From Candidatus Micrarchaeia archaeon (lineage in GTDB: Archaea; Micrarchaeota; Micrarchaeia; CAILAH01), in NCBI GenBank assembly GCA_038874595.1, contig JAVZCB010000002.1:128001-192000 (forward strand): a DNA stretch of 64,000 nucleotides, written 5' to 3'. Below are positions 1 through 64,000 of this stretch, piece after piece; the stretch's first letter is position 1, and each line of letters opens with the position of its first letter. A model generated the notes under the pieces. It searched no databases. It had not been told where the DNA came from and saw nothing but the letters and a program-made list of their open reading frames with translations. A program made the translations under genes and the position numbers.

Positions 1-486
1 GAGATGTATAACATAAAAGGAGCAACACCTGAGGAAATACTATTAAAGAAAATCAAGATGTTTGCAAATTTTACAGATGATATAAGATTGTTCTCCGGCC
101 TGCACAGTGCGCTTGGCAGGCTCAAAGGCAAATACCGGGTTGCGCTTGTGAGCTCAAGCCCAAAGCAGATTGTTGATATTGTTGTAAAGAGGTTTGAATT
201 GGAGAAATACTTTGAGCGCATAATAACCGGTGATGATGTCGTGAAGGGCAAGCCGGACCCGGAGCCATATCTTAAGGCTGCAGAAAAGATGGGAGTAAGC
301 CCCGCTGAATGTGTTGTTGTTGAGGACTCGATAAACGGGATAAAGAGCGCAAAGGCTGCTGGAATGAAATGTATCGCAATTACAAATTCTTTCCCCCATG
401 AAGAGCTCGTAAAGGCCGGGGCGGATGCGGTTATAAACGTGATTGTTGAGCTGCCGGTTGCGCTTGAGGAAATATCACAAAAATAA
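1..486 (+). CDS. HAD-family phosphatase (beta-PGM/CbbY-like), 5'-truncated by window edge
   Basis: Motifs VSSS, GKPDPEPY and VVEDSINGIKSA. Motif I (DxD) is absent, so the start lies upstream of the window. Confidence 0.88.
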   Translation, partial: EMYNIKGATPEEILLKKIKMFANFTDDIRLFSGLHSALGRLKGKYRVALVSSSPKQIVDIVVKRFELEKYFERIITGDDVVKGKPDPEPYLKAAEKMGVSPAECVVVEDSINGIKSAKAAGMKCIAITNSFPHEELVKAGADAVINVIVELPVALEEISQK

Positions 487-519
487 TACGCTTTTATTTG
501 TTTGCAGAGAGCTCTTCCT

Positions 520-1008
520 ATGAAAAAAGCCTTAACCGTTGCAGTTGTTGCGCTTGCAATCCTAGGAATTGTGTTTGCAGATATAGGCCCCTCTCCTCAG
601 GCACCTGAAATATCCGTTTCATTGTTAAAAGGAGGGGTGTCTTACAGTGGTGAGGCGGTGGTTGAGTTTGTATGTTTGGATGCTGGGCCTGCGGATGATA
701 GCCCTGTCGGGGAGAGAGTTATCCAGCTGAGATGCAATAAAGGGTCCTGTACAAATGAGATGTGGTTCTACAAGCTTAACCCGTGCTACACACCAGGGAA
801 GGGCAAATTTAGGTATAAACTCGAGGGCTGGGATGAGTATAAGGAAACCGGCCTGTTTGATTTCTCAAAGCCGGGCAAATATATTATTATGCTTGATGCT
901 GAGACGGGCAATTATTCGAAAAGCTGGTCAAGTGGTTCCTGCCAGGGTATAATTGCATTCCTGTGTGCTGTTGGGTTGCTCGCTCTTGTAAAATACTGGT
1001 TAAAGTGA
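520..1008 (+). CDS. Secreted, C-terminally anchored hypothetical protein
   Basis: Signal peptide MKKALTVAVVALAILGIVFA, several Cys, C-terminal hydrophobic helix followed by basic residues. Confidence 0.7.
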   Translation: MKKALTVAVVALAILGIVFADIGPSPQAPEISVSLLKGGVSYSGEAVVEFVCLDAGPADDSPVGERVIQLRCNKGSCTNEMWFYKLNPCYTPGKGKFRYKLEGWDEYKETGLFDFSKPGKYIIMLDAETGNYSKSWSSGSCQGIIAFLCAVGLLALVKYWLK

Positions 1009-1347
1009 GTGAAAGTGGGTTTTATTAATGCACTCTTGATAACGCTTGCTGTAGAATCGGTGATTATTGGCTGGCTGCTGCAGGGCAAATTCCCGATGCG
1101 TGCCGTTTTCCTTGCTGCGTGCACTGCAAGCGCTATAACGCTTCCTCTTGTATGGTTCGCTTTCCCAATGATAGGTGTTGGGCTGTTCTTTTCAGAGGTG
1201 TTTGCTATTGCGGCTGAGGCGATGTTTTATCATACAGTATTGCGGGGAGTTTCCTGGGCGACCGCTTTCTATGTATCACTTATCGCAAATGCTGCGTCTT
1301 TCATTGTGGGTATCATCATAATGACATTTACAACTGGAATAATCTAA
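1009..1347 (+). CDS. Small integral membrane protein (about 4 TM)
   Basis: Hydrophobic throughout; directly abuts the upstream gene. Confidence 0.7.
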   Translation: MKVGFINALLITLAVESVIIGWLLQGKFPMRAVFLAACTASAITLPLVWFAFPMIGVGLFFSEVFAIAAEAMFYHTVLRGVSWATAFYVSLIANAASFIVGIIIMTFTTGII

Positions 1348-1367
1348 CTTCAAAAATAAATCTACGT

Positions 1368-2666
1368 TTATTTCCAGTTAACTTGGAGGAAATGTGTTGC
1401 ACAGCTCATACACGGGTCGTAGGCGCGTATCAGCATCTCAAGCTCTCTTTCTATCTGCTCTTTTGGTATCCCCTGCTCAATGCATTTCTGTGCAAGCAGG
1501 CCGGCATCCTTCTCCATCATAATATGGTTTTGTGCAGTTGGAATAACCAGGTCGGCGACAGAAACGTTGCCAGCAGCATCAAACTCAAGGTAGTAATACA
1601 AAGTGCCACGTGGCGCTTCAACAATCCCTGTGCCTCCCGCCTCCTTCGGCTCAACAGGCTGCGGCTTTTCATCCCTGAATTCTGTAGTTTCAAGAAGTTC
1701 TAATGAGTGGTCAAATGCATGGACTATCTCAATTGCCTGTGCGAGATTATTATGGAAAATATTATCACTTGGGAACTTTGAAATATATTTGCCGAGGTCG
1801 CGTTTTGTATCCTTGTGTAATGTATCCTTTCCGACGTTCATGCGCGCAAGCGCACCTACCATGTACGTCTCACCCTTATAAAGAAATCCTTCGGCTTGTG
1901 AGTAAGGTATCACAACTTTGTAGAGATGTTCAGTAAATGAGAACTCTGGTATACATACTCCGTTTGAATCACAAAGCTGACCTTCCCAGAAATTATAAAA
2001 AGAGTTCTTTGTTGCAACATATTTTGTTTTTCTTACAAGCGTTTTGTCCCATTCCCCAAACAGCTCTACAAATTCAATTGCGTGGTCGCGCTCTTCCCGT
2101 ATCATTGAGATAAGCTTTTTCACATCACCTGGCTGGGGGGCTTTTGCAAAACCGCCAATTGTTGGAATTGTGGGGTGGACGGCACGGCCCGCAATAATCG
2201 TGCCGATAGAGTTCCCAACCTCCTTGACATGGAGCGCCTTGTGTAAAATCTCTTTTTCCTTATCGGACTTAAAATCAAGCACTGAATCTTTCCCAAACAA
2301 GTCAGGCAGGCAGAAGAAGAAAAGATGCATTGCGTGGTCGCGCACCTGCAGGCCGTTCATAGTGAGATGTTTCAGAACAGCTGCCTGTGGCGTAGGGGTT
2401 ATGCCAAAAACGTTTTCTATGCATTCTATACATCCCATCAGGTGTGCTGTGCTGCACGTCCCACATATGCGGGAGACCAGCTGGTGAGCGTTAACGAACT
2501 TCTTGCCGCGGACCGATTCCTTGAAAAACCTCAAGTTCTCACTCACTTTAAGGCGGACACCGCGGACCTCGCCGCTACGCACGATTATATCAAGCCCAGC
2601 GTGGCCCTCAATCTTGCTTATTGAATCCAGTGTTATCTCAAAATCCTCCTTGTGCATAACAACCAC
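1368..2666 (-). CDS. [NiFe]-hydrogenase large subunit, group 3-like
   Basis: KIEGHA, L1 RICGTC, EAPRG, L2 DPCMSCATH plus a short C-terminal extension. Confidence 0.93.
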   Translation of the reverse strand: MVVMHKEDFEITLDSISKIEGHAGLDIIVRSGEVRGVRLKVSENLRFFKESVRGKKFVNAHQLVSRICGTCSTAHLMGCIECIENVFGITPTPQAAVLKHLTMNGLQVRDHAMHLFFFCLPDLFGKDSVLDFKSDKEKEILHKALHVKEVGNSIGTIIAGRAVHPTIPTIGGFAKAPQPGDVKKLISMIREERDHAIEFVELFGEWDKTLVRKTKYVATKNSFYNFWEGQLCDSNGVCIPEFSFTEHLYKVVIPYSQAEGFLYKGETYMVGALARMNVGKDTLHKDTKRDLGKYISKFPSDNIFHNNLAQAIEIVHAFDHSLELLETTEFRDEKPQPVEPKEAGGTGIVEAPRGTLYYYLEFDAAGNVSVADLVIPTAQNHIMMEKDAGLLAQKCIEQGIPKEQIERELEMLIRAYDPCMSCATHFLQVNWK

Positions 2667-3148
2667 TAAACCCTAAATATTTCAAAATATTTGTTTAGTA
2701 CCCTTATGAAAGATTTCTCATCCATAGGGCAGCCCATCACCATATCATCAACCTTTACCAGCTTTGTTACTGGCAGCACTTCGTTGAGCAGGCCAAATTT
2801 CTCTATCCGCGGCCGTATCTCCGCCTTTGTCCTGTCATCAAAAAAGTTGCGCTGTGCAGAAGGCATGCCTGTGCAGGCGCACGCGCCTATCGTCACTATG
2901 TATTTTGATATGCTACGGATGTACTCGAGCTTTTTCTTCTCGTCATCCGTGCTTATCGCCCCCTCAATAAAAAACACATCTATATCACGAAGAGAGAAAA
3001 CATCACTGCTCTTCTTAAGTGCGTTGCAGTATACAAAATCTATCTTCCCTGACCAGTCAAAGAAATTCTTGTTTAGCAGCTCAAGAAACAGCACTGTGCT
3101 GTCCTCACTGCATGTAAATGTTATCCATCCGACCCTCATCTTTGGCAT
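2666..3148 (-). CDS. [NiFe]-hydrogenase small subunit, truncated (proximal-cluster domain only)
   Basis: DVFFIEGAI, IGACACTG and MGCP motifs; CxxC appears as CSED; about 160 aa; stop overlaps the large-subunit start. Confidence 0.85.
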   Translation of the reverse strand: MPKMRVGWITFTCSEDSTVLFLELLNKNFFDWSGKIDFVYCNALKKSSDVFSLRDIDVFFIEGAISTDDEKKKLEYIRSISKYIVTIGACACTGMPSAQRNFFDDRTKAEIRPRIEKFGLLNEVLPVTKLVKVDDMVMGCPMDEKSFIRVLNKYFEIFRV

Positions 3149-3200
3149 AGAGTTTATTATACATATAAGGCTTTTAACTTGTAACACCAAAAATTATGAT

Positions 3201-3650
3201 ATGGAGTATGAAGTGCCAGAGCAAAACCTTGTTGAAGAGCTTGAGATGAGAGGTATTGGGTATCGCAAAGATAATGGGTATTTTGTGGATGTTTTGCAGG
3301 CAGCTTATCTTACAGAGATTGGAAAGGCCAAATATGATGATGCGCGGGATGTTGTGGATAAGAATGAAAAGCTGCGCCTGGCGTATGTTGTATTCAGAGA
3401 CTTGAGAAAGAAGATGCATGTTGCAAACTACATTGAGAAGGATGATGTAATACTTGCTTATGAAAAGGGAATGGTACCTAAGCATGCAGAAAGCAAGTTC
3501 GTAATCAAAGTTATAAAAAATATGAACATAAAGCTTGATGAGATGGTAAAGCTTAGGGATGATGTAAGGAAAGCCAGAAAGGACCTTTTGTTTGCTGTGG
3601 TGGACGGTGAAAAAATATCATATTACAAATTCAATGAAATTGAGTTGTGA
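3201..3650 (+). CDS. tRNA-splicing endonuclease subunit, probably the structural (beta) type
   Basis: QAAYL and YVVFRDLRKK motifs and C-terminal LLFAVVDGEKISYY match EndA; the catalytic KYG and His motifs are not evident. Confidence 0.75.
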   Translation: MEYEVPEQNLVEELEMRGIGYRKDNGYFVDVLQAAYLTEIGKAKYDDARDVVDKNEKLRLAYVVFRDLRKKMHVANYIEKDDVILAYEKGMVPKHAESKFVIKVIKNMNIKLDEMVKLRDDVRKARKDLLFAVVDGEKISYYKFNEIEL

Positions 3651-4078
3651 GTGAGATTATGGAGAAATGTGCGCTGTGCGAAGAGCTGCAAAAGCGTAAG
3701 AACGTTGCATACATAAGTGACCATTCTTTTGTGCTCGTGAATTTGAGGCTCCTTAAGCCCGGCCATGTGCTTGTTCTGCCGAAAAAGCACAGGGAAGCTT
3801 TTGATGAGCTCACGAAAGATGAGGCAAAAGAGATATTTGATACTGTGGAGAGGTGCGCGCGCGCAATCCATAAGGTTTATGGGCATTATCCAATGGTTAT
3901 AATCAACCCTCAGACAAAACGATCCGAAAGACACATACATATACACCTTGTTCCAACAGAGTACGGGGCGCGCGATTACATCGCTAAGATTGAGAACCTT
4001 CCTTACAATGAAGAAGCGCCCGCCGAAATCAGGGAAATCGTACGTGAGGAGATTGCAAAAGCTATGGAAGAAGAATAA
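3647..4078 (+). CDS. HIT-family hydrolase
   Basis: N-terminal CALC, PGHVLVLPKKH, HIHIHLVP triad. Confidence 0.92.
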   Translation: MSEIMEKCALCEELQKRKNVAYISDHSFVLVNLRLLKPGHVLVLPKKHREAFDELTKDEAKEIFDTVERCARAIHKVYGHYPMVIINPQTKRSERHIHIHLVPTEYGARDYIAKIENLPYNEEAPAEIREIVREEIAKAMEEE

Positions 4079-4087
4079 TGGCTTGTG

Positions 4088-4765
4088 TTATTTTTTGTTT
4101 GCTGCTTTTAACGCATCTCTCCTACCAAACATGCACATCCTAAAAAGAGGGCAGGATATGCATTTCGGGTTTGATTTTGTGCAGTGTTTCTTGGCGTGTT
4201 CTACCAGGAGAGCGTGCATCTCATTATATTTTGGTGCACTTTTTCCGAGCGCCTTCTCAAACACGGTGCGCACCTTTTCATAATCAAGTGCTGTGCTTTC
4301 ATTTCCTTCAAAAACGCGGCCATAGATGCGTTTTGTGTATGCATCAACCACAAAAATCGGCTTGTTGAAAGCATATAATAAAATTGAATCTGCTGTTTCA
4401 CGGCCTATCCCTTTTAATGAAAGCAGGTGGGCACGCGCATCGTGCAGAGACATTTTTCTTATTGCATCAAAGTACACGTGCCTGCAGAAATATTTGAGCC
4501 TGGCCGCCTTTTGCCTATAAAACCCTGCTGGCTTAATGGCCTTCTCAAGAATATGTGTTGGAGAATCAAGTATTGCCGAACCACTGAGCAGGTTGCCTCT
4601 TTTCATGTTTGCAATCGCTTTCTCAACGTTTTTCCAGGAAGTATTCTGGGTAAGTATTGCACCAACGCATACCTCAAATGGTGTATCGGCCGGCCACCAG
4701 TTCTGTTTTCCATAAGTGCGGCTCAGGATATTAAACATAGTGCGTATTCCGCTGCCTACATCCAT
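4088..4765 (-). CDS. Endonuclease III-like HhH-GPD DNA glycosylase
   Basis: WWPADTPFEVCVGAILTQNT, LKGIGRETADSILLY, VVDAYT, C-terminal CX6CX2CX5C Fe-S motif. Confidence 0.9.
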   Translation of the reverse strand: MDVGSGIRTMFNILSRTYGKQNWWPADTPFEVCVGAILTQNTSWKNVEKAIANMKRGNLLSGSAILDSPTHILEKAIKPAGFYRQKAARLKYFCRHVYFDAIRKMSLHDARAHLLSLKGIGRETADSILLYAFNKPIFVVDAYTKRIYGRVFEGNESTALDYEKVRTVFEKALGKSAPKYNEMHALLVEHAKKHCTKSNPKCISCPLFRMCMFGRRDALKAANKK

Positions 4766-4800
4766 AATATAAATTACAGGCCAAGCAATAAATATGGCGG

Positions 4801-5952
4801 CTAGCGCACCCTTATCTTGGAATTACCCTGCTCTAAGGAAGCTACCGCATTCTTTTTAAGGAGTTTTTTATTGAGGTCTTTATAAGTTGGGGAAGGGTAA
4901 TTTGCATTTGCAAGTGCCATTTCCTTTAACTTAGTATGGCTTATTTTTCCAGTCGCAAAATCAACAAATTCTGGGTAATAGGTGCTAAGTATTGTGAGCA
5001 TAGCAAGAACTTTTGGCACATAATTTACATTCTCAACAAAGCCGCGCAGTGCGTCTGGCTTATTACCTGTATTTTCGGCGCTTGCCACTAAAAATTTAAG
5101 GTAGTCTTGATAAGAGATGGGTTTTTTGCTCTTCTTTGAATTTGCAAGATATTTCCAAGGAAGGCCTGAATTGTATGCTGAAAGTGTAAGGTACATGTCT
5201 CGATTAAAAGTTATATAGAGATCGTAAAGTAGTTGTGCAGCAGCTTTTGCGGAGTCATAGTTCTTATGACGCTTATCGGTCACACCAATCAATCTGCCTT
5301 TTTTATCACGATGCTCCCTGACAAGCCCATATTTTATTGCGGTTTCCCGCGTGAACTGGTAAGGTCCAGCGGCTTTCTTGGGCGAAGAAGTATATGACCA
5401 ATTTGATTCTACTAAAGGAATGAAAGATAATGCCCTTAACTCTTCACGTTCTTTTGGCGTAAGGTTGCCGTTCTTGGCTTCACGCTCAGCAAGCCCTTCT
5501 TGAAATCCTCTCACAGCACCTAGGAGTTCACCTTTACGAAGCGTGCGAAACAGCGCGCTCTGGATTACGTTTGAGTGTGTGCCTGTAGTGTATTCCATAA
5601 CCCAGACCTGGCTAAGAATAGATACTGCATCTGGGCAAGACCTAACTAATTCGAGTAAAAATTTAGGGTCTTTTCTTAAAGATGTGCTCGATATTGGAGG
5701 GAGCTTGCATTTTTGCGGCTCGCTCTCATTATCTCTTTCTTCGGAAACGCCATTCGGGTCCTGAAGAAGCATCTCAAGTGCGGAGTTGGTTGATTGATTC
5801 CTGCATACGTTACTGTTATTGTCGTCATTGCTGTAAATATAACTTTCATTAGGGCTAACACTAGATGTACGGGAAGGAGGAAACAAAGATGCTGCAAATA
5901 TTGCGCTCGGCAGCAGCACAGCCGCGACGAGCCTTTTGAGTAGCCCACTCAT
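4801..5952 (-). CDS. Secreted lytic transglycosylase (SLT domain, MltD-like)
   Basis: Signal peptide; PLVES (catalytic Glu), AAGPYQF, YGL, AAAQLL, AYNSG and YVPK motifs. Confidence 0.85.
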   Translation of the reverse strand: MSGLLKRLVAAVLLPSAIFAASLFPPSRTSSVSPNESYIYSNDDNNSNVCRNQSTNSALEMLLQDPNGVSEERDNESEPQKCKLPPISSTSLRKDPKFLLELVRSCPDAVSILSQVWVMEYTTGTHSNVIQSALFRTLRKGELLGAVRGFQEGLAEREAKNGNLTPKEREELRALSFIPLVESNWSYTSSPKKAAGPYQFTRETAIKYGLVREHRDKKGRLIGVTDKRHKNYDSAKAAAQLLYDLYITFNRDMYLTLSAYNSGLPWKYLANSKKSKKPISYQDYLKFLVASAENTGNKPDALRGFVENVNYVPKVLAMLTILSTYYPEFVDFATGKISHTKLKEMALANANYPSPTYKDLNKKLLKKNAVASLEQGNSKIRVR

Positions 5953-6003
5953 AGTGCATCTATTATGTAATTTCTAAAATAAAAACTTTTCTATTTTATA
6001 CGT

Positions 6004-6627
6004 CTATTGTTGAGATGGCTGTGGCTTTTGCGGCTCCTTGAGCAGAATCTCGGTGCTCTCAGCCTGCTTGAGCATCACAATATCCTCTTCATTAACAAAA
6101 ACGTAGTGTGCGGATGCAAGATTGCTGTATATCCTCTTTTGTGCAGACATCTGGGCCGGCTCATCAACTATCTTTGCAATCCCTGTCCACACACCAAACC
6201 ATCCGGCAACCATAAGTATGCTAAACATTGCGCTCAATAAAGGGTAGGATTCCTTTGGGGTGAAAACATCAAGGAGAATTATCAGTGCTCCTGCCACAAT
6301 ATATTTGATGCCCCTTCTCTGATAACTGTGGATTTCGCTGGTATAACTCTCAACCCTCTTTGCAAAGTGCTGGCGTATCCTTCTTATTATTGCTCGCTCA
6401 ACTGTGGGGTCGCGCTTGGATGAGGGAATTGATAATGTAATCTGGAGCTCTTTTGTGTCATACTCGCCACTAGTGCGTTTTATAAGCTCCTTCACAAAAT
6501 CCTCTGAGAGCTCGCGCTTTGAATAATGCGAAATATCAAAATCAGAATATAAGTCTTCGTAGCTCTCCAGCGCAATGTCTATATTCTTAAAAGAAATCTT
6601 TTCCATCAGACCACTTACCATAATCAC
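6004..6627 (-). CDS. Membrane protein (2 TM) with N-terminal soluble domain
   Basis: YEDLYSDFD...RELSEDF N-terminal domain and two hydrophobic helices ending in GW...W. Confidence 0.7.
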   Translation of the reverse strand: MIMVSGLMEKISFKNIDIALESYEDLYSDFDISHYSKRELSEDFVKELIKRTSGEYDTKELQITLSIPSSKRDPTVERAIIRRIRQHFAKRVESYTSEIHSYQRRGIKYIVAGALIILLDVFTPKESYPLLSAMFSILMVAGWFGVWTGIAKIVDEPAQMSAQKRIYSNLASAHYVFVNEEDIVMLKQAESTEILLKEPQKPQPSQQ

Positions 6628-6648
6628 AATATTGTGTGCGAAATCCTA

Positions 6649-9015
6649 TTACCGCGTCGGTGGATTTTTATTGCCTTGACTGCTGTTACCATTATCCTTT
6701 CCATTGCCACCACTCTTTGGTTGGGCATCTTTGCTTACTGGAGGTTGCCCGCTCATCTCTTCACGTATAACCTCTTCAACTTCCTTCCCTGCTATGACTT
6801 CCCTGCTCACCTTTTCAGCTTCTTCCTTGAGCGCACGCTGGCGTGCGCGCTCATCCGCCCACGAGCGATACGAAATGGAAAGCACTAGCGCTGCAGCCAC
6901 AACTCCTATCACAGGAATGGTCGCTAATGCGGCAATCACAGGTACAAAGAAGTATGCTGCCTTGTGCATGTTTGTCCTACCGAGATATGCTGCTGCAGCA
7001 GCCATCGCAATAACAACAACCCATATCAAATCACACAAAATAACCGGGAGGCCTTCAACATAAAACCCTTCACAGCCGGACTTGACAAGCGCACCCAGCC
7101 CTATTGTCTCTGATATAAACTCTGCTGCAGATTTAGGAGGCTTCTTTTCAATAATTGGCTTCTCAAAGGGCTTTTCAGGTGGCCTCTCAGGTATCTCTAT
7201 CACGCCTCGGTAAGGCTCGCATCCTTCCTTGGACATAACAATAGTATAATTATTTGGGATCTCAACACGCACGTTTATCTCGCCAAACGAATTTGTATCG
7301 TAAATATAATCTCCTATAACAACGCGGACATCACTTATACACTCCTTATCTGGTGAGGTTGCGGTTATGATGAAGTTCTCTTTAGAATACATCTCCTTCG
7401 GGAAAAGCGGGATTATGGGGGGCCAGCTCACTTGGATTGTCCCCTTAAACGTTTGGTAATCCTCCTTACGTGCGGTAAAATCATAACCGCCCGGCTCGGC
7501 AAGTACTATGCTTGTGACCTTGCCATCCGCTCCTGTCGTATAAGTTGGTTTGCCTTTTATCCGTATTTCAACATCCTGAAGAGGGCGGCCAAATGAGCTT
7601 GCTAATACATCAAACTCTTGCCGTGCATAAACGCTTGGTGGATAATCTATATTAAGTGGGTAAAGAAATACATTGACAACTGCGGCGCCATCATCATAAA
7701 GCGCTTTCTTGGCAACAATTGCATATATACCTGGGATTCTAACGGCACCTGGAGAGAATACGCACCTGCCATCCGGGCCCGTTGTGCACACATCTGCAAC
7801 CGCACCTGATGGGGAATATAGTTTTGCCTGGGCACCATCAACTGGCTTGCCCGTCCTTGGGTCTGTTATCGTTACAGAAATCTCTGTACGGACATAGAGC
7901 TCGCTTGGTGATGCAACAGCCAACTTTACTTTTTGGAGGTCAAAATATTCCTCATCCGAACGGATATATCCTCCCTTTGATGCATATGCATAATAGGTTC
8001 CTGCCTCATCAAGAGCAGAGGGGTCTGCCGTATATATTCCGTTCTCATCTGTCTTTCCTGTATCAACAAGGGTGGAAAAACCTCCGTGCTCACGGTAAAC
8101 ACGCACCGTGGCATCTCTTACCGGGTCCCTGCTCGATACTGTAAAAACGACTGGGTCATTAATATACCCTGTTGTTGATACTGAAATGTAAAGGTTTTGC
8201 AGTCTCTCTTCGCCGCCACAGCCCGGTATTGGTACGCACACGCCCCCATCACATCTCTGGCAGTAACCACAGTCTAAATCTGTGATGCATGCAGGCGTAT
8301 AAAGCTTCGCTGTCAGGTTGTTGACTTTTATGTATGTATAGTTGGTCCGTGGAAACACTGCATCCGTGACCCTGTCAACAAGCGTACTATTAATAAAACC
8401 GCTGGCGTTCCATAGAGACACAATAAGATATGGCTTGTTTGTGGTTATTTCACTGTTGCCCGAGTAGTATATTTTCTCAAGGTGTATTACTGTGTTAGTT
8501 GGTGTTGATTTATCAGAATACCTATACTCCCCATAAAGGAGGCCAGTATAGTTAGTAAGGTCAACAAATTGCGGGTTCTGCATCAGTGGTGATGTTGAGA
8601 TGCCTATCGAGAGAATCCCCGGGTAAAATGCTTTGTAAACACTCGTGTCAACATCAACTACTGTGCAGTTTGAAGCATTTACATAAGTTATATTTGCAGG
8701 TATTAACCCTATGCTTATGTTGATTGCCCCTGACCGGTAATAAATAGAAACAAACTTTCCTATGAGCTCTGTACCCTGGTCAGCGCACAGCTCAACATAT
8801 ACATTCGGGTTGGCAAAGGAAGTGTCAACATATGTTGCAGTCCGCGTATCAAAGTAGAGCGTTGCGTTCGAGCCGTTGATAAACACAAGCCGGCCCGAAG
8901 TTATTGCTGCTGAAGGGGCTGATGACACAAGCAGGAATACCAGGATTGCTATAAGTATTGCCCTGCTATGCAAGGGATTTCCTGCCACTGTGTTGCGTTT
9001 ATGCATAACTTGCAC
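6649..9015 (-). CDS. Large surface protein with repeated Ig/carboxypeptidase-regulatory-like beta domains and a C-terminal membrane anchor
   Basis: Signal peptide, many N-x-S/T sequons, TD.NG / A.K.GY repeats, short Cys-rich insert, C-terminal TMs. Confidence 0.75.
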   Translation of the reverse strand: MQVMHKRNTVAGNPLHSRAILIAILVFLLVSSAPSAAITSGRLVFINGSNATLYFDTRTATYVDTSFANPNVYVELCADQGTELIGKFVSIYYRSGAINISIGLIPANITYVNASNCTVVDVDTSVYKAFYPGILSIGISTSPLMQNPQFVDLTNYTGLLYGEYRYSDKSTPTNTVIHLEKIYYSGNSEITTNKPYLIVSLWNASGFINSTLVDRVTDAVFPRTNYTYIKVNNLTAKLYTPACITDLDCGYCQRCDGGVCVPIPGCGGEERLQNLYISVSTTGYINDPVVFTVSSRDPVRDATVRVYREHGGFSTLVDTGKTDENGIYTADPSALDEAGTYYAYASKGGYIRSDEEYFDLQKVKLAVASPSELYVRTEISVTITDPRTGKPVDGAQAKLYSPSGAVADVCTTGPDGRCVFSPGAVRIPGIYAIVAKKALYDDGAAVVNVFLYPLNIDYPPSVYARQEFDVLASSFGRPLQDVEIRIKGKPTYTTGADGKVTSIVLAEPGGYDFTARKEDYQTFKGTIQVSWPPIIPLFPKEMYSKENFIITATSPDKECISDVRVVIGDYIYDTNSFGEINVRVEIPNNYTIVMSKEGCEPYRGVIEIPERPPEKPFEKPIIEKKPPKSAAEFISETIGLGALVKSGCEGFYVEGLPVILCDLIWVVVIAMAAAAAYLGRTNMHKAAYFFVPVIAALATIPVIGVVAAALVLSISYRSWADERARQRALKEEAEKVSREVIAGKEVEEVIREEMSGQPPVSKDAQPKSGGNGKDNGNSSQGNKNPPTR

Positions 9016-9021
9016 CTCAAC

Positions 9022-10740
9022 CTACCCTATCCACTTTGAGAGTGCTGCAAACACGTTGTATGCAAACTGCGCTATTTGAGAGATATATTCGTCCCGGTGC
9101 ATTGGGTTTGCAGTGCCCTCCTCAGCCTGTGAAGGTATACGCGCGCTCATATTCAGCAAAGTAAAGTTATACTGGCTTATTAATGCCGTACCGTTTGTCT
9201 GTTGCAGCTCCTCACCTGAGGTTATATTGTAAACCTTGAGGTATAGTGAATATTCCCCTACGTAATTTGAAACCTGCAGATATGCATATTCAGGAGTATA
9301 CAGTTTGTTGCCTGTTGGGATTATTGTATAATTGACAATGCCAAAGCGGGTTCTTGACTCGCCGTAGCTAACTGATTTAAGGCCCCTGTAAGGAGATGTT
9401 GTGCTATCTATGCGCTGTATAGGCGAAAACAGGCTTATGCCATTCACTTCATACATGCGCACCGTAACGTTTGCTGGCACACCATCACTGTCTGTAACGT
9501 TTATTGTGAGGTTGTACGGCCTGCCCGCATCAGGAAATGTTTTTGATTCAATACCATTTATGAATGTGCGAACCCGGTATGTCTTTACAATCGTTAGCAC
9601 CGCAGAACTTTGGTTGTTTGACAAATCACAATCGGCAATTGTGGTCGGGGCGAGCCTCGCCAATATTGTATGTGGCCCTGATGAGTTAAGGCCCGTATTA
9701 AGCGTAAATGACCTGGTTGTTGATGTGTATTTTGCGAGCCCGCCCGCAACTGTAAGCACTTGTGTGGGTATACCATCAAAATAGACGTTGACATCAAAGG
9801 GCTGGGTGATATCAACATTTCCATCATTTCTTATTGTAACCGTGACAAGGACTTGGCCGCCGGCAAACTGCGTTGACGGAGCCAAGCTTACACCAACAAC
9901 CGCCGGGTCCGGGCCAATACAGAAAGACCTATCTATACCGTTTATCAAATAGTACTTTGTGTACTTTGCAGTGTCTGGTGGGGAGACCACTCCTGTATGT
10001 AGCGAGTATGCAACACCGCGCGATACACCTGACCTGCCACCTGTACACGCCCATGCAAAAAGAGAAGGTGACGGCTCACATATGCCTAGCTGGAAGTATG
10101 GAAGGTTTACGTTGTTCGTTGCCGAACCGGTACGTGTATAACTTGTAACCCCTGTTATTGTGAGAGTAACATTACCGGTTGCACTGTTGTATGTGCTTTC
10201 TACATCGTTTGTTGTGTATGCACCACGAAGGTGGCTCTTTGGGCCAACCGCTATGAAGGTATCTGATTCTGTGAACACCTGGTCATCTGAAACGATTGCA
10301 TATATGTACGCAGGGTAAACTGCCGTGCCGCTGTAGAAATTGTACGGGCCTACCGGCTGGCCGCCAACATTGTTTATTGCACTCATACAGCACGTGCCAG
10401 AGCAGTTAGTAAGCTGGGTATGGTCTTTCCCTGTATTATCCTTTGATATGTTTTGGAACCCGGCAACGTTACCTGTCCTGTATACAAACATTACGTACTT
10501 ATTCTGTATTTCTCCAATATTGCCCGGTGCATCAACACAAACCTGTACAACTGTGTCTGGATTACCGCCTACGGAATCAATATATGAAGTGCTCCCTATA
10601 TCCCAGCTCATATTTACGGGAACGCGTTGTGCCTGATTGAAACTCACATTCAAGATTGTTGCGCTTGTTATTGACGCGTATGAGAGCGGTAAGGCAATCA
10701 AGAGTAACAAGAGGAACTTTTTCTTTATCATAAGATGCAC
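9022..10740 (-). CDS. Secreted CARDB/Ig-domain surface protein
   Basis: Signal peptide; VTIRNDG...G.HTI...SNN CARDB signature. Confidence 0.75.
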   Translation of the reverse strand: MHLMIKKKFLLLLLIALPLSYASITSATILNVSFNQAQRVPVNMSWDIGSTSYIDSVGGNPDTVVQVCVDAPGNIGEIQNKYVMFVYRTGNVAGFQNISKDNTGKDHTQLTNCSGTCCMSAINNVGGQPVGPYNFYSGTAVYPAYIYAIVSDDQVFTESDTFIAVGPKSHLRGAYTTNDVESTYNSATGNVTLTITGVTSYTRTGSATNNVNLPYFQLGICEPSPSLFAWACTGGRSGVSRGVAYSLHTGVVSPPDTAKYTKYYLINGIDRSFCIGPDPAVVGVSLAPSTQFAGGQVLVTVTIRNDGNVDITQPFDVNVYFDGIPTQVLTVAGGLAKYTSTTRSFTLNTGLNSSGPHTILARLAPTTIADCDLSNNQSSAVLTIVKTYRVRTFINGIESKTFPDAGRPYNLTINVTDSDGVPANVTVRMYEVNGISLFSPIQRIDSTTSPYRGLKSVSYGESRTRFGIVNYTIIPTGNKLYTPEYAYLQVSNYVGEYSLYLKVYNITSGEELQQTNGTALISQYNFTLLNMSARIPSQAEEGTANPMHRDEYISQIAQFAYNVFAALSKWIG

Positions 10741-10823
10741 CTTATGCTGCTGAGTATAATTGCGTATGTATTATTTAAATATATATCAGAAGAAGGAGGG
10801 AGGTAATTAACGTTAAGCAATAT

Positions 10824-12536
10824 TTACTGCACCCTAAACAGCATGTTTATATTGTCAACAAATGTGTTTAGAATCCCCATGAATCCTGGCCTTGGCAGGT
10901 CTGGAACATTTATGTTAAGCACGCATGCGCCGTTGCTGCATCCCTGAGTGCACCTTACCCTTGTATTGGTAATTTGGTTATATGTGGTGCAGGAATACTC
11001 TATAACGTAATCCCCATCGCACTGGTCCGTCCGTGCTTGGTGGCCTCGTGTTACCGTTGACCTTTTGAAAATGCTTCCATCGCCATCCTCTTTATCCGGG
11101 TCAACACAATAAATGCCATCCCATATCTTTCCATTCCAGCATTCTTGGTAATTGCTTGCCGTGTATGTCTGGTAATTGAAGCTGTACGGGGATGTGCAGT
11201 AATACTCTGTAAGACGCTCAAAGCTGTTGCACGTGTCACTATATTTAGAATTGCCATATAAAAGCTCACCGTATATTTTGGGGTAGTTGCCGCCATCTGT
11301 ATCATAACAGTAAATGTACTGCTGGCCATCGGCATCACTCTCTCGAACACACTTACCAAGAGAGCATACATAACCAGCTGGGCAGTGCTGGATAACATAA
11401 TCCACATCGCCTTTGGATGTACAATAATAATCCCTTACACGATAGCTGTCAATGCATTCGTCCCTATAAGTAGTAAAGTAACCCGTGGGATATTGATAGA
11501 TAACATCCCCACTGACATATATTTCCTGCCCAACATCTGTATCATAACAGGTCGATGAAAGGTTCACGCAAGCACCGCCATAACAATTATAACCTGCCGG
11601 ACATTTTTTGGTGAACATCTGAAGGTTTGACCCTTCACAGTAATATTCTTTTATTTCGGTTGAAGAAATGCATGAATCTGTATATTCGACACCACGAACA
11701 AATGCCTTGCCCGGTGTGTAAATATCCTTGCCATCACTATCCTGGCAGCTGTTTGATTTGCATGCGCCATCATCACAAATGAAACCTGTAGGGCAAACTG
11801 TTATTTGTGAATCTATCTGCCCATCCTGCGCACAGTAAAAATCAAGCACCTTTTGTGAATTAATGCAATAGTCTGTTTTACTTACGTTGCCGGCAGAAAC
11901 TGTATCTTTCATGTATATATTATAGGGTGTGTCTGTGAGGTTTGAGGTTGTGGTACAGCCCTCAATACACATTCCATCAGAGCACACATAACCTGCCTGG
12001 CAGAAAACCACGGCCTCTTTAATCTCGTTGTTATCGCAGTAGTACTTTACAACCCTATTATTATCAAGGCAGTGGTCTTCTTTTATTACGTCTGCTTTTG
12101 TGGTTTTTCCTTTTGAGTAAGGTGAGAGGCTGTTATCAGAATCTGTGCATTTTGGTAAAACGCATGCACCGCTTTCACAAATATATCCTGCCGGGCACTG
12201 TTCCCGTACGGACTGTATGGCGCCGTTAGCACAGTAGTACTCAAGCACCATTCCACCCGAGCATGAATCGGTGTATGTGTTTCCGTTAATGGTTACCGTA
12301 CCTGCCTGCATAAGGTTTTTTCCGTTGTCACTTTCACTGCATACTGCACAAGCCCCATCATATGCAACTGTTGTACCGGAAGCACTTGCTTTGCAGGCAT
12401 TTCTGTATGTGATGCCGTCAGCACCGCATACCGGGGCGTACGTATCATCACAGTTAAACTGCGTTACGCATCCGCTTATTATAATTATCGAGAAAAGCAC
12501 TGATGCCAGTACGGCCCCGTGGATAAATTGGCGCAT
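10824..12536 (-). CDS. Secreted Kazal-domain protein with about 7 Cys-rich repeats
   Basis: ISGC lipobox-like end of signal peptide; Kazal PVCGADGITYRNAC; repeats C.D.D.G...D.C...EYYC...C..G..C..G.C. Confidence 0.8.
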   Translation of the reverse strand: MRQFIHGAVLASVLFSIIIISGCVTQFNCDDTYAPVCGADGITYRNACKASASGTTVAYDGACAVCSESDNGKNLMQAGTVTINGNTYTDSCSGGMVLEYYCANGAIQSVREQCPAGYICESGACVLPKCTDSDNSLSPYSKGKTTKADVIKEDHCLDNNRVVKYYCDNNEIKEAVVFCQAGYVCSDGMCIEGCTTTSNLTDTPYNIYMKDTVSAGNVSKTDYCINSQKVLDFYCAQDGQIDSQITVCPTGFICDDGACKSNSCQDSDGKDIYTPGKAFVRGVEYTDSCISSTEIKEYYCEGSNLQMFTKKCPAGYNCYGGACVNLSSTCYDTDVGQEIYVSGDVIYQYPTGYFTTYRDECIDSYRVRDYYCTSKGDVDYVIQHCPAGYVCSLGKCVRESDADGQQYIYCYDTDGGNYPKIYGELLYGNSKYSDTCNSFERLTEYYCTSPYSFNYQTYTASNYQECWNGKIWDGIYCVDPDKEDGDGSIFKRSTVTRGHQARTDQCDGDYVIEYSCTTYNQITNTRVRCTQGCSNGACVLNINVPDLPRPGFMGILNTFVDNINMLFRVQ

Positions 12537-12566
12537 ATACCACTTTTTTAAGAAAGGAATATAAAA

Positions 12567-13448
12567 CTAGCATATGATGCGTTTTGAAAGTATGCTTAAT
12601 TCATCAACTACCATGTCCGGCGTGTATGCGCTCAGCGATTTTATAAGACCTGGTTCCTCCAGCATATCCGGGTAGATGGGGATTGCGACGCCGTCAACTG
12701 TTTTGGCATCTGACATATGAAGCGAGAATGGCGCACGCGCAAGCTTTCCTGGAGGTGTTTGGGATGGGTCTAAAATTATTGCATTCGCAACTTTTTCGTG
12801 GCCTGCCAAAACGTTTATACCTATCTCTGCGCATATTTTTTTAGCCCATTTAGTGGCAAAAGATGATGATTGCGATTTGCCAAATGCAAAATACTTATCA
12901 TAAAAAGATTTTGGTTGCGGCTTTTTTAGTAAAATATAAACATGGAATGAGCTCCCTGTGTACTGCACATATATTTTTGATTTCGTGAGTGATTGGAAAT
13001 CACTATCTTCCTGTATTGCAACTACTAGAGAATATGCAACTTTTTGTGCTGTGGCTGTACTTATACCTTCCCCACGGTCTATATCAAAAAATATCCTGTC
13101 TATATAAGTACCTTTCTCACCGTTTGTTGCATAAAATAAGTCTGCAAGCTTTCTTGGTGGGAAATACCTCCATATTATTTGTTGCGTGGGTGTTAACTTA
13201 TCCTTAACATCTTCTAAATGGTGCCCTTTCCGGATTTCAAGAAATTTGTCATCAACGTTCTCTGCAAGCTGTTTGACAAATAAAGGAGGTAATTTGGTAC
13301 CTCGCGTAAGCAGTGGGCGCCGTGCGCCCGGAAACAGCACCTTGCCTGCAAGTTCTTTGCCAGCTAGGAAATTTTTCAGCTTTGATGAAATCGTGGAATA
13401 ATAACCAACAACGTCAAGATCTCCGAATGGGTGCAGAACATCTGGCAT
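12567..13448 (-). CDS. Stand-alone archaeo-eukaryotic primase-family protein resembling the LigD polymerase domain
   Basis: FFDIDRG (DxD), YTGSSFHVY (motif II), ILD, and GKLARAPFSL similar to LigD 'APYS'. Confidence 0.72.
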   Translation of the reverse strand: MPDVLHPFGDLDVVGYYSTISSKLKNFLAGKELAGKVLFPGARRPLLTRGTKLPPLFVKQLAENVDDKFLEIRKGHHLEDVKDKLTPTQQIIWRYFPPRKLADLFYATNGEKGTYIDRIFFDIDRGEGISTATAQKVAYSLVVAIQEDSDFQSLTKSKIYVQYTGSSFHVYILLKKPQPKSFYDKYFAFGKSQSSSFATKWAKKICAEIGINVLAGHEKVANAIILDPSQTPPGKLARAPFSLHMSDAKTVDGVAIPIYPDMLEEPGLIKSLSAYTPDMVVDELSILSKRIIC

Positions 13449-13505
13449 AATTCTAATATGTTCACATATTTATAAAAATTGCCGAATAGAATCAAAGGAT
13501 AAGAA

Positions 13506-15245
13506 ATGAAAAGAATCTTGTTGCTGGTACTAGTTATTTGTGCGGTTGTAACAGCAAAGGATTATTCTATTGTTTCTGCAGACGAGAAAATAACTATAAA
13601 AGATAACGGCATAGTGCATATCACCGAAACAATAAACTATGATTTGTACGATTGTAATGATAACAAATTCAAAGAGCTATACCTAACAAAACCAAGGGAT
13701 TTGGAAATCAGAAATGCGCGAGGGTATTGTATTGGTGCTTTGTGCAATTTCAGGGTTGATGAGCCAGAAGTTTCTGTAAGCGGTGACAGGGAACTGATAA
13801 ATGAGCTTGTTGGGGGCGGGTGCGGGAAGGTTACTGCTGTGTTTGAATATGATGTAAAAGCAATTACAATTTACCCGGATACTTCACAGTTTTACTATAA
13901 GGTTTGGGGGGATAAGTGGGAGAAGCCTGCAAAGCTGAGTGTGAGTATTTACCTGCCCGGGAAAGCAAAGGAGACTGTATATTTTGTGCATTACGATTAT
14001 TTTACATTTACACCTCCAACTAACTCCAGCAGTGGGAATATCATAAGCATCAGTGCTGACCAACCGGCAAACCGGCTGCTTGAAATAAACCTACTGATGC
14101 CAAAAGAGTGGTTCAATGAGAACGGAGACTACTACTACAACAACAATACGAGAAAGAAAGACATAATAAGTATTGAAGAGCGAACAATGTCAGCACTAAG
14201 TATTAAGCGCTTTGTTGATATTTTACTCCTGATTTTGTTTGTTGTATTTATAACAATACCTTTTGCTGCTATAATCATATCATACCTGATTTTTGGAAAA
14301 GAACTTTCTGGTGAAGATGTTGGGTACAATGGATTGTACGAGTATGATCCACCTGAAAATAGGGGTGCGGCTGAAAGCATATTCTTTATAACAATGGATA
14401 AAGACTGCACTAAGAAGGATCTTGGAAATGCCCTCTCCTCAACAATGATGGCCCTTGTAAACAAAGGTGCATTTGATATACAGGAGAGGGAAGTTAGCGG
14501 GCTCTTTGGGAAGACGAAAGAGATTGTATTTATTGTTAGAGAGCCAAAAGAAGAGTTGCTCGATTATGAAAAAATGCTGTTTGATTTTATGAAAGAGAAG
14601 GCAGTCAACGGAGAAATTAGTATGGATTCTTTTGCAAAAACAGTCGGCAAAACAAAAGAGTTTTATTTTTTCTCCCTAAAGTGGTGGAAAACAGTAATAA
14701 ATCATATAGATGAAAACAAATTCGCAGATTACAAAGGATACTATATCCTTATGGCTATCATATTAATACACTTCTTTTTGTACTTTTTTGCCATAGTGCT
14801 TTTCTCATCAATAAATACTGTTATTCCCATAAATCTTTTTGCACTTATAGACTTTTTTTTGCTCATAATAGTTACTCCAAGAAAAAAAATTTGGGGAAGA
14901 TGGACAAAGGAAGGAAGGATACTCAACCTCAAATGGGAAAATTTCAAGAAGTACTTATCAGATTTCAGCGCGCTTGAAGAACACCCTCCTTCAAGTGTAA
15001 AAATCTGGGACCATTATATGACGTATGCAATTGCGCTTGGAGTTGCGGAGAAAACAATAGAAGCAATGAAAAAAATAAGTCCCTTGGTGGTGCAACATTC
15101 AAGGGGCAACTATGTGTATGCAAACTATGGATTGTATACTTCTTTCAGTACAAGTATGACCCCAAGCTACAAATCATCATCACGTGGAGGTAGAAGTGGC
15201 GGGTTTGGTGGCGGTAGGGGCGGTGGCGGCGGCGGTGCAAGATAA
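13506..15245 (+). CDS. DUF2207-family membrane protein
   Basis: Signal peptide, I..NG...ITETI, W..FKKYLSDFS, YAIALG, Gly-rich C-terminal tail. Confidence 0.88.
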   Translation: MKRILLLVLVICAVVTAKDYSIVSADEKITIKDNGIVHITETINYDLYDCNDNKFKELYLTKPRDLEIRNARGYCIGALCNFRVDEPEVSVSGDRELINELVGGGCGKVTAVFEYDVKAITIYPDTSQFYYKVWGDKWEKPAKLSVSIYLPGKAKETVYFVHYDYFTFTPPTNSSSGNIISISADQPANRLLEINLLMPKEWFNENGDYYYNNNTRKKDIISIEERTMSALSIKRFVDILLLILFVVFITIPFAAIIISYLIFGKELSGEDVGYNGLYEYDPPENRGAAESIFFITMDKDCTKKDLGNALSSTMMALVNKGAFDIQEREVSGLFGKTKEIVFIVREPKEELLDYEKMLFDFMKEKAVNGEISMDSFAKTVGKTKEFYFFSLKWWKTVINHIDENKFADYKGYYILMAIILIHFFLYFFAIVLFSSINTVIPINLFALIDFFLLIIVTPRKKIWGRWTKEGRILNLKWENFKKYLSDFSALEEHPPSSVKIWDHYMTYAIALGVAEKTIEAMKKISPLVVQHSRGNYVYANYGLYTSFSTSMTPSYKSSSRGGRSGGFGGGRGGGGGGAR

Positions 15246-15348
15246 GAGTATGTTGGATTATTGCACAAATGCACTGCCATCGTTTTCTGCTTAACGGTGT
15301 GGATAGAATTCCCTCAATGTGCCCTCTTATACACCGCACTATAATATT

Positions 15349-17001
15349 TTATTGACATTGTAATGGTGGTTCTTTACTTCTTTCGGTGCTGTTTTGTGTA
15401 TCTCTCTTTTTTATTGCCGCATCAATAAGAAACAGGAAAAGTGGTGCCGGCTTCTCAAGGCGGCTCTTAAACTCTGGGTGTGCCTGTGTACCAATACCAA
15501 GGCCGTTTGGCCATTCAACCATCTCAACAATGCCTGAATCCTTATGCCTGCCAGAGATAACAAGGCCGTGCTCTTCAAGGTCGGGCACAAACTCCGGGTT
15601 AACTTCATAACGGTGCCGGTGCCTCTCATCAACAAACTCAGAACCATAATATGAATATGCCGTTGTGCCTGGGAAAACGTGCATTGTGTAGGAGCCAAGG
15701 CGCATTGTGCCTCCCTTCCTATCAATAAATTTCTGGTCTGGAAGCAGGTCTATAACAGGGTGTTTTGTTTCTGTGCTGAACTCTGTTGTGTGCGCATCAT
15801 CCCATCCTAATACATTACGCGCATACTCAACGACCATCAGCTGCATACCAAGGCAAAGGCCAAGATAAGGGATATTGTTTGTACGTGCACAGTTGATTGC
15901 TGCAATCTTGCCTTCAATACCGCGTTTTCCAAAACCGCCAGGTACGATTATGCCATTATACTTTGCCAGAAGTTGTGGCCCGCTCTCCTCAATTAAAGTA
16001 GATTCAACAAAATCTATAACCGGCTTTACATTGTAATGGGCGGCTGCGTGGATTATGGATTCGTAAACGGATGCATAAGCATCGCGTGTGGAAGTATATT
16101 TGCCTACAAGAGCTATGTGTACCTCTCCATTAGATGGTGATATAATGCGATTAACAAGAGAGCTCCATGATGAGAGGTCTGGCGGGGTCTCATCCACATC
16201 TAATTTTGAGGATATTGCACGCATTATGCCCTGCTTGTTCAAAATGATAGGAAGCTCATAAATCGTACTTACAGTTGGATCATCATATACAAACTCTGGC
16301 TTGATGTTTGCAAATAAGGCAATTTTTTCTATGGCTTCCGCGCTGAGCGGCTCGTCCTCCCTGCACACAATAGCATCCGGGCGTAGGCCCAGGCTTTGTA
16401 TGAGGCGGTTGGCGTGCTGTGTTGGCTTTGTCTTTGGCTCTCCCTTGGTAAGGCTCGGTACGCGCGTAAGTTGTATTGTCATAAAGTATTTTTCTTCATA
16501 GGATAACTGGCGGATTGCTTCAATGAAATATGAGTTCTCAAGGTCACCAACCGTACCACCAACCTCTATAACAACAAAGTCGGCGTTTGTCTCGTCACCT
16601 AAACGGCGTATCCAGTCTTTAAGCTCATCTGTCAGATGAGGAATTATCTGGACATCGCGACCAAGGAAACGGCCCTCGCGCTCTTTTTGTATTAGGTGTT
16701 GGAATATCTTGCCGCCAGTTATGCTGGAAAATTTGGTCATAGGTATACCTAAAAACCTCTCGTAAGTGCCAAAGTCCATATCCACTTCAGAGCCGTCATC
16801 GAGCACAAACACCTCGCCGTGCCTGAAAGGGTTCATCGTCCCGCAGTCAACGTTTAGGTAACCGTCAAACTTGAGCGGGACAACCTTGTAGCCTTTGAGT
16901 TGCAGAAGCTTGCAAATCGATGCGGTCAGTATTCCTTTCCCAAGGCCGGACATGATGGAGCCGAGAATTGCGATATATCTCCTTTTGTTTGGCGCTTGCA
17001 T
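15349..17001 (-). CDS. pyrG: CTP synthase
   Basis: SGLGKG, GTMNPFRHGEVFV, GLCLGMQ, ERHRHRYE, HPEF. Confidence 0.98.
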   Translation of the reverse strand: MQAPNKRRYIAILGSIMSGLGKGILTASICKLLQLKGYKVVPLKFDGYLNVDCGTMNPFRHGEVFVLDDGSEVDMDFGTYERFLGIPMTKFSSITGGKIFQHLIQKEREGRFLGRDVQIIPHLTDELKDWIRRLGDETNADFVVIEVGGTVGDLENSYFIEAIRQLSYEEKYFMTIQLTRVPSLTKGEPKTKPTQHANRLIQSLGLRPDAIVCREDEPLSAEAIEKIALFANIKPEFVYDDPTVSTIYELPIILNKQGIMRAISSKLDVDETPPDLSSWSSLVNRIISPSNGEVHIALVGKYTSTRDAYASVYESIIHAAAHYNVKPVIDFVESTLIEESGPQLLAKYNGIIVPGGFGKRGIEGKIAAINCARTNNIPYLGLCLGMQLMVVEYARNVLGWDDAHTTEFSTETKHPVIDLLPDQKFIDRKGGTMRLGSYTMHVFPGTTAYSYYGSEFVDERHRHRYEVNPEFVPDLEEHGLVISGRHKDSGIVEMVEWPNGLGIGTQAHPEFKSRLEKPAPLFLFLIDAAIKKRDTQNSTERSKEPPLQCQ

Positions 17002-17081
17002 GTGTATCAGCTATATTACGATCCAAACAATAAATATATGACTGGCCAATAACTCAGTTTATTATAATTTGTTGAAATAAA

Positions 17082-18236
17082 ATGTGCATGCATAAGCCGA
17101 TATGTATAGTAATCCTATTAATTCTCTTCTTATTTACCTCTATAACAATCGCACTTGAGAATGCTAAAACTGAAGAGAATCAAAAAGATGGCCTAAGCGA
17201 TACAATTAATATCGATTTTTATTATGGGATTGGGTGCCCACATTGCGCTGCAACTGAAAAAATATTTGAGAAGTTGAGTGCAGAGTACAAACTCAATATT
17301 ACAAAGTATGAGGTATATCAAAATGCCGAAAATCGCCAGAGAATGTTCAAAGAGTATGAGAGATTCAATGTGAGTCTCAGCCAGGGCGGTGTGCCAACTT
17401 CTGTGATACGTGGGAAGGCTTTTGTTGTAGGCGAGCTTGCTGAAGAGCAGTGGAGGGAGCTACTTGATGCTGCGTGCAGTGAGGATACCTGCCCTGTTGG
17501 TGTTATAACGCAGAAGAACTTCAATATCATACACGAGAGAGATAGTACATCTGCGTTAACCTGGCCGGTCTTGATTGGAGCGGCGCTTGTGGACTCTATC
17601 AACCCGTGCACAATTGCAATTATGGTTATCCTTATCAGTACTATTTTATACTCAAAAGGCAGGAAAGAGGCGCTCGTTGCAGGCATTATGTTTGCAGTGA
17701 CTATTTATGTGATGTATTTCCTTTATGGGATTGGAATCATGAAAGCGGTTACAACTTTAGAAATAAGCAATTTGTTCTATGTTCTTGTTACGCTTGGCGC
17801 ACTCATACTTTCAATTATGGAGCTTAATGCATATTTCAACTATAAGCCAGGGTTCTTTTCAGTGGAGATGCCCGTATGGCTAAGACCGCATGCGCACGAG
17901 GTAATTGAGAAAGCCACCACGCCTCTCGGAGTTGTTGTTGCGGCCGTGTTCTGCTCTTTGTTTTTACTACCGTGCTCATCCGGGCCATACCTTATGGTTC
18001 TCGGGATGATTGCAAAATCTGCAACGTTGCAGACTTTCACTTATCTTGCAGTTTATAACCTGTTCTTCATCCTGCCGATGATCGTGATAACTATATTGAT
18101 ATACTTTGGAAAAACCACAGTTGAGAAAATTGGTGAAATGAAAGAAATGTATGTAAGACAGATACACTTGGTTTCAGGTATAATACTGTTTGCTCTGTTT
18201 ATCCTAATGATAAATGAGCTCCTAAAAATCGTATAG
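17082..18236 (+). CDS. Thioredoxin/glutaredoxin domain fused to a CcdA/DsbD-like membrane domain
   Basis: CPHC, GVPT, DSINPC and LPCSSGPY; about 6 TMs. Confidence 0.85.
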   Translation: MCMHKPICIVILLILFLFTSITIALENAKTEENQKDGLSDTINIDFYYGIGCPHCAATEKIFEKLSAEYKLNITKYEVYQNAENRQRMFKEYERFNVSLSQGGVPTSVIRGKAFVVGELAEEQWRELLDAACSEDTCPVGVITQKNFNIIHERDSTSALTWPVLIGAALVDSINPCTIAIMVILISTILYSKGRKEALVAGIMFAVTIYVMYFLYGIGIMKAVTTLEISNLFYVLVTLGALILSIMELNAYFNYKPGFFSVEMPVWLRPHAHEVIEKATTPLGVVVAAVFCSLFLLPCSSGPYLMVLGMIAKSATLQTFTYLAVYNLFFILPMIVITILIYFGKTTVEKIGEMKEMYVRQIHLVSGIILFALFILMINELLKIV

Positions 18237-18259
18237 TGCCACACCAAATTAAGCTAACT

Positions 18260-18745
18260 TTACGGGTTTTGCTTTCTTATGTCTTCAACAAATTTGGCAA
18301 TGCTCTTTTTATAGCCGCCAGTGAAATAGCTCATGTGCGAAATGCACATTACTGCGATTGGTTGCCGGCCGCACAGGTAGGACATATCCTTTATTGTGTT
18401 CTTGGCACCAAACCCCCCGCCAGTACAAAAAAATGCTATTTTTCCAAACTTGTGCTTCATACGGGTAATGTACGCTTTTACCGGGAGAGACATTGTGCCT
18501 GCCCATACGGGCGTTCCTATTATAACGACGTCGTATTGTGACGGGTCTTTCGCTGGAGACTCTATCTCAGAAAGATGATGTAGAAAAACATCCTTCCCTG
18601 TCCTTAGTATACCTATAAGGCCTTCCCTGTTTTTCTTATCCATAATCCTCTCAATATCGGCACCGAGCTCTTTTGCAATAATGTTGGCTACTGCCGCAGT
18701 TACCCCACTTCTTGAATAAAAAACAACCAGGACCTTGGAAGGCAT
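18260..18745 (-). CDS. Flavodoxin-family protein
   Basis: VFYSRSGVT, IGTPVW, FFCTGGG; start trimmed to MPSKVL. Confidence 0.85.
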   Translation of the reverse strand: MPSKVLVVFYSRSGVTAAVANIIAKELGADIERIMDKKNREGLIGILRTGKDVFLHHLSEIESPAKDPSQYDVVIIGTPVWAGTMSLPVKAYITRMKHKFGKIAFFCTGGGFGAKNTIKDMSYLCGRQPIAVMCISHMSYFTGGYKKSIAKFVEDIRKQNP

Positions 18746-18776
18746 GCCGTTTTTTAGGTGTGCGCTATATATAAAC

Positions 18777-19454
18777 TTATTTTGAGGCCGTGCGTTTACG
18801 CCCCATCTTTTTTCCTGAAAGCTGTTGTGCGGCCGCCTTGAGCGTCTTGCGGGTGTACGGCTCAACTTGCTTTGAGAGGGCTGCTTTCTTAAGTGGCATC
18901 CATACGTGTTCTTGCCCTTCACTGTTTAACCTTACAGATGATGGGTTTCGCGCGCGGCAGAGGTAGTCAAACATGATGAAATGGCGCTTTTTCCAGAATG
19001 CTGGATCGTGTATGAATTCCTGCGTTATTATGTGGCGTATGTTATATATGTCAAGGTTGGTTTCTTCTTTTATCTCGCGCCTGAGTGCGTCCTCTGCACT
19101 CTCCCCAAGCTCGATGTGACCACCAGGTATAACATACTTGTTATGCCATTTATGAGAACGCATTAGGAAAACTTCACTATTATTATTTAAGATGACTGCA
19201 CCAACAACCGGTTCTGGGAAATACTGGTGCTCTTTCACTAATTGTATTGCGTCCAGGAGACCGTATGCATAATCAGAGCATCCAAAAGAGGTGAAGTAGT
19301 CACCCTTATTAAAATAATGCACCGCATCCCTGTAATACTGCTCTGCCAAGGCGTATTGGGTGCCAAAGTTATGTGCAAGCTTCTTACATTTCTCAAGGTT
19401 TTCCTTGAGAAGACGAATGCTCTTCTCAGCACGAGAACGTTCTGTTATATCCAT
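18777..19454 (-). CDS. DUF357 domain fused to a Nudix hydrolase
   Basis: N-terminal YYRDAVHYF.KGD...YAYGLLDA (DUF357) and Nudix box GGHIELGESAEDALRREIKEETNL. Confidence 0.8.
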   Translation of the reverse strand: MDITERSRAEKSIRLLKENLEKCKKLAHNFGTQYALAEQYYRDAVHYFNKGDYFTSFGCSDYAYGLLDAIQLVKEHQYFPEPVVGAVILNNNSEVFLMRSHKWHNKYVIPGGHIELGESAEDALRREIKEETNLDIYNIRHIITQEFIHDPAFWKKRHFIMFDYLCRARNPSSVRLNSEGQEHVWMPLKKAALSKQVEPYTRKTLKAAAQQLSGKKMGRKRTASK

Positions 19455-19506
19455 GTTTAAATGCTCGGTATTATAATATAAAAATGTTTCAACACCCAAA
19501 TTCTAT

Positions 19507-20508
19507 ATGCTTGGTATATCAGAACTCAAAAAAAGGATGAGCGAGAAAGTTATTGACGTTGAGAAAACAATGCTGCATATAATGCCGAACAGGGAGCCAG
19601 CAAGTGTTTATGAGCTTGCCTGGGATTTTCTTAATAGGGGTGGAAAAAGAATCAGGCCATACCTTTTGCTTACTTCTGTTGAGGCTTTTAATGGAAATCC
19701 AGAAGATGCGCTTGAGATTGCTGCTGGAATAGAGATATTTCACAATTTCACGCTCGTCCACGATGATATAGAAGATAACTCTGAGATGAGAAGGGGTAAA
19801 CCGTGCCTGCATATTTCTTATGGTATTCCTTTGGCAATCAATGCTGGTGACGGGATGTTTGCGCATGTTTTCAAGTCTTTAAAAGAGTCAAGACTGACAC
19901 CTTACCAGAAAGATAGAATTATTGGGATGTTTGCTGAAGCATTTATAGGGGTTGTTGATGGTCAGGGATACGAGATCGGCTGGATTGAAAATAATATGTG
20001 GGATATTTCTGAGAAAATGTACTTGGATATGGCTGGTGGAAAGACCGGCGACTTGATGGGTGCGTGCACACAGATAGGGTCATTTATAGGTGGTGCCAGT
20101 GAAAGAGATATGGAGGAGATGCGGCTGTTTGGGTATGAGATTGGGCTTGCGTTCCAGATACAAGATGATGTGCTAAACCTTGTTGGTGAAGAGGAAAAAT
20201 ACAAAAAAGAGATTGGCGGGGATATCAGGGAAGGAAAAAGGACGCTTATTGTAATAAAGGCGCTTGAGAGGCTTGGGGAAAATGAAAAAAGAGAGTTGAT
20301 AGGCATACTCGCAAAAAAAGAAAACACACATGAGGAAATCGTGAGAGCGATTGAGCTTATGAAAGGGTGTGGTGCAATTGATTACGCAAAAGAGTACGCT
20401 GAGAGGCTTGTTGCAAGCGCTAAGAACAGGCTAAGCGTGGTAAAAAACGCTGAAAAAAAGGAAGAGCTGGAAGCGATTGCTGATATGTTCATCAAAAGAG
20501 AGGCGTGA
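19507..20508 (+). CDS. idsA: Polyprenyl diphosphate (GGPP) synthase
   Basis: GGKRIRP, HDDIED..RRG, FQIQDD, DIREGK. Confidence 0.93.
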   Translation: MLGISELKKRMSEKVIDVEKTMLHIMPNREPASVYELAWDFLNRGGKRIRPYLLLTSVEAFNGNPEDALEIAAGIEIFHNFTLVHDDIEDNSEMRRGKPCLHISYGIPLAINAGDGMFAHVFKSLKESRLTPYQKDRIIGMFAEAFIGVVDGQGYEIGWIENNMWDISEKMYLDMAGGKTGDLMGACTQIGSFIGGASERDMEEMRLFGYEIGLAFQIQDDVLNLVGEEEKYKKEIGGDIREGKRTLIVIKALERLGENEKRELIGILAKKENTHEEIVRAIELMKGCGAIDYAKEYAERLVASAKNRLSVVKNAEKKEELEAIADMFIKREA

Positions 20509-20512
20509 TTTT

Positions 20513-21205
20513 TTGGTAAAGGAATATACTGCTATCGTAGGAAAAGTTGTGGTGTGGGCGGACGGCCTAAAATCTATCTACCTGAGGTTTAAGGATGAGA
20601 AGATGGCATTCAGCGCCGGCCAGTATGTAATGCTCCGTGCAAAAATTAATGATAAGCTGGAAAGTAGGGCATACTCAATCGCATCAACACCTATTGATGA
20701 TGAGATTGAGATAATATTTAGGGTTGTTGGGCCATTTACAACATACCTTGACAGATTAAAGGAAGGAGATATAATAGAGGTTGTTGGGCCGTTCGGCCAC
20801 CTAAATAAGGGGATGGCAAAGCGTAGAAATGCTGTGTTTGTGGCAACTGGAACTGGGCTGTCGCCACTCTTAAGTATAATCACTGATATAATTAAGAGTG
20901 GGGAATGTGCAAGATTTGGGTCAATCGTGCTCTTATACGGGACAAAATATGAAAATATGCTCGTGCATAAAAAAGAGATTGAGGAGCTTATGGCAAAATG
21001 CCCTAATTTTGTGTTTTGCCCAATACTAAGCAGGGAAGAAAAATGGGTTGGCAGGAGTGGGCATGTGCAGGCACATATCGGGGAATTCATAAAGGATGAT
21101 ACGGACTATTTCATTTGTGGGCTGCCGGCCATGACTGACGAGGTCGAGAAAATACTTCTTGAAAAAGGAGTTAAAAAAGAATGTATACATCTTGAAAGGT
21201 TCTAA
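20513..21205 (+). CDS. FAD/NAD(P)-binding oxidoreductase, ferredoxin-NADP reductase family
   Basis: RAYSIAS, ATGTGLSP, ICG, terminal ERF; TTG start after an SD-like GAGGCG. Confidence 0.9.
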   Translation: MVKEYTAIVGKVVVWADGLKSIYLRFKDEKMAFSAGQYVMLRAKINDKLESRAYSIASTPIDDEIEIIFRVVGPFTTYLDRLKEGDIIEVVGPFGHLNKGMAKRRNAVFVATGTGLSPLLSIITDIIKSGECARFGSIVLLYGTKYENMLVHKKEIEELMAKCPNFVFCPILSREEKWVGRSGHVQAHIGEFIKDDTDYFICGLPAMTDEVEKILLEKGVKKECIHLERF

Positions 21206-21220
21206 TTTAAATTCATTTTA

Positions 21221-21447
21221 TCTTTTTTTGGTTAGATTCTTGAAACGAAGTAAAAAGATGTGTTCGCCTTGAAAGGCCTAATTCTAAATCAATCTTAATT
21301 CTTAATTCTAAATTTTGTCTTTTTGTTTTTGGTTAGTGAGATTCTTGAAACGAAGTAAAAAAAAGATTTGTTAATCTTGGATGTGGAGGTCTAAATCCAA
21401 TCTTTTTTGATATTGGTTGGGGTTCTTGAAATAAAGTAAAAGAGAAT
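21221..21447. repeat. Three imperfect direct repeats in an AT-rich intergenic region
   Basis: AGATTCTTGAAACGAAGTAAAA at 21234-21255 and 21339-21360 (identical); GGTTCTTGAAATAAAGTAAAA at 21421-21441; each is preceded by a T-run and TTGGTT. Confidence 0.85.
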
Positions 21448-21624
21448 ATTGTGCTAATCTTAAAGGTTCTTAAAAAAATCTGCTTGGATTTATGAAATAC
21501 TTCTCAAAAAGTTAGAAATAGCTTAAAGAACAAGTAATGCTTTCTAAATTTTCTTGTTGGTTTAAAACTTCTTAAAAGAGTTAAAAAATAGTTTAAAGAT
21601 ATCTAGAAAGATTCCAAAACGTAA

Positions 21625-22428
21625 TTACTTGTCGTCCTGTTTTTTATTGAGAATGTCAGAGAGCTTGACGCCTTCTATTGCCCTAAGGACTTCAACAGGC
21701 AACAGCACAACAACTGTGTTGCTCTGGTCGGCAGACACGTCCGCAACCGTCTGTAACGTCCTCAGGTGCAACGCTCCCGGGCCTGAAAGGTTCTCGGCTG
21801 CCTTTTTTAAGTTGGCTGATGCCTGTAACTCTCCCTCTGCCATAATAATTGTTGCGCGCTTCTCCCTCTCCGCTTCTGCCTGCCTTGCCATCGCCCTCTT
21901 CATATCACTTGGTAGCTCTATATCCTGGATTTTTATTGCGGTTATATCTATCCCCCATTCGCTTGTTTCCTTATCTACAAGTGATTTTATTTCCCTTGCA
22001 ATCTCATCACGCTCGGTTAATACAAAATCCAACTCTTTGTTTCCAATAACATCACGAAGGGCTGTTTGGCCATACTGTGCAACTGCATACATATAATCCT
22101 GTATTTTTAAGACGGCGTCCTCGGGGTTTTCAACTTTATAATAAATCACTGCATTTACACTTACAGGAACATTGTCCTTGGTCATTACTTCTTGTTTTGG
22201 AATGTCCACGGTCTTTATCCTCATATCAACGGTGCGTGCCGATTCAATCACGGGAATCAAAATATTAAGGCCCGGCCTCAGCAACCTGTGATAACGGCCA
22301 AGCCTAAATACCACTGCACGTTCATACTCAAAAACAACCCTTAAAGACATCAGTAGCAGGACACCTATAATTATTAGTATAGGAAAAGCACAGCTTAAAC
22401 CAATCCCAATCGTTTCAAGGTCGGCCAT
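21625..22428 (-). CDS. SPFH/stomatin (slipin) family protein
   Basis: EYERAVVFRLG, TKDNV, QTALRDVIG, AMARQAEAEREKRA. Confidence 0.95.
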   Translation of the reverse strand: MADLETIGIGLSCAFPILIIIGVLLLMSLRVVFEYERAVVFRLGRYHRLLRPGLNILIPVIESARTVDMRIKTVDIPKQEVMTKDNVPVSVNAVIYYKVENPEDAVLKIQDYMYAVAQYGQTALRDVIGNKELDFVLTERDEIAREIKSLVDKETSEWGIDITAIKIQDIELPSDMKRAMARQAEAEREKRATIIMAEGELQASANLKKAAENLSGPGALHLRTLQTVADVSADQSNTVVVLLPVEVLRAIEGVKLSDILNKKQDDK

Positions 22429-22481
22429 TTTTACACCACACTAATAATATTAAAAAAGGTTAAAAAATAGCTGTAGCTTTT

Positions 22482-23489
22482 TTATGAGGGTTGTGCTTCC
22501 TGCATGCCGTTCGCTGCCATGTATTCCTTATAAGTTTCAAGCTCGTTCCGTGAGCTGATTATAATATTTGCAGTGCAGTTTGGCCCTGGGTACCATGGCC
22601 GTATCGGTGATGGGGAGGTGCGCATAAACGTCGTGCTGTTAGGTGACCCTGCAAAACAAGCTATATCTGCAGATGCGCCTTCACTTACAGAAATTTCAAG
22701 AACATAATCGCCAGCTGGGAGCGTTCCCTGCTGCGTCTTGCGCCTTAAAATTGAGATGCTTCCCCAATCACCGCCTAGGTTGAAAAGTGAGGTGCTAAAC
22801 CGCATAACACTTTCCCTTGAAGGGGTATTATTTACTACGGGGTATATACTATAATTCAACGTTGAATTGGGTGAGAACATAAAGTTCCTTCTTAAGAATG
22901 TGCCTATTGAAAAAATCTCCGTGTCAGCATCAAAGTGCAAAAGCATACCGTACGTGCGCCTCTCTGAGATGCTTGTATAATTATCAACGTCATAAAACAC
23001 TTCCTCTTTCTTACAATAATTTGTGCTGGATGTATTGCACTCGTAATAGGCAGTTTTTGTTATTCTGTTAATGACTGCTGTATAATTGCCATACGGAAGC
23101 ACCTTCACAGGCAGGGTTTTGAAATCGTTTGAAATGTTTGTGTCTATAAAGGATGCGTTGAGAAGCAAAACAACTGCGGTTATGTTGTGTTGGCCGTCCC
23201 TGCTTGCCGGGAGTTCAAGCTCTTTTGTGAGGTTGCCGCTTGCAGAATATGACTGGGTTCTTTCACCGTCAACTTTTATATCAACCCTGTAAGTTGCTTC
23301 TTCGCTTGTTGATGCTGTTTCAACCTTGATTTTATATTTTGAGCCTAGCACTGGAATTTCCTGGCTAGGTGATGATAAGGAAACAACGCTTACATCTACT
23401 TTCTTATCGTGTTGTTCTGGTGGGTTGGTACAACCCACAAGCACAATTATTAATAATAACCCTATTACAAACACCGCTTGGCGATTCAT
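22482..23489 (-). CDS. Putative lipoprotein / secreted surface protein
   Basis: LVGC lipobox-like signal, beta-rich composition, N-glycosylation sequons. Confidence 0.65.
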   Translation of the reverse strand: MNRQAVFVIGLLLIIVLVGCTNPPEQHDKKVDVSVVSLSSPSQEIPVLGSKYKIKVETASTSEEATYRVDIKVDGERTQSYSASGNLTKELELPASRDGQHNITAVVLLLNASFIDTNISNDFKTLPVKVLPYGNYTAVINRITKTAYYECNTSSTNYCKKEEVFYDVDNYTSISERRTYGMLLHFDADTEIFSIGTFLRRNFMFSPNSTLNYSIYPVVNNTPSRESVMRFSTSLFNLGGDWGSISILRRKTQQGTLPAGDYVLEISVSEGASADIACFAGSPNSTTFMRTSPSPIRPWYPGPNCTANIIISSRNELETYKEYMAANGMQEAQPS

Positions 23490-23543
23490 AAGAAAGGATT
23501 GGGGCAGACAACATTAAAATAATTAGCTTTTTGAATACGATGG

Positions 23544-25328
23544 GTGTTTTCTTTGATTACTGCTAAAGAGCTGCGACAGAAGTATTTGGATTATTTCAGA
23601 CAGAAAGGGCATACTATAATAGAATCTGCCTCTGTTATACCTGAAAACGACCCCACTGTCTTATTTATAAGTGCAGGGATGCATCCGCTTGTGCCGTTCC
23701 TGCTTGGCCAGCCGCACCCTGGCGGGAAACGGCTCGCCGATATACAAAAATGCTTGAGGACAGATGATATAGATGAAGTTGGTGATGGGTGCCATCACAC
23801 GTTCTTCTTTATGCTCGGCAACTGGTCTCTCGGTGACTATTTCAAGAAAGAGGCAATTGAGATGAGCTGGGAGTTCCTTACTAGTAAGGAATGGCTCGGG
23901 CTTGATAAGGAAAGGATTGCTGTAACGTGTTTTGAGGGTGATGATGACGCACCGCGTGACGAGGAGAGTGCAAAAATATGGGAATCGCTAGGTGTGCTGC
24001 GTGAGAGGATATTCTTTAATGGGAAGAAAGATAACTGGTGGGGCCCTGCTGGCCAGACCGGGCCGTGCGGGCCGGATACGGAGATGTTCTATTACACTGG
24101 TAGAAAAGAAAAGGAATGTGACCAGGAAGGGTGTGGGCCGGGCTGCCACTGCGGCCTATGGGTTGAGATATGGAATGATGTGTTTATGGAGTATAATAAG
24201 ACAAAAGAAGGTAGGTTTGAGGCACTTAAGCAGAAAAATGTTGATACTGGGATGGGTTTGGAGCGCATAACTGCGGTTATGCAGAACGCTGCGAGCGATT
24301 ATGAGACTGAGCTTTTTGCACCTATAATGAAATGGATCAAGGAAAATTCAAAGAATTATGATGAGAGGGCGGCACGCATAATTGCAGATCATCTACGCGC
24401 GGCCGTGTTTGTGCTTGCTGATGACAGGGCGGTTGTGCCGAGCAATGTTGAGCACGGTTATATATTAAGAAGGTTAATCAGGAGGGCTATCAGGCACGGG
24501 AGGCTGTGCGGGCTGCCATCGCCTTTTTGCAGAAAAATTGGGGAAATTGTCATTGAAATATACAAGGATGACTGGCCCGAGCTTGAAAAGAATGGCGGGT
24601 TTGCGATTGCTGAGTTGGAGAAAGAGGAGAACAGGTTTGCAGAAACGCTTGAGCGCGGGCTGAAGGAGTTTGAGAGGATATTTGCATCTACTAAGGATAA
24701 TGTGATTGATGGTAAGCACGCGTTCCTGCTGTTCCAGAGTTATGGATTTCCATTGGAGATGACTGAGGAGCTTGCAAGGGAGAGGGGCAAAACGGTTGAT
24801 AGGAAAGGGTTTGAGAATGAAATGGAAAGACATAAGGAGCTGTCGCGTGAGGGAATTTCACAAAGGTTTGCGTCTGGGCTCGCTGATTACAGTGAGAAGA
24901 CTGTTGCGTTGCATACCGCAACGCACCTGCTGCAGGCTGCCCTTAGGAAAGTGCTTGGGGAGCACGTGCAGCAGAAGGGCTCTAATATTACGCCTGAACG
25001 GCTCAGGTTTGACTTTACGCATGGTGAGAAGCTAACACCAGAACAAATAAAGCAGGTTGAAGAGCTAGTTAACAAATGGATTAAGGAAAAAATCAATGTT
25101 GAAAGAAAAGAAGAGACAATAGAAGAGGCGCGGGCTGAGGGCGCGCTTGCATTCTTCAGCGCAAAGTATGGTGAAAAAGTTTCCGTTTATGTAATACCTG
25201 GAGCGAGCAAGGAAGTATGCACCGGGCCACACGTGAATAATACCGGTGAGCTTGGCACATTCAAAATAATTAAAGAAGAATCTGTAAGCGCAGGTGTAAG
25301 AAGGATTAAAGCAATCCTAGAAAAATAA
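23544..25328 (+). CDS. alaS: Alanine--tRNA ligase, short form lacking the C-Ala domain
   Basis: DPTVLFISAGM, GPCGPDTE, DTGMGLER, ADHLR, editing HTATH and CTGPH. Confidence 0.96.
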   Translation: MFSLITAKELRQKYLDYFRQKGHTIIESASVIPENDPTVLFISAGMHPLVPFLLGQPHPGGKRLADIQKCLRTDDIDEVGDGCHHTFFFMLGNWSLGDYFKKEAIEMSWEFLTSKEWLGLDKERIAVTCFEGDDDAPRDEESAKIWESLGVLRERIFFNGKKDNWWGPAGQTGPCGPDTEMFYYTGRKEKECDQEGCGPGCHCGLWVEIWNDVFMEYNKTKEGRFEALKQKNVDTGMGLERITAVMQNAASDYETELFAPIMKWIKENSKNYDERAARIIADHLRAAVFVLADDRAVVPSNVEHGYILRRLIRRAIRHGRLCGLPSPFCRKIGEIVIEIYKDDWPELEKNGGFAIAELEKEENRFAETLERGLKEFERIFASTKDNVIDGKHAFLLFQSYGFPLEMTEELARERGKTVDRKGFENEMERHKELSREGISQRFASGLADYSEKTVALHTATHLLQAALRKVLGEHVQQKGSNITPERLRFDFTHGEKLTPEQIKQVEELVNKWIKEKINVERKEETIEEARAEGALAFFSAKYGEKVSVYVIPGASKEVCTGPHVNNTGELGTFKIIKEESVSAGVRRIKAILEK

Positions 25329-25329
25329 A

Positions 25330-25800
25330 CTATTCTTTCTTTTTCATTATTTTACCATAAATATAGTATATATTTTTCCAATGTGTGCCTTCCCAGTATG
25401 CTTTATTGCAGGATGGACAAATCCAGAAGTTTCCCCCTTTCTCAATAATATCCTGGGGCACATGGCCATACGCTTCAGCCTGTGATATTTTTCTGAGCTC
25501 AACGTTGCAGATTGAGCAACGGGTCTTTTCCGGGAAGGTGAGCTCAATCCCAGTTACTGAAATTATATGCCTTATTTGCTCTACCGGGTCCGTGCTTTCA
25601 ACAAGCACTGAAGGGATGTTTTTTGAGATGCACCGCACATAAACCTCCCTATCGCGCGTAACGAGTATGCGGCCTTCCTTTACTGCTGTTTCTATCAATT
25701 CAGTATCATTGCGTGGGTGAAAGTATGCTGTATCAACACCAAATATGCGGAGTAATATTGCTGTGTTCTTCAACATTTCATCAAGTATGAGTTTTTTCAT
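25330..25800 (-). CDS. Mut7-C RNase (PIN) domain protein with Zn ribbon
   Basis: ILDEML, LVTRD, RCSICN...CPSCNKAYWEGTHW. Confidence 0.9.
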   Translation of the reverse strand: MKKLILDEMLKNTAILLRIFGVDTAYFHPRNDTELIETAVKEGRILVTRDREVYVRCISKNIPSVLVESTDPVEQIRHIISVTGIELTFPEKTRCSICNVELRKISQAEAYGHVPQDIIEKGGNFWICPSCNKAYWEGTHWKNIYYIYGKIMKKKE

Positions 25801-27775
25801 CGGCACCACCACGAGCAAAAAGAGGGCTGTCTATCACTAATGATTCGAATTCTCCACCTTCCCCGGCTATATTTATCCCATACCTTTTACTTAATTTTAC
25901 AAGGATATCTATATCTTTAAGCGTGATCTCACGATTCAGCCACGATTTATCGAGCCCTTCTGCTGCAACAGATGTGATTATAAACCTAAAACCGTCCTTT
26001 ATTAGCCTACGCATGTGCATTTCCTGGTCAACGTGCCAAAGAGGGGAAAATACGCGCAGGCCAAGCCTGTCACATACCGATTCTATACGAGTGCGCTGGT
26101 ACTCTGAACTTATCGCACCTGTAACAACACCTTCAATATTGTATTTTTTTATTGCATCAAGAAGTGCCGTTTCAAGATCATAAAGCTCTCTCTCCTTTTC
26201 GCCGGCAGTCTCCTGCATTATGAGAGGGAGGCCCATGCGCGCAGCGTGCGTGCGAACGTTGTCTATCTCAGGTGTGTGGTATAAATATGAGTCCTTGTTC
26301 CGGCTCTTCAATGTGACAAGGCATTTTATATCATAATTGCGCTGGCTCATAAGATAAAGAGCGTATGCGCTATCCTTACCACCACTGTAAAGTGCTGCGA
26401 GTGGAATATTCTTTTTGTGGTGTTTGCTAAGAAACTGGCCAATACTCATTCCTTCCTTTGCGGCAAGCCTGCGCAGAAGAGCCATTGATTTTGTACCATA
26501 TTGTGCTGCCTTTTTTGGGCGTGACCAGAATTTTTCACTGACATTATAATACTCTCTTAAGATACGGCGCAATATTGCTTTGTTTGTAAGTTGATGCACT
26601 GAAAGAGAAAGTGAGTTTGTTACGACCTGCTTATCAAGAAAAGGCACCCTGAGCTCTATGTTGTTATACATTGTAATACAGTTGTCCCTGTAAAGGTCTC
26701 TTTCGTAAATTGATCTAAGAGAACTTACCTGTTCGTTGTGCATTGCCTCTGTTAAGCGGTCTTTTGCCAGGCTTTCATAATGGAGCGGCCGGAACCGCGC
26801 ATAGCCAGCAAAAATATCATCCGCACCAATACCTGAAAAAAGGACTTTGACCTTGTCTGCAGATGCTTGCCTTGCAGCAAAAAAGATGGGTATCGCTACG
26901 CCCACCTTTACAGAATCGCTTGAATCTATTACTTTACATATCTGTGGGATTTCTTGTAAAATGGACTTTTCTGAAATTTCGGTTTCAACGTGGTCAAAGC
27001 CAAATGTGCGGGCAAATTCCTTTGAATATGTTGCATCTTCGGAATTCTTGTTGCAGTATGCCGTGTATAGTGTTATTTTTACGCCCTTCTCTGCAAGCCG
27101 GAGCGCTATCAGTGCCGAATCTACACCGCCTGAGAAAAGAACGCCTTGCTTGGCTTCAGCTATGCGCTTGTCAATCGCATCAAATAAGTAATCGCGCATT
27201 TCTTCGTAAGAGGTCTGCCTGCCGCTAAGAACAAATATATCTTTATAATGAGACCTCGCTGTGCCATTAGTCACATCATAAAATATTACCGTGCGTGGGT
27301 GAAGCTCACGCAGTATCCCTGGGTTTGCCTTTCTCTCAGATGCTATGAAGAGAGGATTGAATGAAAAGAAGAGTGGGTTAACACCTAAAGGGTCACGAAA
27401 AAGAACGAGTTGGCCTTCCCTATAATATACACATGCAAAATCGCCATCAAGAGAATCAATTATTTTTAGGATTGACTTTTCAGAGTTGTCTGAATTTTCA
27501 AGAAGGCAAAATAGGAGCTCTGCATCGTTCCTTGCCTGGATGCCGTGCTCTTCCGCAAGCTGTTTCCAGTTATATATTTCACAGTTTGCAGCAAGGATAC
27601 CTTTACCTGAAAATGGCTGGACTATATTATGGCCAACAACCGAATGTAGAAAATGTGAAAATGTTATTCCATCTCTTTCTATTCGTGAATGGTTGTCTTT
27701 ACCCCTATGAGATATTGAAGATTCTGCTGTGAAGAGGTTTTTGTTACTCGTGTTACATACAATAATCCCGCACAT
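25781..27775 (-). CDS. Asparagine synthetase (AsnB-like) fused to diphthine--ammonia ligase (Dph6)
   Basis: MCGII, HRG, NCEIYN, RDPLG, LFSGGVDS, ELRVPFLD, then LYSGGKDS, GAISSEYQ and GEGGEFES. Confidence 0.88.
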   Translation of the reverse strand: MCGIIVCNTSNKNLFTAESSISHRGKDNHSRIERDGITFSHFLHSVVGHNIVQPFSGKGILAANCEIYNWKQLAEEHGIQARNDAELLFCLLENSDNSEKSILKIIDSLDGDFACVYYREGQLVLFRDPLGVNPLFFSFNPLFIASERKANPGILRELHPRTVIFYDVTNGTARSHYKDIFVLSGRQTSYEEMRDYLFDAIDKRIAEAKQGVLFSGGVDSALIALRLAEKGVKITLYTAYCNKNSEDATYSKEFARTFGFDHVETEISEKSILQEIPQICKVIDSSDSVKVGVAIPIFFAARQASADKVKVLFSGIGADDIFAGYARFRPLHYESLAKDRLTEAMHNEQVSSLRSIYERDLYRDNCITMYNNIELRVPFLDKQVVTNSLSLSVHQLTNKAILRRILREYYNVSEKFWSRPKKAAQYGTKSMALLRRLAAKEGMSIGQFLSKHHKKNIPLAALYSGGKDSAYALYLMSQRNYDIKCLVTLKSRNKDSYLYHTPEIDNVRTHAARMGLPLIMQETAGEKERELYDLETALLDAIKKYNIEGVVTGAISSEYQRTRIESVCDRLGLRVFSPLWHVDQEMHMRRLIKDGFRFIITSVAAEGLDKSWLNREITLKDIDILVKLSKRYGINIAGEGGEFESLVIDSPLFARGGADEKTHT

Positions 27776-27831
27776 CCTACCCGATATTGAACAAACCATA
27801 TTTATTATATTTAGGTTTCCGAGAATATTCT

Positions 27832-29163
27832 ATGCCTCCAAACCCAATTCTCATAGCATACTCTGAGATAGGAACTAAAGGTGAAACAACCAGACCGCGT
27901 TTTGAAAAGATACTGCTGAATAATATAAAGAGGTTGGGTGCAAAAATTAAAATATCCAGACAAAGCAGGAGAATATTAGTTTATCCGATAACTGAAAAGG
28001 ATAATGCATTCTTATTAAGCAAATTAAGGTATGTGTTTGGGATAAAATATTATGCACCGGTTAAAAAAACCACGTTTAATAGTATTGAGGAGATTGCAGA
28101 TTTTGTTGCTGAAATATATTGTAAAAAGGTTGTTGGAAAAACATTCAGGGTGACTGTGCACAGGGTTGGAAGACATAACTTTAATTCAATTGATGCACAA
28201 AGGGTAATCGGTGCCAGGCTGGTTGAATGTGGCGGGAAGGTCAATCTCAACAATTTTGAAATGGAAATTGCTGTTAATATAAAGGATAACGTTGCGTTTG
28301 TGTTTGATGAAAAGATATGTGGCCCAGACGGCCTGCCTCTTGGTTCTGAAGGTAAAGTGCTTGTATTATTCTCAGGGGGTATTGACTCGCCTGTTGCTGC
28401 GTGGCATATGATGCGCCGCGGGTGCTCGCCAACTTTCCTTTTTGTAAATTTAGGGGGAAGAGATAACTTAACAAAGGTGTATAAAGTATACAAAAAACTC
28501 GTTGATGTTTGGGGATGTGAGAATGCTCCTTTTCTGGTTGCCGATGGTAATAAAATCATCTCTGAAATAACAAAAAAAATAAAACCATCTTATAGGCAAG
28601 TTGTGCTAAAAAGGGCATTCTATGAGATTGCTGAGAAGGTTTGTAGGGAGTATGGATTAGATGCAATTGTTACTGGAGAATGTGTTGGCCAAGTATCTTC
28701 CCAGACTATAAAAAACCTGTGGGCAATAGGACACAATACAAACTTGCTCGTGCTCAGGCCCCTCATTGGAATGAACAAAGAAGATTGTGTATGTAAGGCA
28801 CAAGAAATTGGTACGTATGATCTCTCTATAGAAATTGGCGAGCTTTGCAACATATCAAAGGGAAGTGTAAAACTTTCTGCGAGGCCTTACGAGGTTGATA
28901 GGGAATATTCACATATAAGAGATGTAGTTAAAAACATAAATGTAACTCAAGTTACACACATCCGGGCTACGCACCATAAAAATAATATCACAAAAACCAT
29001 AGATATAGATAAAGAAAAAATAAACTACTCTGAGCTTGACCCTAAAGTAGAATACGTCATTGTATGCAAGGATGGCGTGCGGGCATCTATTGAATGCGAC
29101 ATCCTGCGCGGTATGGGATATATGTGTACTAGCAGGAAAAAACATTCTTCGGATAATAAATAA
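27832..29163 (+). CDS. thiI: tRNA 4-thiouridine synthase ThiI with a C-terminal rhodanese-like remnant
   Basis: YSEIGTKG, THUMP domain, LFSGGIDS, TGECVGQVSSQT, RPL, terminal VCKDG. Confidence 0.92.
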   Translation: MPPNPILIAYSEIGTKGETTRPRFEKILLNNIKRLGAKIKISRQSRRILVYPITEKDNAFLLSKLRYVFGIKYYAPVKKTTFNSIEEIADFVAEIYCKKVVGKTFRVTVHRVGRHNFNSIDAQRVIGARLVECGGKVNLNNFEMEIAVNIKDNVAFVFDEKICGPDGLPLGSEGKVLVLFSGGIDSPVAAWHMMRRGCSPTFLFVNLGGRDNLTKVYKVYKKLVDVWGCENAPFLVADGNKIISEITKKIKPSYRQVVLKRAFYEIAEKVCREYGLDAIVTGECVGQVSSQTIKNLWAIGHNTNLLVLRPLIGMNKEDCVCKAQEIGTYDLSIEIGELCNISKGSVKLSARPYEVDREYSHIRDVVKNINVTQVTHIRATHHKNNITKTIDIDKEKINYSELDPKVEYVIVCKDGVRASIECDILRGMGYMCTSRKKHSSDNK

Positions 29164-29164
29164 A

Positions 29165-30160
29165 TCACAAAAATATCTCTTTTCTTTCCTTATCAATATT
29201 AAGTTTGATACCTGCGATCTTGCTTATCGTATATATATTTGTGGAAGCGTGGCTGGAAAGTAAGTTGTATCTTAACCTGCCTTTCCCTGCAAGTACAACA
29301 TAAACCATCAGCTGGTCTACCATGTTTTGGTCTAATGCATTATGTTGTGCATCTTCCCTGTACAAGCGCAACAATTCATCCACCACCACTTCTGCTGGTT
29401 TGCCTGCCTGGCCAATCACATCAACACCTATATTATAATTATCATACTCACTGATGAGCGTTATGGAATTCCCTTTGCTTGCACAGTTCATATAATTTGT
29501 TTTTATTACCTCGGTGCTGCTGCCTAAAGCACTCTTTATTCTTGCTTCTTCCCTTTCTAAGATGTGTGTGGGAAGATCAGCTAGTAATATGTACGCTGTT
29601 GTCTTTTTGAGTGCACCGCGCCCTGTAAGTTCTGCATTCTGTACGCCAGAGGGAAATATGGTAAGGCATACCTCACCACCACCCTGGGGGTAAAAGCCAG
29701 GCCGTTTCAGTTCAATGTGTGCCTTCACACCCATCCGCTGTATATTCGGTAAAAAGCAATAAGCAAAGTATTCGTATGTTGGCGATTTTATAACGTGTGT
29801 TCCTCCTTTAATTGTAACCGTGCTTTTTGCATCTGCAAATGTAAGTATAGGTATAAGTGCTTGCAAAAGCAGCGTTACCGAGCCCGCCGTGCCTATATCA
29901 AATTCAAAATCGCCCGCCTTAATCTCTGTTGGATAAAAAGATAACTTTGTTGAATTTAAGGTATTTCCTTCCACTTTTGCATTACACACTTTTGCAACAG
30001 CATTAACCGCTGCGAGGTGCTGAGGCAGGAGGCCTGGTTTTGGTCTGTTAGCCCTTATTTTAGTTATTGTGAATGGCGCTTTATATATTGCGCTTAAAGA
30101 AAGGGCAGTCCTAAGGATTTGGCCTCCGCCTTCTAAATATGACCCGTCTATCTCTATCAC
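29165..30160 (-). CDS. rtcA: RNA 3'-terminal phosphate cyclase
   Basis: [36 protein letters not shown]. Confidence 0.95.
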
Positions 30161-30247
30161 ACTCTTTTTTCAGGAAAACATATTATTTAAAAGGGAGTGG
30201 GGAGGGGTCACTTCCACTATTATTTATATATAATAAATATAAAATTT

Positions 30248-30263
30248 TGTTACTCAAGTAACA
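30248..30263. promoter_or_regulatory. Palindromic putative operator TGTTACT-CA-AGTAACA
   Basis: Perfect 7-bp inverted repeat between a TATA-like TTTATATA tract and the ATG at 30265. Confidence 0.45.
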
Positions 30264-30264
30264 T

Positions 30265-30516
30265 ATGGCAAAATTAAACCTTCTTTACGTTTATGACATA
30301 AAACCCCAAAACCCCTCAAAAAAAGGCAGCATAAAAAGAAATTTTTATTATCATATGGAAAAGTTACGCCCCTTCATAAGAAGGGCCACAGAGTCGGTTA
30401 TTTTAACCTCAAAGGAACACGAGAGCACGATAGATGGCTTTTTTATGCGCTTCCTAAATGATGTAGAAGTATACAAATGTGATATAACTAAACTAACAAT
30501 CCTTAAAAAAATGTGA
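30265..30516 (+). CDS. Small Cas2/VapD-like ferredoxin-fold protein
   Basis: 83 aa; N-terminal LLYVYDI strand, basic helix, and ESVI resembling Cas2 Q.SVF. Confidence 0.55.
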   Translation: MAKLNLLYVYDIKPQNPSKKGSIKRNFYYHMEKLRPFIRRATESVILTSKEHESTIDGFFMRFLNDVEVYKCDITKLTILKKM

Positions 30517-30572
30517 AATCAATTAAACGTAGCCCACACCGGATATAAAAGAGAATAGTGGAAGAAACCCCC

Positions 30573-30824
30573 CTATCTCTCTTTATAGTTGTCTTCTACA
30601 ATAACAACATCACCGACAGATTTTACTTTTTTATAAAGGATGCTTTTATCCTTAAGAACCTGCCTGGCCTCCTCACGTGAGCTAATGCTGGTGAGAGGTT
30701 CCATAGAGATGCGAATTACCTCGCCTTTCTCTAGATCCACGATAACGTCCTGGACTTTACCAACAAACTTACCGCTTGCCGTGAAAATGTCCATGCCATA
30801 GAGGTCTGCGATGTTTAATGCCAT
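30573..30824 (-). CDS. PRC-barrel domain protein (CdpB-like)
   Basis: LYGMDIFT.SG..VGKVQDVIVD...VGDVVIV; SD AGGTGG. Confidence 0.88.
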   Translation of the reverse strand: MALNIADLYGMDIFTASGKFVGKVQDVIVDLEKGEVIRISMEPLTSISSREEARQVLKDKSILYKKVKSVGDVVIVEDNYKER

Positions 30825-30889
30825 TTTACCACCTACACTATACATTATATAGTAAAGTATTTATTCTTTATAGAGTAGTCTCTTCCTAT

Positions 30890-31153
30890 ATGACAATCCC
30901 ATTTATTCGTGAGCGACCCGCGGCAATAATGTTACTTTTAAGAAATACAACAAAAACGTGGTGCGTTTCCTCACTCTCTCGTGAAGCAGGGCTCACATAT
31001 CTTCACACACTGCATCTTTTATCCCAGATGTATAATTTAGGGTTGGTGGACTATAAAAAAGAGGGAAGGAGGAAAGTAGTTTTCTTAACAGAAAAAGGAA
31101 AAAGTATATCCTCAACCTTAAACCAGCTGATTGATGATTTAAAAGAACAATAA
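30890..31153 (+). CDS. Winged-helix DNA-binding protein
   Basis: SSLSRE..LTY.H, GLV...KEGR...V.LTEKG. Confidence 0.8.
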   Translation: MTIPFIRERPAAIMLLLRNTTKTWCVSSLSREAGLTYLHTLHLLSQMYNLGLVDYKKEGRRKVVFLTEKGKSISSTLNQLIDDLKEQ

Positions 31154-31157
31154 ATAA

Positions 31158-31523
31158 TTAGACAACCCTTAATGTGATTTCCTTAAGTGTACTCCCAATT
31201 ATGTGTGAGAACCCTCTATAGTGTTTGTTTGCGGAAACCTTTACAGTATAACTCCCCGGCGTTGTTTTTGGGTGTGAGAATAAATCCACAAAAAACACCT
31301 TCTCCTCATTTGGGAGCATTTTTCCAATTCGGATTTCTTTTTTGAAAACAATACCTGTCTTATCAAACCCAACAGCCGTCGGTATATCCACAACAAGGCT
31401 TGCAAGAACATCCTCGGGCTCCTTGTTTTTGAGCCAAACCTTCATTTGTACAGGTCTCTCATCACCTTTTTTCAATCTGAGTGGTGATAACTCGATTTTC
31501 ATATCAAACGGTGAACCAGCCAT
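31158..31523 (-). CDS. Small cytoplasmic beta-sandwich (Ig-like) hypothetical protein
   Basis: IG.M.PNEEK and PGSYTVKV Ig-like pattern; SD GGAGTTGA. Confidence 0.6.
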   Translation of the reverse strand: MAGSPFDMKIELSPLRLKKGDERPVQMKVWLKNKEPEDVLASLVVDIPTAVGFDKTGIVFKKEIRIGKMLPNEEKVFFVDLFSHPKTTPGSYTVKVSANKHYRGFSHIIGSTLKEITLRVV

Positions 31524-31592
31524 GGTATCAACTCCACAATGTGTAATATAGTATACAATTATTTTTATAATTTCACAAATAACATAAATGGC

Positions 31593-33890
31593 ATGTGTGA
31601 CATGTCTATAAAAGGAAATACGCTCGTTTTTGACTGCATTAATTCGCCATATGAATTTATGAGCCCGGAATTTATAGCAAACAACATTCGTGCAATGACG
31701 ACGCTTGTCCGCACAGATTTTGAGAAGATAAGGTATGAGGAGCAGCTGGTGTTTGAGTTATCGGGTGAAAAAGCAGAGATAATTCTTTCATACATCCGCT
31801 TTCTCAAACAGGTGGAAAAGCTCCTTATGAACAAGCAGATATATGGAAGAGAGGATGATGATTCATATGTGCTTAGGAAAACAACACTTTCAAAAGTTTA
31901 TGAAGAGCTTATGATGAACCCGCTTTTTGCAGAGCGTACGATAAACGAGTATAACGAGCCGCAACCTACAAAATCTGCATTTTATGAGGCTTACAAGGCA
32001 TACAAGGCATGGCTTAAAGGGATACAGCAGAAGCTCCAATCAACAAAAATGTACCAGCTTGTAAAGGAAAAGGGAGACATGCGGCAGGCATTTATTTACC
32101 TTCTCAACATGAGGGTAATGAAGCTTGTAGATTCCCTCGAACTGCTTCTTCCGGAGGGTTCCAAACCGCTTGATAAACCAGGGGCAGCTTATGAGCTTGA
32201 TTATGGATATAAAATTACAATATATGATGTTCCAGGTTCTGAATCCTACTGGTATATTATAGATAATCCAATAATTAATTCGCTTCCAGAGGAGGTTATT
32301 GTTGAAGCAAGAAAGCTTATTGAAAGAGATATGGGGGCCGTCCGCGGTATCCAGGTAAAAGATTACAATCTTTTGTTGGATGAAAAGACGCGCGAGTATC
32401 GCAAGTATTTCTTTGAGTGGGCAGATGAGCATAAAGTTCAATTAACGCCCGAACAGAGCCTCGTCCTAGCACGCGCATGTGCATCGTGGGTTGCAGGCCT
32501 AGGCGAACCCATAGAGGCAATATGTCTCGATAAGCGCAACATAACAGACATTTACATTGATTCTGAGAATGCCCCAATATATATTGACCATGCCAATTTT
32601 GGGATATGTCATACAGTATATAGGTATAATTCAAAGCTAGTAGACCAGCTGTTCTTTAACATTTTGGCAACAGACAAGTCAGCAGTTTACGGCCCGCAAA
32701 ACCCCATAGTTGATGTTGTTATGAAGCGCCTAAATATGCGATGCCACTTACAGGGCCCACCAGCAACGTTCGGGGAAAGGCAGGGTGCGCTACGTTTGAT
32801 GAAACAGACCCCATTCACATACGCGGAATATTTACGCTATCACGCCTTTTCGGCCTTTTTTGCAGGTTACGATGATACGATGGTTTTTCTTGGAACTTCA
32901 GAGGCCGTGCTTGGCTTGAAAGGTGTAGGTAAAACTTCATTTACAGCGGCAAAGATGATTGCGATTGGAACAAAAACAAGGATAATCCCCATACAAGACA
33001 TAGAGGAGATACCAGTTGCTGCCTATAGGAAACGCGGGTTTCATATAGGTGTGATGCGCTCAATGGCTTCAGATAAAGAGGTTGAGCAGGCGACAGCCGG
33101 CTCAGCACTCTCACTCGTTGCGCTTACAAGCGCAACACTTCGTATGGGCGATGCTGCACTCATAATAAACGAGGTCCGCTCACGCGCAGCAATACAAGGT
33201 ATAATAAATCTTCTGAACACCCAGCCGGGCGTATTTGTCCTTTACAATTTGCATGCTGAGAGCCTTAAAGATATCCGGGATAGGTTAGAGCTCGTATTCG
33301 GTATTCCGGGAGCAAGCATGTTTGCAACTGACAGGTATACTTTCCTGAAGAAGGTGCGTTTTGGGAGAAAGAGTGCAACATACCGCCTCCTCGGCGCCGC
33401 ATATGAGAGTAATATAGAAGAGAAGCGGTTTGAGGAGGTTTTTGTATTTGAAAGGGGGAAAGATATAGAATCATCACAATGCAAAGCGCTGTTTGTTGAA
33501 AATCCAGAGCTTAACAAGTGGCTCATTGATGATATAAATCTTGGTGATTTGCAGAAAAACCTCTCGCTAAAATTTATACCCCCTGCTTTGCAACGGCGCG
33601 CAGATGACCGCGGCATTGCACCTGAACAGATGATAATGCAGGCAGCGTTTAAGGGTAAGGTGTATTCACAAATATATAGGGCGTATGAAAAGTATGGGTA
33701 TTACGAACTGCTTGAAATGGATTTTGTGCTTAAGGCATCCTCTCTAGCAAATAAGCTGCTCAAATCGCTTGAAGACGAGGAAGGAAATGTTAATTATGAG
33801 GTTGTTGATAGAGAATGGGAGGCAGAATTCCAGCAATTGCTATCTGAAGAGCTGGAATTTCTTCGCCTTAAGAAAGAGCAGGCGCGGTAA
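31593..33890 (+). CDS. Divergent type II/IV secretion (CpaF/TadA/FlaI-like) ATPase
   Basis: ITDIYID, Walker A GLKGVGKTS, IQDIEEI, ATLRMGD..IINEVR, LHAES. Confidence 0.75.
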   Translation: MCDMSIKGNTLVFDCINSPYEFMSPEFIANNIRAMTTLVRTDFEKIRYEEQLVFELSGEKAEIILSYIRFLKQVEKLLMNKQIYGREDDDSYVLRKTTLSKVYEELMMNPLFAERTINEYNEPQPTKSAFYEAYKAYKAWLKGIQQKLQSTKMYQLVKEKGDMRQAFIYLLNMRVMKLVDSLELLLPEGSKPLDKPGAAYELDYGYKITIYDVPGSESYWYIIDNPIINSLPEEVIVEARKLIERDMGAVRGIQVKDYNLLLDEKTREYRKYFFEWADEHKVQLTPEQSLVLARACASWVAGLGEPIEAICLDKRNITDIYIDSENAPIYIDHANFGICHTVYRYNSKLVDQLFFNILATDKSAVYGPQNPIVDVVMKRLNMRCHLQGPPATFGERQGALRLMKQTPFTYAEYLRYHAFSAFFAGYDDTMVFLGTSEAVLGLKGVGKTSFTAAKMIAIGTKTRIIPIQDIEEIPVAAYRKRGFHIGVMRSMASDKEVEQATAGSALSLVALTSATLRMGDAALIINEVRSRAAIQGIINLLNTQPGVFVLYNLHAESLKDIRDRLELVFGIPGASMFATDRYTFLKKVRFGRKSATYRLLGAAYESNIEEKRFEEVFVFERGKDIESSQCKALFVENPELNKWLIDDINLGDLQKNLSLKFIPPALQRRADDRGIAPEQMIMQAAFKGKVYSQIYRAYEKYGYYELLEMDFVLKASSLANKLLKSLEDEEGNVNYEVVDREWEAEFQQLLSEELEFLRLKKEQAR

Positions 33891-33893
33891 CCA

Positions 33894-34658
33894 TTAACTT
33901 TCCTCAAGATATACCCCATAAGGCACAAACACCAACAAGCCGTCTTTATCATATATTATCAGCTCATCTCCCCCTGTGTTGAATATGTGCTGGCACAAGC
34001 ATATTTTTCCAGCATTTTCTTTTTCGTCACAACAATTTTCTTCGATGCGCACAATCTCTTTAGGTGCGAGCCGTAAGTTTCTTTTGAACCTGTGCGATGC
34101 GCTTGTATCCCGTATGGTTATTTCTGTATCAACATTAATATCACACAAATTTTCAATAGTGAACCCACCATTATCCCATTTTCCAAAGATGCATTCCTTG
34201 TAAAGGCTAGCCTTCCACATACACCCAGGTATATCTCTCCCCATGCTTTCAGCCTCGAAATACCTTTTCCAGTTAATACCCTCTTCTCTTCCATAATAAA
34301 CATTTGCAAAGCCATTTGCCAGCATTGCATGGTTTACGTTTTTACCATTATAATATACCTCTGCCAAGGCCCTTCCGTATTTTTCCTTTCCGTAAATTAT
34401 AACCGACACCTCCTTCCCCCAAATTAAAGAGGTAAGGAAATTCTTCGCCTCCTCATAACAAAGCTCACCTTTTTCAGGCGTGTTTATACCAACCAAACGA
34501 TACTTATTACCAGCATTATCTTCAAACGTATCGCCATCAATTACGTTGTACACGAGCACTTTCTGTGATGTGACTCCAAACAAATAATCAACAACCAGGA
34601 TGGCTGCAATAATAAAAATAGCAATCGCAACACCGTGCTGCCAGCGTATCTTTATCAT
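33894..34658 (-). CDS. Membrane-anchored thermonuclease (SNase family)
   Basis: N-terminal TM, VIDGDT, RLVGINTPE, KYGRALA. Confidence 0.9.
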   Translation of the reverse strand: MIKIRWQHGVAIAIFIIAAILVVDYLFGVTSQKVLVYNVIDGDTFEDNAGNKYRLVGINTPEKGELCYEEAKNFLTSLIWGKEVSVIIYGKEKYGRALAEVYYNGKNVNHAMLANGFANVYYGREEGINWKRYFEAESMGRDIPGCMWKASLYKECIFGKWDNGGFTIENLCDINVDTEITIRDTSASHRFKRNLRLAPKEIVRIEENCCDEKENAGKICLCQHIFNTGGDELIIYDKDGLLVFVPYGVYLEES

Positions 34659-34713
34659 CACTCTTCTCTTTTTATGAAATGTTTTAAACATTAATAACCC
34701 AAAATTTCCAGAT

Positions 34714-35082
34714 GGGGCCATGGTGCAACCTGGCAACACGGCTGGCTCCAGACGAAGGGCAGACACCTACGGTTTCCGCCCTTCGCAACCCTACTTTCCC
34801 CTACGGGAAAAGGGACTGGTTTAATGAGAACTTTTTGGATGGCTAAAGGCCTCACCAAAAGAAGTTCGATGATTGCATAAACTGGAGCTTGTCAACACGC
34901 CCATTTGCATATGCAAATGGCGCATCATCCGCTTTGGCGGATGCTTGTGACATGACCTGTCGTGTTGTATTGAGAAACCAGCAAATCGGGGTTCAAAAGA
35001 GGAGAGGAAGGGGGCTTTGCCCCCTCTCTCCCTCTACTCTCATACCTCTGAGGGGCGTGAAATGGAAATCCTCGTGGCCCCA
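34714..35082 (+). tRNA. tRNA-Trp(CCA) with two introns: 37/38 (34752-34976, 225 nt) and 59/60 (34998-35068, 71 nt)
   Basis: Acceptor GGGGCCA/TGGCCCC-A; anticodon stem GCTGG/CCAGC with CT-CCA-G; T stem CGGGG/CCTCG; TTCA/TGGA helix with 3-nt bulges. Confidence 0.9.
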
Positions 35083-35134
35083 TCCTTATTAAAGCTTAAA
35101 ATACTTACGACAGACATTTAAAAGGGGTGTATAT

Positions 35135-35545
35135 ATGGATTTAAAGAAAACATGGGAACTTGCAAAAATGCCAGTAGTTGCTTTGGTAGTCTTAAGCATA
35201 CTTTCTTTGATTATAGGTGTGCTTGCCCCAACAATGGGTATGATTGTTGGGTCGCTGGTTGGCCTGATAGGTCTAATTATATACATATATGCAGGTTACG
35301 TGGCAGCCAAAAACAAGATGGGGCTCGTTGAAGCCGGCCTGGTTGGTGCTGTTGTGGCGTTGGTTTCCGGCATTATCAACGGCATACTCGGCTTGCTGGC
35401 TGGCATGTTTATGATGGGCCCGAACGCACCAGCGTTTATTATAACACTCGGCTTGCTGGCAGTAGGCATCGTTGTCGGCGTGGTAATCGGTTTTGTACTG
35501 GCATTAATAGGGGCTGTGCTAGCCGGCTTTATAGGAAAGAAGTAA
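35135..35545 (+). CDS. Gly-rich 4-TM membrane protein
   Basis: Hydrophobic helices with GxxxG patterns; SD GGGGTG. Confidence 0.75.
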   Translation: MDLKKTWELAKMPVVALVVLSILSLIIGVLAPTMGMIVGSLVGLIGLIIYIYAGYVAAKNKMGLVEAGLVGAVVALVSGIINGILGLLAGMFMMGPNAPAFIITLGLLAVGIVVGVVIGFVLALIGAVLAGFIGKK

Positions 35546-35546
35546 T

Positions 35547-36605
35547 TCAGAGCTTATTTTTACATTTTTTCATTATCCAGTTGGCATCAATACACTCGTA
35601 ATTGATAATAGGTATCTCCTCCAACCCTTCCAAAATATCGGCAAGCCCAGTGATGCTGTGGTTTAAAAATATCTTTCTTTTATCAAGAGGATTATCAAGG
35701 AGCTTTTCTGCCAGTGCGGTAACCTCAGAATCAGTAAGAAGGCTTGTGAGCAGCACGGGGTCAAACTCCTTGAATGTCTTTTCAATTATTTCATAAATTG
35801 CCTCTAAAGTTATGGTTTTAAGCCGTCCATCTATCTTTCCATACACTTTGTCATACATAAAATCCTTCAGCCTTGCGAACAGTTTCGCTTCCTTTGAATC
35901 AGAAAAGGCCACGTATCCCTTTTCTAAGCTTTCATTAACAAGCGCATTTATGCAGTTATCAACCCGCTCACGCTGGCAACACCCAAGCGCAACCGCCTCA
36001 TATGGGAGTTTCTTAAGATAACCCAGTCTTTCAGAATCATTGATATCTGAGAATACATACGCAAGCTTATCTGCAAGCATCACAACGTTCCATTCCTGCG
36101 GGACCTTCTCGCTCACATCCAGCCGCCCACTCCCGCGGGAGTGGTAAAGGATCCCACCAGCTGTTTCAACACATATATTAGTTCCCTTTCCTGCCCTTTC
36201 AACAAGCTCGAGAACAACAATACTATTTTTCTCGTGCCTGAAACCAGGCCTTATTTTAGCGAGCAGTGCCTCACCAGGATGGCCGTAAGGAGTATGGCCG
36301 ATATCATGCCCAAGCGCAACAGCTTCACATAAATATTCATTTAACCCCAGCCGCATTGCGATAAGTTTTGAAATCCACACAACCTCATTTGTATGGGTTA
36401 GCCTAGTTCTTATATGAGGATTATCTGGGACAGTGTAAACCTGTGTTTTGCTTTCAAGCCTTCTTAGAGACTTTGATTGTGCTATTTTATATGAATCAAT
36501 GAAAAAGGGCGAAAACCTCCCATAAAGCCCCTTTTCATCATCATTCTCGCAAAACCTCCTTCCATTATCAGGATGCCTTTTAAGCTTCTTCATGCGAAAA
36601 TTCAA
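35547..36605 (-). CDS. HD-domain dNTP triphosphohydrolase (dGTPase-like)
   Basis: RRLESKTQV, RTRLTHT, GHDIGHTPYGHPGE, ADKLAY..SDI.D. Confidence 0.9.
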   Translation of the reverse strand: MNFRMKKLKRHPDNGRRFCENDDEKGLYGRFSPFFIDSYKIAQSKSLRRLESKTQVYTVPDNPHIRTRLTHTNEVVWISKLIAMRLGLNEYLCEAVALGHDIGHTPYGHPGEALLAKIRPGFRHEKNSIVVLELVERAGKGTNICVETAGGILYHSRGSGRLDVSEKVPQEWNVVMLADKLAYVFSDINDSERLGYLKKLPYEAVALGCCQRERVDNCINALVNESLEKGYVAFSDSKEAKLFARLKDFMYDKVYGKIDGRLKTITLEAIYEIIEKTFKEFDPVLLTSLLTDSEVTALAEKLLDNPLDKRKIFLNHSITGLADILEGLEEIPIINYECIDANWIMKKCKNKL

Positions 36606-36636
36606 ACATTTCTGTTTTAATAATATTGCGTTCTCC

Positions 36637-37668
36637 TCACTCAGGGTATGCCTCCTTGATTAATTTTTGCATTTCAGGTGATGCAAAGTGCTCTCTCACC
36701 GGCCTGAGTACCTCGGCAAGTTCCCTTGCCATAGCAGCTTTCAGGTCCATCGGATGTAGTTTTTCTTCCTTGTACATTTTTTCCAACTCATTGTAGCTGC
36801 TAATTTCAACATTTCCTCCAAACTTCTCAGGCCGCTCAACAAGAAATCTTTTCCCTTTCCTTTCAAGAAGCGGGAACATAACCACCTTTGCAAATGCAAG
36901 CACACCGTTTCCTTCAACCTGCCCTACTGGACAGTATGCCTTTGCAAATTTTTTCTTTATATCCTCTTCACTATCAAGCAGGTCAATCTTTGACTCCGGC
37001 TCAGACGAGCTCATCTTACCCCCAGACAGCCCAGGCATCATAGGGTTCATAAGATGTATCCTTTTCCTGTAGCCTATTTTAGGCAATATTTCTGCGGCAA
37101 GCACAAATATTTTCCTCTGGTCAAGCCCTCCAAACTGTGCATCAACACCAAGATACTCCTCATCAAGCGCCTGCAATAAAGGATAAAGCAATCCACCCAG
37201 CTTTGGGTTATCAACCTGCTTTACCACTTCCGCCCCCGCTTTCTTTGCATCGTGCACACTCACGATAGACGAAAGCCTATATACATCTAGCGTGTATTCC
37301 CTGCTCAATTGCATATCTGTGCCTTTCACAAACCTTAGCTTTTTGATATCCACACCTACACTTTTCAACAGCTCTTTCATTATATGCTCATAATACACAG
37401 TCCTTTTTGCAAGCAGCTCCCACGGCGCCTTCATATTATCAAGATAGGCGTGCAGGTCGGCCAGCAAAATAGTTACCTCACACTCAGCATCTAAAAAATC
37501 CGCAATTTTCATAGCCGGCACGAAGTACCCTATATGAGGCCTCCCAGTAGTAGCAGTTCCAAGATATATTTTAAGATCCCTCTTTTCAAGTATACTTCTA
37601 AGCTCCTCTTCGCCTATAACCTCTTCAAGGTTTCTGGTTATTAATTCATATTTTCTGCCGGCGTCCAT
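36637..37668 (-). CDS. tyrS: Tyrosine--tRNA ligase
   Basis: [31 protein letters not shown]. Confidence 0.97.
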
Positions 37669-37671
37669 GCA

Positions 37672-38757
37672 CTATTTTTTATCCTGATTGCTTTTTAATC
37701 TTATAATCCTGGAGCGACCTTTTCCGACATTCTCTTTTACTTCAATTATCCCAGATTTCTCCATTTTTGTAAGGTAATTTCTCACAGTTCTCTCATTCAT
37801 GCCATCAAGCTTGGCATACAACTCACCGCTACTTATCTCACCATTCTTGAGTATTTCAATGATCTTTTTTTCTACCTCTCCAAGCTCAACCTCAACCTTC
37901 TCGATTTTTGCCTGCCGCGACTTTTGTGCAGCCGCCGCTTCCTCAACACTTTGCACATCGAGTTTGGGCAGCCCTTTTTTTTCGGCAATCCTCCCCGCTG
38001 AAAGAAGTAGGCCGATACCAACCCTCGCATCACCGTTAAATTTGTACGCATGCGCAGCACACACACCAATCGCCTCAGGCGAATATGAGCTGAACGCAAG
38101 CCGCGCCCTCTCCTCCAGTATCTGTTTAAGCTGTGGGACAGTATATGGTTTAAACTCAACATCTCTGTTTATTACGGAGCTCCTTATGCGCGGGTCCAGG
38201 GCGGCGAGCAGCCCAACATCATTAACAATCCCAATAACACTTATTTTTACACCATAAACCTCATTCATCCTGCTGATATCATATAACACATCGCCGTGCC
38301 CACTTGCTACCAACCGGTCCATCTCATCAAGCACGACAACAACAAAAATCCCCTTCTTTTTTATTATCTCAGCCATTCTTTTAAGCACATCCTCAACCGC
38401 AGCCCCTTTCATAGGCGATATATATCCCACACATCTTGCAATCTCACTTAAAATCCCAAACCTCGTGCCCATATGCCAGCAGTTTACATAAGTGATGCGG
38501 ACCTTTCCAGAATATTCGGCGAGCTGCCTAATTACGTACTTGAGCACAGCTGTTTTTCCCGTCCCAGGCGGGCCATAGATAAGCAAGCTTTCAGGCTTCC
38601 TACCATTAAGTGCAACCTTAAAATTATGTGCAATCTCATTAATTTCCCTTTCCCTCCCAGGCAACCTTTCTGGAAGGTACTCTGGAAGCAGTACATCCTC
38701 ATTGAGAAGAAGCTCGCCATAATCCATATACGACACCTTTACAGCAGCCGACACCAC
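37672..38757 (-). CDS. cdc6: Cdc6/Orc1 replication initiator (alternative start 38727)
   Basis: Y.PE.LPGRE, GPPGTGKT, YVNC, LDEMD, GDAR, C-terminal wHTH. Confidence 0.93.
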   Translation of the reverse strand: MVSAAVKVSYMDYGELLLNEDVLLPEYLPERLPGREREINEIAHNFKVALNGRKPESLLIYGPPGTGKTAVLKYVIRQLAEYSGKVRITYVNCWHMGTRFGILSEIARCVGYISPMKGAAVEDVLKRMAEIIKKKGIFVVVVLDEMDRLVASGHGDVLYDISRMNEVYGVKISVIGIVNDVGLLAALDPRIRSSVINRDVEFKPYTVPQLKQILEERARLAFSSYSPEAIGVCAAHAYKFNGDARVGIGLLLSAGRIAEKKGLPKLDVQSVEEAAAAQKSRQAKIEKVEVELGEVEKKIIEILKNGEISSGELYAKLDGMNERTVRNYLTKMEKSGIIEVKENVGKGRSRIIRLKSNQDKK

Positions 38758-38771
38758 ACCATAAATAATAC

Positions 38772-39497
38772 CTAAAACCCAGCGGCACTTTCAAACACCG
38801 GCTGGCTAGGATAAAGCACAACACCTTTCCCTTCAACCATCTTAAGCGGGACCATCTTTTTGAAATGATTCGTCCCGCGCATCTTTACAACTTCAAGTGC
38901 AAAATCCCTGACCTCTTTTTTCCTGATAGAATGTATTGCAATGAACCCATCAGCAATAAACTCAACGCCAAACTTAGCCTTCATATCTCCAAGCGTGTTT
39001 AATTCGCCTTCTGACGTGATAAGTGAAGTAACACCCCATTTCTTTAGGTTTGCGAACAGCTGCAGCACAGCCTGCCTCATCTTATAATCATTCTCAAAAA
39101 GCAATGCAAAAGAGGTTATCGAATCAATAACAACCCTCTTAATTCCCATATCCTTGATTGTATCTTCGATCACGGTTCCATCCTTGAAAAACTTTTCAGC
39201 CTCATGCGGAGCATACTGCATAAACCTGAACTTACCTTTTTTTTCAAGCATCTCAAAATCCCAACCGAACCTCTTCATATGCCGGTAAACCTGCAATTTT
39301 GGTTCTTCAAATGTTATATAAAGACCGGATTCACCATATACAGCCGCCCCATTATGCAGAAACTGCAACGCAAGCGTGCTTTTTCCAGCACCCGCATCGG
39401 CAGCAACCATAATTATAGATTCTCTTTCAAAACCGCCTTCTATCATTTCATCAAGGCCCTCAATACCAGTTGGTGCCCTGCCATTCTCGTTTGCCAT
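38772..39497 (-). CDS. KaiC-like (RecA/RAD55) single-domain ATPase
   Basis: TGIEGLDEMIEGG, AGAGKS, ITFEE, VVIDS, VKMRG. Confidence 0.9.
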   Translation of the reverse strand: MANENGRAPTGIEGLDEMIEGGFERESIIMVAADAGAGKSTLALQFLHNGAAVYGESGLYITFEEPKLQVYRHMKRFGWDFEMLEKKGKFRFMQYAPHEAEKFFKDGTVIEDTIKDMGIKRVVIDSITSFALLFENDYKMRQAVLQLFANLKKWGVTSLITSEGELNTLGDMKAKFGVEFIADGFIAIHSIRKKEVRDFALEVVKMRGTNHFKKMVPLKMVEGKGVVLYPSQPVFESAAGF

Positions 39498-39514
39498 AAT
39501 ACCACCATGTCTTT

Positions 39515-39712
39515 TTACTTGTTATTATTGATAATATTCTCAACGAGCTCTCTTCTCCCAGTAATACGCACCAGTTCTTCAATATACTCTTTTCTAAATG
39601 AAATTTCATCCCTGCTCCTTTTAAGCGCCTCCGCTGCCAGGGTTTCAGCAACAGGCCCAAAAACCTTCTTTGCTTTTTCAACCATCTTTTTAGTTAAAGG
39701 TGTTGCATCCAT
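39515..39712 (-). CDS. Small helical protein with a GPVA motif
   Basis: 65 aa; SD-like GGAAGG; tightly packed between the roadblock and KaiC genes. Confidence 0.65.
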   Translation of the reverse strand: MDATPLTKKMVEKAKKVFGPVAETLAAEALKRSRDEISFRKEYIEELVRITGRRELVENIINNNK

Positions 39713-39727
39713 ATTAATAACCTTCCT

Positions 39728-40096
39728 TCACCCACCAAGTATATCAGATACCTTTTTGCTGGCGTTCTCCATGCTGAGCAGCACAAGGCCTAGGTTTGCG
39801 TTTTTACTTACCAAGCATGCAAGTATTGCCATACTCCCCGCCCCGGTTGCAACAAGCTTTCCATCACCACTTTCCACAATTACCTGGTTAAATCCACCTA
39901 TTTTTAGCTCGTCAGCAGATGTTTCAGCGGTCCCTACAAGCGCAGCAGTCATAGCCGCTATCGTTCTGCCATCCACATAGTTAGGCATATCGCTTGCAAC
40001 CATCAGCCCGTCCCGGCGCACGATTGCACTAGCACTAATATCACCAACTTTTCTCAGTTCAGCAAGTATTGTCTCCAACTCCTGCCTTTTTTCCAT
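39728..40096 (-). CDS. Roadblock/LC7 domain protein
   Basis: SAIVRRDGL, IAAMTAAL, NLGLVL. Confidence 0.92.
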   Translation of the reverse strand: MEKRQELETILAELRKVGDISASAIVRRDGLMVASDMPNYVDGRTIAAMTAALVGTAETSADELKIGGFNQVIVESGDGKLVATGAGSMAILACLVSKNANLGLVLLSMENASKKVSDILGG

Positions 40097-40157
40097 GATA
40101 TTAGATGCGGTTTAAACATTTATAAATAAGCAGCCCGATGTAATATTAGGTGTTCAT

Positions 40158-40556
40158 ATGGTGGCCAAAAAGCTCAAATCTAAGGTTAAGAAATCTGGAC
40201 GGGCAAGCAAAATTAGGAAGAAGGCGACCGCCCGGAAAACGGCCAGAAAGCCGGCTCCGATAGAGAAAAAAATCGAGCACGATCTTGAACCAGTCCTGCG
40301 TGAAGAGATAAGGCAAGACATAGAGAGCGAGATTAAGGAGGAAGTTGCAAACGAGGTTAAGAACGCGATTGAGGTTGAAGAGGAAGACAATATGCTCAAA
40401 ATTGCAATCAGTGTCATAATAAGTACAATACTTACAGCATTGATTGCTGGTGCTGTTTGGTGGTTTAACCCGCTCCCAGCATCCCAGATAACCTTAATAG
40501 CAATCGTTGTTTGGATTATAATAACAATAGTGGCATACTTCTTCCAGAGTAAGTAG
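40158..40556 (+). CDS. Membrane protein with a Lys/Arg-rich N-tail, acidic linker and 2 C-terminal TMs
   Basis: Composition; SD AGGTG. Confidence 0.7.
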   Translation: MVAKKLKSKVKKSGRASKIRKKATARKTARKPAPIEKKIEHDLEPVLREEIRQDIESEIKEEVANEVKNAIEVEEEDNMLKIAISVIISTILTALIAGAVWWFNPLPASQITLIAIVVWIIITIVAYFFQSK

Positions 40557-40629
40557 ACATTTGGAAAAATCCTAAATAAGCTTTTTGGAAATTTTTTCAT
40601 ATTATAAACATTTTCTGTCCTTTAATTTT

Positions 40630-43600
40630 ATGCGCGTGCCATTTTTTATCTTAGCATTGCTTTTTGCACTTTCTCCATGCTTCGCTTTCAATGCAACTTA
40701 CCTGGACCCAACAATTGAAAAGCCGTGGGAATTTAACAGCGTCTCGCTACCAGATTTTATAACAAACGTGCTTCTCAATAGCCCTGGCAGGACAGACATT
40801 GACAATAGCTATATGTTTGCGCTTTCACCGGAAGTATCTTCACAGCTGAGCGAAGAGATACGCCACGCTAAGAATGCAGACCAGAATCTGAAAACGCTCG
40901 GTGAAAGTAGATACCTCCTCAAAGATGCAATCCAGAGTCATCTTAACGAGACAGTTGGAAAATCTGCCGCAGCAATCGCTTACATGCTTGTTCCTATGCT
41001 TGGGATGTTTTTGGCCATTGATGCGGGAACAGGGGCGATATATGAGGTTTCAGATCTTGGGGCGGAGATGCTATCAATATGTAAAAACCATTATACGGCA
41101 GCGGTAGCGGCAGTCGAGGAAAGCGAGCTGGCATACAACGGCCTGCTATCAAAGGTTTCTATGGGTTACAGGGAGCTTTGGCTTATGGGTGCTCTCAATC
41201 CTTCCTATAAAGGCAGGTATGCCAACGACATCGCACAGCTAGAGTCGCGCCTTGCATCAATAGATGGCAAGCTGCTGCGTGAGCGGGAAGCCAGCATTAA
41301 GAAATATGCACATATGACTGCAAATGACCCGTCAGCTTATCATCCTCTTGTTTCAGAGTCAGTGTTCCAGGCCAGGTACCTGCTTGATGGGCAGGAATCA
41401 GCATTCTCAAAGCTTATTTTTGCATACACAGCCCAGAATTCAATAAAAGAGGGCCTTATCAAAGAGCGCGAATCAGCAAAGTCTTCCGCAGAAACACGTG
41501 CCGGGCAAATATCTGCAGAATACTCTGAGGTAAGTAAGAAATATGGGCAGATAACAGATGCAGATGTTGTATACTTTGGTATTGCTACGCTGGACACGCT
41601 TGATTCACCTTCAACCCATATTTCAAAAGCTTCTGAAAACATTGCAGAATACACTTCCATCATCTCAGAAGGTGACAGGGTTTATGCTGCAAAATCATAC
41701 GGATATGTTATAGACTCAATAAATGCATATTACTTAGCGCTTTCAAAGATGGATAGTGCATCATATAACCTGAAAGAGGCGGCGCGGCGCGGAATCCTGA
41801 TAGTCAGCTCTGCCGAAAATATAACACAAAAAGAGTATATTGCAGCAACAGCTGCAGCATCTGCATTTATTCCTAAGACTGCGGCAGAGCAACAGCAGCT
41901 CTCTCTTGCTCGTAGCATGATCGAAAAGGCAGAAAAAGAAATGGCTCTTGCCAGCAATACTCCTGCTGAGAGGATATCACATCTTAAAATTGCGCTGAAC
42001 AGCCTGCGCCTTGCCCGTGCATATCTTTCTCCAGACGAAGTGTTCCGTGCAAATGCCAAGGACTCAGCGGTGAGCTCACTTGATTATTTGAAATCGGTGA
42101 TTGACCGTGCAAAAACAGATTCAATCGATGTTTCTTATGAAGAATCATATTATAAAAGCAAAATGCTTGCATTGCAGAGCGGCAATTTAGCCGCTGCAGA
42201 AATGGTAAACATCTCACTCACATGCAACAACCTGACGGAACAAATATTTATGCGTGGCGCTGCACAGTATTCACATCTTTCATCACGTTATGCCACATTG
42301 CTACCGCTGGCAACGTATTTTGAATCGCTTGATGGCAAGCCATTGAAAGAGTACACATTGCTCAACCCATACATAGACGCCACTGGCACTTTTGATAAAT
42401 ATCTATCGCTCGGGCATTACAAGGAGATAACTGGGCTCATAGCAGGGCTCGAAGCGCAAATACGTGTAAAAACGAAAGAGCTCATCCGCGAATCGCTTGA
42501 AAGAAACGCTGTTGTGAGCGTCAATTATGACAACGCAACGATTGTTTTAGATGTGCCTATCACGCGCAAGGTTGATGTATCTACATACAGTATTCTGGAT
42601 TTAGAGTACAAAGGGCCTATTTCAACGAGCATTCGAATTCCCTATGACGTTTCAAGATCAAAGGCCAAGTATGATACGGCAGGGCTTTCTTATAGTTATA
42701 CAAACAACCAGCTCAATATTCTTATCAACCAATACACCCCAAATAAGATGTATACAATTTCTTTTGAGGACACGCAGGTTCTTGCAAGAACACAATCCGT
42801 TAAAAGGGAATCTACCCTTATTACGCCAACGCTGCTCAGGGTAAAAGTTGAGAGAAAAATAACCTCGCTCGGAACCCCCTATCTTAAAATCCCGGCAAAC
42901 TATGATTATTCATATGTGTTGTATTATGATGGAGAGTACGTTGGGAGTTTTAATTATGATGCGGAAATAGCACGACCGATACCTGCAGGGGAGCATATAT
43001 TAACAATGGTATATTCAATTGAAAACCCTTTTGTTGCTACATTGAACAGCGTATCTAGCACAAAAACCAGCACAACAATGTCTGTTATCATTAAAAACAC
43101 AGTCCCATTTGATATTAGCGACGCTATGATAAGCTATGACATTCCGGCAGTATCCCCATCTTCTGTATTAGTATCATCTTCGGATTGTGAAATAAAATCA
43201 ACTGCCAGCACACATTTTCCAACATACACGCGTCTTACCATAAACGTGAAGGCATTTTCAGCCAGCTCAAAATGTACTTTTGACATCCATGCAAGCACAC
43301 CTATAAGCAAGGAGTATATTGAGGAGGAAATTGTACGCTTATCTAAAGACAATACTGCATTGCAGAGTAAAGAGGTGGAAAACCACCTTAACAAGGCACG
43401 GAACGCATTCGAGACTGGAAAGTATGAAGATGCTCTTAAAGCAATCTCCGATGCGGACAAGACGCTGGTTGAGGCAAAGCGAGCAACCGAGCAAGCCAAT
43501 CGCCAGGGAGAAGAGATAGAAAGGTTATCAAAACAAACCGCCTCGGTGTTAGCCAACTTATCAAATATGAATGATGTGGAAGTCCAAAAAGCGCTTGCCA

Positions 43601-44499
43601 AAATCAAGTCCTACTACGATTCCGCAAATGCTGAGGCCGAGCCTGCAAAGAAGCTTACATTCCTGCGAAAAGCAAACGATGAGGTTCTGGCTTTGAACAC
43701 GCTTGTATACAGTAAGATATCCTCCATTTCAGAACGCCTTAATTCAGTAAAGCAGAAATGGCTTTTACTTATAGATAAGGGATACTCAAAAAGCATGCCG
43801 CCAGAGGTTGCGGAAGTAGAGTCCGTGCTTGCGATGGCATCTTCTTCCCCAAATCCAGATTCAAGCACGTTTTTGCAGCTTGGTAAGGCCTCCTCAATTC
43901 TAGATTTGCTTGAAATATCAGTAAAGAACGCAGACAAAAATGCATCTGAATGGGAATCTTCACTTAAAGAGAGGTTTAAGTCATCAGTTACCATGTTAAA
44001 GGCCGCAATAGCCCAGCTCACAAAAGCGTGCGGTACAAAGTGCCCCCAAGATATGGTTTCTTATTCCCAGTCACTATTATCCTTGAATCCACAAACACCG
44101 TCTGAATATTCTATTTCGATAGATACAATAAACAAAACGCTTTCCAGCATTAACACCTATATATCTACAGAGCGCTCAGCCGCAAACACGGCAATATCAG
44201 AGCTTAAATCAATATCCTTAACAATATCGGACCCGCGCGTGAAACAGGTGCTAACACCAAAAATCCAGGAGATTGAGTCTATGTATGTTGCGGGAGAATA
44301 TTCTCGAGCAAAAGAGGCAGCAATTGCAGTCAAAGAAAGCCTCACAGGCACACCACAGAAACCAGCAGGTGATTATACCCTTATCCTTGCTGGACTTGCA
44401 GTAATTGCAATCTCCTTTATAATATTAAAGATGCGTGAGCGCGGCGCAAAATCAAATGAAGCAATTCAAGAGGCAAAACAGCTAAAACGCGAAAAATAA
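40630..44499 (+). CDS. Very large (about 1290 aa) surface protein: helical/coiled-coil regions flanking beta domains, with a C-terminal anchor
   Basis: Signal peptide MRVPFFILALLFALSPCFA, heptad-rich segments, C-terminal TM followed by a basic tail. Confidence 0.8.
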   Translation: MRVPFFILALLFALSPCFAFNATYLDPTIEKPWEFNSVSLPDFITNVLLNSPGRTDIDNSYMFALSPEVSSQLSEEIRHAKNADQNLKTLGESRYLLKDAIQSHLNETVGKSAAAIAYMLVPMLGMFLAIDAGTGAIYEVSDLGAEMLSICKNHYTAAVAAVEESELAYNGLLSKVSMGYRELWLMGALNPSYKGRYANDIAQLESRLASIDGKLLREREASIKKYAHMTANDPSAYHPLVSESVFQARYLLDGQESAFSKLIFAYTAQNSIKEGLIKERESAKSSAETRAGQISAEYSEVSKKYGQITDADVVYFGIATLDTLDSPSTHISKASENIAEYTSIISEGDRVYAAKSYGYVIDSINAYYLALSKMDSASYNLKEAARRGILIVSSAENITQKEYIAATAAASAFIPKTAAEQQQLSLARSMIEKAEKEMALASNTPAERISHLKIALNSLRLARAYLSPDEVFRANAKDSAVSSLDYLKSVIDRAKTDSIDVSYEESYYKSKMLALQSGNLAAAEMVNISLTCNNLTEQIFMRGAAQYSHLSSRYATLLPLATYFESLDGKPLKEYTLLNPYIDATGTFDKYLSLGHYKEITGLIAGLEAQIRVKTKELIRESLERNAVVSVNYDNATIVLDVPITRKVDVSTYSILDLEYKGPISTSIRIPYDVSRSKAKYDTAGLSYSYTNNQLNILINQYTPNKMYTISFEDTQVLARTQSVKRESTLITPTLLRVKVERKITSLGTPYLKIPANYDYSYVLYYDGEYVGSFNYDAEIARPIPAGEHILTMVYSIENPFVATLNSVSSTKTSTTMSVIIKNTVPFDISDAMISYDIPAVSPSSVLVSSSDCEIKSTASTHFPTYTRLTINVKAFSASSKCTFDIHASTPISKEYIEEEIVRLSKDNTALQSKEVENHLNKARNAFETGKYEDALKAISDADKTLVEAKRATEQANRQGEEIERLSKQTASVLANLSNMNDVEVQKALAKIKSYYDSANAEAEPAKKLTFLRKANDEVLALNTLVYSKISSISERLNSVKQKWLLLIDKGYSKSMPPEVAEVESVLAMASSSPNPDSSTFLQLGKASSILDLLEISVKNADKNASEWESSLKERFKSSVTMLKAAIAQLTKACGTKCPQDMVSYSQSLLSLNPQTPSEYSISIDTINKTLSSINTYISTERSAANTAISELKSISLTISDPRVKQVLTPKIQEIESMYVAGEYSRAKEAAIAVKESLTGTPQKPAGDYTLILAGLAVIAISFIILKMRERGAKSNEAIQEAKQLKREK

Positions 44500-44527
44500 T
44501 ATTATAAAATGAAATGAAAGCAAGGAT

Positions 44528-44662
44528 TTATTCTTCTTCCTCCTCTTCTTCCTCCTCTTCTTCGTCTTCCCAGTCTTCTTCCTCTTCATCCCATTCCTCA
44601 TCTTCTTCCTCTTCATCGATATCTTCATCTTCCTCATCAAAGTCGTCGTCACCGAACATCAT
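44528..44662 (-). CDS. 44-aa hyper-acidic microprotein
   Basis: MMFGDDDFDEE...W...W...E11; 36/44 residues D/E; SD GAGGTG just upstream of the ATG; mixed synonymous codons. Confidence 0.72.
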   Translation of the reverse strand: MMFGDDDFDEEDEDIDEEEEDEEWDEEEEDWEDEEEEEEEEEEE

Positions 44663-44729
44663 CTTTACACCTCTGTTAGCTTTTGTTTTCTTGTCAAAGT
44701 TTTTAATACTTATGTGGGGCAATTTTCTT

Positions 44730-45833
44730 ATGCAGCCGACGTTTGATGCCATAACAAGATATATTTTTTCACTTAAAGATCCAATGCTCACATTTATTGC
44801 AACAATAATTGACGAATACCTCCCTTTGATATATCTTGTTGCCCTTATGTTTCATACAAGACTTTTATCACAGCAGGACCGTCTGCTAAAAGTTACGGTG
44901 GCCGTGCTGCTTGCGCTCCTCCTAACATATATACTTAAATACGCATTTCAGGTACCTCGGCCCTGCATTTTAGACGAGGCATACATAAAGACAGAGTGCC
45001 CAGCAGTACCAGATTTCACGTTCCCAAGCGGCCACGCAACGCTTGCAGCGGTGGTGCTTGCGCTGTTTGTTGGCACACAGGCATTTCCGACATTTCTTAT
45101 TCTCTCATTACTGGTTGGTTTTTTCAGGATTAACCTGGGTGTGCATTTTCTTAACGATGTTCTTGCAGGTTTTGTAATAGGTTTTCTCTCGTACGATGTC
45201 GTGGACCGCTTTTTTTCAAAAGGTACGCTAACACTGCACACCAACAGCCAAAACCGAAAATTTGAGTTCAGGCGCCAGCTTCTTCATGTATTTATAGGGG
45301 TATTACTTCTATTTGCGCTTTTCTTATTTACAACATATTACAGGATGAACGGCCCGGTGTATCTCGAGTTTCTCATTTTTATAGGCCTTGTATTTCTCCT
45401 CGTATTGATAAATTATAGGATGTGTGGCGGGAAAAATCCTCAAATATCCTTCATTTTTGACATATTTGAGCGTGCCGGCAGCACGCAAGGGTACGGTGCG
45501 TTCTGGTATGGCATGGGCATTTTATTCGCTTTTGTGTTCATATCAAATATTAGTTTCCTTGCCGCAACGATAGTTGCACTTGGTATAGGTGACGGGATAG
45601 CAACACTTGTTGGTACGCATGGCAGGATACGTAATCCAATAAACCCAAATAAGACAATTGAAGGTACACTTGCATTTTTTGCATCAACAGCTATTTTCTC
45701 ATATTTCTTATTAGGACCGTTCGCGCTCTTATTTGCAGCAGTAACTGCTTTTGTCGAGTCGCTCCCTCCAAAGCTTGATGATAATTTTACTATCCCCTTG
45801 GCTTCAGTACTACTATACGCGCTTGTTTTCTGA
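44730..45833 (+). CDS. PAP2 phosphatase fused to a SEC59/DGK1/VTE5-type polyprenol kinase
   Basis: K...PRP, FPSGH, R..LGVH..DV (PAP2), then RRQLLH, GDG.A.LVG, NPNKTIEG and DDN. Confidence 0.82.
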   Translation: MQPTFDAITRYIFSLKDPMLTFIATIIDEYLPLIYLVALMFHTRLLSQQDRLLKVTVAVLLALLLTYILKYAFQVPRPCILDEAYIKTECPAVPDFTFPSGHATLAAVVLALFVGTQAFPTFLILSLLVGFFRINLGVHFLNDVLAGFVIGFLSYDVVDRFFSKGTLTLHTNSQNRKFEFRRQLLHVFIGVLLLFALFLFTTYYRMNGPVYLEFLIFIGLVFLLVLINYRMCGGKNPQISFIFDIFERAGSTQGYGAFWYGMGILFAFVFISNISFLAATIVALGIGDGIATLVGTHGRIRNPINPNKTIEGTLAFFASTAIFSYFLLGPFALLFAAVTAFVESLPPKLDDNFTIPLASVLLYALVF

Positions 45834-46493
45834 TTATTTTTTTCTACACACAATAAACAAATGGTGCTTTTCGTATGGGTCAAGCTCAAAGCTCTCCAGG
45901 ATTTCAAAAGTCCCCCCTAAGTTTGAGAGCACCCTCCTATACACTTCCTGCGGTTTCAGTGTCACATCAATTGATTGGGATTTTACAGCAATCATTGCAA
46001 TCCCGTTTTTTTTCAGGTATCTGGAATTCTCAATAAGTATTCTATCTTGGTCTGGTTGTGCAACATCTTCAAATAACACATCTACCACGCCAACATAACT
46101 ATATTTTTGGGGAAGCCGTGCATCTGCGAGCACCGGCCAGATATTTTTTCTGTTTTCACACCGTAAGAGCAGGTCTTTCATGCATTCAGGTGAAAACTCA
46201 ACAGCATATATCCTGCCATCTTCACCAATAATATCTGATATAAAACTTACCGTAACGCCTGCAGCCGCACCCAAGTAAAGCACTTTCACGCCTTCTCTAA
46301 AAGGCCACGTCTTAAGTCCTTTCATCATTGCCGCTCCAAGCTTACTCCTCTTTGGGTCCCATACCCTATACTCCTTTCCATCCTCTTTAACGATTTGCTC
46401 GCCATGCACCCGCACACCAGGGTCTAAACTCAAGGTGGCAATTTTCCCGTCAATTTCATAAACCCCATAATATGAAGATTTTTTAATAACCAT
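45834..46493 (-). CDS. flpA: Fibrillarin-like rRNA/tRNA 2'-O-methyltransferase
   Basis: YRVWDPKRSKL, VLYLGAA, YAVEFS, DVAQPDQ. Confidence 0.96.
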   Translation of the reverse strand: MVIKKSSYYGVYEIDGKIATLSLDPGVRVHGEQIVKEDGKEYRVWDPKRSKLGAAMMKGLKTWPFREGVKVLYLGAAAGVTVSFISDIIGEDGRIYAVEFSPECMKDLLLRCENRKNIWPVLADARLPQKYSYVGVVDVLFEDVAQPDQDRILIENSRYLKKNGIAMIAVKSQSIDVTLKPQEVYRRVLSNLGGTFEILESFELDPYEKHHLFIVCRKK

Positions 46494-46508
46494 GGCTAAA
46501 TTAGGAAA

Positions 46509-47441
46509 GTGAAAGCACATAAACAAATGCTTTATTTGGCAGTTTCATTGCTTTCCCTAATACTATTCATTTTGATTGCACAGTGGCTTGGTTTTGATGT
46601 TTCCGCCTCTTTTAGTGAGATTCTCTCAATAGGGATACTACCATTCATAATACTTTTTTTAATTACAACGATAGAGTTTATTGCAAAGACATTCAGGTTT
46701 AAATATGCACTGAATAATGAGTATTCCTTTAGGCAGCTAGCAGCACCTTATCTTGCCAGCATTTTCATATCCTTCCTTGTCCCATCAAGATTTGCGGGGG
46801 AAGGAATACGGCCATTGGCATTCAGGTCAAACCCAAAAATACCTGCCAGCGAGTGCCTCTCAGCAATCTCGATTGAGCGCGTATTTGATGTGTTGTTCTT
46901 GCCTTTCCTTCTTTTTGGGGCCATCTCATCCCTGTTGGACCCAATAATATCAATTGCACTTATAATCTCGCTTATCTTGTTTCTTGTAATATCAACGACG
47001 ACTTTATTTATAGAGGCCTCCTCGCTGGTGCCACATAAGGCGCTATCATCTTTTTTTAGCATATATTTCAAGTCATTGCGCGACACGATTTCTAACACGA
47101 ACAAGTTCATAACCATAACGGCGCTTACAGTAATAATATGGCTGTGCGCATTCCTGCGCTTGTGGCTTATCATAATGTTTTTGGATGCAAGCCTGCCCTT
47201 CTTTGAGGCTTCCTCTGCAAGCGCCGCCGCATACTTGTTTTCTGTGTTATCAATCCTCCCAGGCGGCGGAGTTTTGTTTGAAGGGGGAGGCACGGCAGCA
47301 CTTATGTTTTTTGGTGTTGCATCAGATAAAGCGCTGTCTGCGATGCTTGTTGAGCGCTTTTTCGCGTATTGGGTATTTATAATAGCGGGCCTGGCGGTGC
47401 TTCCCTACCTTAAATTAATGGGCGCGGGGAAGAAAGAATAA
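46509..47441 (+). CDS. Lysylphosphatidylglycerol-synthase-TM / flippase-like membrane protein (UPF0104)
   Basis: PSRFAGE..R, ERVFD, PGG.GV.E, ER. Confidence 0.85.
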   Translation: MKAHKQMLYLAVSLLSLILFILIAQWLGFDVSASFSEILSIGILPFIILFLITTIEFIAKTFRFKYALNNEYSFRQLAAPYLASIFISFLVPSRFAGEGIRPLAFRSNPKIPASECLSAISIERVFDVLFLPFLLFGAISSLLDPIISIALIISLILFLVISTTTLFIEASSLVPHKALSSFFSIYFKSLRDTISNTNKFITITALTVIIWLCAFLRLWLIIMFLDASLPFFEASSASAAAYLFSVLSILPGGGVLFEGGGTAALMFFGVASDKALSAMLVERFFAYWVFIIAGLAVLPYLKLMGAGKKE

Positions 47442-47486
47442 CAAGAGTATAAAATATATAACAAGCCCCCAAAGAATAAGCATAAA

Positions 47487-47642
47487 TGCGGCTGCCGGGA
47501 TTTTCACATGCACCCAGCACGTTATTGTATGGAGTGCCCTGCTTTGAACCCGGGTCTTAGCCTTTTTGAGAAGCACCGCATTTTTGGCGCTCAAAAAAGC
47601 GGCATGGCAAGGCCATGTCCTACCAGGCTAGACTACAGCCGC
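47487..47642 (-). tRNA. tRNA-Gly(GCC) with two introns: 37/38 (47564-47604, 41 nt) and 59/60 (47501-47542, 42 nt)
   Basis: Reverse complement GCGGCTG...TGGCC-TT-GCC-A|intron|A-GGCTA...CCGGG-TTCAAA|intron|T-CCCGG-CAGCCGC-A. Confidence 0.92.
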
Positions 47643-47701
47643 CTGTTATTGTATCATTCAAATTGGAAAACTATTTATTAGTTTCCAGGCCAATTTTTTT
47701 T

Positions 47702-48226
47702 ATGCGAAGGGGCGGGCAAATGGAGAATAATACAAGTGTACTGATGAATAAGCTGGTACAGGAGGGCGCATCGAAGAAGCTGGCCAGTTTTATATGTCGC
47801 CTTAACGAGGACCTTTCACTAATAAACCCATCCAAAAAGATAGATTTGGTTGATCACAAATTATTCATTTTTGAGGAAAATTCCCCGCTTGCAGTTATAG
47901 GTTTTTTAGGAAAGATAAATAATACCATCTCTTTTATTTATGACTCGCGCCATTTTGATGAATATGGCAGCACGGCACGCACAGTATTTTCACAGCTCTT
48001 TGCAGAGGATTACGAGAGGCTTCTGCAAAGCGGGGATGACCGGGAAATCCCAGCCTCATTAATTCACGAGTTTCACTATTTTGTAGCTAAACTTAACAGG
48101 TTTGGCAATGTGCTTGAAGTTGAGTTATACTCAAAGGATAGTGAGCTTTTGGCAATGCTAAGCGATATCCCAAAAGAAGCAGTTCTAGCAGACCGCAATA
48201 ACACGGCAGATTCAGGTTTGAATTAG
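47702..48226 (+). CDS. Hypothetical protein
   Basis: Open frame filling the gap; start trimmed to avoid tRNA-Gly; no recognisable motif. Confidence 0.55.
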   Translation: MRRGGQMENNTSVLMNKLVQEGASKKLASFICRLNEDLSLINPSKKIDLVDHKLFIFEENSPLAVIGFLGKINNTISFIYDSRHFDEYGSTARTVFSQLFAEDYERLLQSGDDREIPASLIHEFHYFVAKLNRFGNVLEVELYSKDSELLAMLSDIPKEAVLADRNNTADSGLN

Positions 48227-48242
48227 CAGCCAGAACAAAACA

Positions 48243-50282
48243 TTATTTTTTATGCGTGTCCCTCCCTTCTTGCTGTGATAATAATGGGCATTTTGGGTTT
48301 GCACACCTTACAACCACACGCTTGTTGATTATATACTTAATTACAGGGGCGCCACACTCTTCGCATTTCTTGACAAAGCTTACCTTGTGCACACCAAAAG
48401 GTATGGGATAAGCAACCTTACAGTTAGGCCACCCCGTGCATCCTATAAATATTCTCTTATCCTTGGTTGTTTTAATGGTAATCTCTTTTCCGCATTGTTC
48501 GCATTTCATAAGGAATCCCTTACTCCTCTCGCTTTGCCTGAGCGCCGAAAGAAGCTCTTTTCCTATACTGTACTCGTTTTTCTTGAATTCATCAATTATT
48601 TTACTGAGGACATCTCTCGCCTCGGCAAGCACCTTTTCCTCTTTTTCCTTTCCTTCTTGGATTTTTTCAACCTTATCTTCAAACTGCTCTGTGAGATGCT
48701 CATCCAGGATTTCAGGGGAGTATTTCATCAGCGCATCATGCACAGCCATCCCCAAGCTTGTCACCCGCATGCTTTTTTCTCTGACATAATCCCTTTTGAA
48801 TAACGTATCAATTATAGTCGCCCGTGTTGCTTTCGTGCCTAGGTTTTTCTTTTCAAGCACTTTAACAAGAGAAGTCGCAGTATATCTTGCAGGCGGCTTT
48901 GTCTCCTTTCTATCCTTTGTTATTTTGTCCGCTACGAATTTCTGGCCTTTGTTAAGCTCTGGCAACCTCTCTTCATCAGCTGTATAATACTTGCCGTAAA
49001 GCCCAATCCAGCCGGGCTTCTTAATAACAATCCCCTGCCCCTTGTACCTCTCGTTGCCCATTTTAAGCCGCACAGTGGTGCTTTCCTTTACAGCCCATTC
49101 ACCAAAACACGCAATGAACCTTCTTGCAATGAGGTCATAAAGCTTTTTCTCCTGCTCGCTCATCTTTCCATATATCCCAGTTGGGTGTATTGCAGGGTGT
49201 GCCGCATCGCTCTTTTCACCTTCATGTGGTTTTAACATGCCTTCCTCCAAAAGGAATTGCGCATCCTTGCGATACTCATCTATTTTTGACATCTTTTCAA
49301 GGATTCCCTTCAGATTGAGTGAGAGAGGAAGCTTTTGCGAGCTCGTTCGCGGGTAACTAATGTAGGAGTTTTCATAAAGGTTTTGTGAATATTGTAAAAC
49401 CTCCTTTGGAGACATTTTATATGCACGGTATGCCTCAACCTGCAGTGACGTCAAGTCAAACGGTGCAGGAGGTGCAACCTTAAACATCTTTTTAGTTACT
49501 TCTTCAACAATCCCTTCCTTGCTTGTGGCACTAAGCACAGCATCTGCTTCCTTCTCATCCCAGAATTTTTCTTTTTCATGCAAATACTTTATCTTATCTT
49601 TCTCAACAGCAACTTCCCAATACGGAACAGGTTTAAATCCGGCTATTTCTCTTTCCCTTTTCACAAGGATATCAAGAGTAGGCCCCTGTACGCGCCCGAT
49701 ACTTAGCACTTTATATGCGCCAGCTTTTCTGATGGCATCCATAAGTAGCCTGCTTAGATTAATTCCCCAATACCAATCAAGGAAATGCCTGGCCTCGCCC
49801 GCATATGCGTTATTATAATCAAGTTCACCCATGTTTTCGTATGCACTCACTATATCCTCTTTTGTAAGTGCAGAAAATTTCATTCTCTTCCCAGATGTGC
49901 GCTTTGCAGAAAACCTGATCGCATTGAATCCGATAAGCGACCCCTCGACATCATAATCGCACGCGGATACAATGACATCTGCTTTTTTGGCAACTTTCTC
50001 TATGGTAGTTATATAATCCTTGGTGTGTGCAGATGCCTTTGACGCCTCATATGCTGGTACCCACCCAATATCAAATTCCGGAACACGCCTATTGCCCCCT
50101 TTTTCTTTAAGTGAAAACAAGTGCCCCACAGCGCTAACAACGTAAATCTTCTTTCCGTCCCTTTCAAGCTCATAATAAGGAATTTTATGCTCGCTCTTCT
50201 TTCTCGCCTTATCATCAAGAAAACGCGCAATCTTCTCCGCTACCTTAGGCTTTTCTGCAATTATTACGAGTGTTTCCGCCAT
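48243..50282 (-). CDS. topA: Type IA DNA topoisomerase
   Basis: IAEKP, GHLF, DYDVEG, SIGRVQ, ISYPRT, AHPAIHPT, GTKATR, C-terminal Zn ribbons. Confidence 0.96.
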   Translation of the reverse strand: MAETLVIIAEKPKVAEKIARFLDDKARKKSEHKIPYYELERDGKKIYVVSAVGHLFSLKEKGGNRRVPEFDIGWVPAYEASKASAHTKDYITTIEKVAKKADVIVSACDYDVEGSLIGFNAIRFSAKRTSGKRMKFSALTKEDIVSAYENMGELDYNNAYAGEARHFLDWYWGINLSRLLMDAIRKAGAYKVLSIGRVQGPTLDILVKREREIAGFKPVPYWEVAVEKDKIKYLHEKEKFWDEKEADAVLSATSKEGIVEEVTKKMFKVAPPAPFDLTSLQVEAYRAYKMSPKEVLQYSQNLYENSYISYPRTSSQKLPLSLNLKGILEKMSKIDEYRKDAQFLLEEGMLKPHEGEKSDAAHPAIHPTGIYGKMSEQEKKLYDLIARRFIACFGEWAVKESTTVRLKMGNERYKGQGIVIKKPGWIGLYGKYYTADEERLPELNKGQKFVADKITKDRKETKPPARYTATSLVKVLEKKNLGTKATRATIIDTLFKRDYVREKSMRVTSLGMAVHDALMKYSPEILDEHLTEQFEDKVEKIQEGKEKEEKVLAEARDVLSKIIDEFKKNEYSIGKELLSALRQSERSKGFLMKCEQCGKEITIKTTKDKRIFIGCTGWPNCKVAYPIPFGVHKVSFVKKCEECGAPVIKYIINKRVVVRCANPKCPLLSQQEGRDTHKK

Positions 50283-50342
50283 CTGCTTTTATTCCATGCG
50301 CAAACTATATAATTATATTATTTAACCCCTCTCAATTTTCCC

Positions 50343-50666
50343 ATGTTTCCAACAGACCCAAGACAAATGCAGCAGATGCTCAGGCAAATGGGCATAAAAA
50401 GCAGGATGATTGAAGCAAAGAGAGTAATAATAGAATGTGATGGCTCGAACATTATAATTGATAACCCACAGGTAATGGAGATGGATATCAAAGGAGAGAA
50501 GAATTACAGTATAAGCGGGCGCGTGCACAGCGACCTGCAATTAAGTGAGGAGGATATAAAGCTTGTGATGGACGGTGCCAACGTATCCCGTGAGGAAGCT
50601 ATAAAGGCATTAGAAAAAGAGGGAGATGTTGCGTCTGCCATAATTTCATTGAAGGGCGATAAATAA
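50343..50666 (+). CDS. nac: Nascent polypeptide-associated complex protein
   Basis: DPRQMQQM..QMGI and a UBA-like EEDIKLV...A..AL...GD. Confidence 0.93.
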   Translation: MFPTDPRQMQQMLRQMGIKSRMIEAKRVIIECDGSNIIIDNPQVMEMDIKGEKNYSISGRVHSDLQLSEEDIKLVMDGANVSREEAIKALEKEGDVASAIISLKGDK

Positions 50667-50675
50667 AGGAAATGG

Positions 50676-51455
50676 ATGGTGTTATGGATGTCATCTATCA
50701 ATGAGATAGGCAAAGTTAGGGTTTCACCGATGAACAGCCTGCTGCTGCGCGGGAAATCTCCTTTTCAGGAAGCATTTGAAAAGGGGAACATTAAGTGTAT
50801 CGTTGAAGAGCTTAAGCAGCTGCCAGGCACGCCTGCCAACAAGTTTAACATGCTATTGGTGTTAAGCACTTCAACAGGCAAATACGAGCTTGCAAAAAAG
50901 GTAGGTGTAGCGGCGTATGATATTCTTTCTAAAAAAGACATAGCAAGGCTATTATCATACCAGAACGGGCCATCTGAGAAGATAGCGTTGTTTGTTGAAA
51001 TAATGCGCACACGATACGGTACCCTAGGACCTTCACAGCAAACATATCTTTTCAATGCGCTCAAACAGTATTACAACCAATATAAGATATCAGGGAACAG
51101 CCTTCCAAAGGAGTGGCTTTCCTTATGTATAGAAGATATATACAAGTATAGCAAGTTTAGCGCAATCCATATGTATCTTAAGATGTATTCAACAAAGGCC
51201 CCATCTATATATGAGCGCAACGTGGCATCTTTTATTGCAGAGCTCATCAGGAAAAACACAAAGTTGCTCAGTACACTTGCCCACGGCTCATATTGCAGGG
51301 TAAATGTTCAGTATGAAGCGCTGCATGCCCTTAATTTGGTATCACCTGAGCAGGCGCGTATGTTTGCGCACGTGCTTCTCGAAAGGCAGTTCAGGAATAA
51401 TGTGTTTTATGATATGCGCGTAATCGAGCTTGCAAAAGCCGTTTTAGGGGAATAA
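50676..51455 (+). CDS. Hypothetical helical protein
   Basis: Long open frame filling the gap; no motif recognised. Confidence 0.55.
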   Translation: MVLWMSSINEIGKVRVSPMNSLLLRGKSPFQEAFEKGNIKCIVEELKQLPGTPANKFNMLLVLSTSTGKYELAKKVGVAAYDILSKKDIARLLSYQNGPSEKIALFVEIMRTRYGTLGPSQQTYLFNALKQYYNQYKISGNSLPKEWLSLCIEDIYKYSKFSAIHMYLKMYSTKAPSIYERNVASFIAELIRKNTKLLSTLAHGSYCRVNVQYEALHALNLVSPEQARMFAHVLLERQFRNNVFYDMRVIELAKAVLGE

Positions 51456-51465
51456 GCACATCAAA

Positions 51466-52788
51466 CTAAAAATTTGTCACTGCACTGCGCCCTCTCAATT
51501 CACCAGCATAATCAGTATACATCATTTCTATAACTTTCTTTCTTTCTTTTGTTTGCCCAAGCACCCAGCTAAGCTTGACAAAAGCAGTCTCTGGAAGCCA
51601 ATCGCAGTTGTGCCCAATCACACCAGTTTCCTTAAGCATCCTTCCAGCAGTATATACATTAAGGTTCAGCCTTCCATATATTGTCTGTGGTGCAATTACA
51701 ACATATATTCCTGACTTTGTGAGTTCACCAATCTCTTTTATTATGGGCGTTGCAAGCGCGTCACCGAACGGGTTTGATGGGACGTGCCCAAGCCCAGTAG
51801 CTGCTAGGACCACCCCTTCATAATCAGACAATTTTGAAATGAAGCTTGGCTTTATTCCAGGATGTATATAAACCAGTGCGACGTTCTCGCTGAATTTATT
51901 GATAAGTTCCATATCACCGCCAGCTGGCACGTTAGTGCACTCACCTATGTATTCTATTTTCTTTTTTGAATAGTCAACTTCTGCTACAGGTGTTGCGTTA
52001 ATGCTCCTGAATGCATCGCGCCTTGAAGTGTGCATCTTTCTAACACGGGTACCAAGGTGTATATGTGCTGCACCATCTGATGTTGTTGCGTGCATTGCAA
52101 CATAAACACCAGGCCTGCCTGTGCTGGCATAAAAGGCTGCATTGAGAACATTTTCCTTTGCATCAGAGGACCCCCTGTCAGAGCTTCTTTGCGCCCCTGT
52201 TAGCACAACCGGCCTTTGTGGGTTGCGAATCATAAACGATACTGCGGCAGCACTATACCCAAGCGTGTCAGTGCCGTGAGTTACAACCACGGCTTTGCCT
52301 TTTTTTAGTTCCTTAAACACCTCTTCACCAATTATTTTCCAGTGCCGGGTGTTCATGTCTTCTGAAAGTATTGACATCACATTCTTAAAGCGCGCCCCGC
52401 CAAACGTGTTCATTTCAGGGAAGGATTCTCTAAATTCCTCTGGCGTTGCAGCAGGAAACACTGCACCGGTAGAGTATTCAACCCGTGATGATACCGTGCC
52501 CCCAAACATCAGCACCGCAATATCATATTCTTTGTTATCTTCAGTTTTACCAGCACCATGCCGTTTTTCTTTTAAGGCACCTTTCTTTTTTATGAGCTTT
52601 AATGTATCATTGAACACCACACCTAGGTTATACCCATTGTCAAGCTTAAGCTCAATAATATCTGTATTCTCAGAATAATTCTCTAAAAGAATTCCCTCCC
52701 TTTCGGCCCCGCCAAATTCTATGGAGACTCTATCTCCAATATCTATATTCCTTTTCCATAACTGTTCACGAACTTTCCTGCTGTACAT
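51466..52788 (-). CDS. gatD: Glutamyl-tRNA(Gln) amidotransferase subunit D
   Basis: KLDNGYN.G, GGTVSSRVEY.TG, HGTDT, GAQRSSDR, KMHTSRRDAF. Confidence 0.95.
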   Translation of the reverse strand: MYSRKVREQLWKRNIDIGDRVSIEFGGAEREGILLENYSENTDIIELKLDNGYNLGVVFNDTLKLIKKKGALKEKRHGAGKTEDNKEYDIAVLMFGGTVSSRVEYSTGAVFPAATPEEFRESFPEMNTFGGARFKNVMSILSEDMNTRHWKIIGEEVFKELKKGKAVVVTHGTDTLGYSAAAVSFMIRNPQRPVVLTGAQRSSDRGSSDAKENVLNAAFYASTGRPGVYVAMHATTSDGAAHIHLGTRVRKMHTSRRDAFRSINATPVAEVDYSKKKIEYIGECTNVPAGGDMELINKFSENVALVYIHPGIKPSFISKLSDYEGVVLAATGLGHVPSNPFGDALATPIIKEIGELTKSGIYVVIAPQTIYGRLNLNVYTAGRMLKETGVIGHNCDWLPETAFVKLSWVLGQTKERKKVIEMMYTDYAGELRGRSAVTNF

Positions 52789-52792
52789 CGAT

Positions 52793-53749
52793 TCACCTGT
52801 ATCCCTCAACAGAAACGTCAGGAAGTTTCTCATTTCTCTTACAGAACCCCTTCAAAAAATTATATGCGAGCTCGCCAAGGTCCTCAACCCAGTACCCTCC
52901 TTCAAGAACACCAAAGATAGGCACATCTAGCTCTTTTGCGCATGCATCAAGAAGCCTTCCTATCTTCATATATGTCCTTGGCTCTTTTATTTTTGTTACT
53001 GTACCAAAGAACAGGTCTTTGTAATAAGTATTAAATCCAATGCCAACAGCAATAATATCCGGTTTTACTTCATCAACAACCTTAGGTATAACTTTGTATA
53101 GCTTATCCAAGTATTCCTTATCTGTAATCCAGAGCCGGTTTTCGTAACAGCGCACCCGCGAAGTGCTTTCTTTCTCTTTTCCGGTATAAGGATATACTGA
53201 ATCAGCGTGCTGATGAACTGACAGAAGCCATACCCTCTCATCATCTACAAATATATTGTTGGTACCATTACAAAAATGCGCATCGAGATTGATTATAAGA
53301 GGATTCCTTGATTTTCCAGCAGCAAGAAGTTTTGCAATTGCAACCGCCACATTGTTTATATAAGAGTACCCGCCAAAGAAATCCCTCCCTGCATGGCCTC
53401 CTTTTGGCCGTGTAACCGCAAATGCAAAACGTTTTTTGCTAATTGCATACTCTGCCGCGCAGCACGCCGCACCAGCGGCAAGAGAGGCAATCCTATAAGT
53501 ATTCTTATCAACCGGCTCGTCAGGAAAGTACGTGTTGATTCTCTTGTAATTTTTAATTTCATCAAGATACTTTGCAGAGTGCACTCTCTCAAGATCTTTT
53601 CTTGATGCGGGCTTTGGCTTGGCAACAGTATATTCCAAATCAGATGTCCTAATGTAATCCATTATTGCAGCGAGCCTTTCTGGCGTATCTGGAAATTTAC
53701 CACTAAACTTCATAAATTCCTTTGAATAGTATATGCTGATTTTAGTCAT
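52793..53749 (-). CDS. Histone deacetylase-family protein with an altered active site
   Basis: P..PERL, L.RVH..KY, RPKGGHA, DAHFCNGT, S.HQ, LEGGY. Confidence 0.85.
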   Translation of the reverse strand: MTKISIYYSKEFMKFSGKFPDTPERLAAIMDYIRTSDLEYTVAKPKPASRKDLERVHSAKYLDEIKNYKRINTYFPDEPVDKNTYRIASLAAGAACCAAEYAISKKRFAFAVTRPKGGHAGRDFFGGYSYINNVAVAIAKLLAAGKSRNPLIINLDAHFCNGTNNIFVDDERVWLLSVHQHADSVYPYTGKEKESTSRVRCYENRLWITDKEYLDKLYKVIPKVVDEVKPDIIAVGIGFNTYYKDLFFGTVTKIKEPRTYMKIGRLLDACAKELDVPIFGVLEGGYWVEDLGELAYNFLKGFCKRNEKLPDVSVEGYR

Positions 53750-55212
53750 TTACATAACCTCAAAAAGTCTATTGAAAACCCAAGCAGCGAGTTGAGGTAT
53801 CTTATTATGCCACACAGCACCCCGTCACTACCACCAACCTTTTCCCCCATTGTTGTATTTATTGGGATGTCTGGAAGCACATTCTTGCCTTTATCTTCCT
53901 CAACGATTTCATTGTTTAGCACGGCCTCTGCAACCATCATTTTCACAGATGCATCAATCTCATCCATGCGTTTTGTTAGCTCAGTTATCTCTGACTTGTT
54001 AACTTTTCTGCCCAAGACCTCTTTTATCTCGTTTGAATAATTTGTAAGATTCTTGTCATACTTTGTGCCATTAAGTTTCTTTCTTGCATTTACAATAGCA
54101 TCCAAATCAGCCTTTGCCTTGGATTTCATAAGCTCATACTGTGCATTTGTCATCTGCACTTCGGCTTTTAGGTTTGTTAGTATACTTTTGTATTGGCCAG
54201 CCAGCTTTATAGCCAATTTATACTTACCATCATTTTTCAGTTGACTTATCTCCGTAGTATAATTTTCAGCAGATTTAATTGAGGCCTCAGTTGCATTATC
54301 CTTCCAATCGGCCTTTGAATACATAGATTTTATGCTGTTGTAAAGGTCATATACCGCCCCATACTCTTCTAAGTATGTTTTTTCTCGTGTTTCCAGGTAT
54401 TTAATCCTGGTATCCGTCTGCACCTTTATTTTTGCAGCCCTTTCCCTGGCTTGAGGTACCGTGGCAAGCGTTGTAACAATATCTTCACAGAGGCCCTTCG
54501 CCTCATTTGCATTATCATAGGTCGGATGCATCTCTTCACAGTACGGGTAATCATAGAGCTTGTTATCATCCATTATTTTCATTGTATCGCTCATATTTTG
54601 TATGAGCCTGCAAAGCTCCCTGTAATCTTCCTCAGTCTTGGGGTTTTTTGCCTTTTCTGAAGCAGCAAGTATTGAATTATCAACCGCCTTTCTTTGGATG
54701 TTCCAGCTCATTATTGAGTATATCAAATCATCCCTTATCTGCATTGCACACAGAGGTACACGGTAGCACGCCTTAATGCACGATTCCTTATCATAGCATG
54801 GCATCGCATCCACACCAGTGATCCTTTCACACACCACCCTCTCCGGATATTCACTTTCGTTAAAAGCCCGTATGAGCTCCCGTATCCTTGCTGTTTTCTC
54901 ATCAACACCAGATGTTTCCCAGATGTTCTGGACAAGCACGGCGGCAATGCTGTCCGTGTCCATCATTACCTTTGAATCGTCACCAATCATCATCATCTCA
55001 ACGCCATCCACAGTTATTATCCAGTAATCTTTTCCCCACGCAGAGAGCTTGTTTAATTCGTACTTCTCCTGCGGCTCGATATATTCCCCAGCGACTTGTG
55101 CCGGGGAGGCCGCAAAACCAACTGCAAAAACCATAACTGCAATTATCGCGGTTATAAGGGAGATGCGCAAGGCCCCTGCGTTTAAGAATGTATACATGTT
55201 ACTATTTTGCAA
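53746..55212 (-). CDS. Secreted coiled-coil protein with a Cys cluster
   Basis: Signal peptide, C...PC.D.ESC...C..VPLC, long heptad region, amphipathic C-terminus. Confidence 0.7.
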   Translation of the reverse strand: MQNSNMYTFLNAGALRISLITAIIAVMVFAVGFAASPAQVAGEYIEPQEKYELNKLSAWGKDYWIITVDGVEMMMIGDDSKVMMDTDSIAAVLVQNIWETSGVDEKTARIRELIRAFNESEYPERVVCERITGVDAMPCYDKESCIKACYRVPLCAMQIRDDLIYSIMSWNIQRKAVDNSILAASEKAKNPKTEEDYRELCRLIQNMSDTMKIMDDNKLYDYPYCEEMHPTYDNANEAKGLCEDIVTTLATVPQARERAAKIKVQTDTRIKYLETREKTYLEEYGAVYDLYNSIKSMYSKADWKDNATEASIKSAENYTTEISQLKNDGKYKLAIKLAGQYKSILTNLKAEVQMTNAQYELMKSKAKADLDAIVNARKKLNGTKYDKNLTNYSNEIKEVLGRKVNKSEITELTKRMDEIDASVKMMVAEAVLNNEIVEEDKGKNVLPDIPINTTMGEKVGGSDGVLCGIIRYLNSLLGFSIDFLRLCK

Positions 55213-55221
55213 CAGAGGTTT

Positions 55222-55827
55222 TTAACACTTAATAATAGGTCCCCCAACTATCCTACCAAGGGCTTTCATAATTGACTCGTGTACTTTCTCTTTCTCTTCC
55301 GCTCCGTTTATGAGGTGTACCTTTTTTGAAAAAAACCCCTCTTTATACATTTGTAGGTAGTTACTGCGCACCTTACTCAAAAAATATGTGCGCTCAAACA
55401 CTTCTCTTCCACCGCGTAGCCGCCCTATGCACAGCGCCGGGTCAGCATCCAAAACAAGCACAATGTCCGGTTTGACAAGCCCAAAGCCCTCAATGATTTT
55501 TTTGCCGTTATCATAATTGAATCCCTGGGCGCACTGATACGCAAGCGTTGAGTGAGCATACCTGTCAACAACTAGGTGTCTTTCACTGTCTCCCTTGAAC
55601 TTCTCAAACAGTTGCACATCTTTCAGCATATCCATCAAGAACATAGGGAATAGTGATTCGCCGCTCAGCTCAAACCCCGCCTTCCCTTTGAGTATATTGT
55701 TAAATAACTCCCCATAAATCCCTTCCCTGTCCGGATATTTTTTCTTTTCGCATCTTATTTTTCTGGAGAGCATCTCGATTTGAGTTCCTTTTCCAACCCC
55801 ATCTATCCCCTCAAAGCAGATTATCAT
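55222..55827 (-). CDS. tmk: Thymidylate kinase
   Basis: FEGIDGVGKGTQ, DRY..S..AYQ, KPD. Confidence 0.93.
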   Translation of the reverse strand: MIICFEGIDGVGKGTQIEMLSRKIRCEKKKYPDREGIYGELFNNILKGKAGFELSGESLFPMFLMDMLKDVQLFEKFKGDSERHLVVDRYAHSTLAYQCAQGFNYDNGKKIIEGFGLVKPDIVLVLDADPALCIGRLRGGREVFERTYFLSKVRSNYLQMYKEGFFSKKVHLINGAEEKEKVHESIMKALGRIVGGPIIKC

Positions 55828-55904
55828 ATTTCCAATCTCGCAGCGTAATCTTAAAAACAGGCATGCACAGAAAAACTTTTATTATCAATAAATAAAATTA
55901 ATGT

Positions 55905-56477
55905 ATGGTTGATGCAAAGCAGTGCCCTCGTCATATGCTTGGCAAAAGCGCTTGCAGGACAGGTTTCGGCAAAGAGAGCTTTGGGCAGCCGCTTTCTGAA
56001 GAATCATATGCCTGGCTAAAACAGGCAGCTGCAGGGGAGAACATATGCAGGCGCCACGCGTTTTCTGAACTTAGCGACAAAAACTGCCCGGATGAGCGAG
56101 CACGGCAGTTTGCACTTGATGCTCTCATCACAGAGAAAGAGAAGGATTTAAGGATGCTCTTAATAATGTATCTCGCTTCCCAGCGTGATGTAAGGGTTAT
56201 CCAGCACGTAATAAAAGACATTGAAGATGCGGCAAAGGAAATCTACTTAAACAAAAACGCCTTGAAGACGGGCGGTTATTATATAAACCACCTTCTTTTT
56301 GTGGTTAGGAAATTTATAGAGAAAGATTGTTCTGCGGTGCACGCCCTCGGGGTGTTGTATAAATCAGTTGCTGATGAAGAAGAGGTGGCCTTGAATGAGC
56401 AGATAAGGAAATTATTCCTTGATTTGTATGAGAAATACCATAAAACGCTCCCGCCAAGGATTAATGTCTATAAATAA
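55905..56477 (+). CDS. Hypothetical protein
   Basis: Open frame after an AT-rich promoter-like tract; no motif recognised. Confidence 0.55.
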   Translation: MVDAKQCPRHMLGKSACRTGFGKESFGQPLSEESYAWLKQAAAGENICRRHAFSELSDKNCPDERARQFALDALITEKEKDLRMLLIMYLASQRDVRVIQHVIKDIEDAAKEIYLNKNALKTGGYYINHLLFVVRKFIEKDCSAVHALGVLYKSVADEEEVALNEQIRKLFLDLYEKYHKTLPPRINVYK

Positions 56478-56580
56478 TGTGCATAACTCTTAATCCTTTT
56501 GAGCATCATAAGGGCGTTGACACAATGGGCTATCCCACTAGAAAGCCCATAATATAGCTTGGGCATCATGGAAACAAAGA

Positions 56581-56734
56581 TGGACCCGCCCAGATTTTCA
56601 AGAAGGAACAACCGCAACTCGCGCGTGTTCGCGAAGCGAACTACCTGGGAGCGCGAGGGGCGGATGCGCCATCGCATTGAACTGGGGATCTTTCCCGTGT
56701 CAGGGGAACGTCTTAACCACTCGACTACGGGTCC
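56581..56734 (-). tRNA. tRNA-Val(GAC) with a T-loop intron at 59/60 (56595-56675, 81 nt)
   Basis: Reverse complement GGACCCG...TTCCC-CT-GAC-AC-GGGAA...CCCAG-TTCAAT|intron|T-CTGGG-CGGGTCC-A; TTCA/TGAA helix. Confidence 0.92.
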
Positions 56735-56828
56735 ACGCATAAAATTTAGTGTGCCACCTTTAATAAAACTTGTGTGTTCCATTCTAAAAATAGCAAAGTT
56801 TTTAAGGTATATTTTTTTCTAAAACAGT

Positions 56829-57875
56829 ATGCAAAAGAAAGTTATTGTTGCAAGCTTTGACAACGTGCTTCTCAACCCAGGACCAGTGCATATGTATGCT
56901 GCACTGAGAGCATACAGGAAGGTTCTTGAAGAGGGGCTTGTTAAAGACCATACAAAGTTTAAGTATAATGGGTTTTTGAAACAGGACATAAACGCCAGTG
57001 AGTTTCTAAACAGTTCATTGTACTTCAAAGGGTTTTTTTGCATCGCTTTTGACAAGCTTAGGCACCTTGCAAAAAACGAAGATGACTACCTCAAAATGCT
57101 AATGCTCATAGAAAAAAATAAAGATCTCGCGATTAAGCTGCAGTCATCTGCAAATTCAGAAGTATATAAGATGTTCGCGGACGCAATTCTTGATAACCCA
57201 ATCGAGCTTGGCAAGGAATCCATTGGGCGCATCTCAGTTGATAAAGTTACCAGGTGGCGTTTCAGTACAGTGTTCAGGGAAGCTATCAGGGATCTGAACC
57301 GGTATGACAAGTTTGCCTTGTTAAGGATGTATAGCTCTGATTCCTCTATTGTACCACAACTCAGGCAAATTGTTGCAAAATACCCAGTTTATTTTGTTAC
57401 AATGCAGCAGCAGGAGATTGTTGGTAAGCTATTGGAAGGGCTGCTTAAACTCAATTATTTGGCAGATTCAGATTTCAAGCAACGTGACATAAAATGGGTT
57501 TACAGTGAGTCCTTGCTCAATGATTGGAGATGGGAATATAAAAGAAGATATTTAGTGGATGACAATAACATATTAACGCTGGAAACGAGTTCATTTTTGC
57601 CAATACAACTTAAGCAAATTGCGGCCAAAGAGGAAGTGAAAGAAAAAGATGTGTGGTTTTTGACCAGGAAGTTTGATCATAAAACGGCAAAGGCACTGTT
57701 TGAGGCTGGGTTCAGAAGGCAAAATGATGGCGCTCCACAGGTGAATATTTTTGTAATTGCCGCCAGCCAGCCTTTTATTGGGCAGTATCGGGAGGAGATG
57801 GCGGCGGGCGTGCTTGTGCTCGAGCACGACAAGTTTGCAGAAAAGCTGCTTAAAATTGCCTCTATTTACAAATAA
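56829..57875 (+). CDS. Hypothetical protein, possibly a degenerate HAD fold
   Basis: KVIVASFDNVLL resembles HAD motif I without the nucleophile Asp; VYFVT resembles motif II. Confidence 0.5.
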   Translation: MQKKVIVASFDNVLLNPGPVHMYAALRAYRKVLEEGLVKDHTKFKYNGFLKQDINASEFLNSSLYFKGFFCIAFDKLRHLAKNEDDYLKMLMLIEKNKDLAIKLQSSANSEVYKMFADAILDNPIELGKESIGRISVDKVTRWRFSTVFREAIRDLNRYDKFALLRMYSSDSSIVPQLRQIVAKYPVYFVTMQQQEIVGKLLEGLLKLNYLADSDFKQRDIKWVYSESLLNDWRWEYKRRYLVDDNNILTLETSSFLPIQLKQIAAKEEVKEKDVWFLTRKFDHKTAKALFEAGFRRQNDGAPQVNIFVIAASQPFIGQYREEMAAGVLVLEHDKFAEKLLKIASIYK

Positions 57876-57942
57876 GATGTGCCTCTTTTTAACGGTCCTT
57901 TTTACCTAAAAGCAAATAAATAAGCACCTTTATAATTAGCAT

Positions 57943-58716
57943 ATGCTTTGGTTAATCATAATTGCAACAGTGCTCATAAGCTTGCTTTCCTTGTCAGGAG
58001 TGCTTCTTCTAGGCATGAAAAAAGACCTGATGAGAAAGGCACTTATTTTCCTTATTGCATTTGCTGTTGGTGCAATGATGGGCGGAGCATTGCTTCACCT
58101 TATGCCTGAGGCAATAGAAGAAATAGATGTGATGGCAGCATTTATTTTGTTGTTTATAGGCTTTATGCTATTTTTTGTGATTGAGAAGTTCCTGCACTGG
58201 AGGCACTGCCATGAAGGCGATTGCAAAATCCACGGTGGCAGCATTACAGGAAAGAAAGGAAAAATAAAGCCGGCCGCATACTTAAATCTCATTGGGGACA
58301 GTGTGCATAATTTTATTGATGGAGTAATAATTGCAGTATCATTTGTGACAAGTATTGAAGTTGGGATTGCAAGTGCAATAGCAATAGCGCTGCATGAGAT
58401 ACCCCAGGAGTTTGGTGATTTTGCAGTGCTTGTGCACAGCGGCATAAAACCAAAAAAGGCATTAATTTATAACCTATTCACAGCATTTACGGCTGTGGTG
58501 GGCGGCATTGCAGGATATTTCTTTCTCACAGCAGTCACAAGCGCAACGCCATATCTCCTGACAATTGCAGCTGGCGGGTTTCTTTATATTGCAGCAGCCG
58601 ACTTGGTTCCAGAGCTTCATAACGAAATAAGGCCGCACACATCAGCAATCCAGTTTATTGCAATCCTTCTGGGCTTTGTGCTGATGTACCTTATGAAATC
58701 CATATTAGGTGGCTAA
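57943..58716 (+). CDS. ZIP-family metal transporter
   Basis: LHLMPEA, HWRHCH, DSVHNFIDG, HEIPQE.GD. Confidence 0.95.
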   Translation: MLWLIIIATVLISLLSLSGVLLLGMKKDLMRKALIFLIAFAVGAMMGGALLHLMPEAIEEIDVMAAFILLFIGFMLFFVIEKFLHWRHCHEGDCKIHGGSITGKKGKIKPAAYLNLIGDSVHNFIDGVIIAVSFVTSIEVGIASAIAIALHEIPQEFGDFAVLVHSGIKPKKALIYNLFTAFTAVVGGIAGYFFLTAVTSATPYLLTIAAGGFLYIAAADLVPELHNEIRPHTSAIQFIAILLGFVLMYLMKSILGG

Positions 58717-58740
58717 TGTTGTGGCTGTGCATATTGGAAC

Positions 58741-58759
58741 TGTAGGTTTTTACCTAACA
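58741..58759. promoter_or_regulatory. Palindromic putative operator TAGGT-TTTT-ACCTA upstream of the SIMPL gene
   Basis: Inverted repeat at 58743-58756, upstream of a TATA-like TATTAAAA. Confidence 0.35.
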
Positions 58760-58815
58760 ATATAATCCCTATTAAAAAGGTTATTCCTGATATGTTAATC
58801 AATAAAGGTGGTTAG

Positions 58816-59646
58816 ATGGGAAACAAGGAATGTTCGGGAAACGTTTATTGTAATAATGCCCTGATTTCTTTTGGGATTATTACAGCCGTGGCTCTCCTTG
58901 GGTTTGTTATTGGGATGTATCTTGCTATACCCCAACAAGGTGTTACAGGTAACATAACACTTACAAGCCCTTCGGAGCACACAATCTCTGTAAATGGGGA
59001 GGCGCAGCAGAAGGTCACACCTGACCTGCTGGTTATCTCTTTAAGTGTCGAAACGCAGGAAGATTCAGCAGCGCTTTCACAGGAAAAGAACGCAGAGATT
59101 ATGGATAACGTGAAGAAAGCACTGCTTTCAAGAGGGATTCTTGAGAAGGACATATCAACGAGCTCATACTCTGTATATCCTGTTGAGCAGTCGCACTGGA
59201 TATGCCCCAAATATAGACCGGGCTGCACGGATGATGAGAAGATATATGAGACAAAAGTAATTGGTTACAGGACAGTCCATATAATCTCTGCCAAGACGGG
59301 TGACCTTACAGGCGGTGGCGCACTTGTTGATGCTGCTGTACAGGCAGGTGCAACAAATGTTAATTCAGTGGTGTTCACCCTTAAGGATGAGACGAGGAAA
59401 TCCATAGAGGAGAGCCTGTTGAAGTATGCTTCAGCAAACGCAAAGGGCAAGGCACAGAAGATTGCGGACGGTCTCGGTGTCAGGCTTGGCGCACCAGCAT
59501 CTGCTGGAAGCAGCTATGTCTACTTCCCGGGGCCTGTGTATAAGAACTACGCCAGCTATGCGATGGATTCAGCGGTACCCACAAGTTTCTCGCCAGGCGA
59601 GATGGTCGTGACTGCCTCTGTAAGTGTCTCATACCTTATAGAGTGA
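58816..59646 (+). CDS. SIMPL (DUF541) domain protein
   Basis: TISVNGE...PD, V.T, I.TS.YS.YP, GA..V..V.F, A..KA..IA..LG, PGE..V.ASV.V.Y. Confidence 0.9.
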   Translation: MGNKECSGNVYCNNALISFGIITAVALLGFVIGMYLAIPQQGVTGNITLTSPSEHTISVNGEAQQKVTPDLLVISLSVETQEDSAALSQEKNAEIMDNVKKALLSRGILEKDISTSSYSVYPVEQSHWICPKYRPGCTDDEKIYETKVIGYRTVHIISAKTGDLTGGGALVDAAVQAGATNVNSVVFTLKDETRKSIEESLLKYASANAKGKAQKIADGLGVRLGAPASAGSSYVYFPGPVYKNYASYAMDSAVPTSFSPGEMVVTASVSVSYLIE

Positions 59647-59762
59647 GGCAGTTGTGTAGTAATGCCATCTATACTGAAATAAGGTGTTTGCAAGCATTGC
59701 ATATTACAGATGTGCGCCCGCTTCAGCGCAGGCCACATCTGGTTCTTTTCTTTGGTGTTTAT

Positions 59763-60353
59763 ATGGTTGGTATTGCGATTGACCGCCCTGTGAGAAAGGC
59801 GCTCAGCTCCGAGAATCGCGTTCGTATCCTGAAATTAATTGCTTCAAGGAGACGGACACAGAGCGAGCTTGCCAGGGCGTTATCTCTGTCATCCCCGACA
59901 GTGTTAGAGCACCTCTTAATCCTTCTTAACGCAGGTCTCATAGAGAAAATTGATGAGGGCCGGAAATGGAAATATTACCAGCTTACTGAGAAGGGCCGTG
60001 CGCTTATGGGTGTTGAGCATAATCCGGTTCCAATCCGCTCAATAGTGCTGTTCGCAATATCCATTATGCTGCTCGTACCGTCTATATATATGCTGGGCTT
60101 TTATGTACCCCATGAGGCTCTTGATGTGTACGGGTTGGAGAGCAAGCCGCAGGCCCACAATCCAGATGTACAGCCACAAATGAAACTGTTTGCAATGCCT
60201 ACATCAAACACCACACAAGATATCTCTCCGCCAGAAGCCAACGACCCCGGCTATGAGCTGCATGAAAAGGGCATATATTACATAATGCTTGTGCTGGGCA
60301 TCATTACTCTTGCAATGGCAGTATACACATACATAAGTGGCAGCCGGCGCTGA
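59763..60353 (+). CDS. ArsR-family wHTH regulator with two TM helices
   Basis: KALSSENRVRILK, T.SELA, HL..L..AGLI, KW.YY.LT.KG, followed by TMs. Confidence 0.85.
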   Translation: MVGIAIDRPVRKALSSENRVRILKLIASRRRTQSELARALSLSSPTVLEHLLILLNAGLIEKIDEGRKWKYYQLTEKGRALMGVEHNPVPIRSIVLFAISIMLLVPSIYMLGFYVPHEALDVYGLESKPQAHNPDVQPQMKLFAMPTSNTTQDISPPEANDPGYELHEKGIYYIMLVLGIITLAMAVYTYISGSRR

Positions 60354-60476
60354 AGCAGATATGTGCCCAGTATTTTTACTGCCAATTTAGAGGGATAGGT
60401 AGCGCCACAGTGATAGTGGTCACTGTGCCTATTTGCCAGCTTCCACATTTTTATTATTGTATGCGTATTTACTTTT

Positions 60477-62261
60477 ATGGACTTTTTAACGCTCGCCTCT
60501 GCAATGCAAGAGCTTGAGAGCACGCGCTCGCGCAACCAGATGGTGGATATAATCGCTGATTTATTCAAGAAATTATCGCCGGACGAAATTCAATACGCTG
60601 CATATTTAATACAAGGTGTAGTAGCACCACCACATAAAGGTGTGGAGGTAGGCCTCGGTGAAAAGCTTGTTGAAGAGGCTATTTCAAAAGCAACAGGATA
60701 TTCTGAAAAGGAGGTGCAGAGGCTTTACTTAAAGGCAGGTGACCTAGGCACGGTAGCAGAGCAGTTATGCGGCAGCAAGAAGCAGACATCCCTGTTTTCC
60801 AATAAACTTTCCATAACAAAAGTGTACTCATCATTTTATAAGATTGCAACGTTATCTGGCCACGGCTCACAGGATATTAAGGTTTCGATGCTTGCCGAGC
60901 TCATAAACAACGCATCACCGCTTGAGGCGAGGTATATCGTACGGTTCCCGATAGGCCGACTCCGGCTCGGTGTCGGCGACCCGACCGTGCTTGATGCGCT
61001 ATCTGTTATGCACAAGGGCGACAAGAGTGACCGCGAGCTTCTTGAATCAAAGTATAATATCTGTTCTGATTTGGGGTTAATTGCAAAGTCGTATGCCCAG
61101 GACCCGCGTTCAATTTCAAAGCTTACTATGATGCCATTTACACCGGTCAGGCCGGCGCTTGCGGAGCGCCTCTCCTCTGCTGAAGACATAATAAAGAAGA
61201 TTGGGCAATGCATTGTGGAAGCCAAATATGACGGTTTTCGCCTGCAAGTGCACCGCAGGGGCAATGAGGTGGAGATATTCTCAAGGAGGATGGAGCGCAT
61301 GACGGATATGCTTCCAGACATAGTTTCAGCAGTGCGTAGCGAGATTAGCTGTAAAGAGGCAATATTTGAGGGTGAAGCGCTTGCCTATAATGAGGAGACC
61401 GGCGAGTTCTATCCATTCCAGCAGACTATCCAGCGCAAGCGGAAGCACGGTGTGGAGGAGAAGACTGCTGAGATGCCGCTCCGCCTTTTTGTGTTTGACT
61501 TGCTCTACCTCAACGGAAAAGAGGTTGCATCCAGGCCTTTAAAGGAAAGGAGGAAGCTGCTTGAGTCCATAATAAGCAGGGACAGCAAGGTGATATCCCT
61601 TTCCGAGAGCTATACTGCAAAAAGTGCTGCTGATATTGAGGCGCATTTCAATGATTTTGTATCGCGCGGTCTTGAAGGGCTGATGGCAAAAGACCTTAAC
61701 GCTCCGTACACTGCGGGTGCGCGCAAGTTTGCGTGGGTGAAGCTGAAAAGGTCATACCGCAGTGAGCTCTCAGACACGATAGACCTTGTGGTGATAGGGT
61801 ATTTTGCTGGCCGCGGTTCACGCGCGCGGTTTAAGTTTGGAGGTGTCCTTGGCGCAGTTTATGACCCGCACACTGACATGTTCTACTCGCTTGCAAAGGT
61901 TGGCTCAGGGTTTTCTGAGGAGCAGATGTCAGAGTTTGAATCTCTATTATCAAAAATTAAGGTGAAAACCAAACCGGCACGTGTCAGCTCAGATATGGCA
62001 CCAACATATTGGGTTGAGCCAAAATATGTGATAACAGTAAAGGCGGATGAGATTACGCGGTCCCCAGTACACACTGCTGGGAAAACCGCTAGCGGGCAGG
62101 GATATGCATTAAGGTTTCCGCGCATAGTTGATGGTATCCGCAGGGACAAACGGCCAGAGGACGCGACAACTGTTGATGAGATAATTGATATGTACAATAT
62201 GCAAAAGAGGATAGAAGTTGGGACTGGTGAAGGGACTGATGAAGGGAGGCATCCTGAATAA
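60477..62261 (+). CDS. lig: ATP-dependent DNA ligase
   Basis: EAKYDGFRLQVH, EGE, FDLLY, EGLMAK, WVKLK, ALRFPR. Confidence 0.97.
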   Translation: MDFLTLASAMQELESTRSRNQMVDIIADLFKKLSPDEIQYAAYLIQGVVAPPHKGVEVGLGEKLVEEAISKATGYSEKEVQRLYLKAGDLGTVAEQLCGSKKQTSLFSNKLSITKVYSSFYKIATLSGHGSQDIKVSMLAELINNASPLEARYIVRFPIGRLRLGVGDPTVLDALSVMHKGDKSDRELLESKYNICSDLGLIAKSYAQDPRSISKLTMMPFTPVRPALAERLSSAEDIIKKIGQCIVEAKYDGFRLQVHRRGNEVEIFSRRMERMTDMLPDIVSAVRSEISCKEAIFEGEALAYNEETGEFYPFQQTIQRKRKHGVEEKTAEMPLRLFVFDLLYLNGKEVASRPLKERRKLLESIISRDSKVISLSESYTAKSAADIEAHFNDFVSRGLEGLMAKDLNAPYTAGARKFAWVKLKRSYRSELSDTIDLVVIGYFAGRGSRARFKFGGVLGAVYDPHTDMFYSLAKVGSGFSEEQMSEFESLLSKIKVKTKPARVSSDMAPTYWVEPKYVITVKADEITRSPVHTAGKTASGQGYALRFPRIVDGIRRDKRPEDATTVDEIIDMYNMQKRIEVGTGEGTDEGRHPE

Positions 62262-62333
62262 GCAACAATTCACATTTATGCTTTTTGAGCCCCTATAATA
62301 ATATTTATTAATATAGGAGCGTATATTCTCAAT

Positions 62334-62903
62334 ATGCGGCGCGGCTTTGTTTTTATGCTTGATGCTTTTATTGCGTTAATAGTGGTGATAGCATTCGTAA
62401 GCTCACTTAACCAATTCTCGCGCGATTACTCATACATCCAAGATGAGACTTTGTACTCGTATGGCAGGGGCATGATGGATATACTCTTGAGCAAGCAGGT
62501 CAAGGTTGAGATATCTAAGACCGAGCCAAAGGAATATCAATACATCCAGCTTATTCATGCGCTCTCAACAGAGGCAGGAAAAAAGGAGATGGATGCGATA
62601 GACAAGCTTGTCCCGAAACAGTATTCATATAAGGTAGAATATTACAGCAGCAAGGAGAACAGGTGGGTTCCGCTTTACACACCCGCCTCAAGGGATAAGA
62701 AAGACATAAAGAAGGCAGTTGCCATTGTATCCACAATCCCGGTTATAGTGAAGAATGAGAATTATACCGCTCCGTACACATACGGGGACTTTTGCGGGGA
62801 GCCGGGTGGCATTAACAGGTGCCTTACACCTGAAGAGCTCTACAGCCCTGATGAGTTCGGCTCGTTTGACAGGGCATTTGTCCGTGTGGTGATAGGCATA
62901 TGA
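62334..62903 (+). CDS. Pilin-like protein with a class III signal peptide
   Basis: MRRG|FVFMLDAFIALIVVI; SD GGAG. Confidence 0.72.
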   Translation: MRRGFVFMLDAFIALIVVIAFVSSLNQFSRDYSYIQDETLYSYGRGMMDILLSKQVKVEISKTEPKEYQYIQLIHALSTEAGKKEMDAIDKLVPKQYSYKVEYYSSKENRWVPLYTPASRDKKDIKKAVAIVSTIPVIVKNENYTAPYTYGDFCGEPGGINRCLTPEELYSPDEFGSFDRAFVRVVIGI

Positions 62904-64000
62904 TGCGCAGGGGATTTGCACTCACACTTTCAATAATAATACTGGTATTTTTCCTCACGCTTATACTTTCAGTTGAGTCGCAGCGTATCATCATTGAGGA
63001 GCAGACACGTGCCAGCCACGCGAGGATGCGTGCTGTAACATCGCTCGTTTCAGATATGGATTCGCCCGCACTGGATTATGCAGTCTCCAAGATGGCGAAG
63101 CGCGCACTTTATGATGTCACGATGGATGTAATTGCTAATAACAAGCCCGCGCGCAATGCAAGGCAGGAGGTCTGCAACAGGTTCACTGAAATGTATTTAG
63201 GGTATCTCAAATCCATGCAGCAGCGCGCGAACGATTCCGGCCTTGCCCTTTTATATGAGGATAAGCCGCCTGCCCTTATATGTGATATTAAGCTCGTGGA
63301 CGGGTTCAAGGCGCAGGTTTCAATAGGCACAAAGGTGACTATAAAAGGGAAGGATATATACGTAACAAAAGTGCTTTCGCACACAGAAAACTTTACGATA
63401 AATGGGATTTATGACCCGTATATTGCACTGAAGAGTTATGACCCGAACATGGGCACAAAATACAATATGGTCCTTATTCCAATAATCCCGTCAAAAATAA
63501 GCACTGATGAATTTAAGGCAGAGCCAGCACAGCTTTCCTCTGTAGGATACGGGAAGGGCTGGGGGTATGGCACAGTGATATCTTCAGATGAGGCACTTTC
63601 AGCTGCGGACTCGGCGCTTGGCACCAGGATACTTCTAATTACAAATGAGGCGGAATTTTCAAGATGGAAAGACCCGCGCAACCTTTCAAAGTTTGCAGGC
63701 GTAATCCTGGTGAAGACGAACCTCGCAACAACCCCAACCACATCTGAGAATGTGAGGATAGCAGGGACCGATGATATGAAACAGCCCTGCTTTGTTAATG
63801 CAACAAAATACGTGTGGGTGGAAAATACTGCACCGTGCATCTCTTGTGGTGAATACTCAAAGCTCGTAATATTGCAAAGGTCTGTTGACTCTTGTGAGCC
63901 GCAGCTCTCAGGGGTGTATTACAGGGAAGGCAACACGTACTATACATACGTGCCATCCTCCTCTGTAACTGACCCGAACAATATCCAGGACAAAAAGAAT
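62900..64000 (+). CDS. Larger pilin-like/surface protein with a class III signal peptide, 3'-truncated by window edge
   Basis: ATGA overlap with the upstream stop; MMRRG|FALTLSIIILVFFL. It is missing from the ORF track, consistent with no stop before the window end. Confidence 0.68.
   Translation, partial: MMRRGFALTLSIIILVFFLTLILSVESQRIIIEEQTRASHARMRAVTSLVSDMDSPALDYAVSKMAKRALYDVTMDVIANNKPARNARQEVCNRFTEMYLGYLKSMQQRANDSGLALLYEDKPPALICDIKLVDGFKAQVSIGTKVTIKGKDIYVTKVLSHTENFTINGIYDPYIALKSYDPNMGTKYNMVLIPIIPSKISTDEFKAEPAQLSSVGYGKGWGYGTVISSDEALSAADSALGTRILLITNEAEFSRWKDPRNLSKFAGVILVKTNLATTPTTSENVRIAGTDDMKQPCFVNATKYVWVENTAPCISCGEYSKLVILQRSVDSCEPQLSGVYYREGNTYYTYVPSSSVTDPNNIQDKKN

Follow-up and report, generated by a model that had tools for sequence, protein, structure and literature searches.

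Three tRNA genes in the window (the whole 64,000-nt stretch of DNA analysed here), those for tRNA-Trp(CCA), tRNA-Gly(GCC) and tRNA-Val(GAC), are interrupted in the T loop between nucleotides 59 and 60, and they are very probably ordinary, functional, single-copy Micrarchaeota (DPANN) tRNA genes whose bulge-helix-bulge (BHB) introns are spliced by proteins. The tRNA-Trp(CCA) gene lies on the forward strand at 34714..35082, with exons at 34714-34751, 34977-34997 and 35069-35082; its T-loop intron (71 nt, 34998..35068) is of the relaxed hBH type. On the reverse strand, the tRNA-Gly(GCC) gene (47487..47642; exons 47642-47605, 47563-47543 and 47500-47487) and the tRNA-Val(GAC) gene (56581..56734; exons 56734-56676 and 56594-56581) carry T-loop introns of 42 nt (47501..47542) and 81 nt (56595..56675), respectively. 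An earlier sequence-only reading had placed an insert at 59/60 in each gene, and all of its coordinates proved correct; absent from that account were the second, canonical 37/38 introns of Trp (225 nt, 34752..34976; H = 3/4, h1 = 5) and Gly (41 nt, 47564..47604). The genes flanking the loci are housekeeping genes encoding a SNase homologue, an HD-domain protein, topoisomerase I and thymidylate kinase.

ARAGORN made no tRNA call in the raw window before splicing. When only the three T-loop inserts were deleted, it called Trp(CCA) and Val(GAC), and Gly(GCC) once the intron was fixed at 37/38. The spliced sequences scored 119.8 (Trp), 120.8 (Gly) and 119.1 (Val), each with a 7-nt T loop, and the spliced tRNA-Trp formed a 73-nt cloverleaf. 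The Rfam tRNA model gave the Gly gene 40.7 bits with two 43-nt insertions. The free-intron mode of ARAGORN called the same gene as Leu-CAA, but the G1-C72, C2-G71 and G3-C70 pairs, A73 and the short variable loop agree with Gly better than with Leu.

Our structural analysis showed that the T-loop introns share one splice-site geometry. In all three, the UUCA of nucleotides 54-57 is paired to an intron tetranucleotide (UGGA in Trp and UGAA in the other two) that lies two bases ahead of the 3' splice site, and the 4-bp UUCA/UG(G/A)A helix with an AA|U 3' bulge atop the T stem, as described from the letters alone, was present in each. The motif has H = 4 and h1 = 5 and is closed by the 5-bp T stem. 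Val and Gly have a 5' bulge and an inner helix; in Trp the 5' site lies at a loop junction (relaxed hBH/BHL). The inserts therefore show what defines a BHB or hBH intron, namely a 4-bp helix with 3-nt bulges or the relaxed form of these, and splice sites two bases 3' of the strands. The Gly intron combines H = UUCA/UGAA with a 2-bp inner helix and the bulges AAG and AAU, and in Val the intron forms an extended, imperfect hairpin with UUCA(A)/(U)UGAA as its closing helix. The shared geometry was the unconstrained minimum-free-energy fold of Trp and Val; the hBH fold of Gly lay 2.7 kcal/mol above its minimum. Genome-wide, H was 4/4 in 21 of 21 T-loop introns, and in each of the 18 that the pipeline scored the outer helix measured 5 bp. 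The 3' ends of 22 listed inserts, among them one doubtful element from the ITS, had the composition T20 G22 R22 A19 A19 A18. The central helix co-varied in the genome and its relatives, with A57 facing U in 32 of 32 cases and G57 facing C in 7 of 9. The 3' bulge of the 37/38 introns of the same genome was mostly AA|A.

Group I and group II introns need a ribozyme core that Rfam can recognize and at least 200 nt; since the T-loop inserts are 42-81 nt and only the tRNA model of Rfam reached its gathering score in the window, they do not qualify as self-splicing introns of either group. The genome, a Micrarchaeota MAG, encodes both enzymes of the protein-dependent pathway. Two EndA fragments (C7:3-733) match PDB 4FZ2, the epsilon2 EndA of ARMAN-2, at residues 151-260 (E 2e-43) and 264-387 (E 3e-40), and approximately 65% of positions are identical across the alpha and beta units. 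The first, pseudo-catalytic unit is missing from the assembly because the contig start and a 10-N gap cut the gene; in the nearest named relatives, which are Candidatus Micrarchaeota MAGs, the EndA ORFs are 390-392 aa. Judged from its sequence, the host EndA is of the epsilon2 type and would thus be suited to relaxed and non-canonical cutting. The ligase RtcB is represented by a PF01139 match at C3:116748-118052 (E 1.8e-172). According to PMC3239211, the epsilon2 EndA of ARMAN-2 cuts a 59/60 hBH intron in vitro, so this kind of intron is already known.

These components suggest the following pathway. In the pre-tRNA, the 5-bp T stem would serve as the outer helix, and nucleotides 54-57 (UUCA, or UUCG in other tRNAs) together with four intron bases would form the central helix with the bulge AA|U60. 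The 5' cut would fall two bases past nucleotide 57, at a point that is within a 3-nt bulge in Val and Gly and a loop junction (hBH/BHL) in Trp. An EndA of broad, epsilon2-type specificity would cut both splice sites, and RtcB would join the exons in the cell and probably circularize the intron.

Inserts that are never removed would make the three genes pseudogenes broken by small repeat elements, and a dispersed hairpin element does account for most of the Trp insert. However, Trp(CCA), Gly(GCC) and Val(GAC) are each the only gene of their kind in a 93.5%-complete genome. The search for intact paralogues, which had been named as what would mark these copies as pseudogenes, returned none from the assembly, and the exons are perfectly conserved in relatives; those of Val are 100% identical in four of them (G001, G006, G007 and G008). 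Moreover, every insert sits at the single register that gives EndA geometry, the helix co-varies, and a matching endonuclease and ligase are encoded. We therefore consider it highly improbable that the genes are pseudogenes.

An intron-aware census of the genome identified at least 44 tRNA genes and approximately 57 introns, or approximately 1.3 introns per gene. The census was made with a custom BHB-plus-ARAGORN pipeline, with manual parsing for three genes, and a few of its anticodon assignments are tentative. Because the masking of long ORFs hid real tRNA genes, the whole genome was scanned. The proposal that T-loop introns are systematic held at this scale: 59/60 introns, 26-236 nt in length, occur in 21 of the at least 44 genes and make up 21 of the 24 non-canonical introns. 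At 21 of approximately 44 genes, their presence in all three genes of the window is unsurprising (hypergeometric P of approximately 0.1). Approximately 89% of the tRNA genes are interrupted, and five are free of introns. Searching by pattern for inserts in the T loop yielded many chance matches. One candidate (C2:8814-8826, 13 nt) was dropped because it is located within apparent coding sequence and lacks a tRNA 5' half; a second (C3:80910-80939), in the 16S-23S spacer, resembles a T arm with an insert of 30 nt and was left out of the count because no acceptor 5' strand was found. The suspicion that standard scanners overlook such genes was well founded, since ARAGORN, its intron mode included, missed Trp, Gly and Val in the window, and the Rfam tRNA model missed Trp; genome-wide, ARAGORN recovered 20 genes, several with wrong anticodons, and the Rfam model recovered 16 of at least 44. 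Besides the Leu-CAA call, free-intron mode misassigned Arg(GCG) as Cys and made two 'Pyl' calls. Because this mode misassigns anticodons, we used the BHB register and identity elements to establish the identities anew.

The intron bodies had been described as mutually unrelated and structured, and both points need qualification. The three bodies are not related among themselves, but those of Trp and Val have copies in repeated module families, so 'unrelated' must be qualified because the bodies are mosaics of mobile hairpin modules. Relative to shuffled sequences, the Trp (z -2.4) and Val (z -3.4) bodies are structured, but the Gly body (z -1.4) is not significantly so. In the Trp 59/60 intron, a hairpin element of approximately 60 nt precedes a 3' adaptor whose last bases are UGGAAA. 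Three more genomic copies of this hairpin element directly adjoin tRNA ends: two are in tandem and inverted at position +1 of tRNA-Ser(GCU), and one is at the 3' end of tRNA-Pro(CGG). At the start of the Trp 37/38 intron is a CGAAGGGC...GCCCUUCG hairpin; the intron also has within it a perfect palindrome of 20 nt, which appeared as a self-match, and is homologous to that of a relative of the same genus (G001; 83% identity). The ends of the Gly 59/60 intron (GCAGGGC ... UGUGAAAA) resemble those of the T-loop intron of Glu(UUC). The core of the Val body recurs in relatives in the 59/60 introns of Ser, Asp, Arg and Pro and in the 37/38 introns of Met, and the 37/38 intron of Leu(UAG) and the 59/60 intron of Ile(GAU) of the same genome are 91% identical over 158 nt.

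Comparison with relatives revealed that the introns change while the exons do not. The Val 59/60 introns of the four relatives with identical exons are 28-54 nt long, with bodies that differ and starting sequences that are unlike. The Gly 59/60 intron is present in two relatives (G001 and G006) and absent in four (G003, G004, G005 and G008), and the Trp 59/60 intron is likewise present or absent among family members. We suggest that the bodies are passengers built of small hairpin modules; the bodies turn over rapidly while exons and splice geometry stay fixed. The modules may move between tRNA genes, between the 37/38 and 59/60 positions, and to tRNA leaders and trailers.

The release of a family of small circular RNAs had been raised as a possibility for these introns and is a published hypothesis. 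The introns might then be maintained because the excised, probably circular RNAs have a function of their own, for example as guide RNAs or regulators. The folding of the Trp and Val bodies and the presence of RtcB are in agreement with such a function. However, the Val bodies are wholly different between relatives with identical exons, and such fast turnover argues against conserved RNAs carried by the introns; the Gly body lacks significant structure; and the structured segments are repeated hairpin modules, copies of which also lie outside introns. In and around the Trp gene, an Rfam search with E up to 10 returned only microRNA models at chance level. A function for the released RNAs is thus quite unlikely in our judgement. 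With regard to a box C/D guide in the tRNA-Trp intron, of the type found in Haloferax, no C/D families rose above chance at 34500-35300; the 225-nt Trp intron does contain a 7-nt stretch (CUGGAGC) complementary to the anticodon loop, but no clear boxes were seen.

The other purpose suggested for the T-loop introns, protection against integration, corresponds to the hypothesis of Randau and Soll, as presented in PMC4090602: by splitting the tRNA 3' half, at which virus and plasmid integrases attach, the introns would be kept by selection. The longest unbroken stretch in Trp and Gly is 38 nt and their 3' halves are in pieces of 21 and 14 nt, and the 59/60 position of Val(GAC) is kept across five family members despite the turnover of bodies. 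A profile search of the 93.5%-complete genome returned no tyrosine recombinase (PF00589), and the genome contains no additional copies of tRNA 3' ends, so that no att remnant of an integrated element was found. However, the absence of integrases is equally expected in a reduced genome of 0.9 Mb and is no evidence of protection. In addition, several close relatives have Gly(GCC) and Trp without the T-loop intron and no sign of integration there, and five tRNA genes in the present genome are free of introns. Selection for protection is therefore an unlikely reason for the retention of these introns.

The class of intron and its splicing machinery have been described before, and 59/60 is among the known non-canonical positions (PMC4090602). 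The closest system is Candidatus Micrarchaeum acidiphilum ARMAN-2 (Fujishima et al. 2011, PMC3239211; PDB 4FZ2), which belongs to the same phylum and has the same enzyme type. As described there, ARMAN-2 shares with the present genome the 59/60 position, a relaxed hBH/BHL or strict hBHBh' geometry and multiple introns per gene; tRNA-Ile(UAU) is also present here, as in ARMAN. In that account 56% of the tRNA genes in ARMAN-2 carry interruptions, against approximately 89% here, and one ARMAN-2 example, Cys, has a 59/60 intron of 13 nt, whereas those here span 26-236 nt (n = 21). The present genome thus adds a heavily interrupted tRNA set to the ARMAN-2 example, together with the turnover of bodies on identical exons, the presence and absence of the Gly and Trp introns, and the shared hairpin modules.

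The transposed BHB introns of the Thermoproteales (Sugahara 2008; Fujishima 2010; as reported in PMC4090602 and PMC8450103) are similar in that many are non-canonical, genes carry multiple introns, and similar sequences occur in different tRNA genes and positions, suggesting intron transposition. Their density is comparable to the value of approximately 1.3 per gene found here, with a reported mean of 0.84 per gene and 71 introns in 46 genes of Pyrobaculum calidifontis. However, the Thermoproteales belong to another phylum, and their EndA is reported as (alpha-beta)2 rather than epsilon2. Their non-canonical introns are described at many sites, whereas 21 of 24 here are at one site, and the repeated units here, unlike those described there, are short hairpin modules that also adjoin tRNA leaders and trailers.

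Within the tRNA itself, the nearest parallel is the canonical 37/38 intron, one arm over. In both arms, a 5-bp stem carries a loop whose first four bases pair with the 3' end of the intron, and a 3-nt bulge holds the last loop base. Since the T arm mirrors the anticodon arm (5-bp stem, 7-nt loop), 59/60 may be regarded as the structural twin of 37/38. The two differ in that the central helix at 37/38 involves tRNA-specific anticodon-loop bases, whereas that at 59/60 involves invariant T-loop bases. Because nucleotides 54-57 hardly vary, one and the same intron 3' end (UGRAAA) would suit every tRNA, which could make the T loop the default site at which introns land or are retained. This argument for a universal adaptor, which we infer from the counts, would account for the preference for 59/60.

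We tentatively extend it to a more doubtful proposal, in which the T loop is a universal docking site that tolerates at 59/60 any module with a UGRAAA 3' adaptor, and hairpin modules are currently moving into introns at both 59/60 and 37/38 as well as onto the ends of tRNAs, always turning one and the same module end towards the exon. If so, the same-end orientation would point to a mechanism of gain tied to tRNA processing cuts, and the family would be a natural system for the gain and loss of archaeal tRNA introns, with the Gly(GCC) and Trp introns present in some members and absent in others.

Most tRNA genes of this lineage escape the common tRNA finders, and statements about the completeness and codon usage of Micrarchaeota MAGs therefore need intron-aware searches. 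With half of its tRNA genes cut at 59/60 and a fast turnover of intron bodies, the present genome provides comparative material on the gain of tRNA introns in archaea.

In the unprocessed 64-kb window, ARAGORN called no tRNA genes, and the Rfam tRNA model matched twice: at 47487-47642 (minus strand, 40.7 bits), where the anticodon loop and the T loop each hold a 43-nt insertion, and, borderline, at 56678-56734 (29.3 bits). Reading the sequence directly added a plus-strand gene that begins at 34714. When the three inserts placed after T-loop nucleotide 59 by the sequence-only reading were deleted, ARAGORN called tRNA-Trp(CCA) and tRNA-Val(GAC), and tRNA-Gly(GCC) was called once an intron was fixed at 37/38. 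The tRNA-Trp gene (plus strand; exons 34714-34751, 34977-34997, and 35069-35082) carries a 225-nt intron at the canonical 37/38 site in the anticodon loop (34752-34976) and a 71-nt intron at the T-loop site 59/60 (34998-35068). The tRNA-Gly gene (minus strand; exons 47642-47605, 47563-47543, and 47500-47487) has introns of 41 nt at 37/38 (47564-47604) and 42 nt at 59/60 (47501-47542); the sole intron of the tRNA-Val gene (minus strand; exons 56734-56676 and 56594-56581) is the 81-nt insert at 59/60 (56595-56675). The fully spliced 73-nt sequences scored 119.8 (Trp), 120.8 (Gly), and 119.1 (Val) in ARAGORN, and each of the three tRNAs is represented in the assembly by a single copy. The three inserts are thus real and were rightly described, their coordinates all being right and the proposed TTCA/TG(G/A)A helix with an AA|T bulge correct for each gene. 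The neighbors of the three genes are housekeeping genes. The longest ORF of an SNase-homologue gene (33894-34766, minus strand) runs 53 nt into the 5' end of tRNA-Trp, and the longest form of an unassigned 203-aa ORF (47615-48226, plus strand) runs 28 nt into that of tRNA-Gly; the true start codons of both are probably further in.

At all three 59/60 sites, the outer helix is the 5-bp T stem, four intron bases, separated from the 3' splice site by two bases, pair with nucleotides 54-57, the 3' bulge is A-A-U60, and the 5' cut position lies two bases past nucleotide 57. In folds of the T arm plus intron, this splice-competent geometry was the unconstrained minimum-free-energy structure for Trp and Val and lay 2.7 kcal/mol above it for Gly. 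In Val and Gly, the 5' bulge (3 nt) leads into an inner helix, forming a near-strict hBHBh' motif, and the 5' site of Trp lies at a multiloop junction, in the relaxed hBH/BHL form. Across the introns of this genome and its relatives, the central helix co-varies: A57 is partnered by U in 32 of 32 introns and G57 by C in seven of nine. The geometry is that of the canonical site moved over to the next arm, since the T arm (49-53/61-65, loop 54-60) mirrors the anticodon arm (27-31/39-43, loop 32-38) and 59/60 corresponds to 37/38. The 59/60 site may be favored because it copies the canonical geometry and uses the invariant T-loop bases; with these bases invariant, one 3' adaptor would suit all tRNAs.

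The window covers positions 128001-192000 of contig C2. For a census of the 918-kb genome (seven contigs, 93.5% complete), every stretch able to form a 4-bp central helix with flanking pairs was enumerated and excised, and the product was scored in ARAGORN; one-intron searches were genome-wide and two- or three-intron searches local, supplemented by a T-loop-specific scan, and a few loci were parsed by eye. At least 44 tRNA genes carry approximately 57 introns (1.3 per gene), with 39 of the 44 interrupted; tRNAs for Tyr, initiator Met, and Arg (CCU) are missing from the set. This intron-aware inventory bore out the presence of 59/60 introns elsewhere in the genome, counting 21 at that site, 33 at 37/38, two in the D loop, and one at 56/57. 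Since 59/60 introns are so common genome-wide, the chance of finding three out of three in one window is roughly one in ten. The T-loop introns range from 26 to 236 nt and reside in the tRNAs for Thr (CGU, UGU), Leu (CAA), one Met, Gly (UCC, CCC, GCC), Pro (CGG), Glu (UUC, CUC), Asp, Trp, Val (GAC, UAC), Ser (UGA, CGA, GGA), Ile (GAU, 186 nt; UAU, 236 nt), Arg (UCG), and His. The 3' ends of the 22 listed inserts, including one doubtful ITS element, read T20 G22 R22 A19 A19 A18. A T-arm-plus-acceptor-like element lies in the 16S-23S spacer (contig C3, 80890-80960), approximately 150 nt past the 3' end of the 16S gene, with a 30-nt insert of the 59/60 type (central helix of 4 bp, outer helix of 5 bp, inner helix of 10 bp). 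Its acceptor 3' strand would form the G3:U70 pair typical of tRNA-Ala, and no matching 5' half was found; it could be a relic or a split tRNA-Ala.

The sole gene for the splicing endonuclease EndA occupies the beginning of contig C7 (1-733), where it is cut off at the contig edge and interrupted by a 10-N scaffold gap, and the first unit of an epsilon2 EndA is missing from the assembly. The readable parts match the three-unit epsilon2 endonuclease of Candidatus Micrarchaeum acidiphilum ARMAN-2 (PDB 4FZ2) at residues 151-260 (E 2e-43) and 264-387 (E 3e-40), with roughly 65% identity; the closest named relatives, from Candidatus Micrarchaeota MAGs, are at most 94% identical, with ORFs of 390-392 aa. 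The RtcB ligase is also encoded. On the best reading of the sequence, the three genes are functional, with their introns spliced by EndA and RtcB.

The sequence-only reading had described the intron bodies as unrelated and structured. No likeness was found among the Trp, Gly, and Val bodies; structure was significant for Trp and Val only, where it reflects hairpin modules. The first ~60 nt of the Trp T-loop intron form a purine/pyrimidine hairpin and a small second hairpin, an element with three further genomic copies at ~90% identity: two tandem inverted copies (contig C2, 58757-58873) ending exactly at position +1 of tRNA-Ser(GCU) and a direct copy (contig C1, 134757-134801) beginning 2 nt past the discriminator base of tRNA-Pro(CGG). 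The same end faces the exon in all four places. The Val core occurs once in this genome; in relatives, 59/60 introns in tRNAs for Ser, Asp, Arg (two copies in tandem), and Pro open directly with this core, and 37/38 introns in Met tRNAs also begin with it. Within the genome, the Leu(UAG) 37/38 and Ile(GAU) 59/60 introns share 91% identity over 158 nt, the T-loop introns of Gly(UCC) and Gly(CCC) are 98% identical, and the Ile(UAU) T-loop intron has a segment that matches the Arg(GCG) 37/38 intron at 100% identity. Because module copies finish in the T-loop adaptor when located at 59/60 and in anticodon-loop-matching bases when located at 37/38, the modules look like passengers within introns, not splice signals themselves.

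Another repeat abutting a tRNA leader, of ~43 nt (CCUACAGCUUCGGUUGCCGGGGUGGUAGGGGGCGCCGGCUC), occurs in two tandem copies (contig C3, 55240-55330) leading straight into the 5' end of tRNA-Ser(GGA). The Trp 37/38 intron opens with a hairpin (CGAAGGGC...GCCCUUCG) whose opening bases, ACGAAG, are shared with the tRNA-Gln(CUG) intron (contig C4, 126573); related openings (TCGAAGGG, TCAAAGGG) are conserved in the Trp introns of every family member checked. It also contains a 20-nt perfect palindrome (CCAUUUGCAUAUGCAAAUGG), which resembles part of the Cys(GCA) intron, and a 7-nt segment complementary to the anticodon loop; no C/D boxes were clearly recognizable in it.

The same-genus relative G001 and G006, G007, and G008 of the same family share the Val(GAC) exons at 100% identity, and each has a 59/60 intron in this gene (49, 28, 48, and 53-54 nt, respectively), with unrelated opening sequences. 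These four genomes also have a Trp T-loop intron, in a register left ambiguous between 58/59 and 59/60 by A runs, and the relative G005 has none; the Trp 37/38 intron is homologous to that of G001 (83% identity). G001 and G006 have a Gly(GCC) T-loop intron, which G003, G004, G005, and G008 lack. Val tRNAs in other families of the class are mostly without introns, with sporadic 59/60 introns. Rfam-detected tRNAs, a rough proxy for the degree of gene interruption, number 8-16 per genome in this family (G005: 30) versus 20-46 in most other families. Since the intron bodies turn over, it is unlikely that the excised RNAs have a function of their own. T-loop introns have also been hypothesized to shield tRNA genes against integration (reviewed in PMC4090602, which lists 59/60 among known non-canonical positions); however, close relatives manage without the Gly and Trp introns. 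No match to Phage_integrase (PF00589), XerA-type recombinase included, was found at E <= 0.01 in the whole 93.5%-complete genome. As the genome is reduced, the absence of a tyrosine recombinase and the housekeeping neighbors are uninformative on such a shield.

In ARMAN-2, 56% of tRNAs are interrupted, 59/60 introns occur in Cys-GCA and Pro-GGG, and a 59/60 hBH intron was cut in vitro by recombinant epsilon2 EndA (Fujishima et al. 2011, PMC3239211), so that both this type of element and the enzymology behind it were already known. Our census, turnover data, and evidence of module sharing are a modest addition to this known kind of intron.
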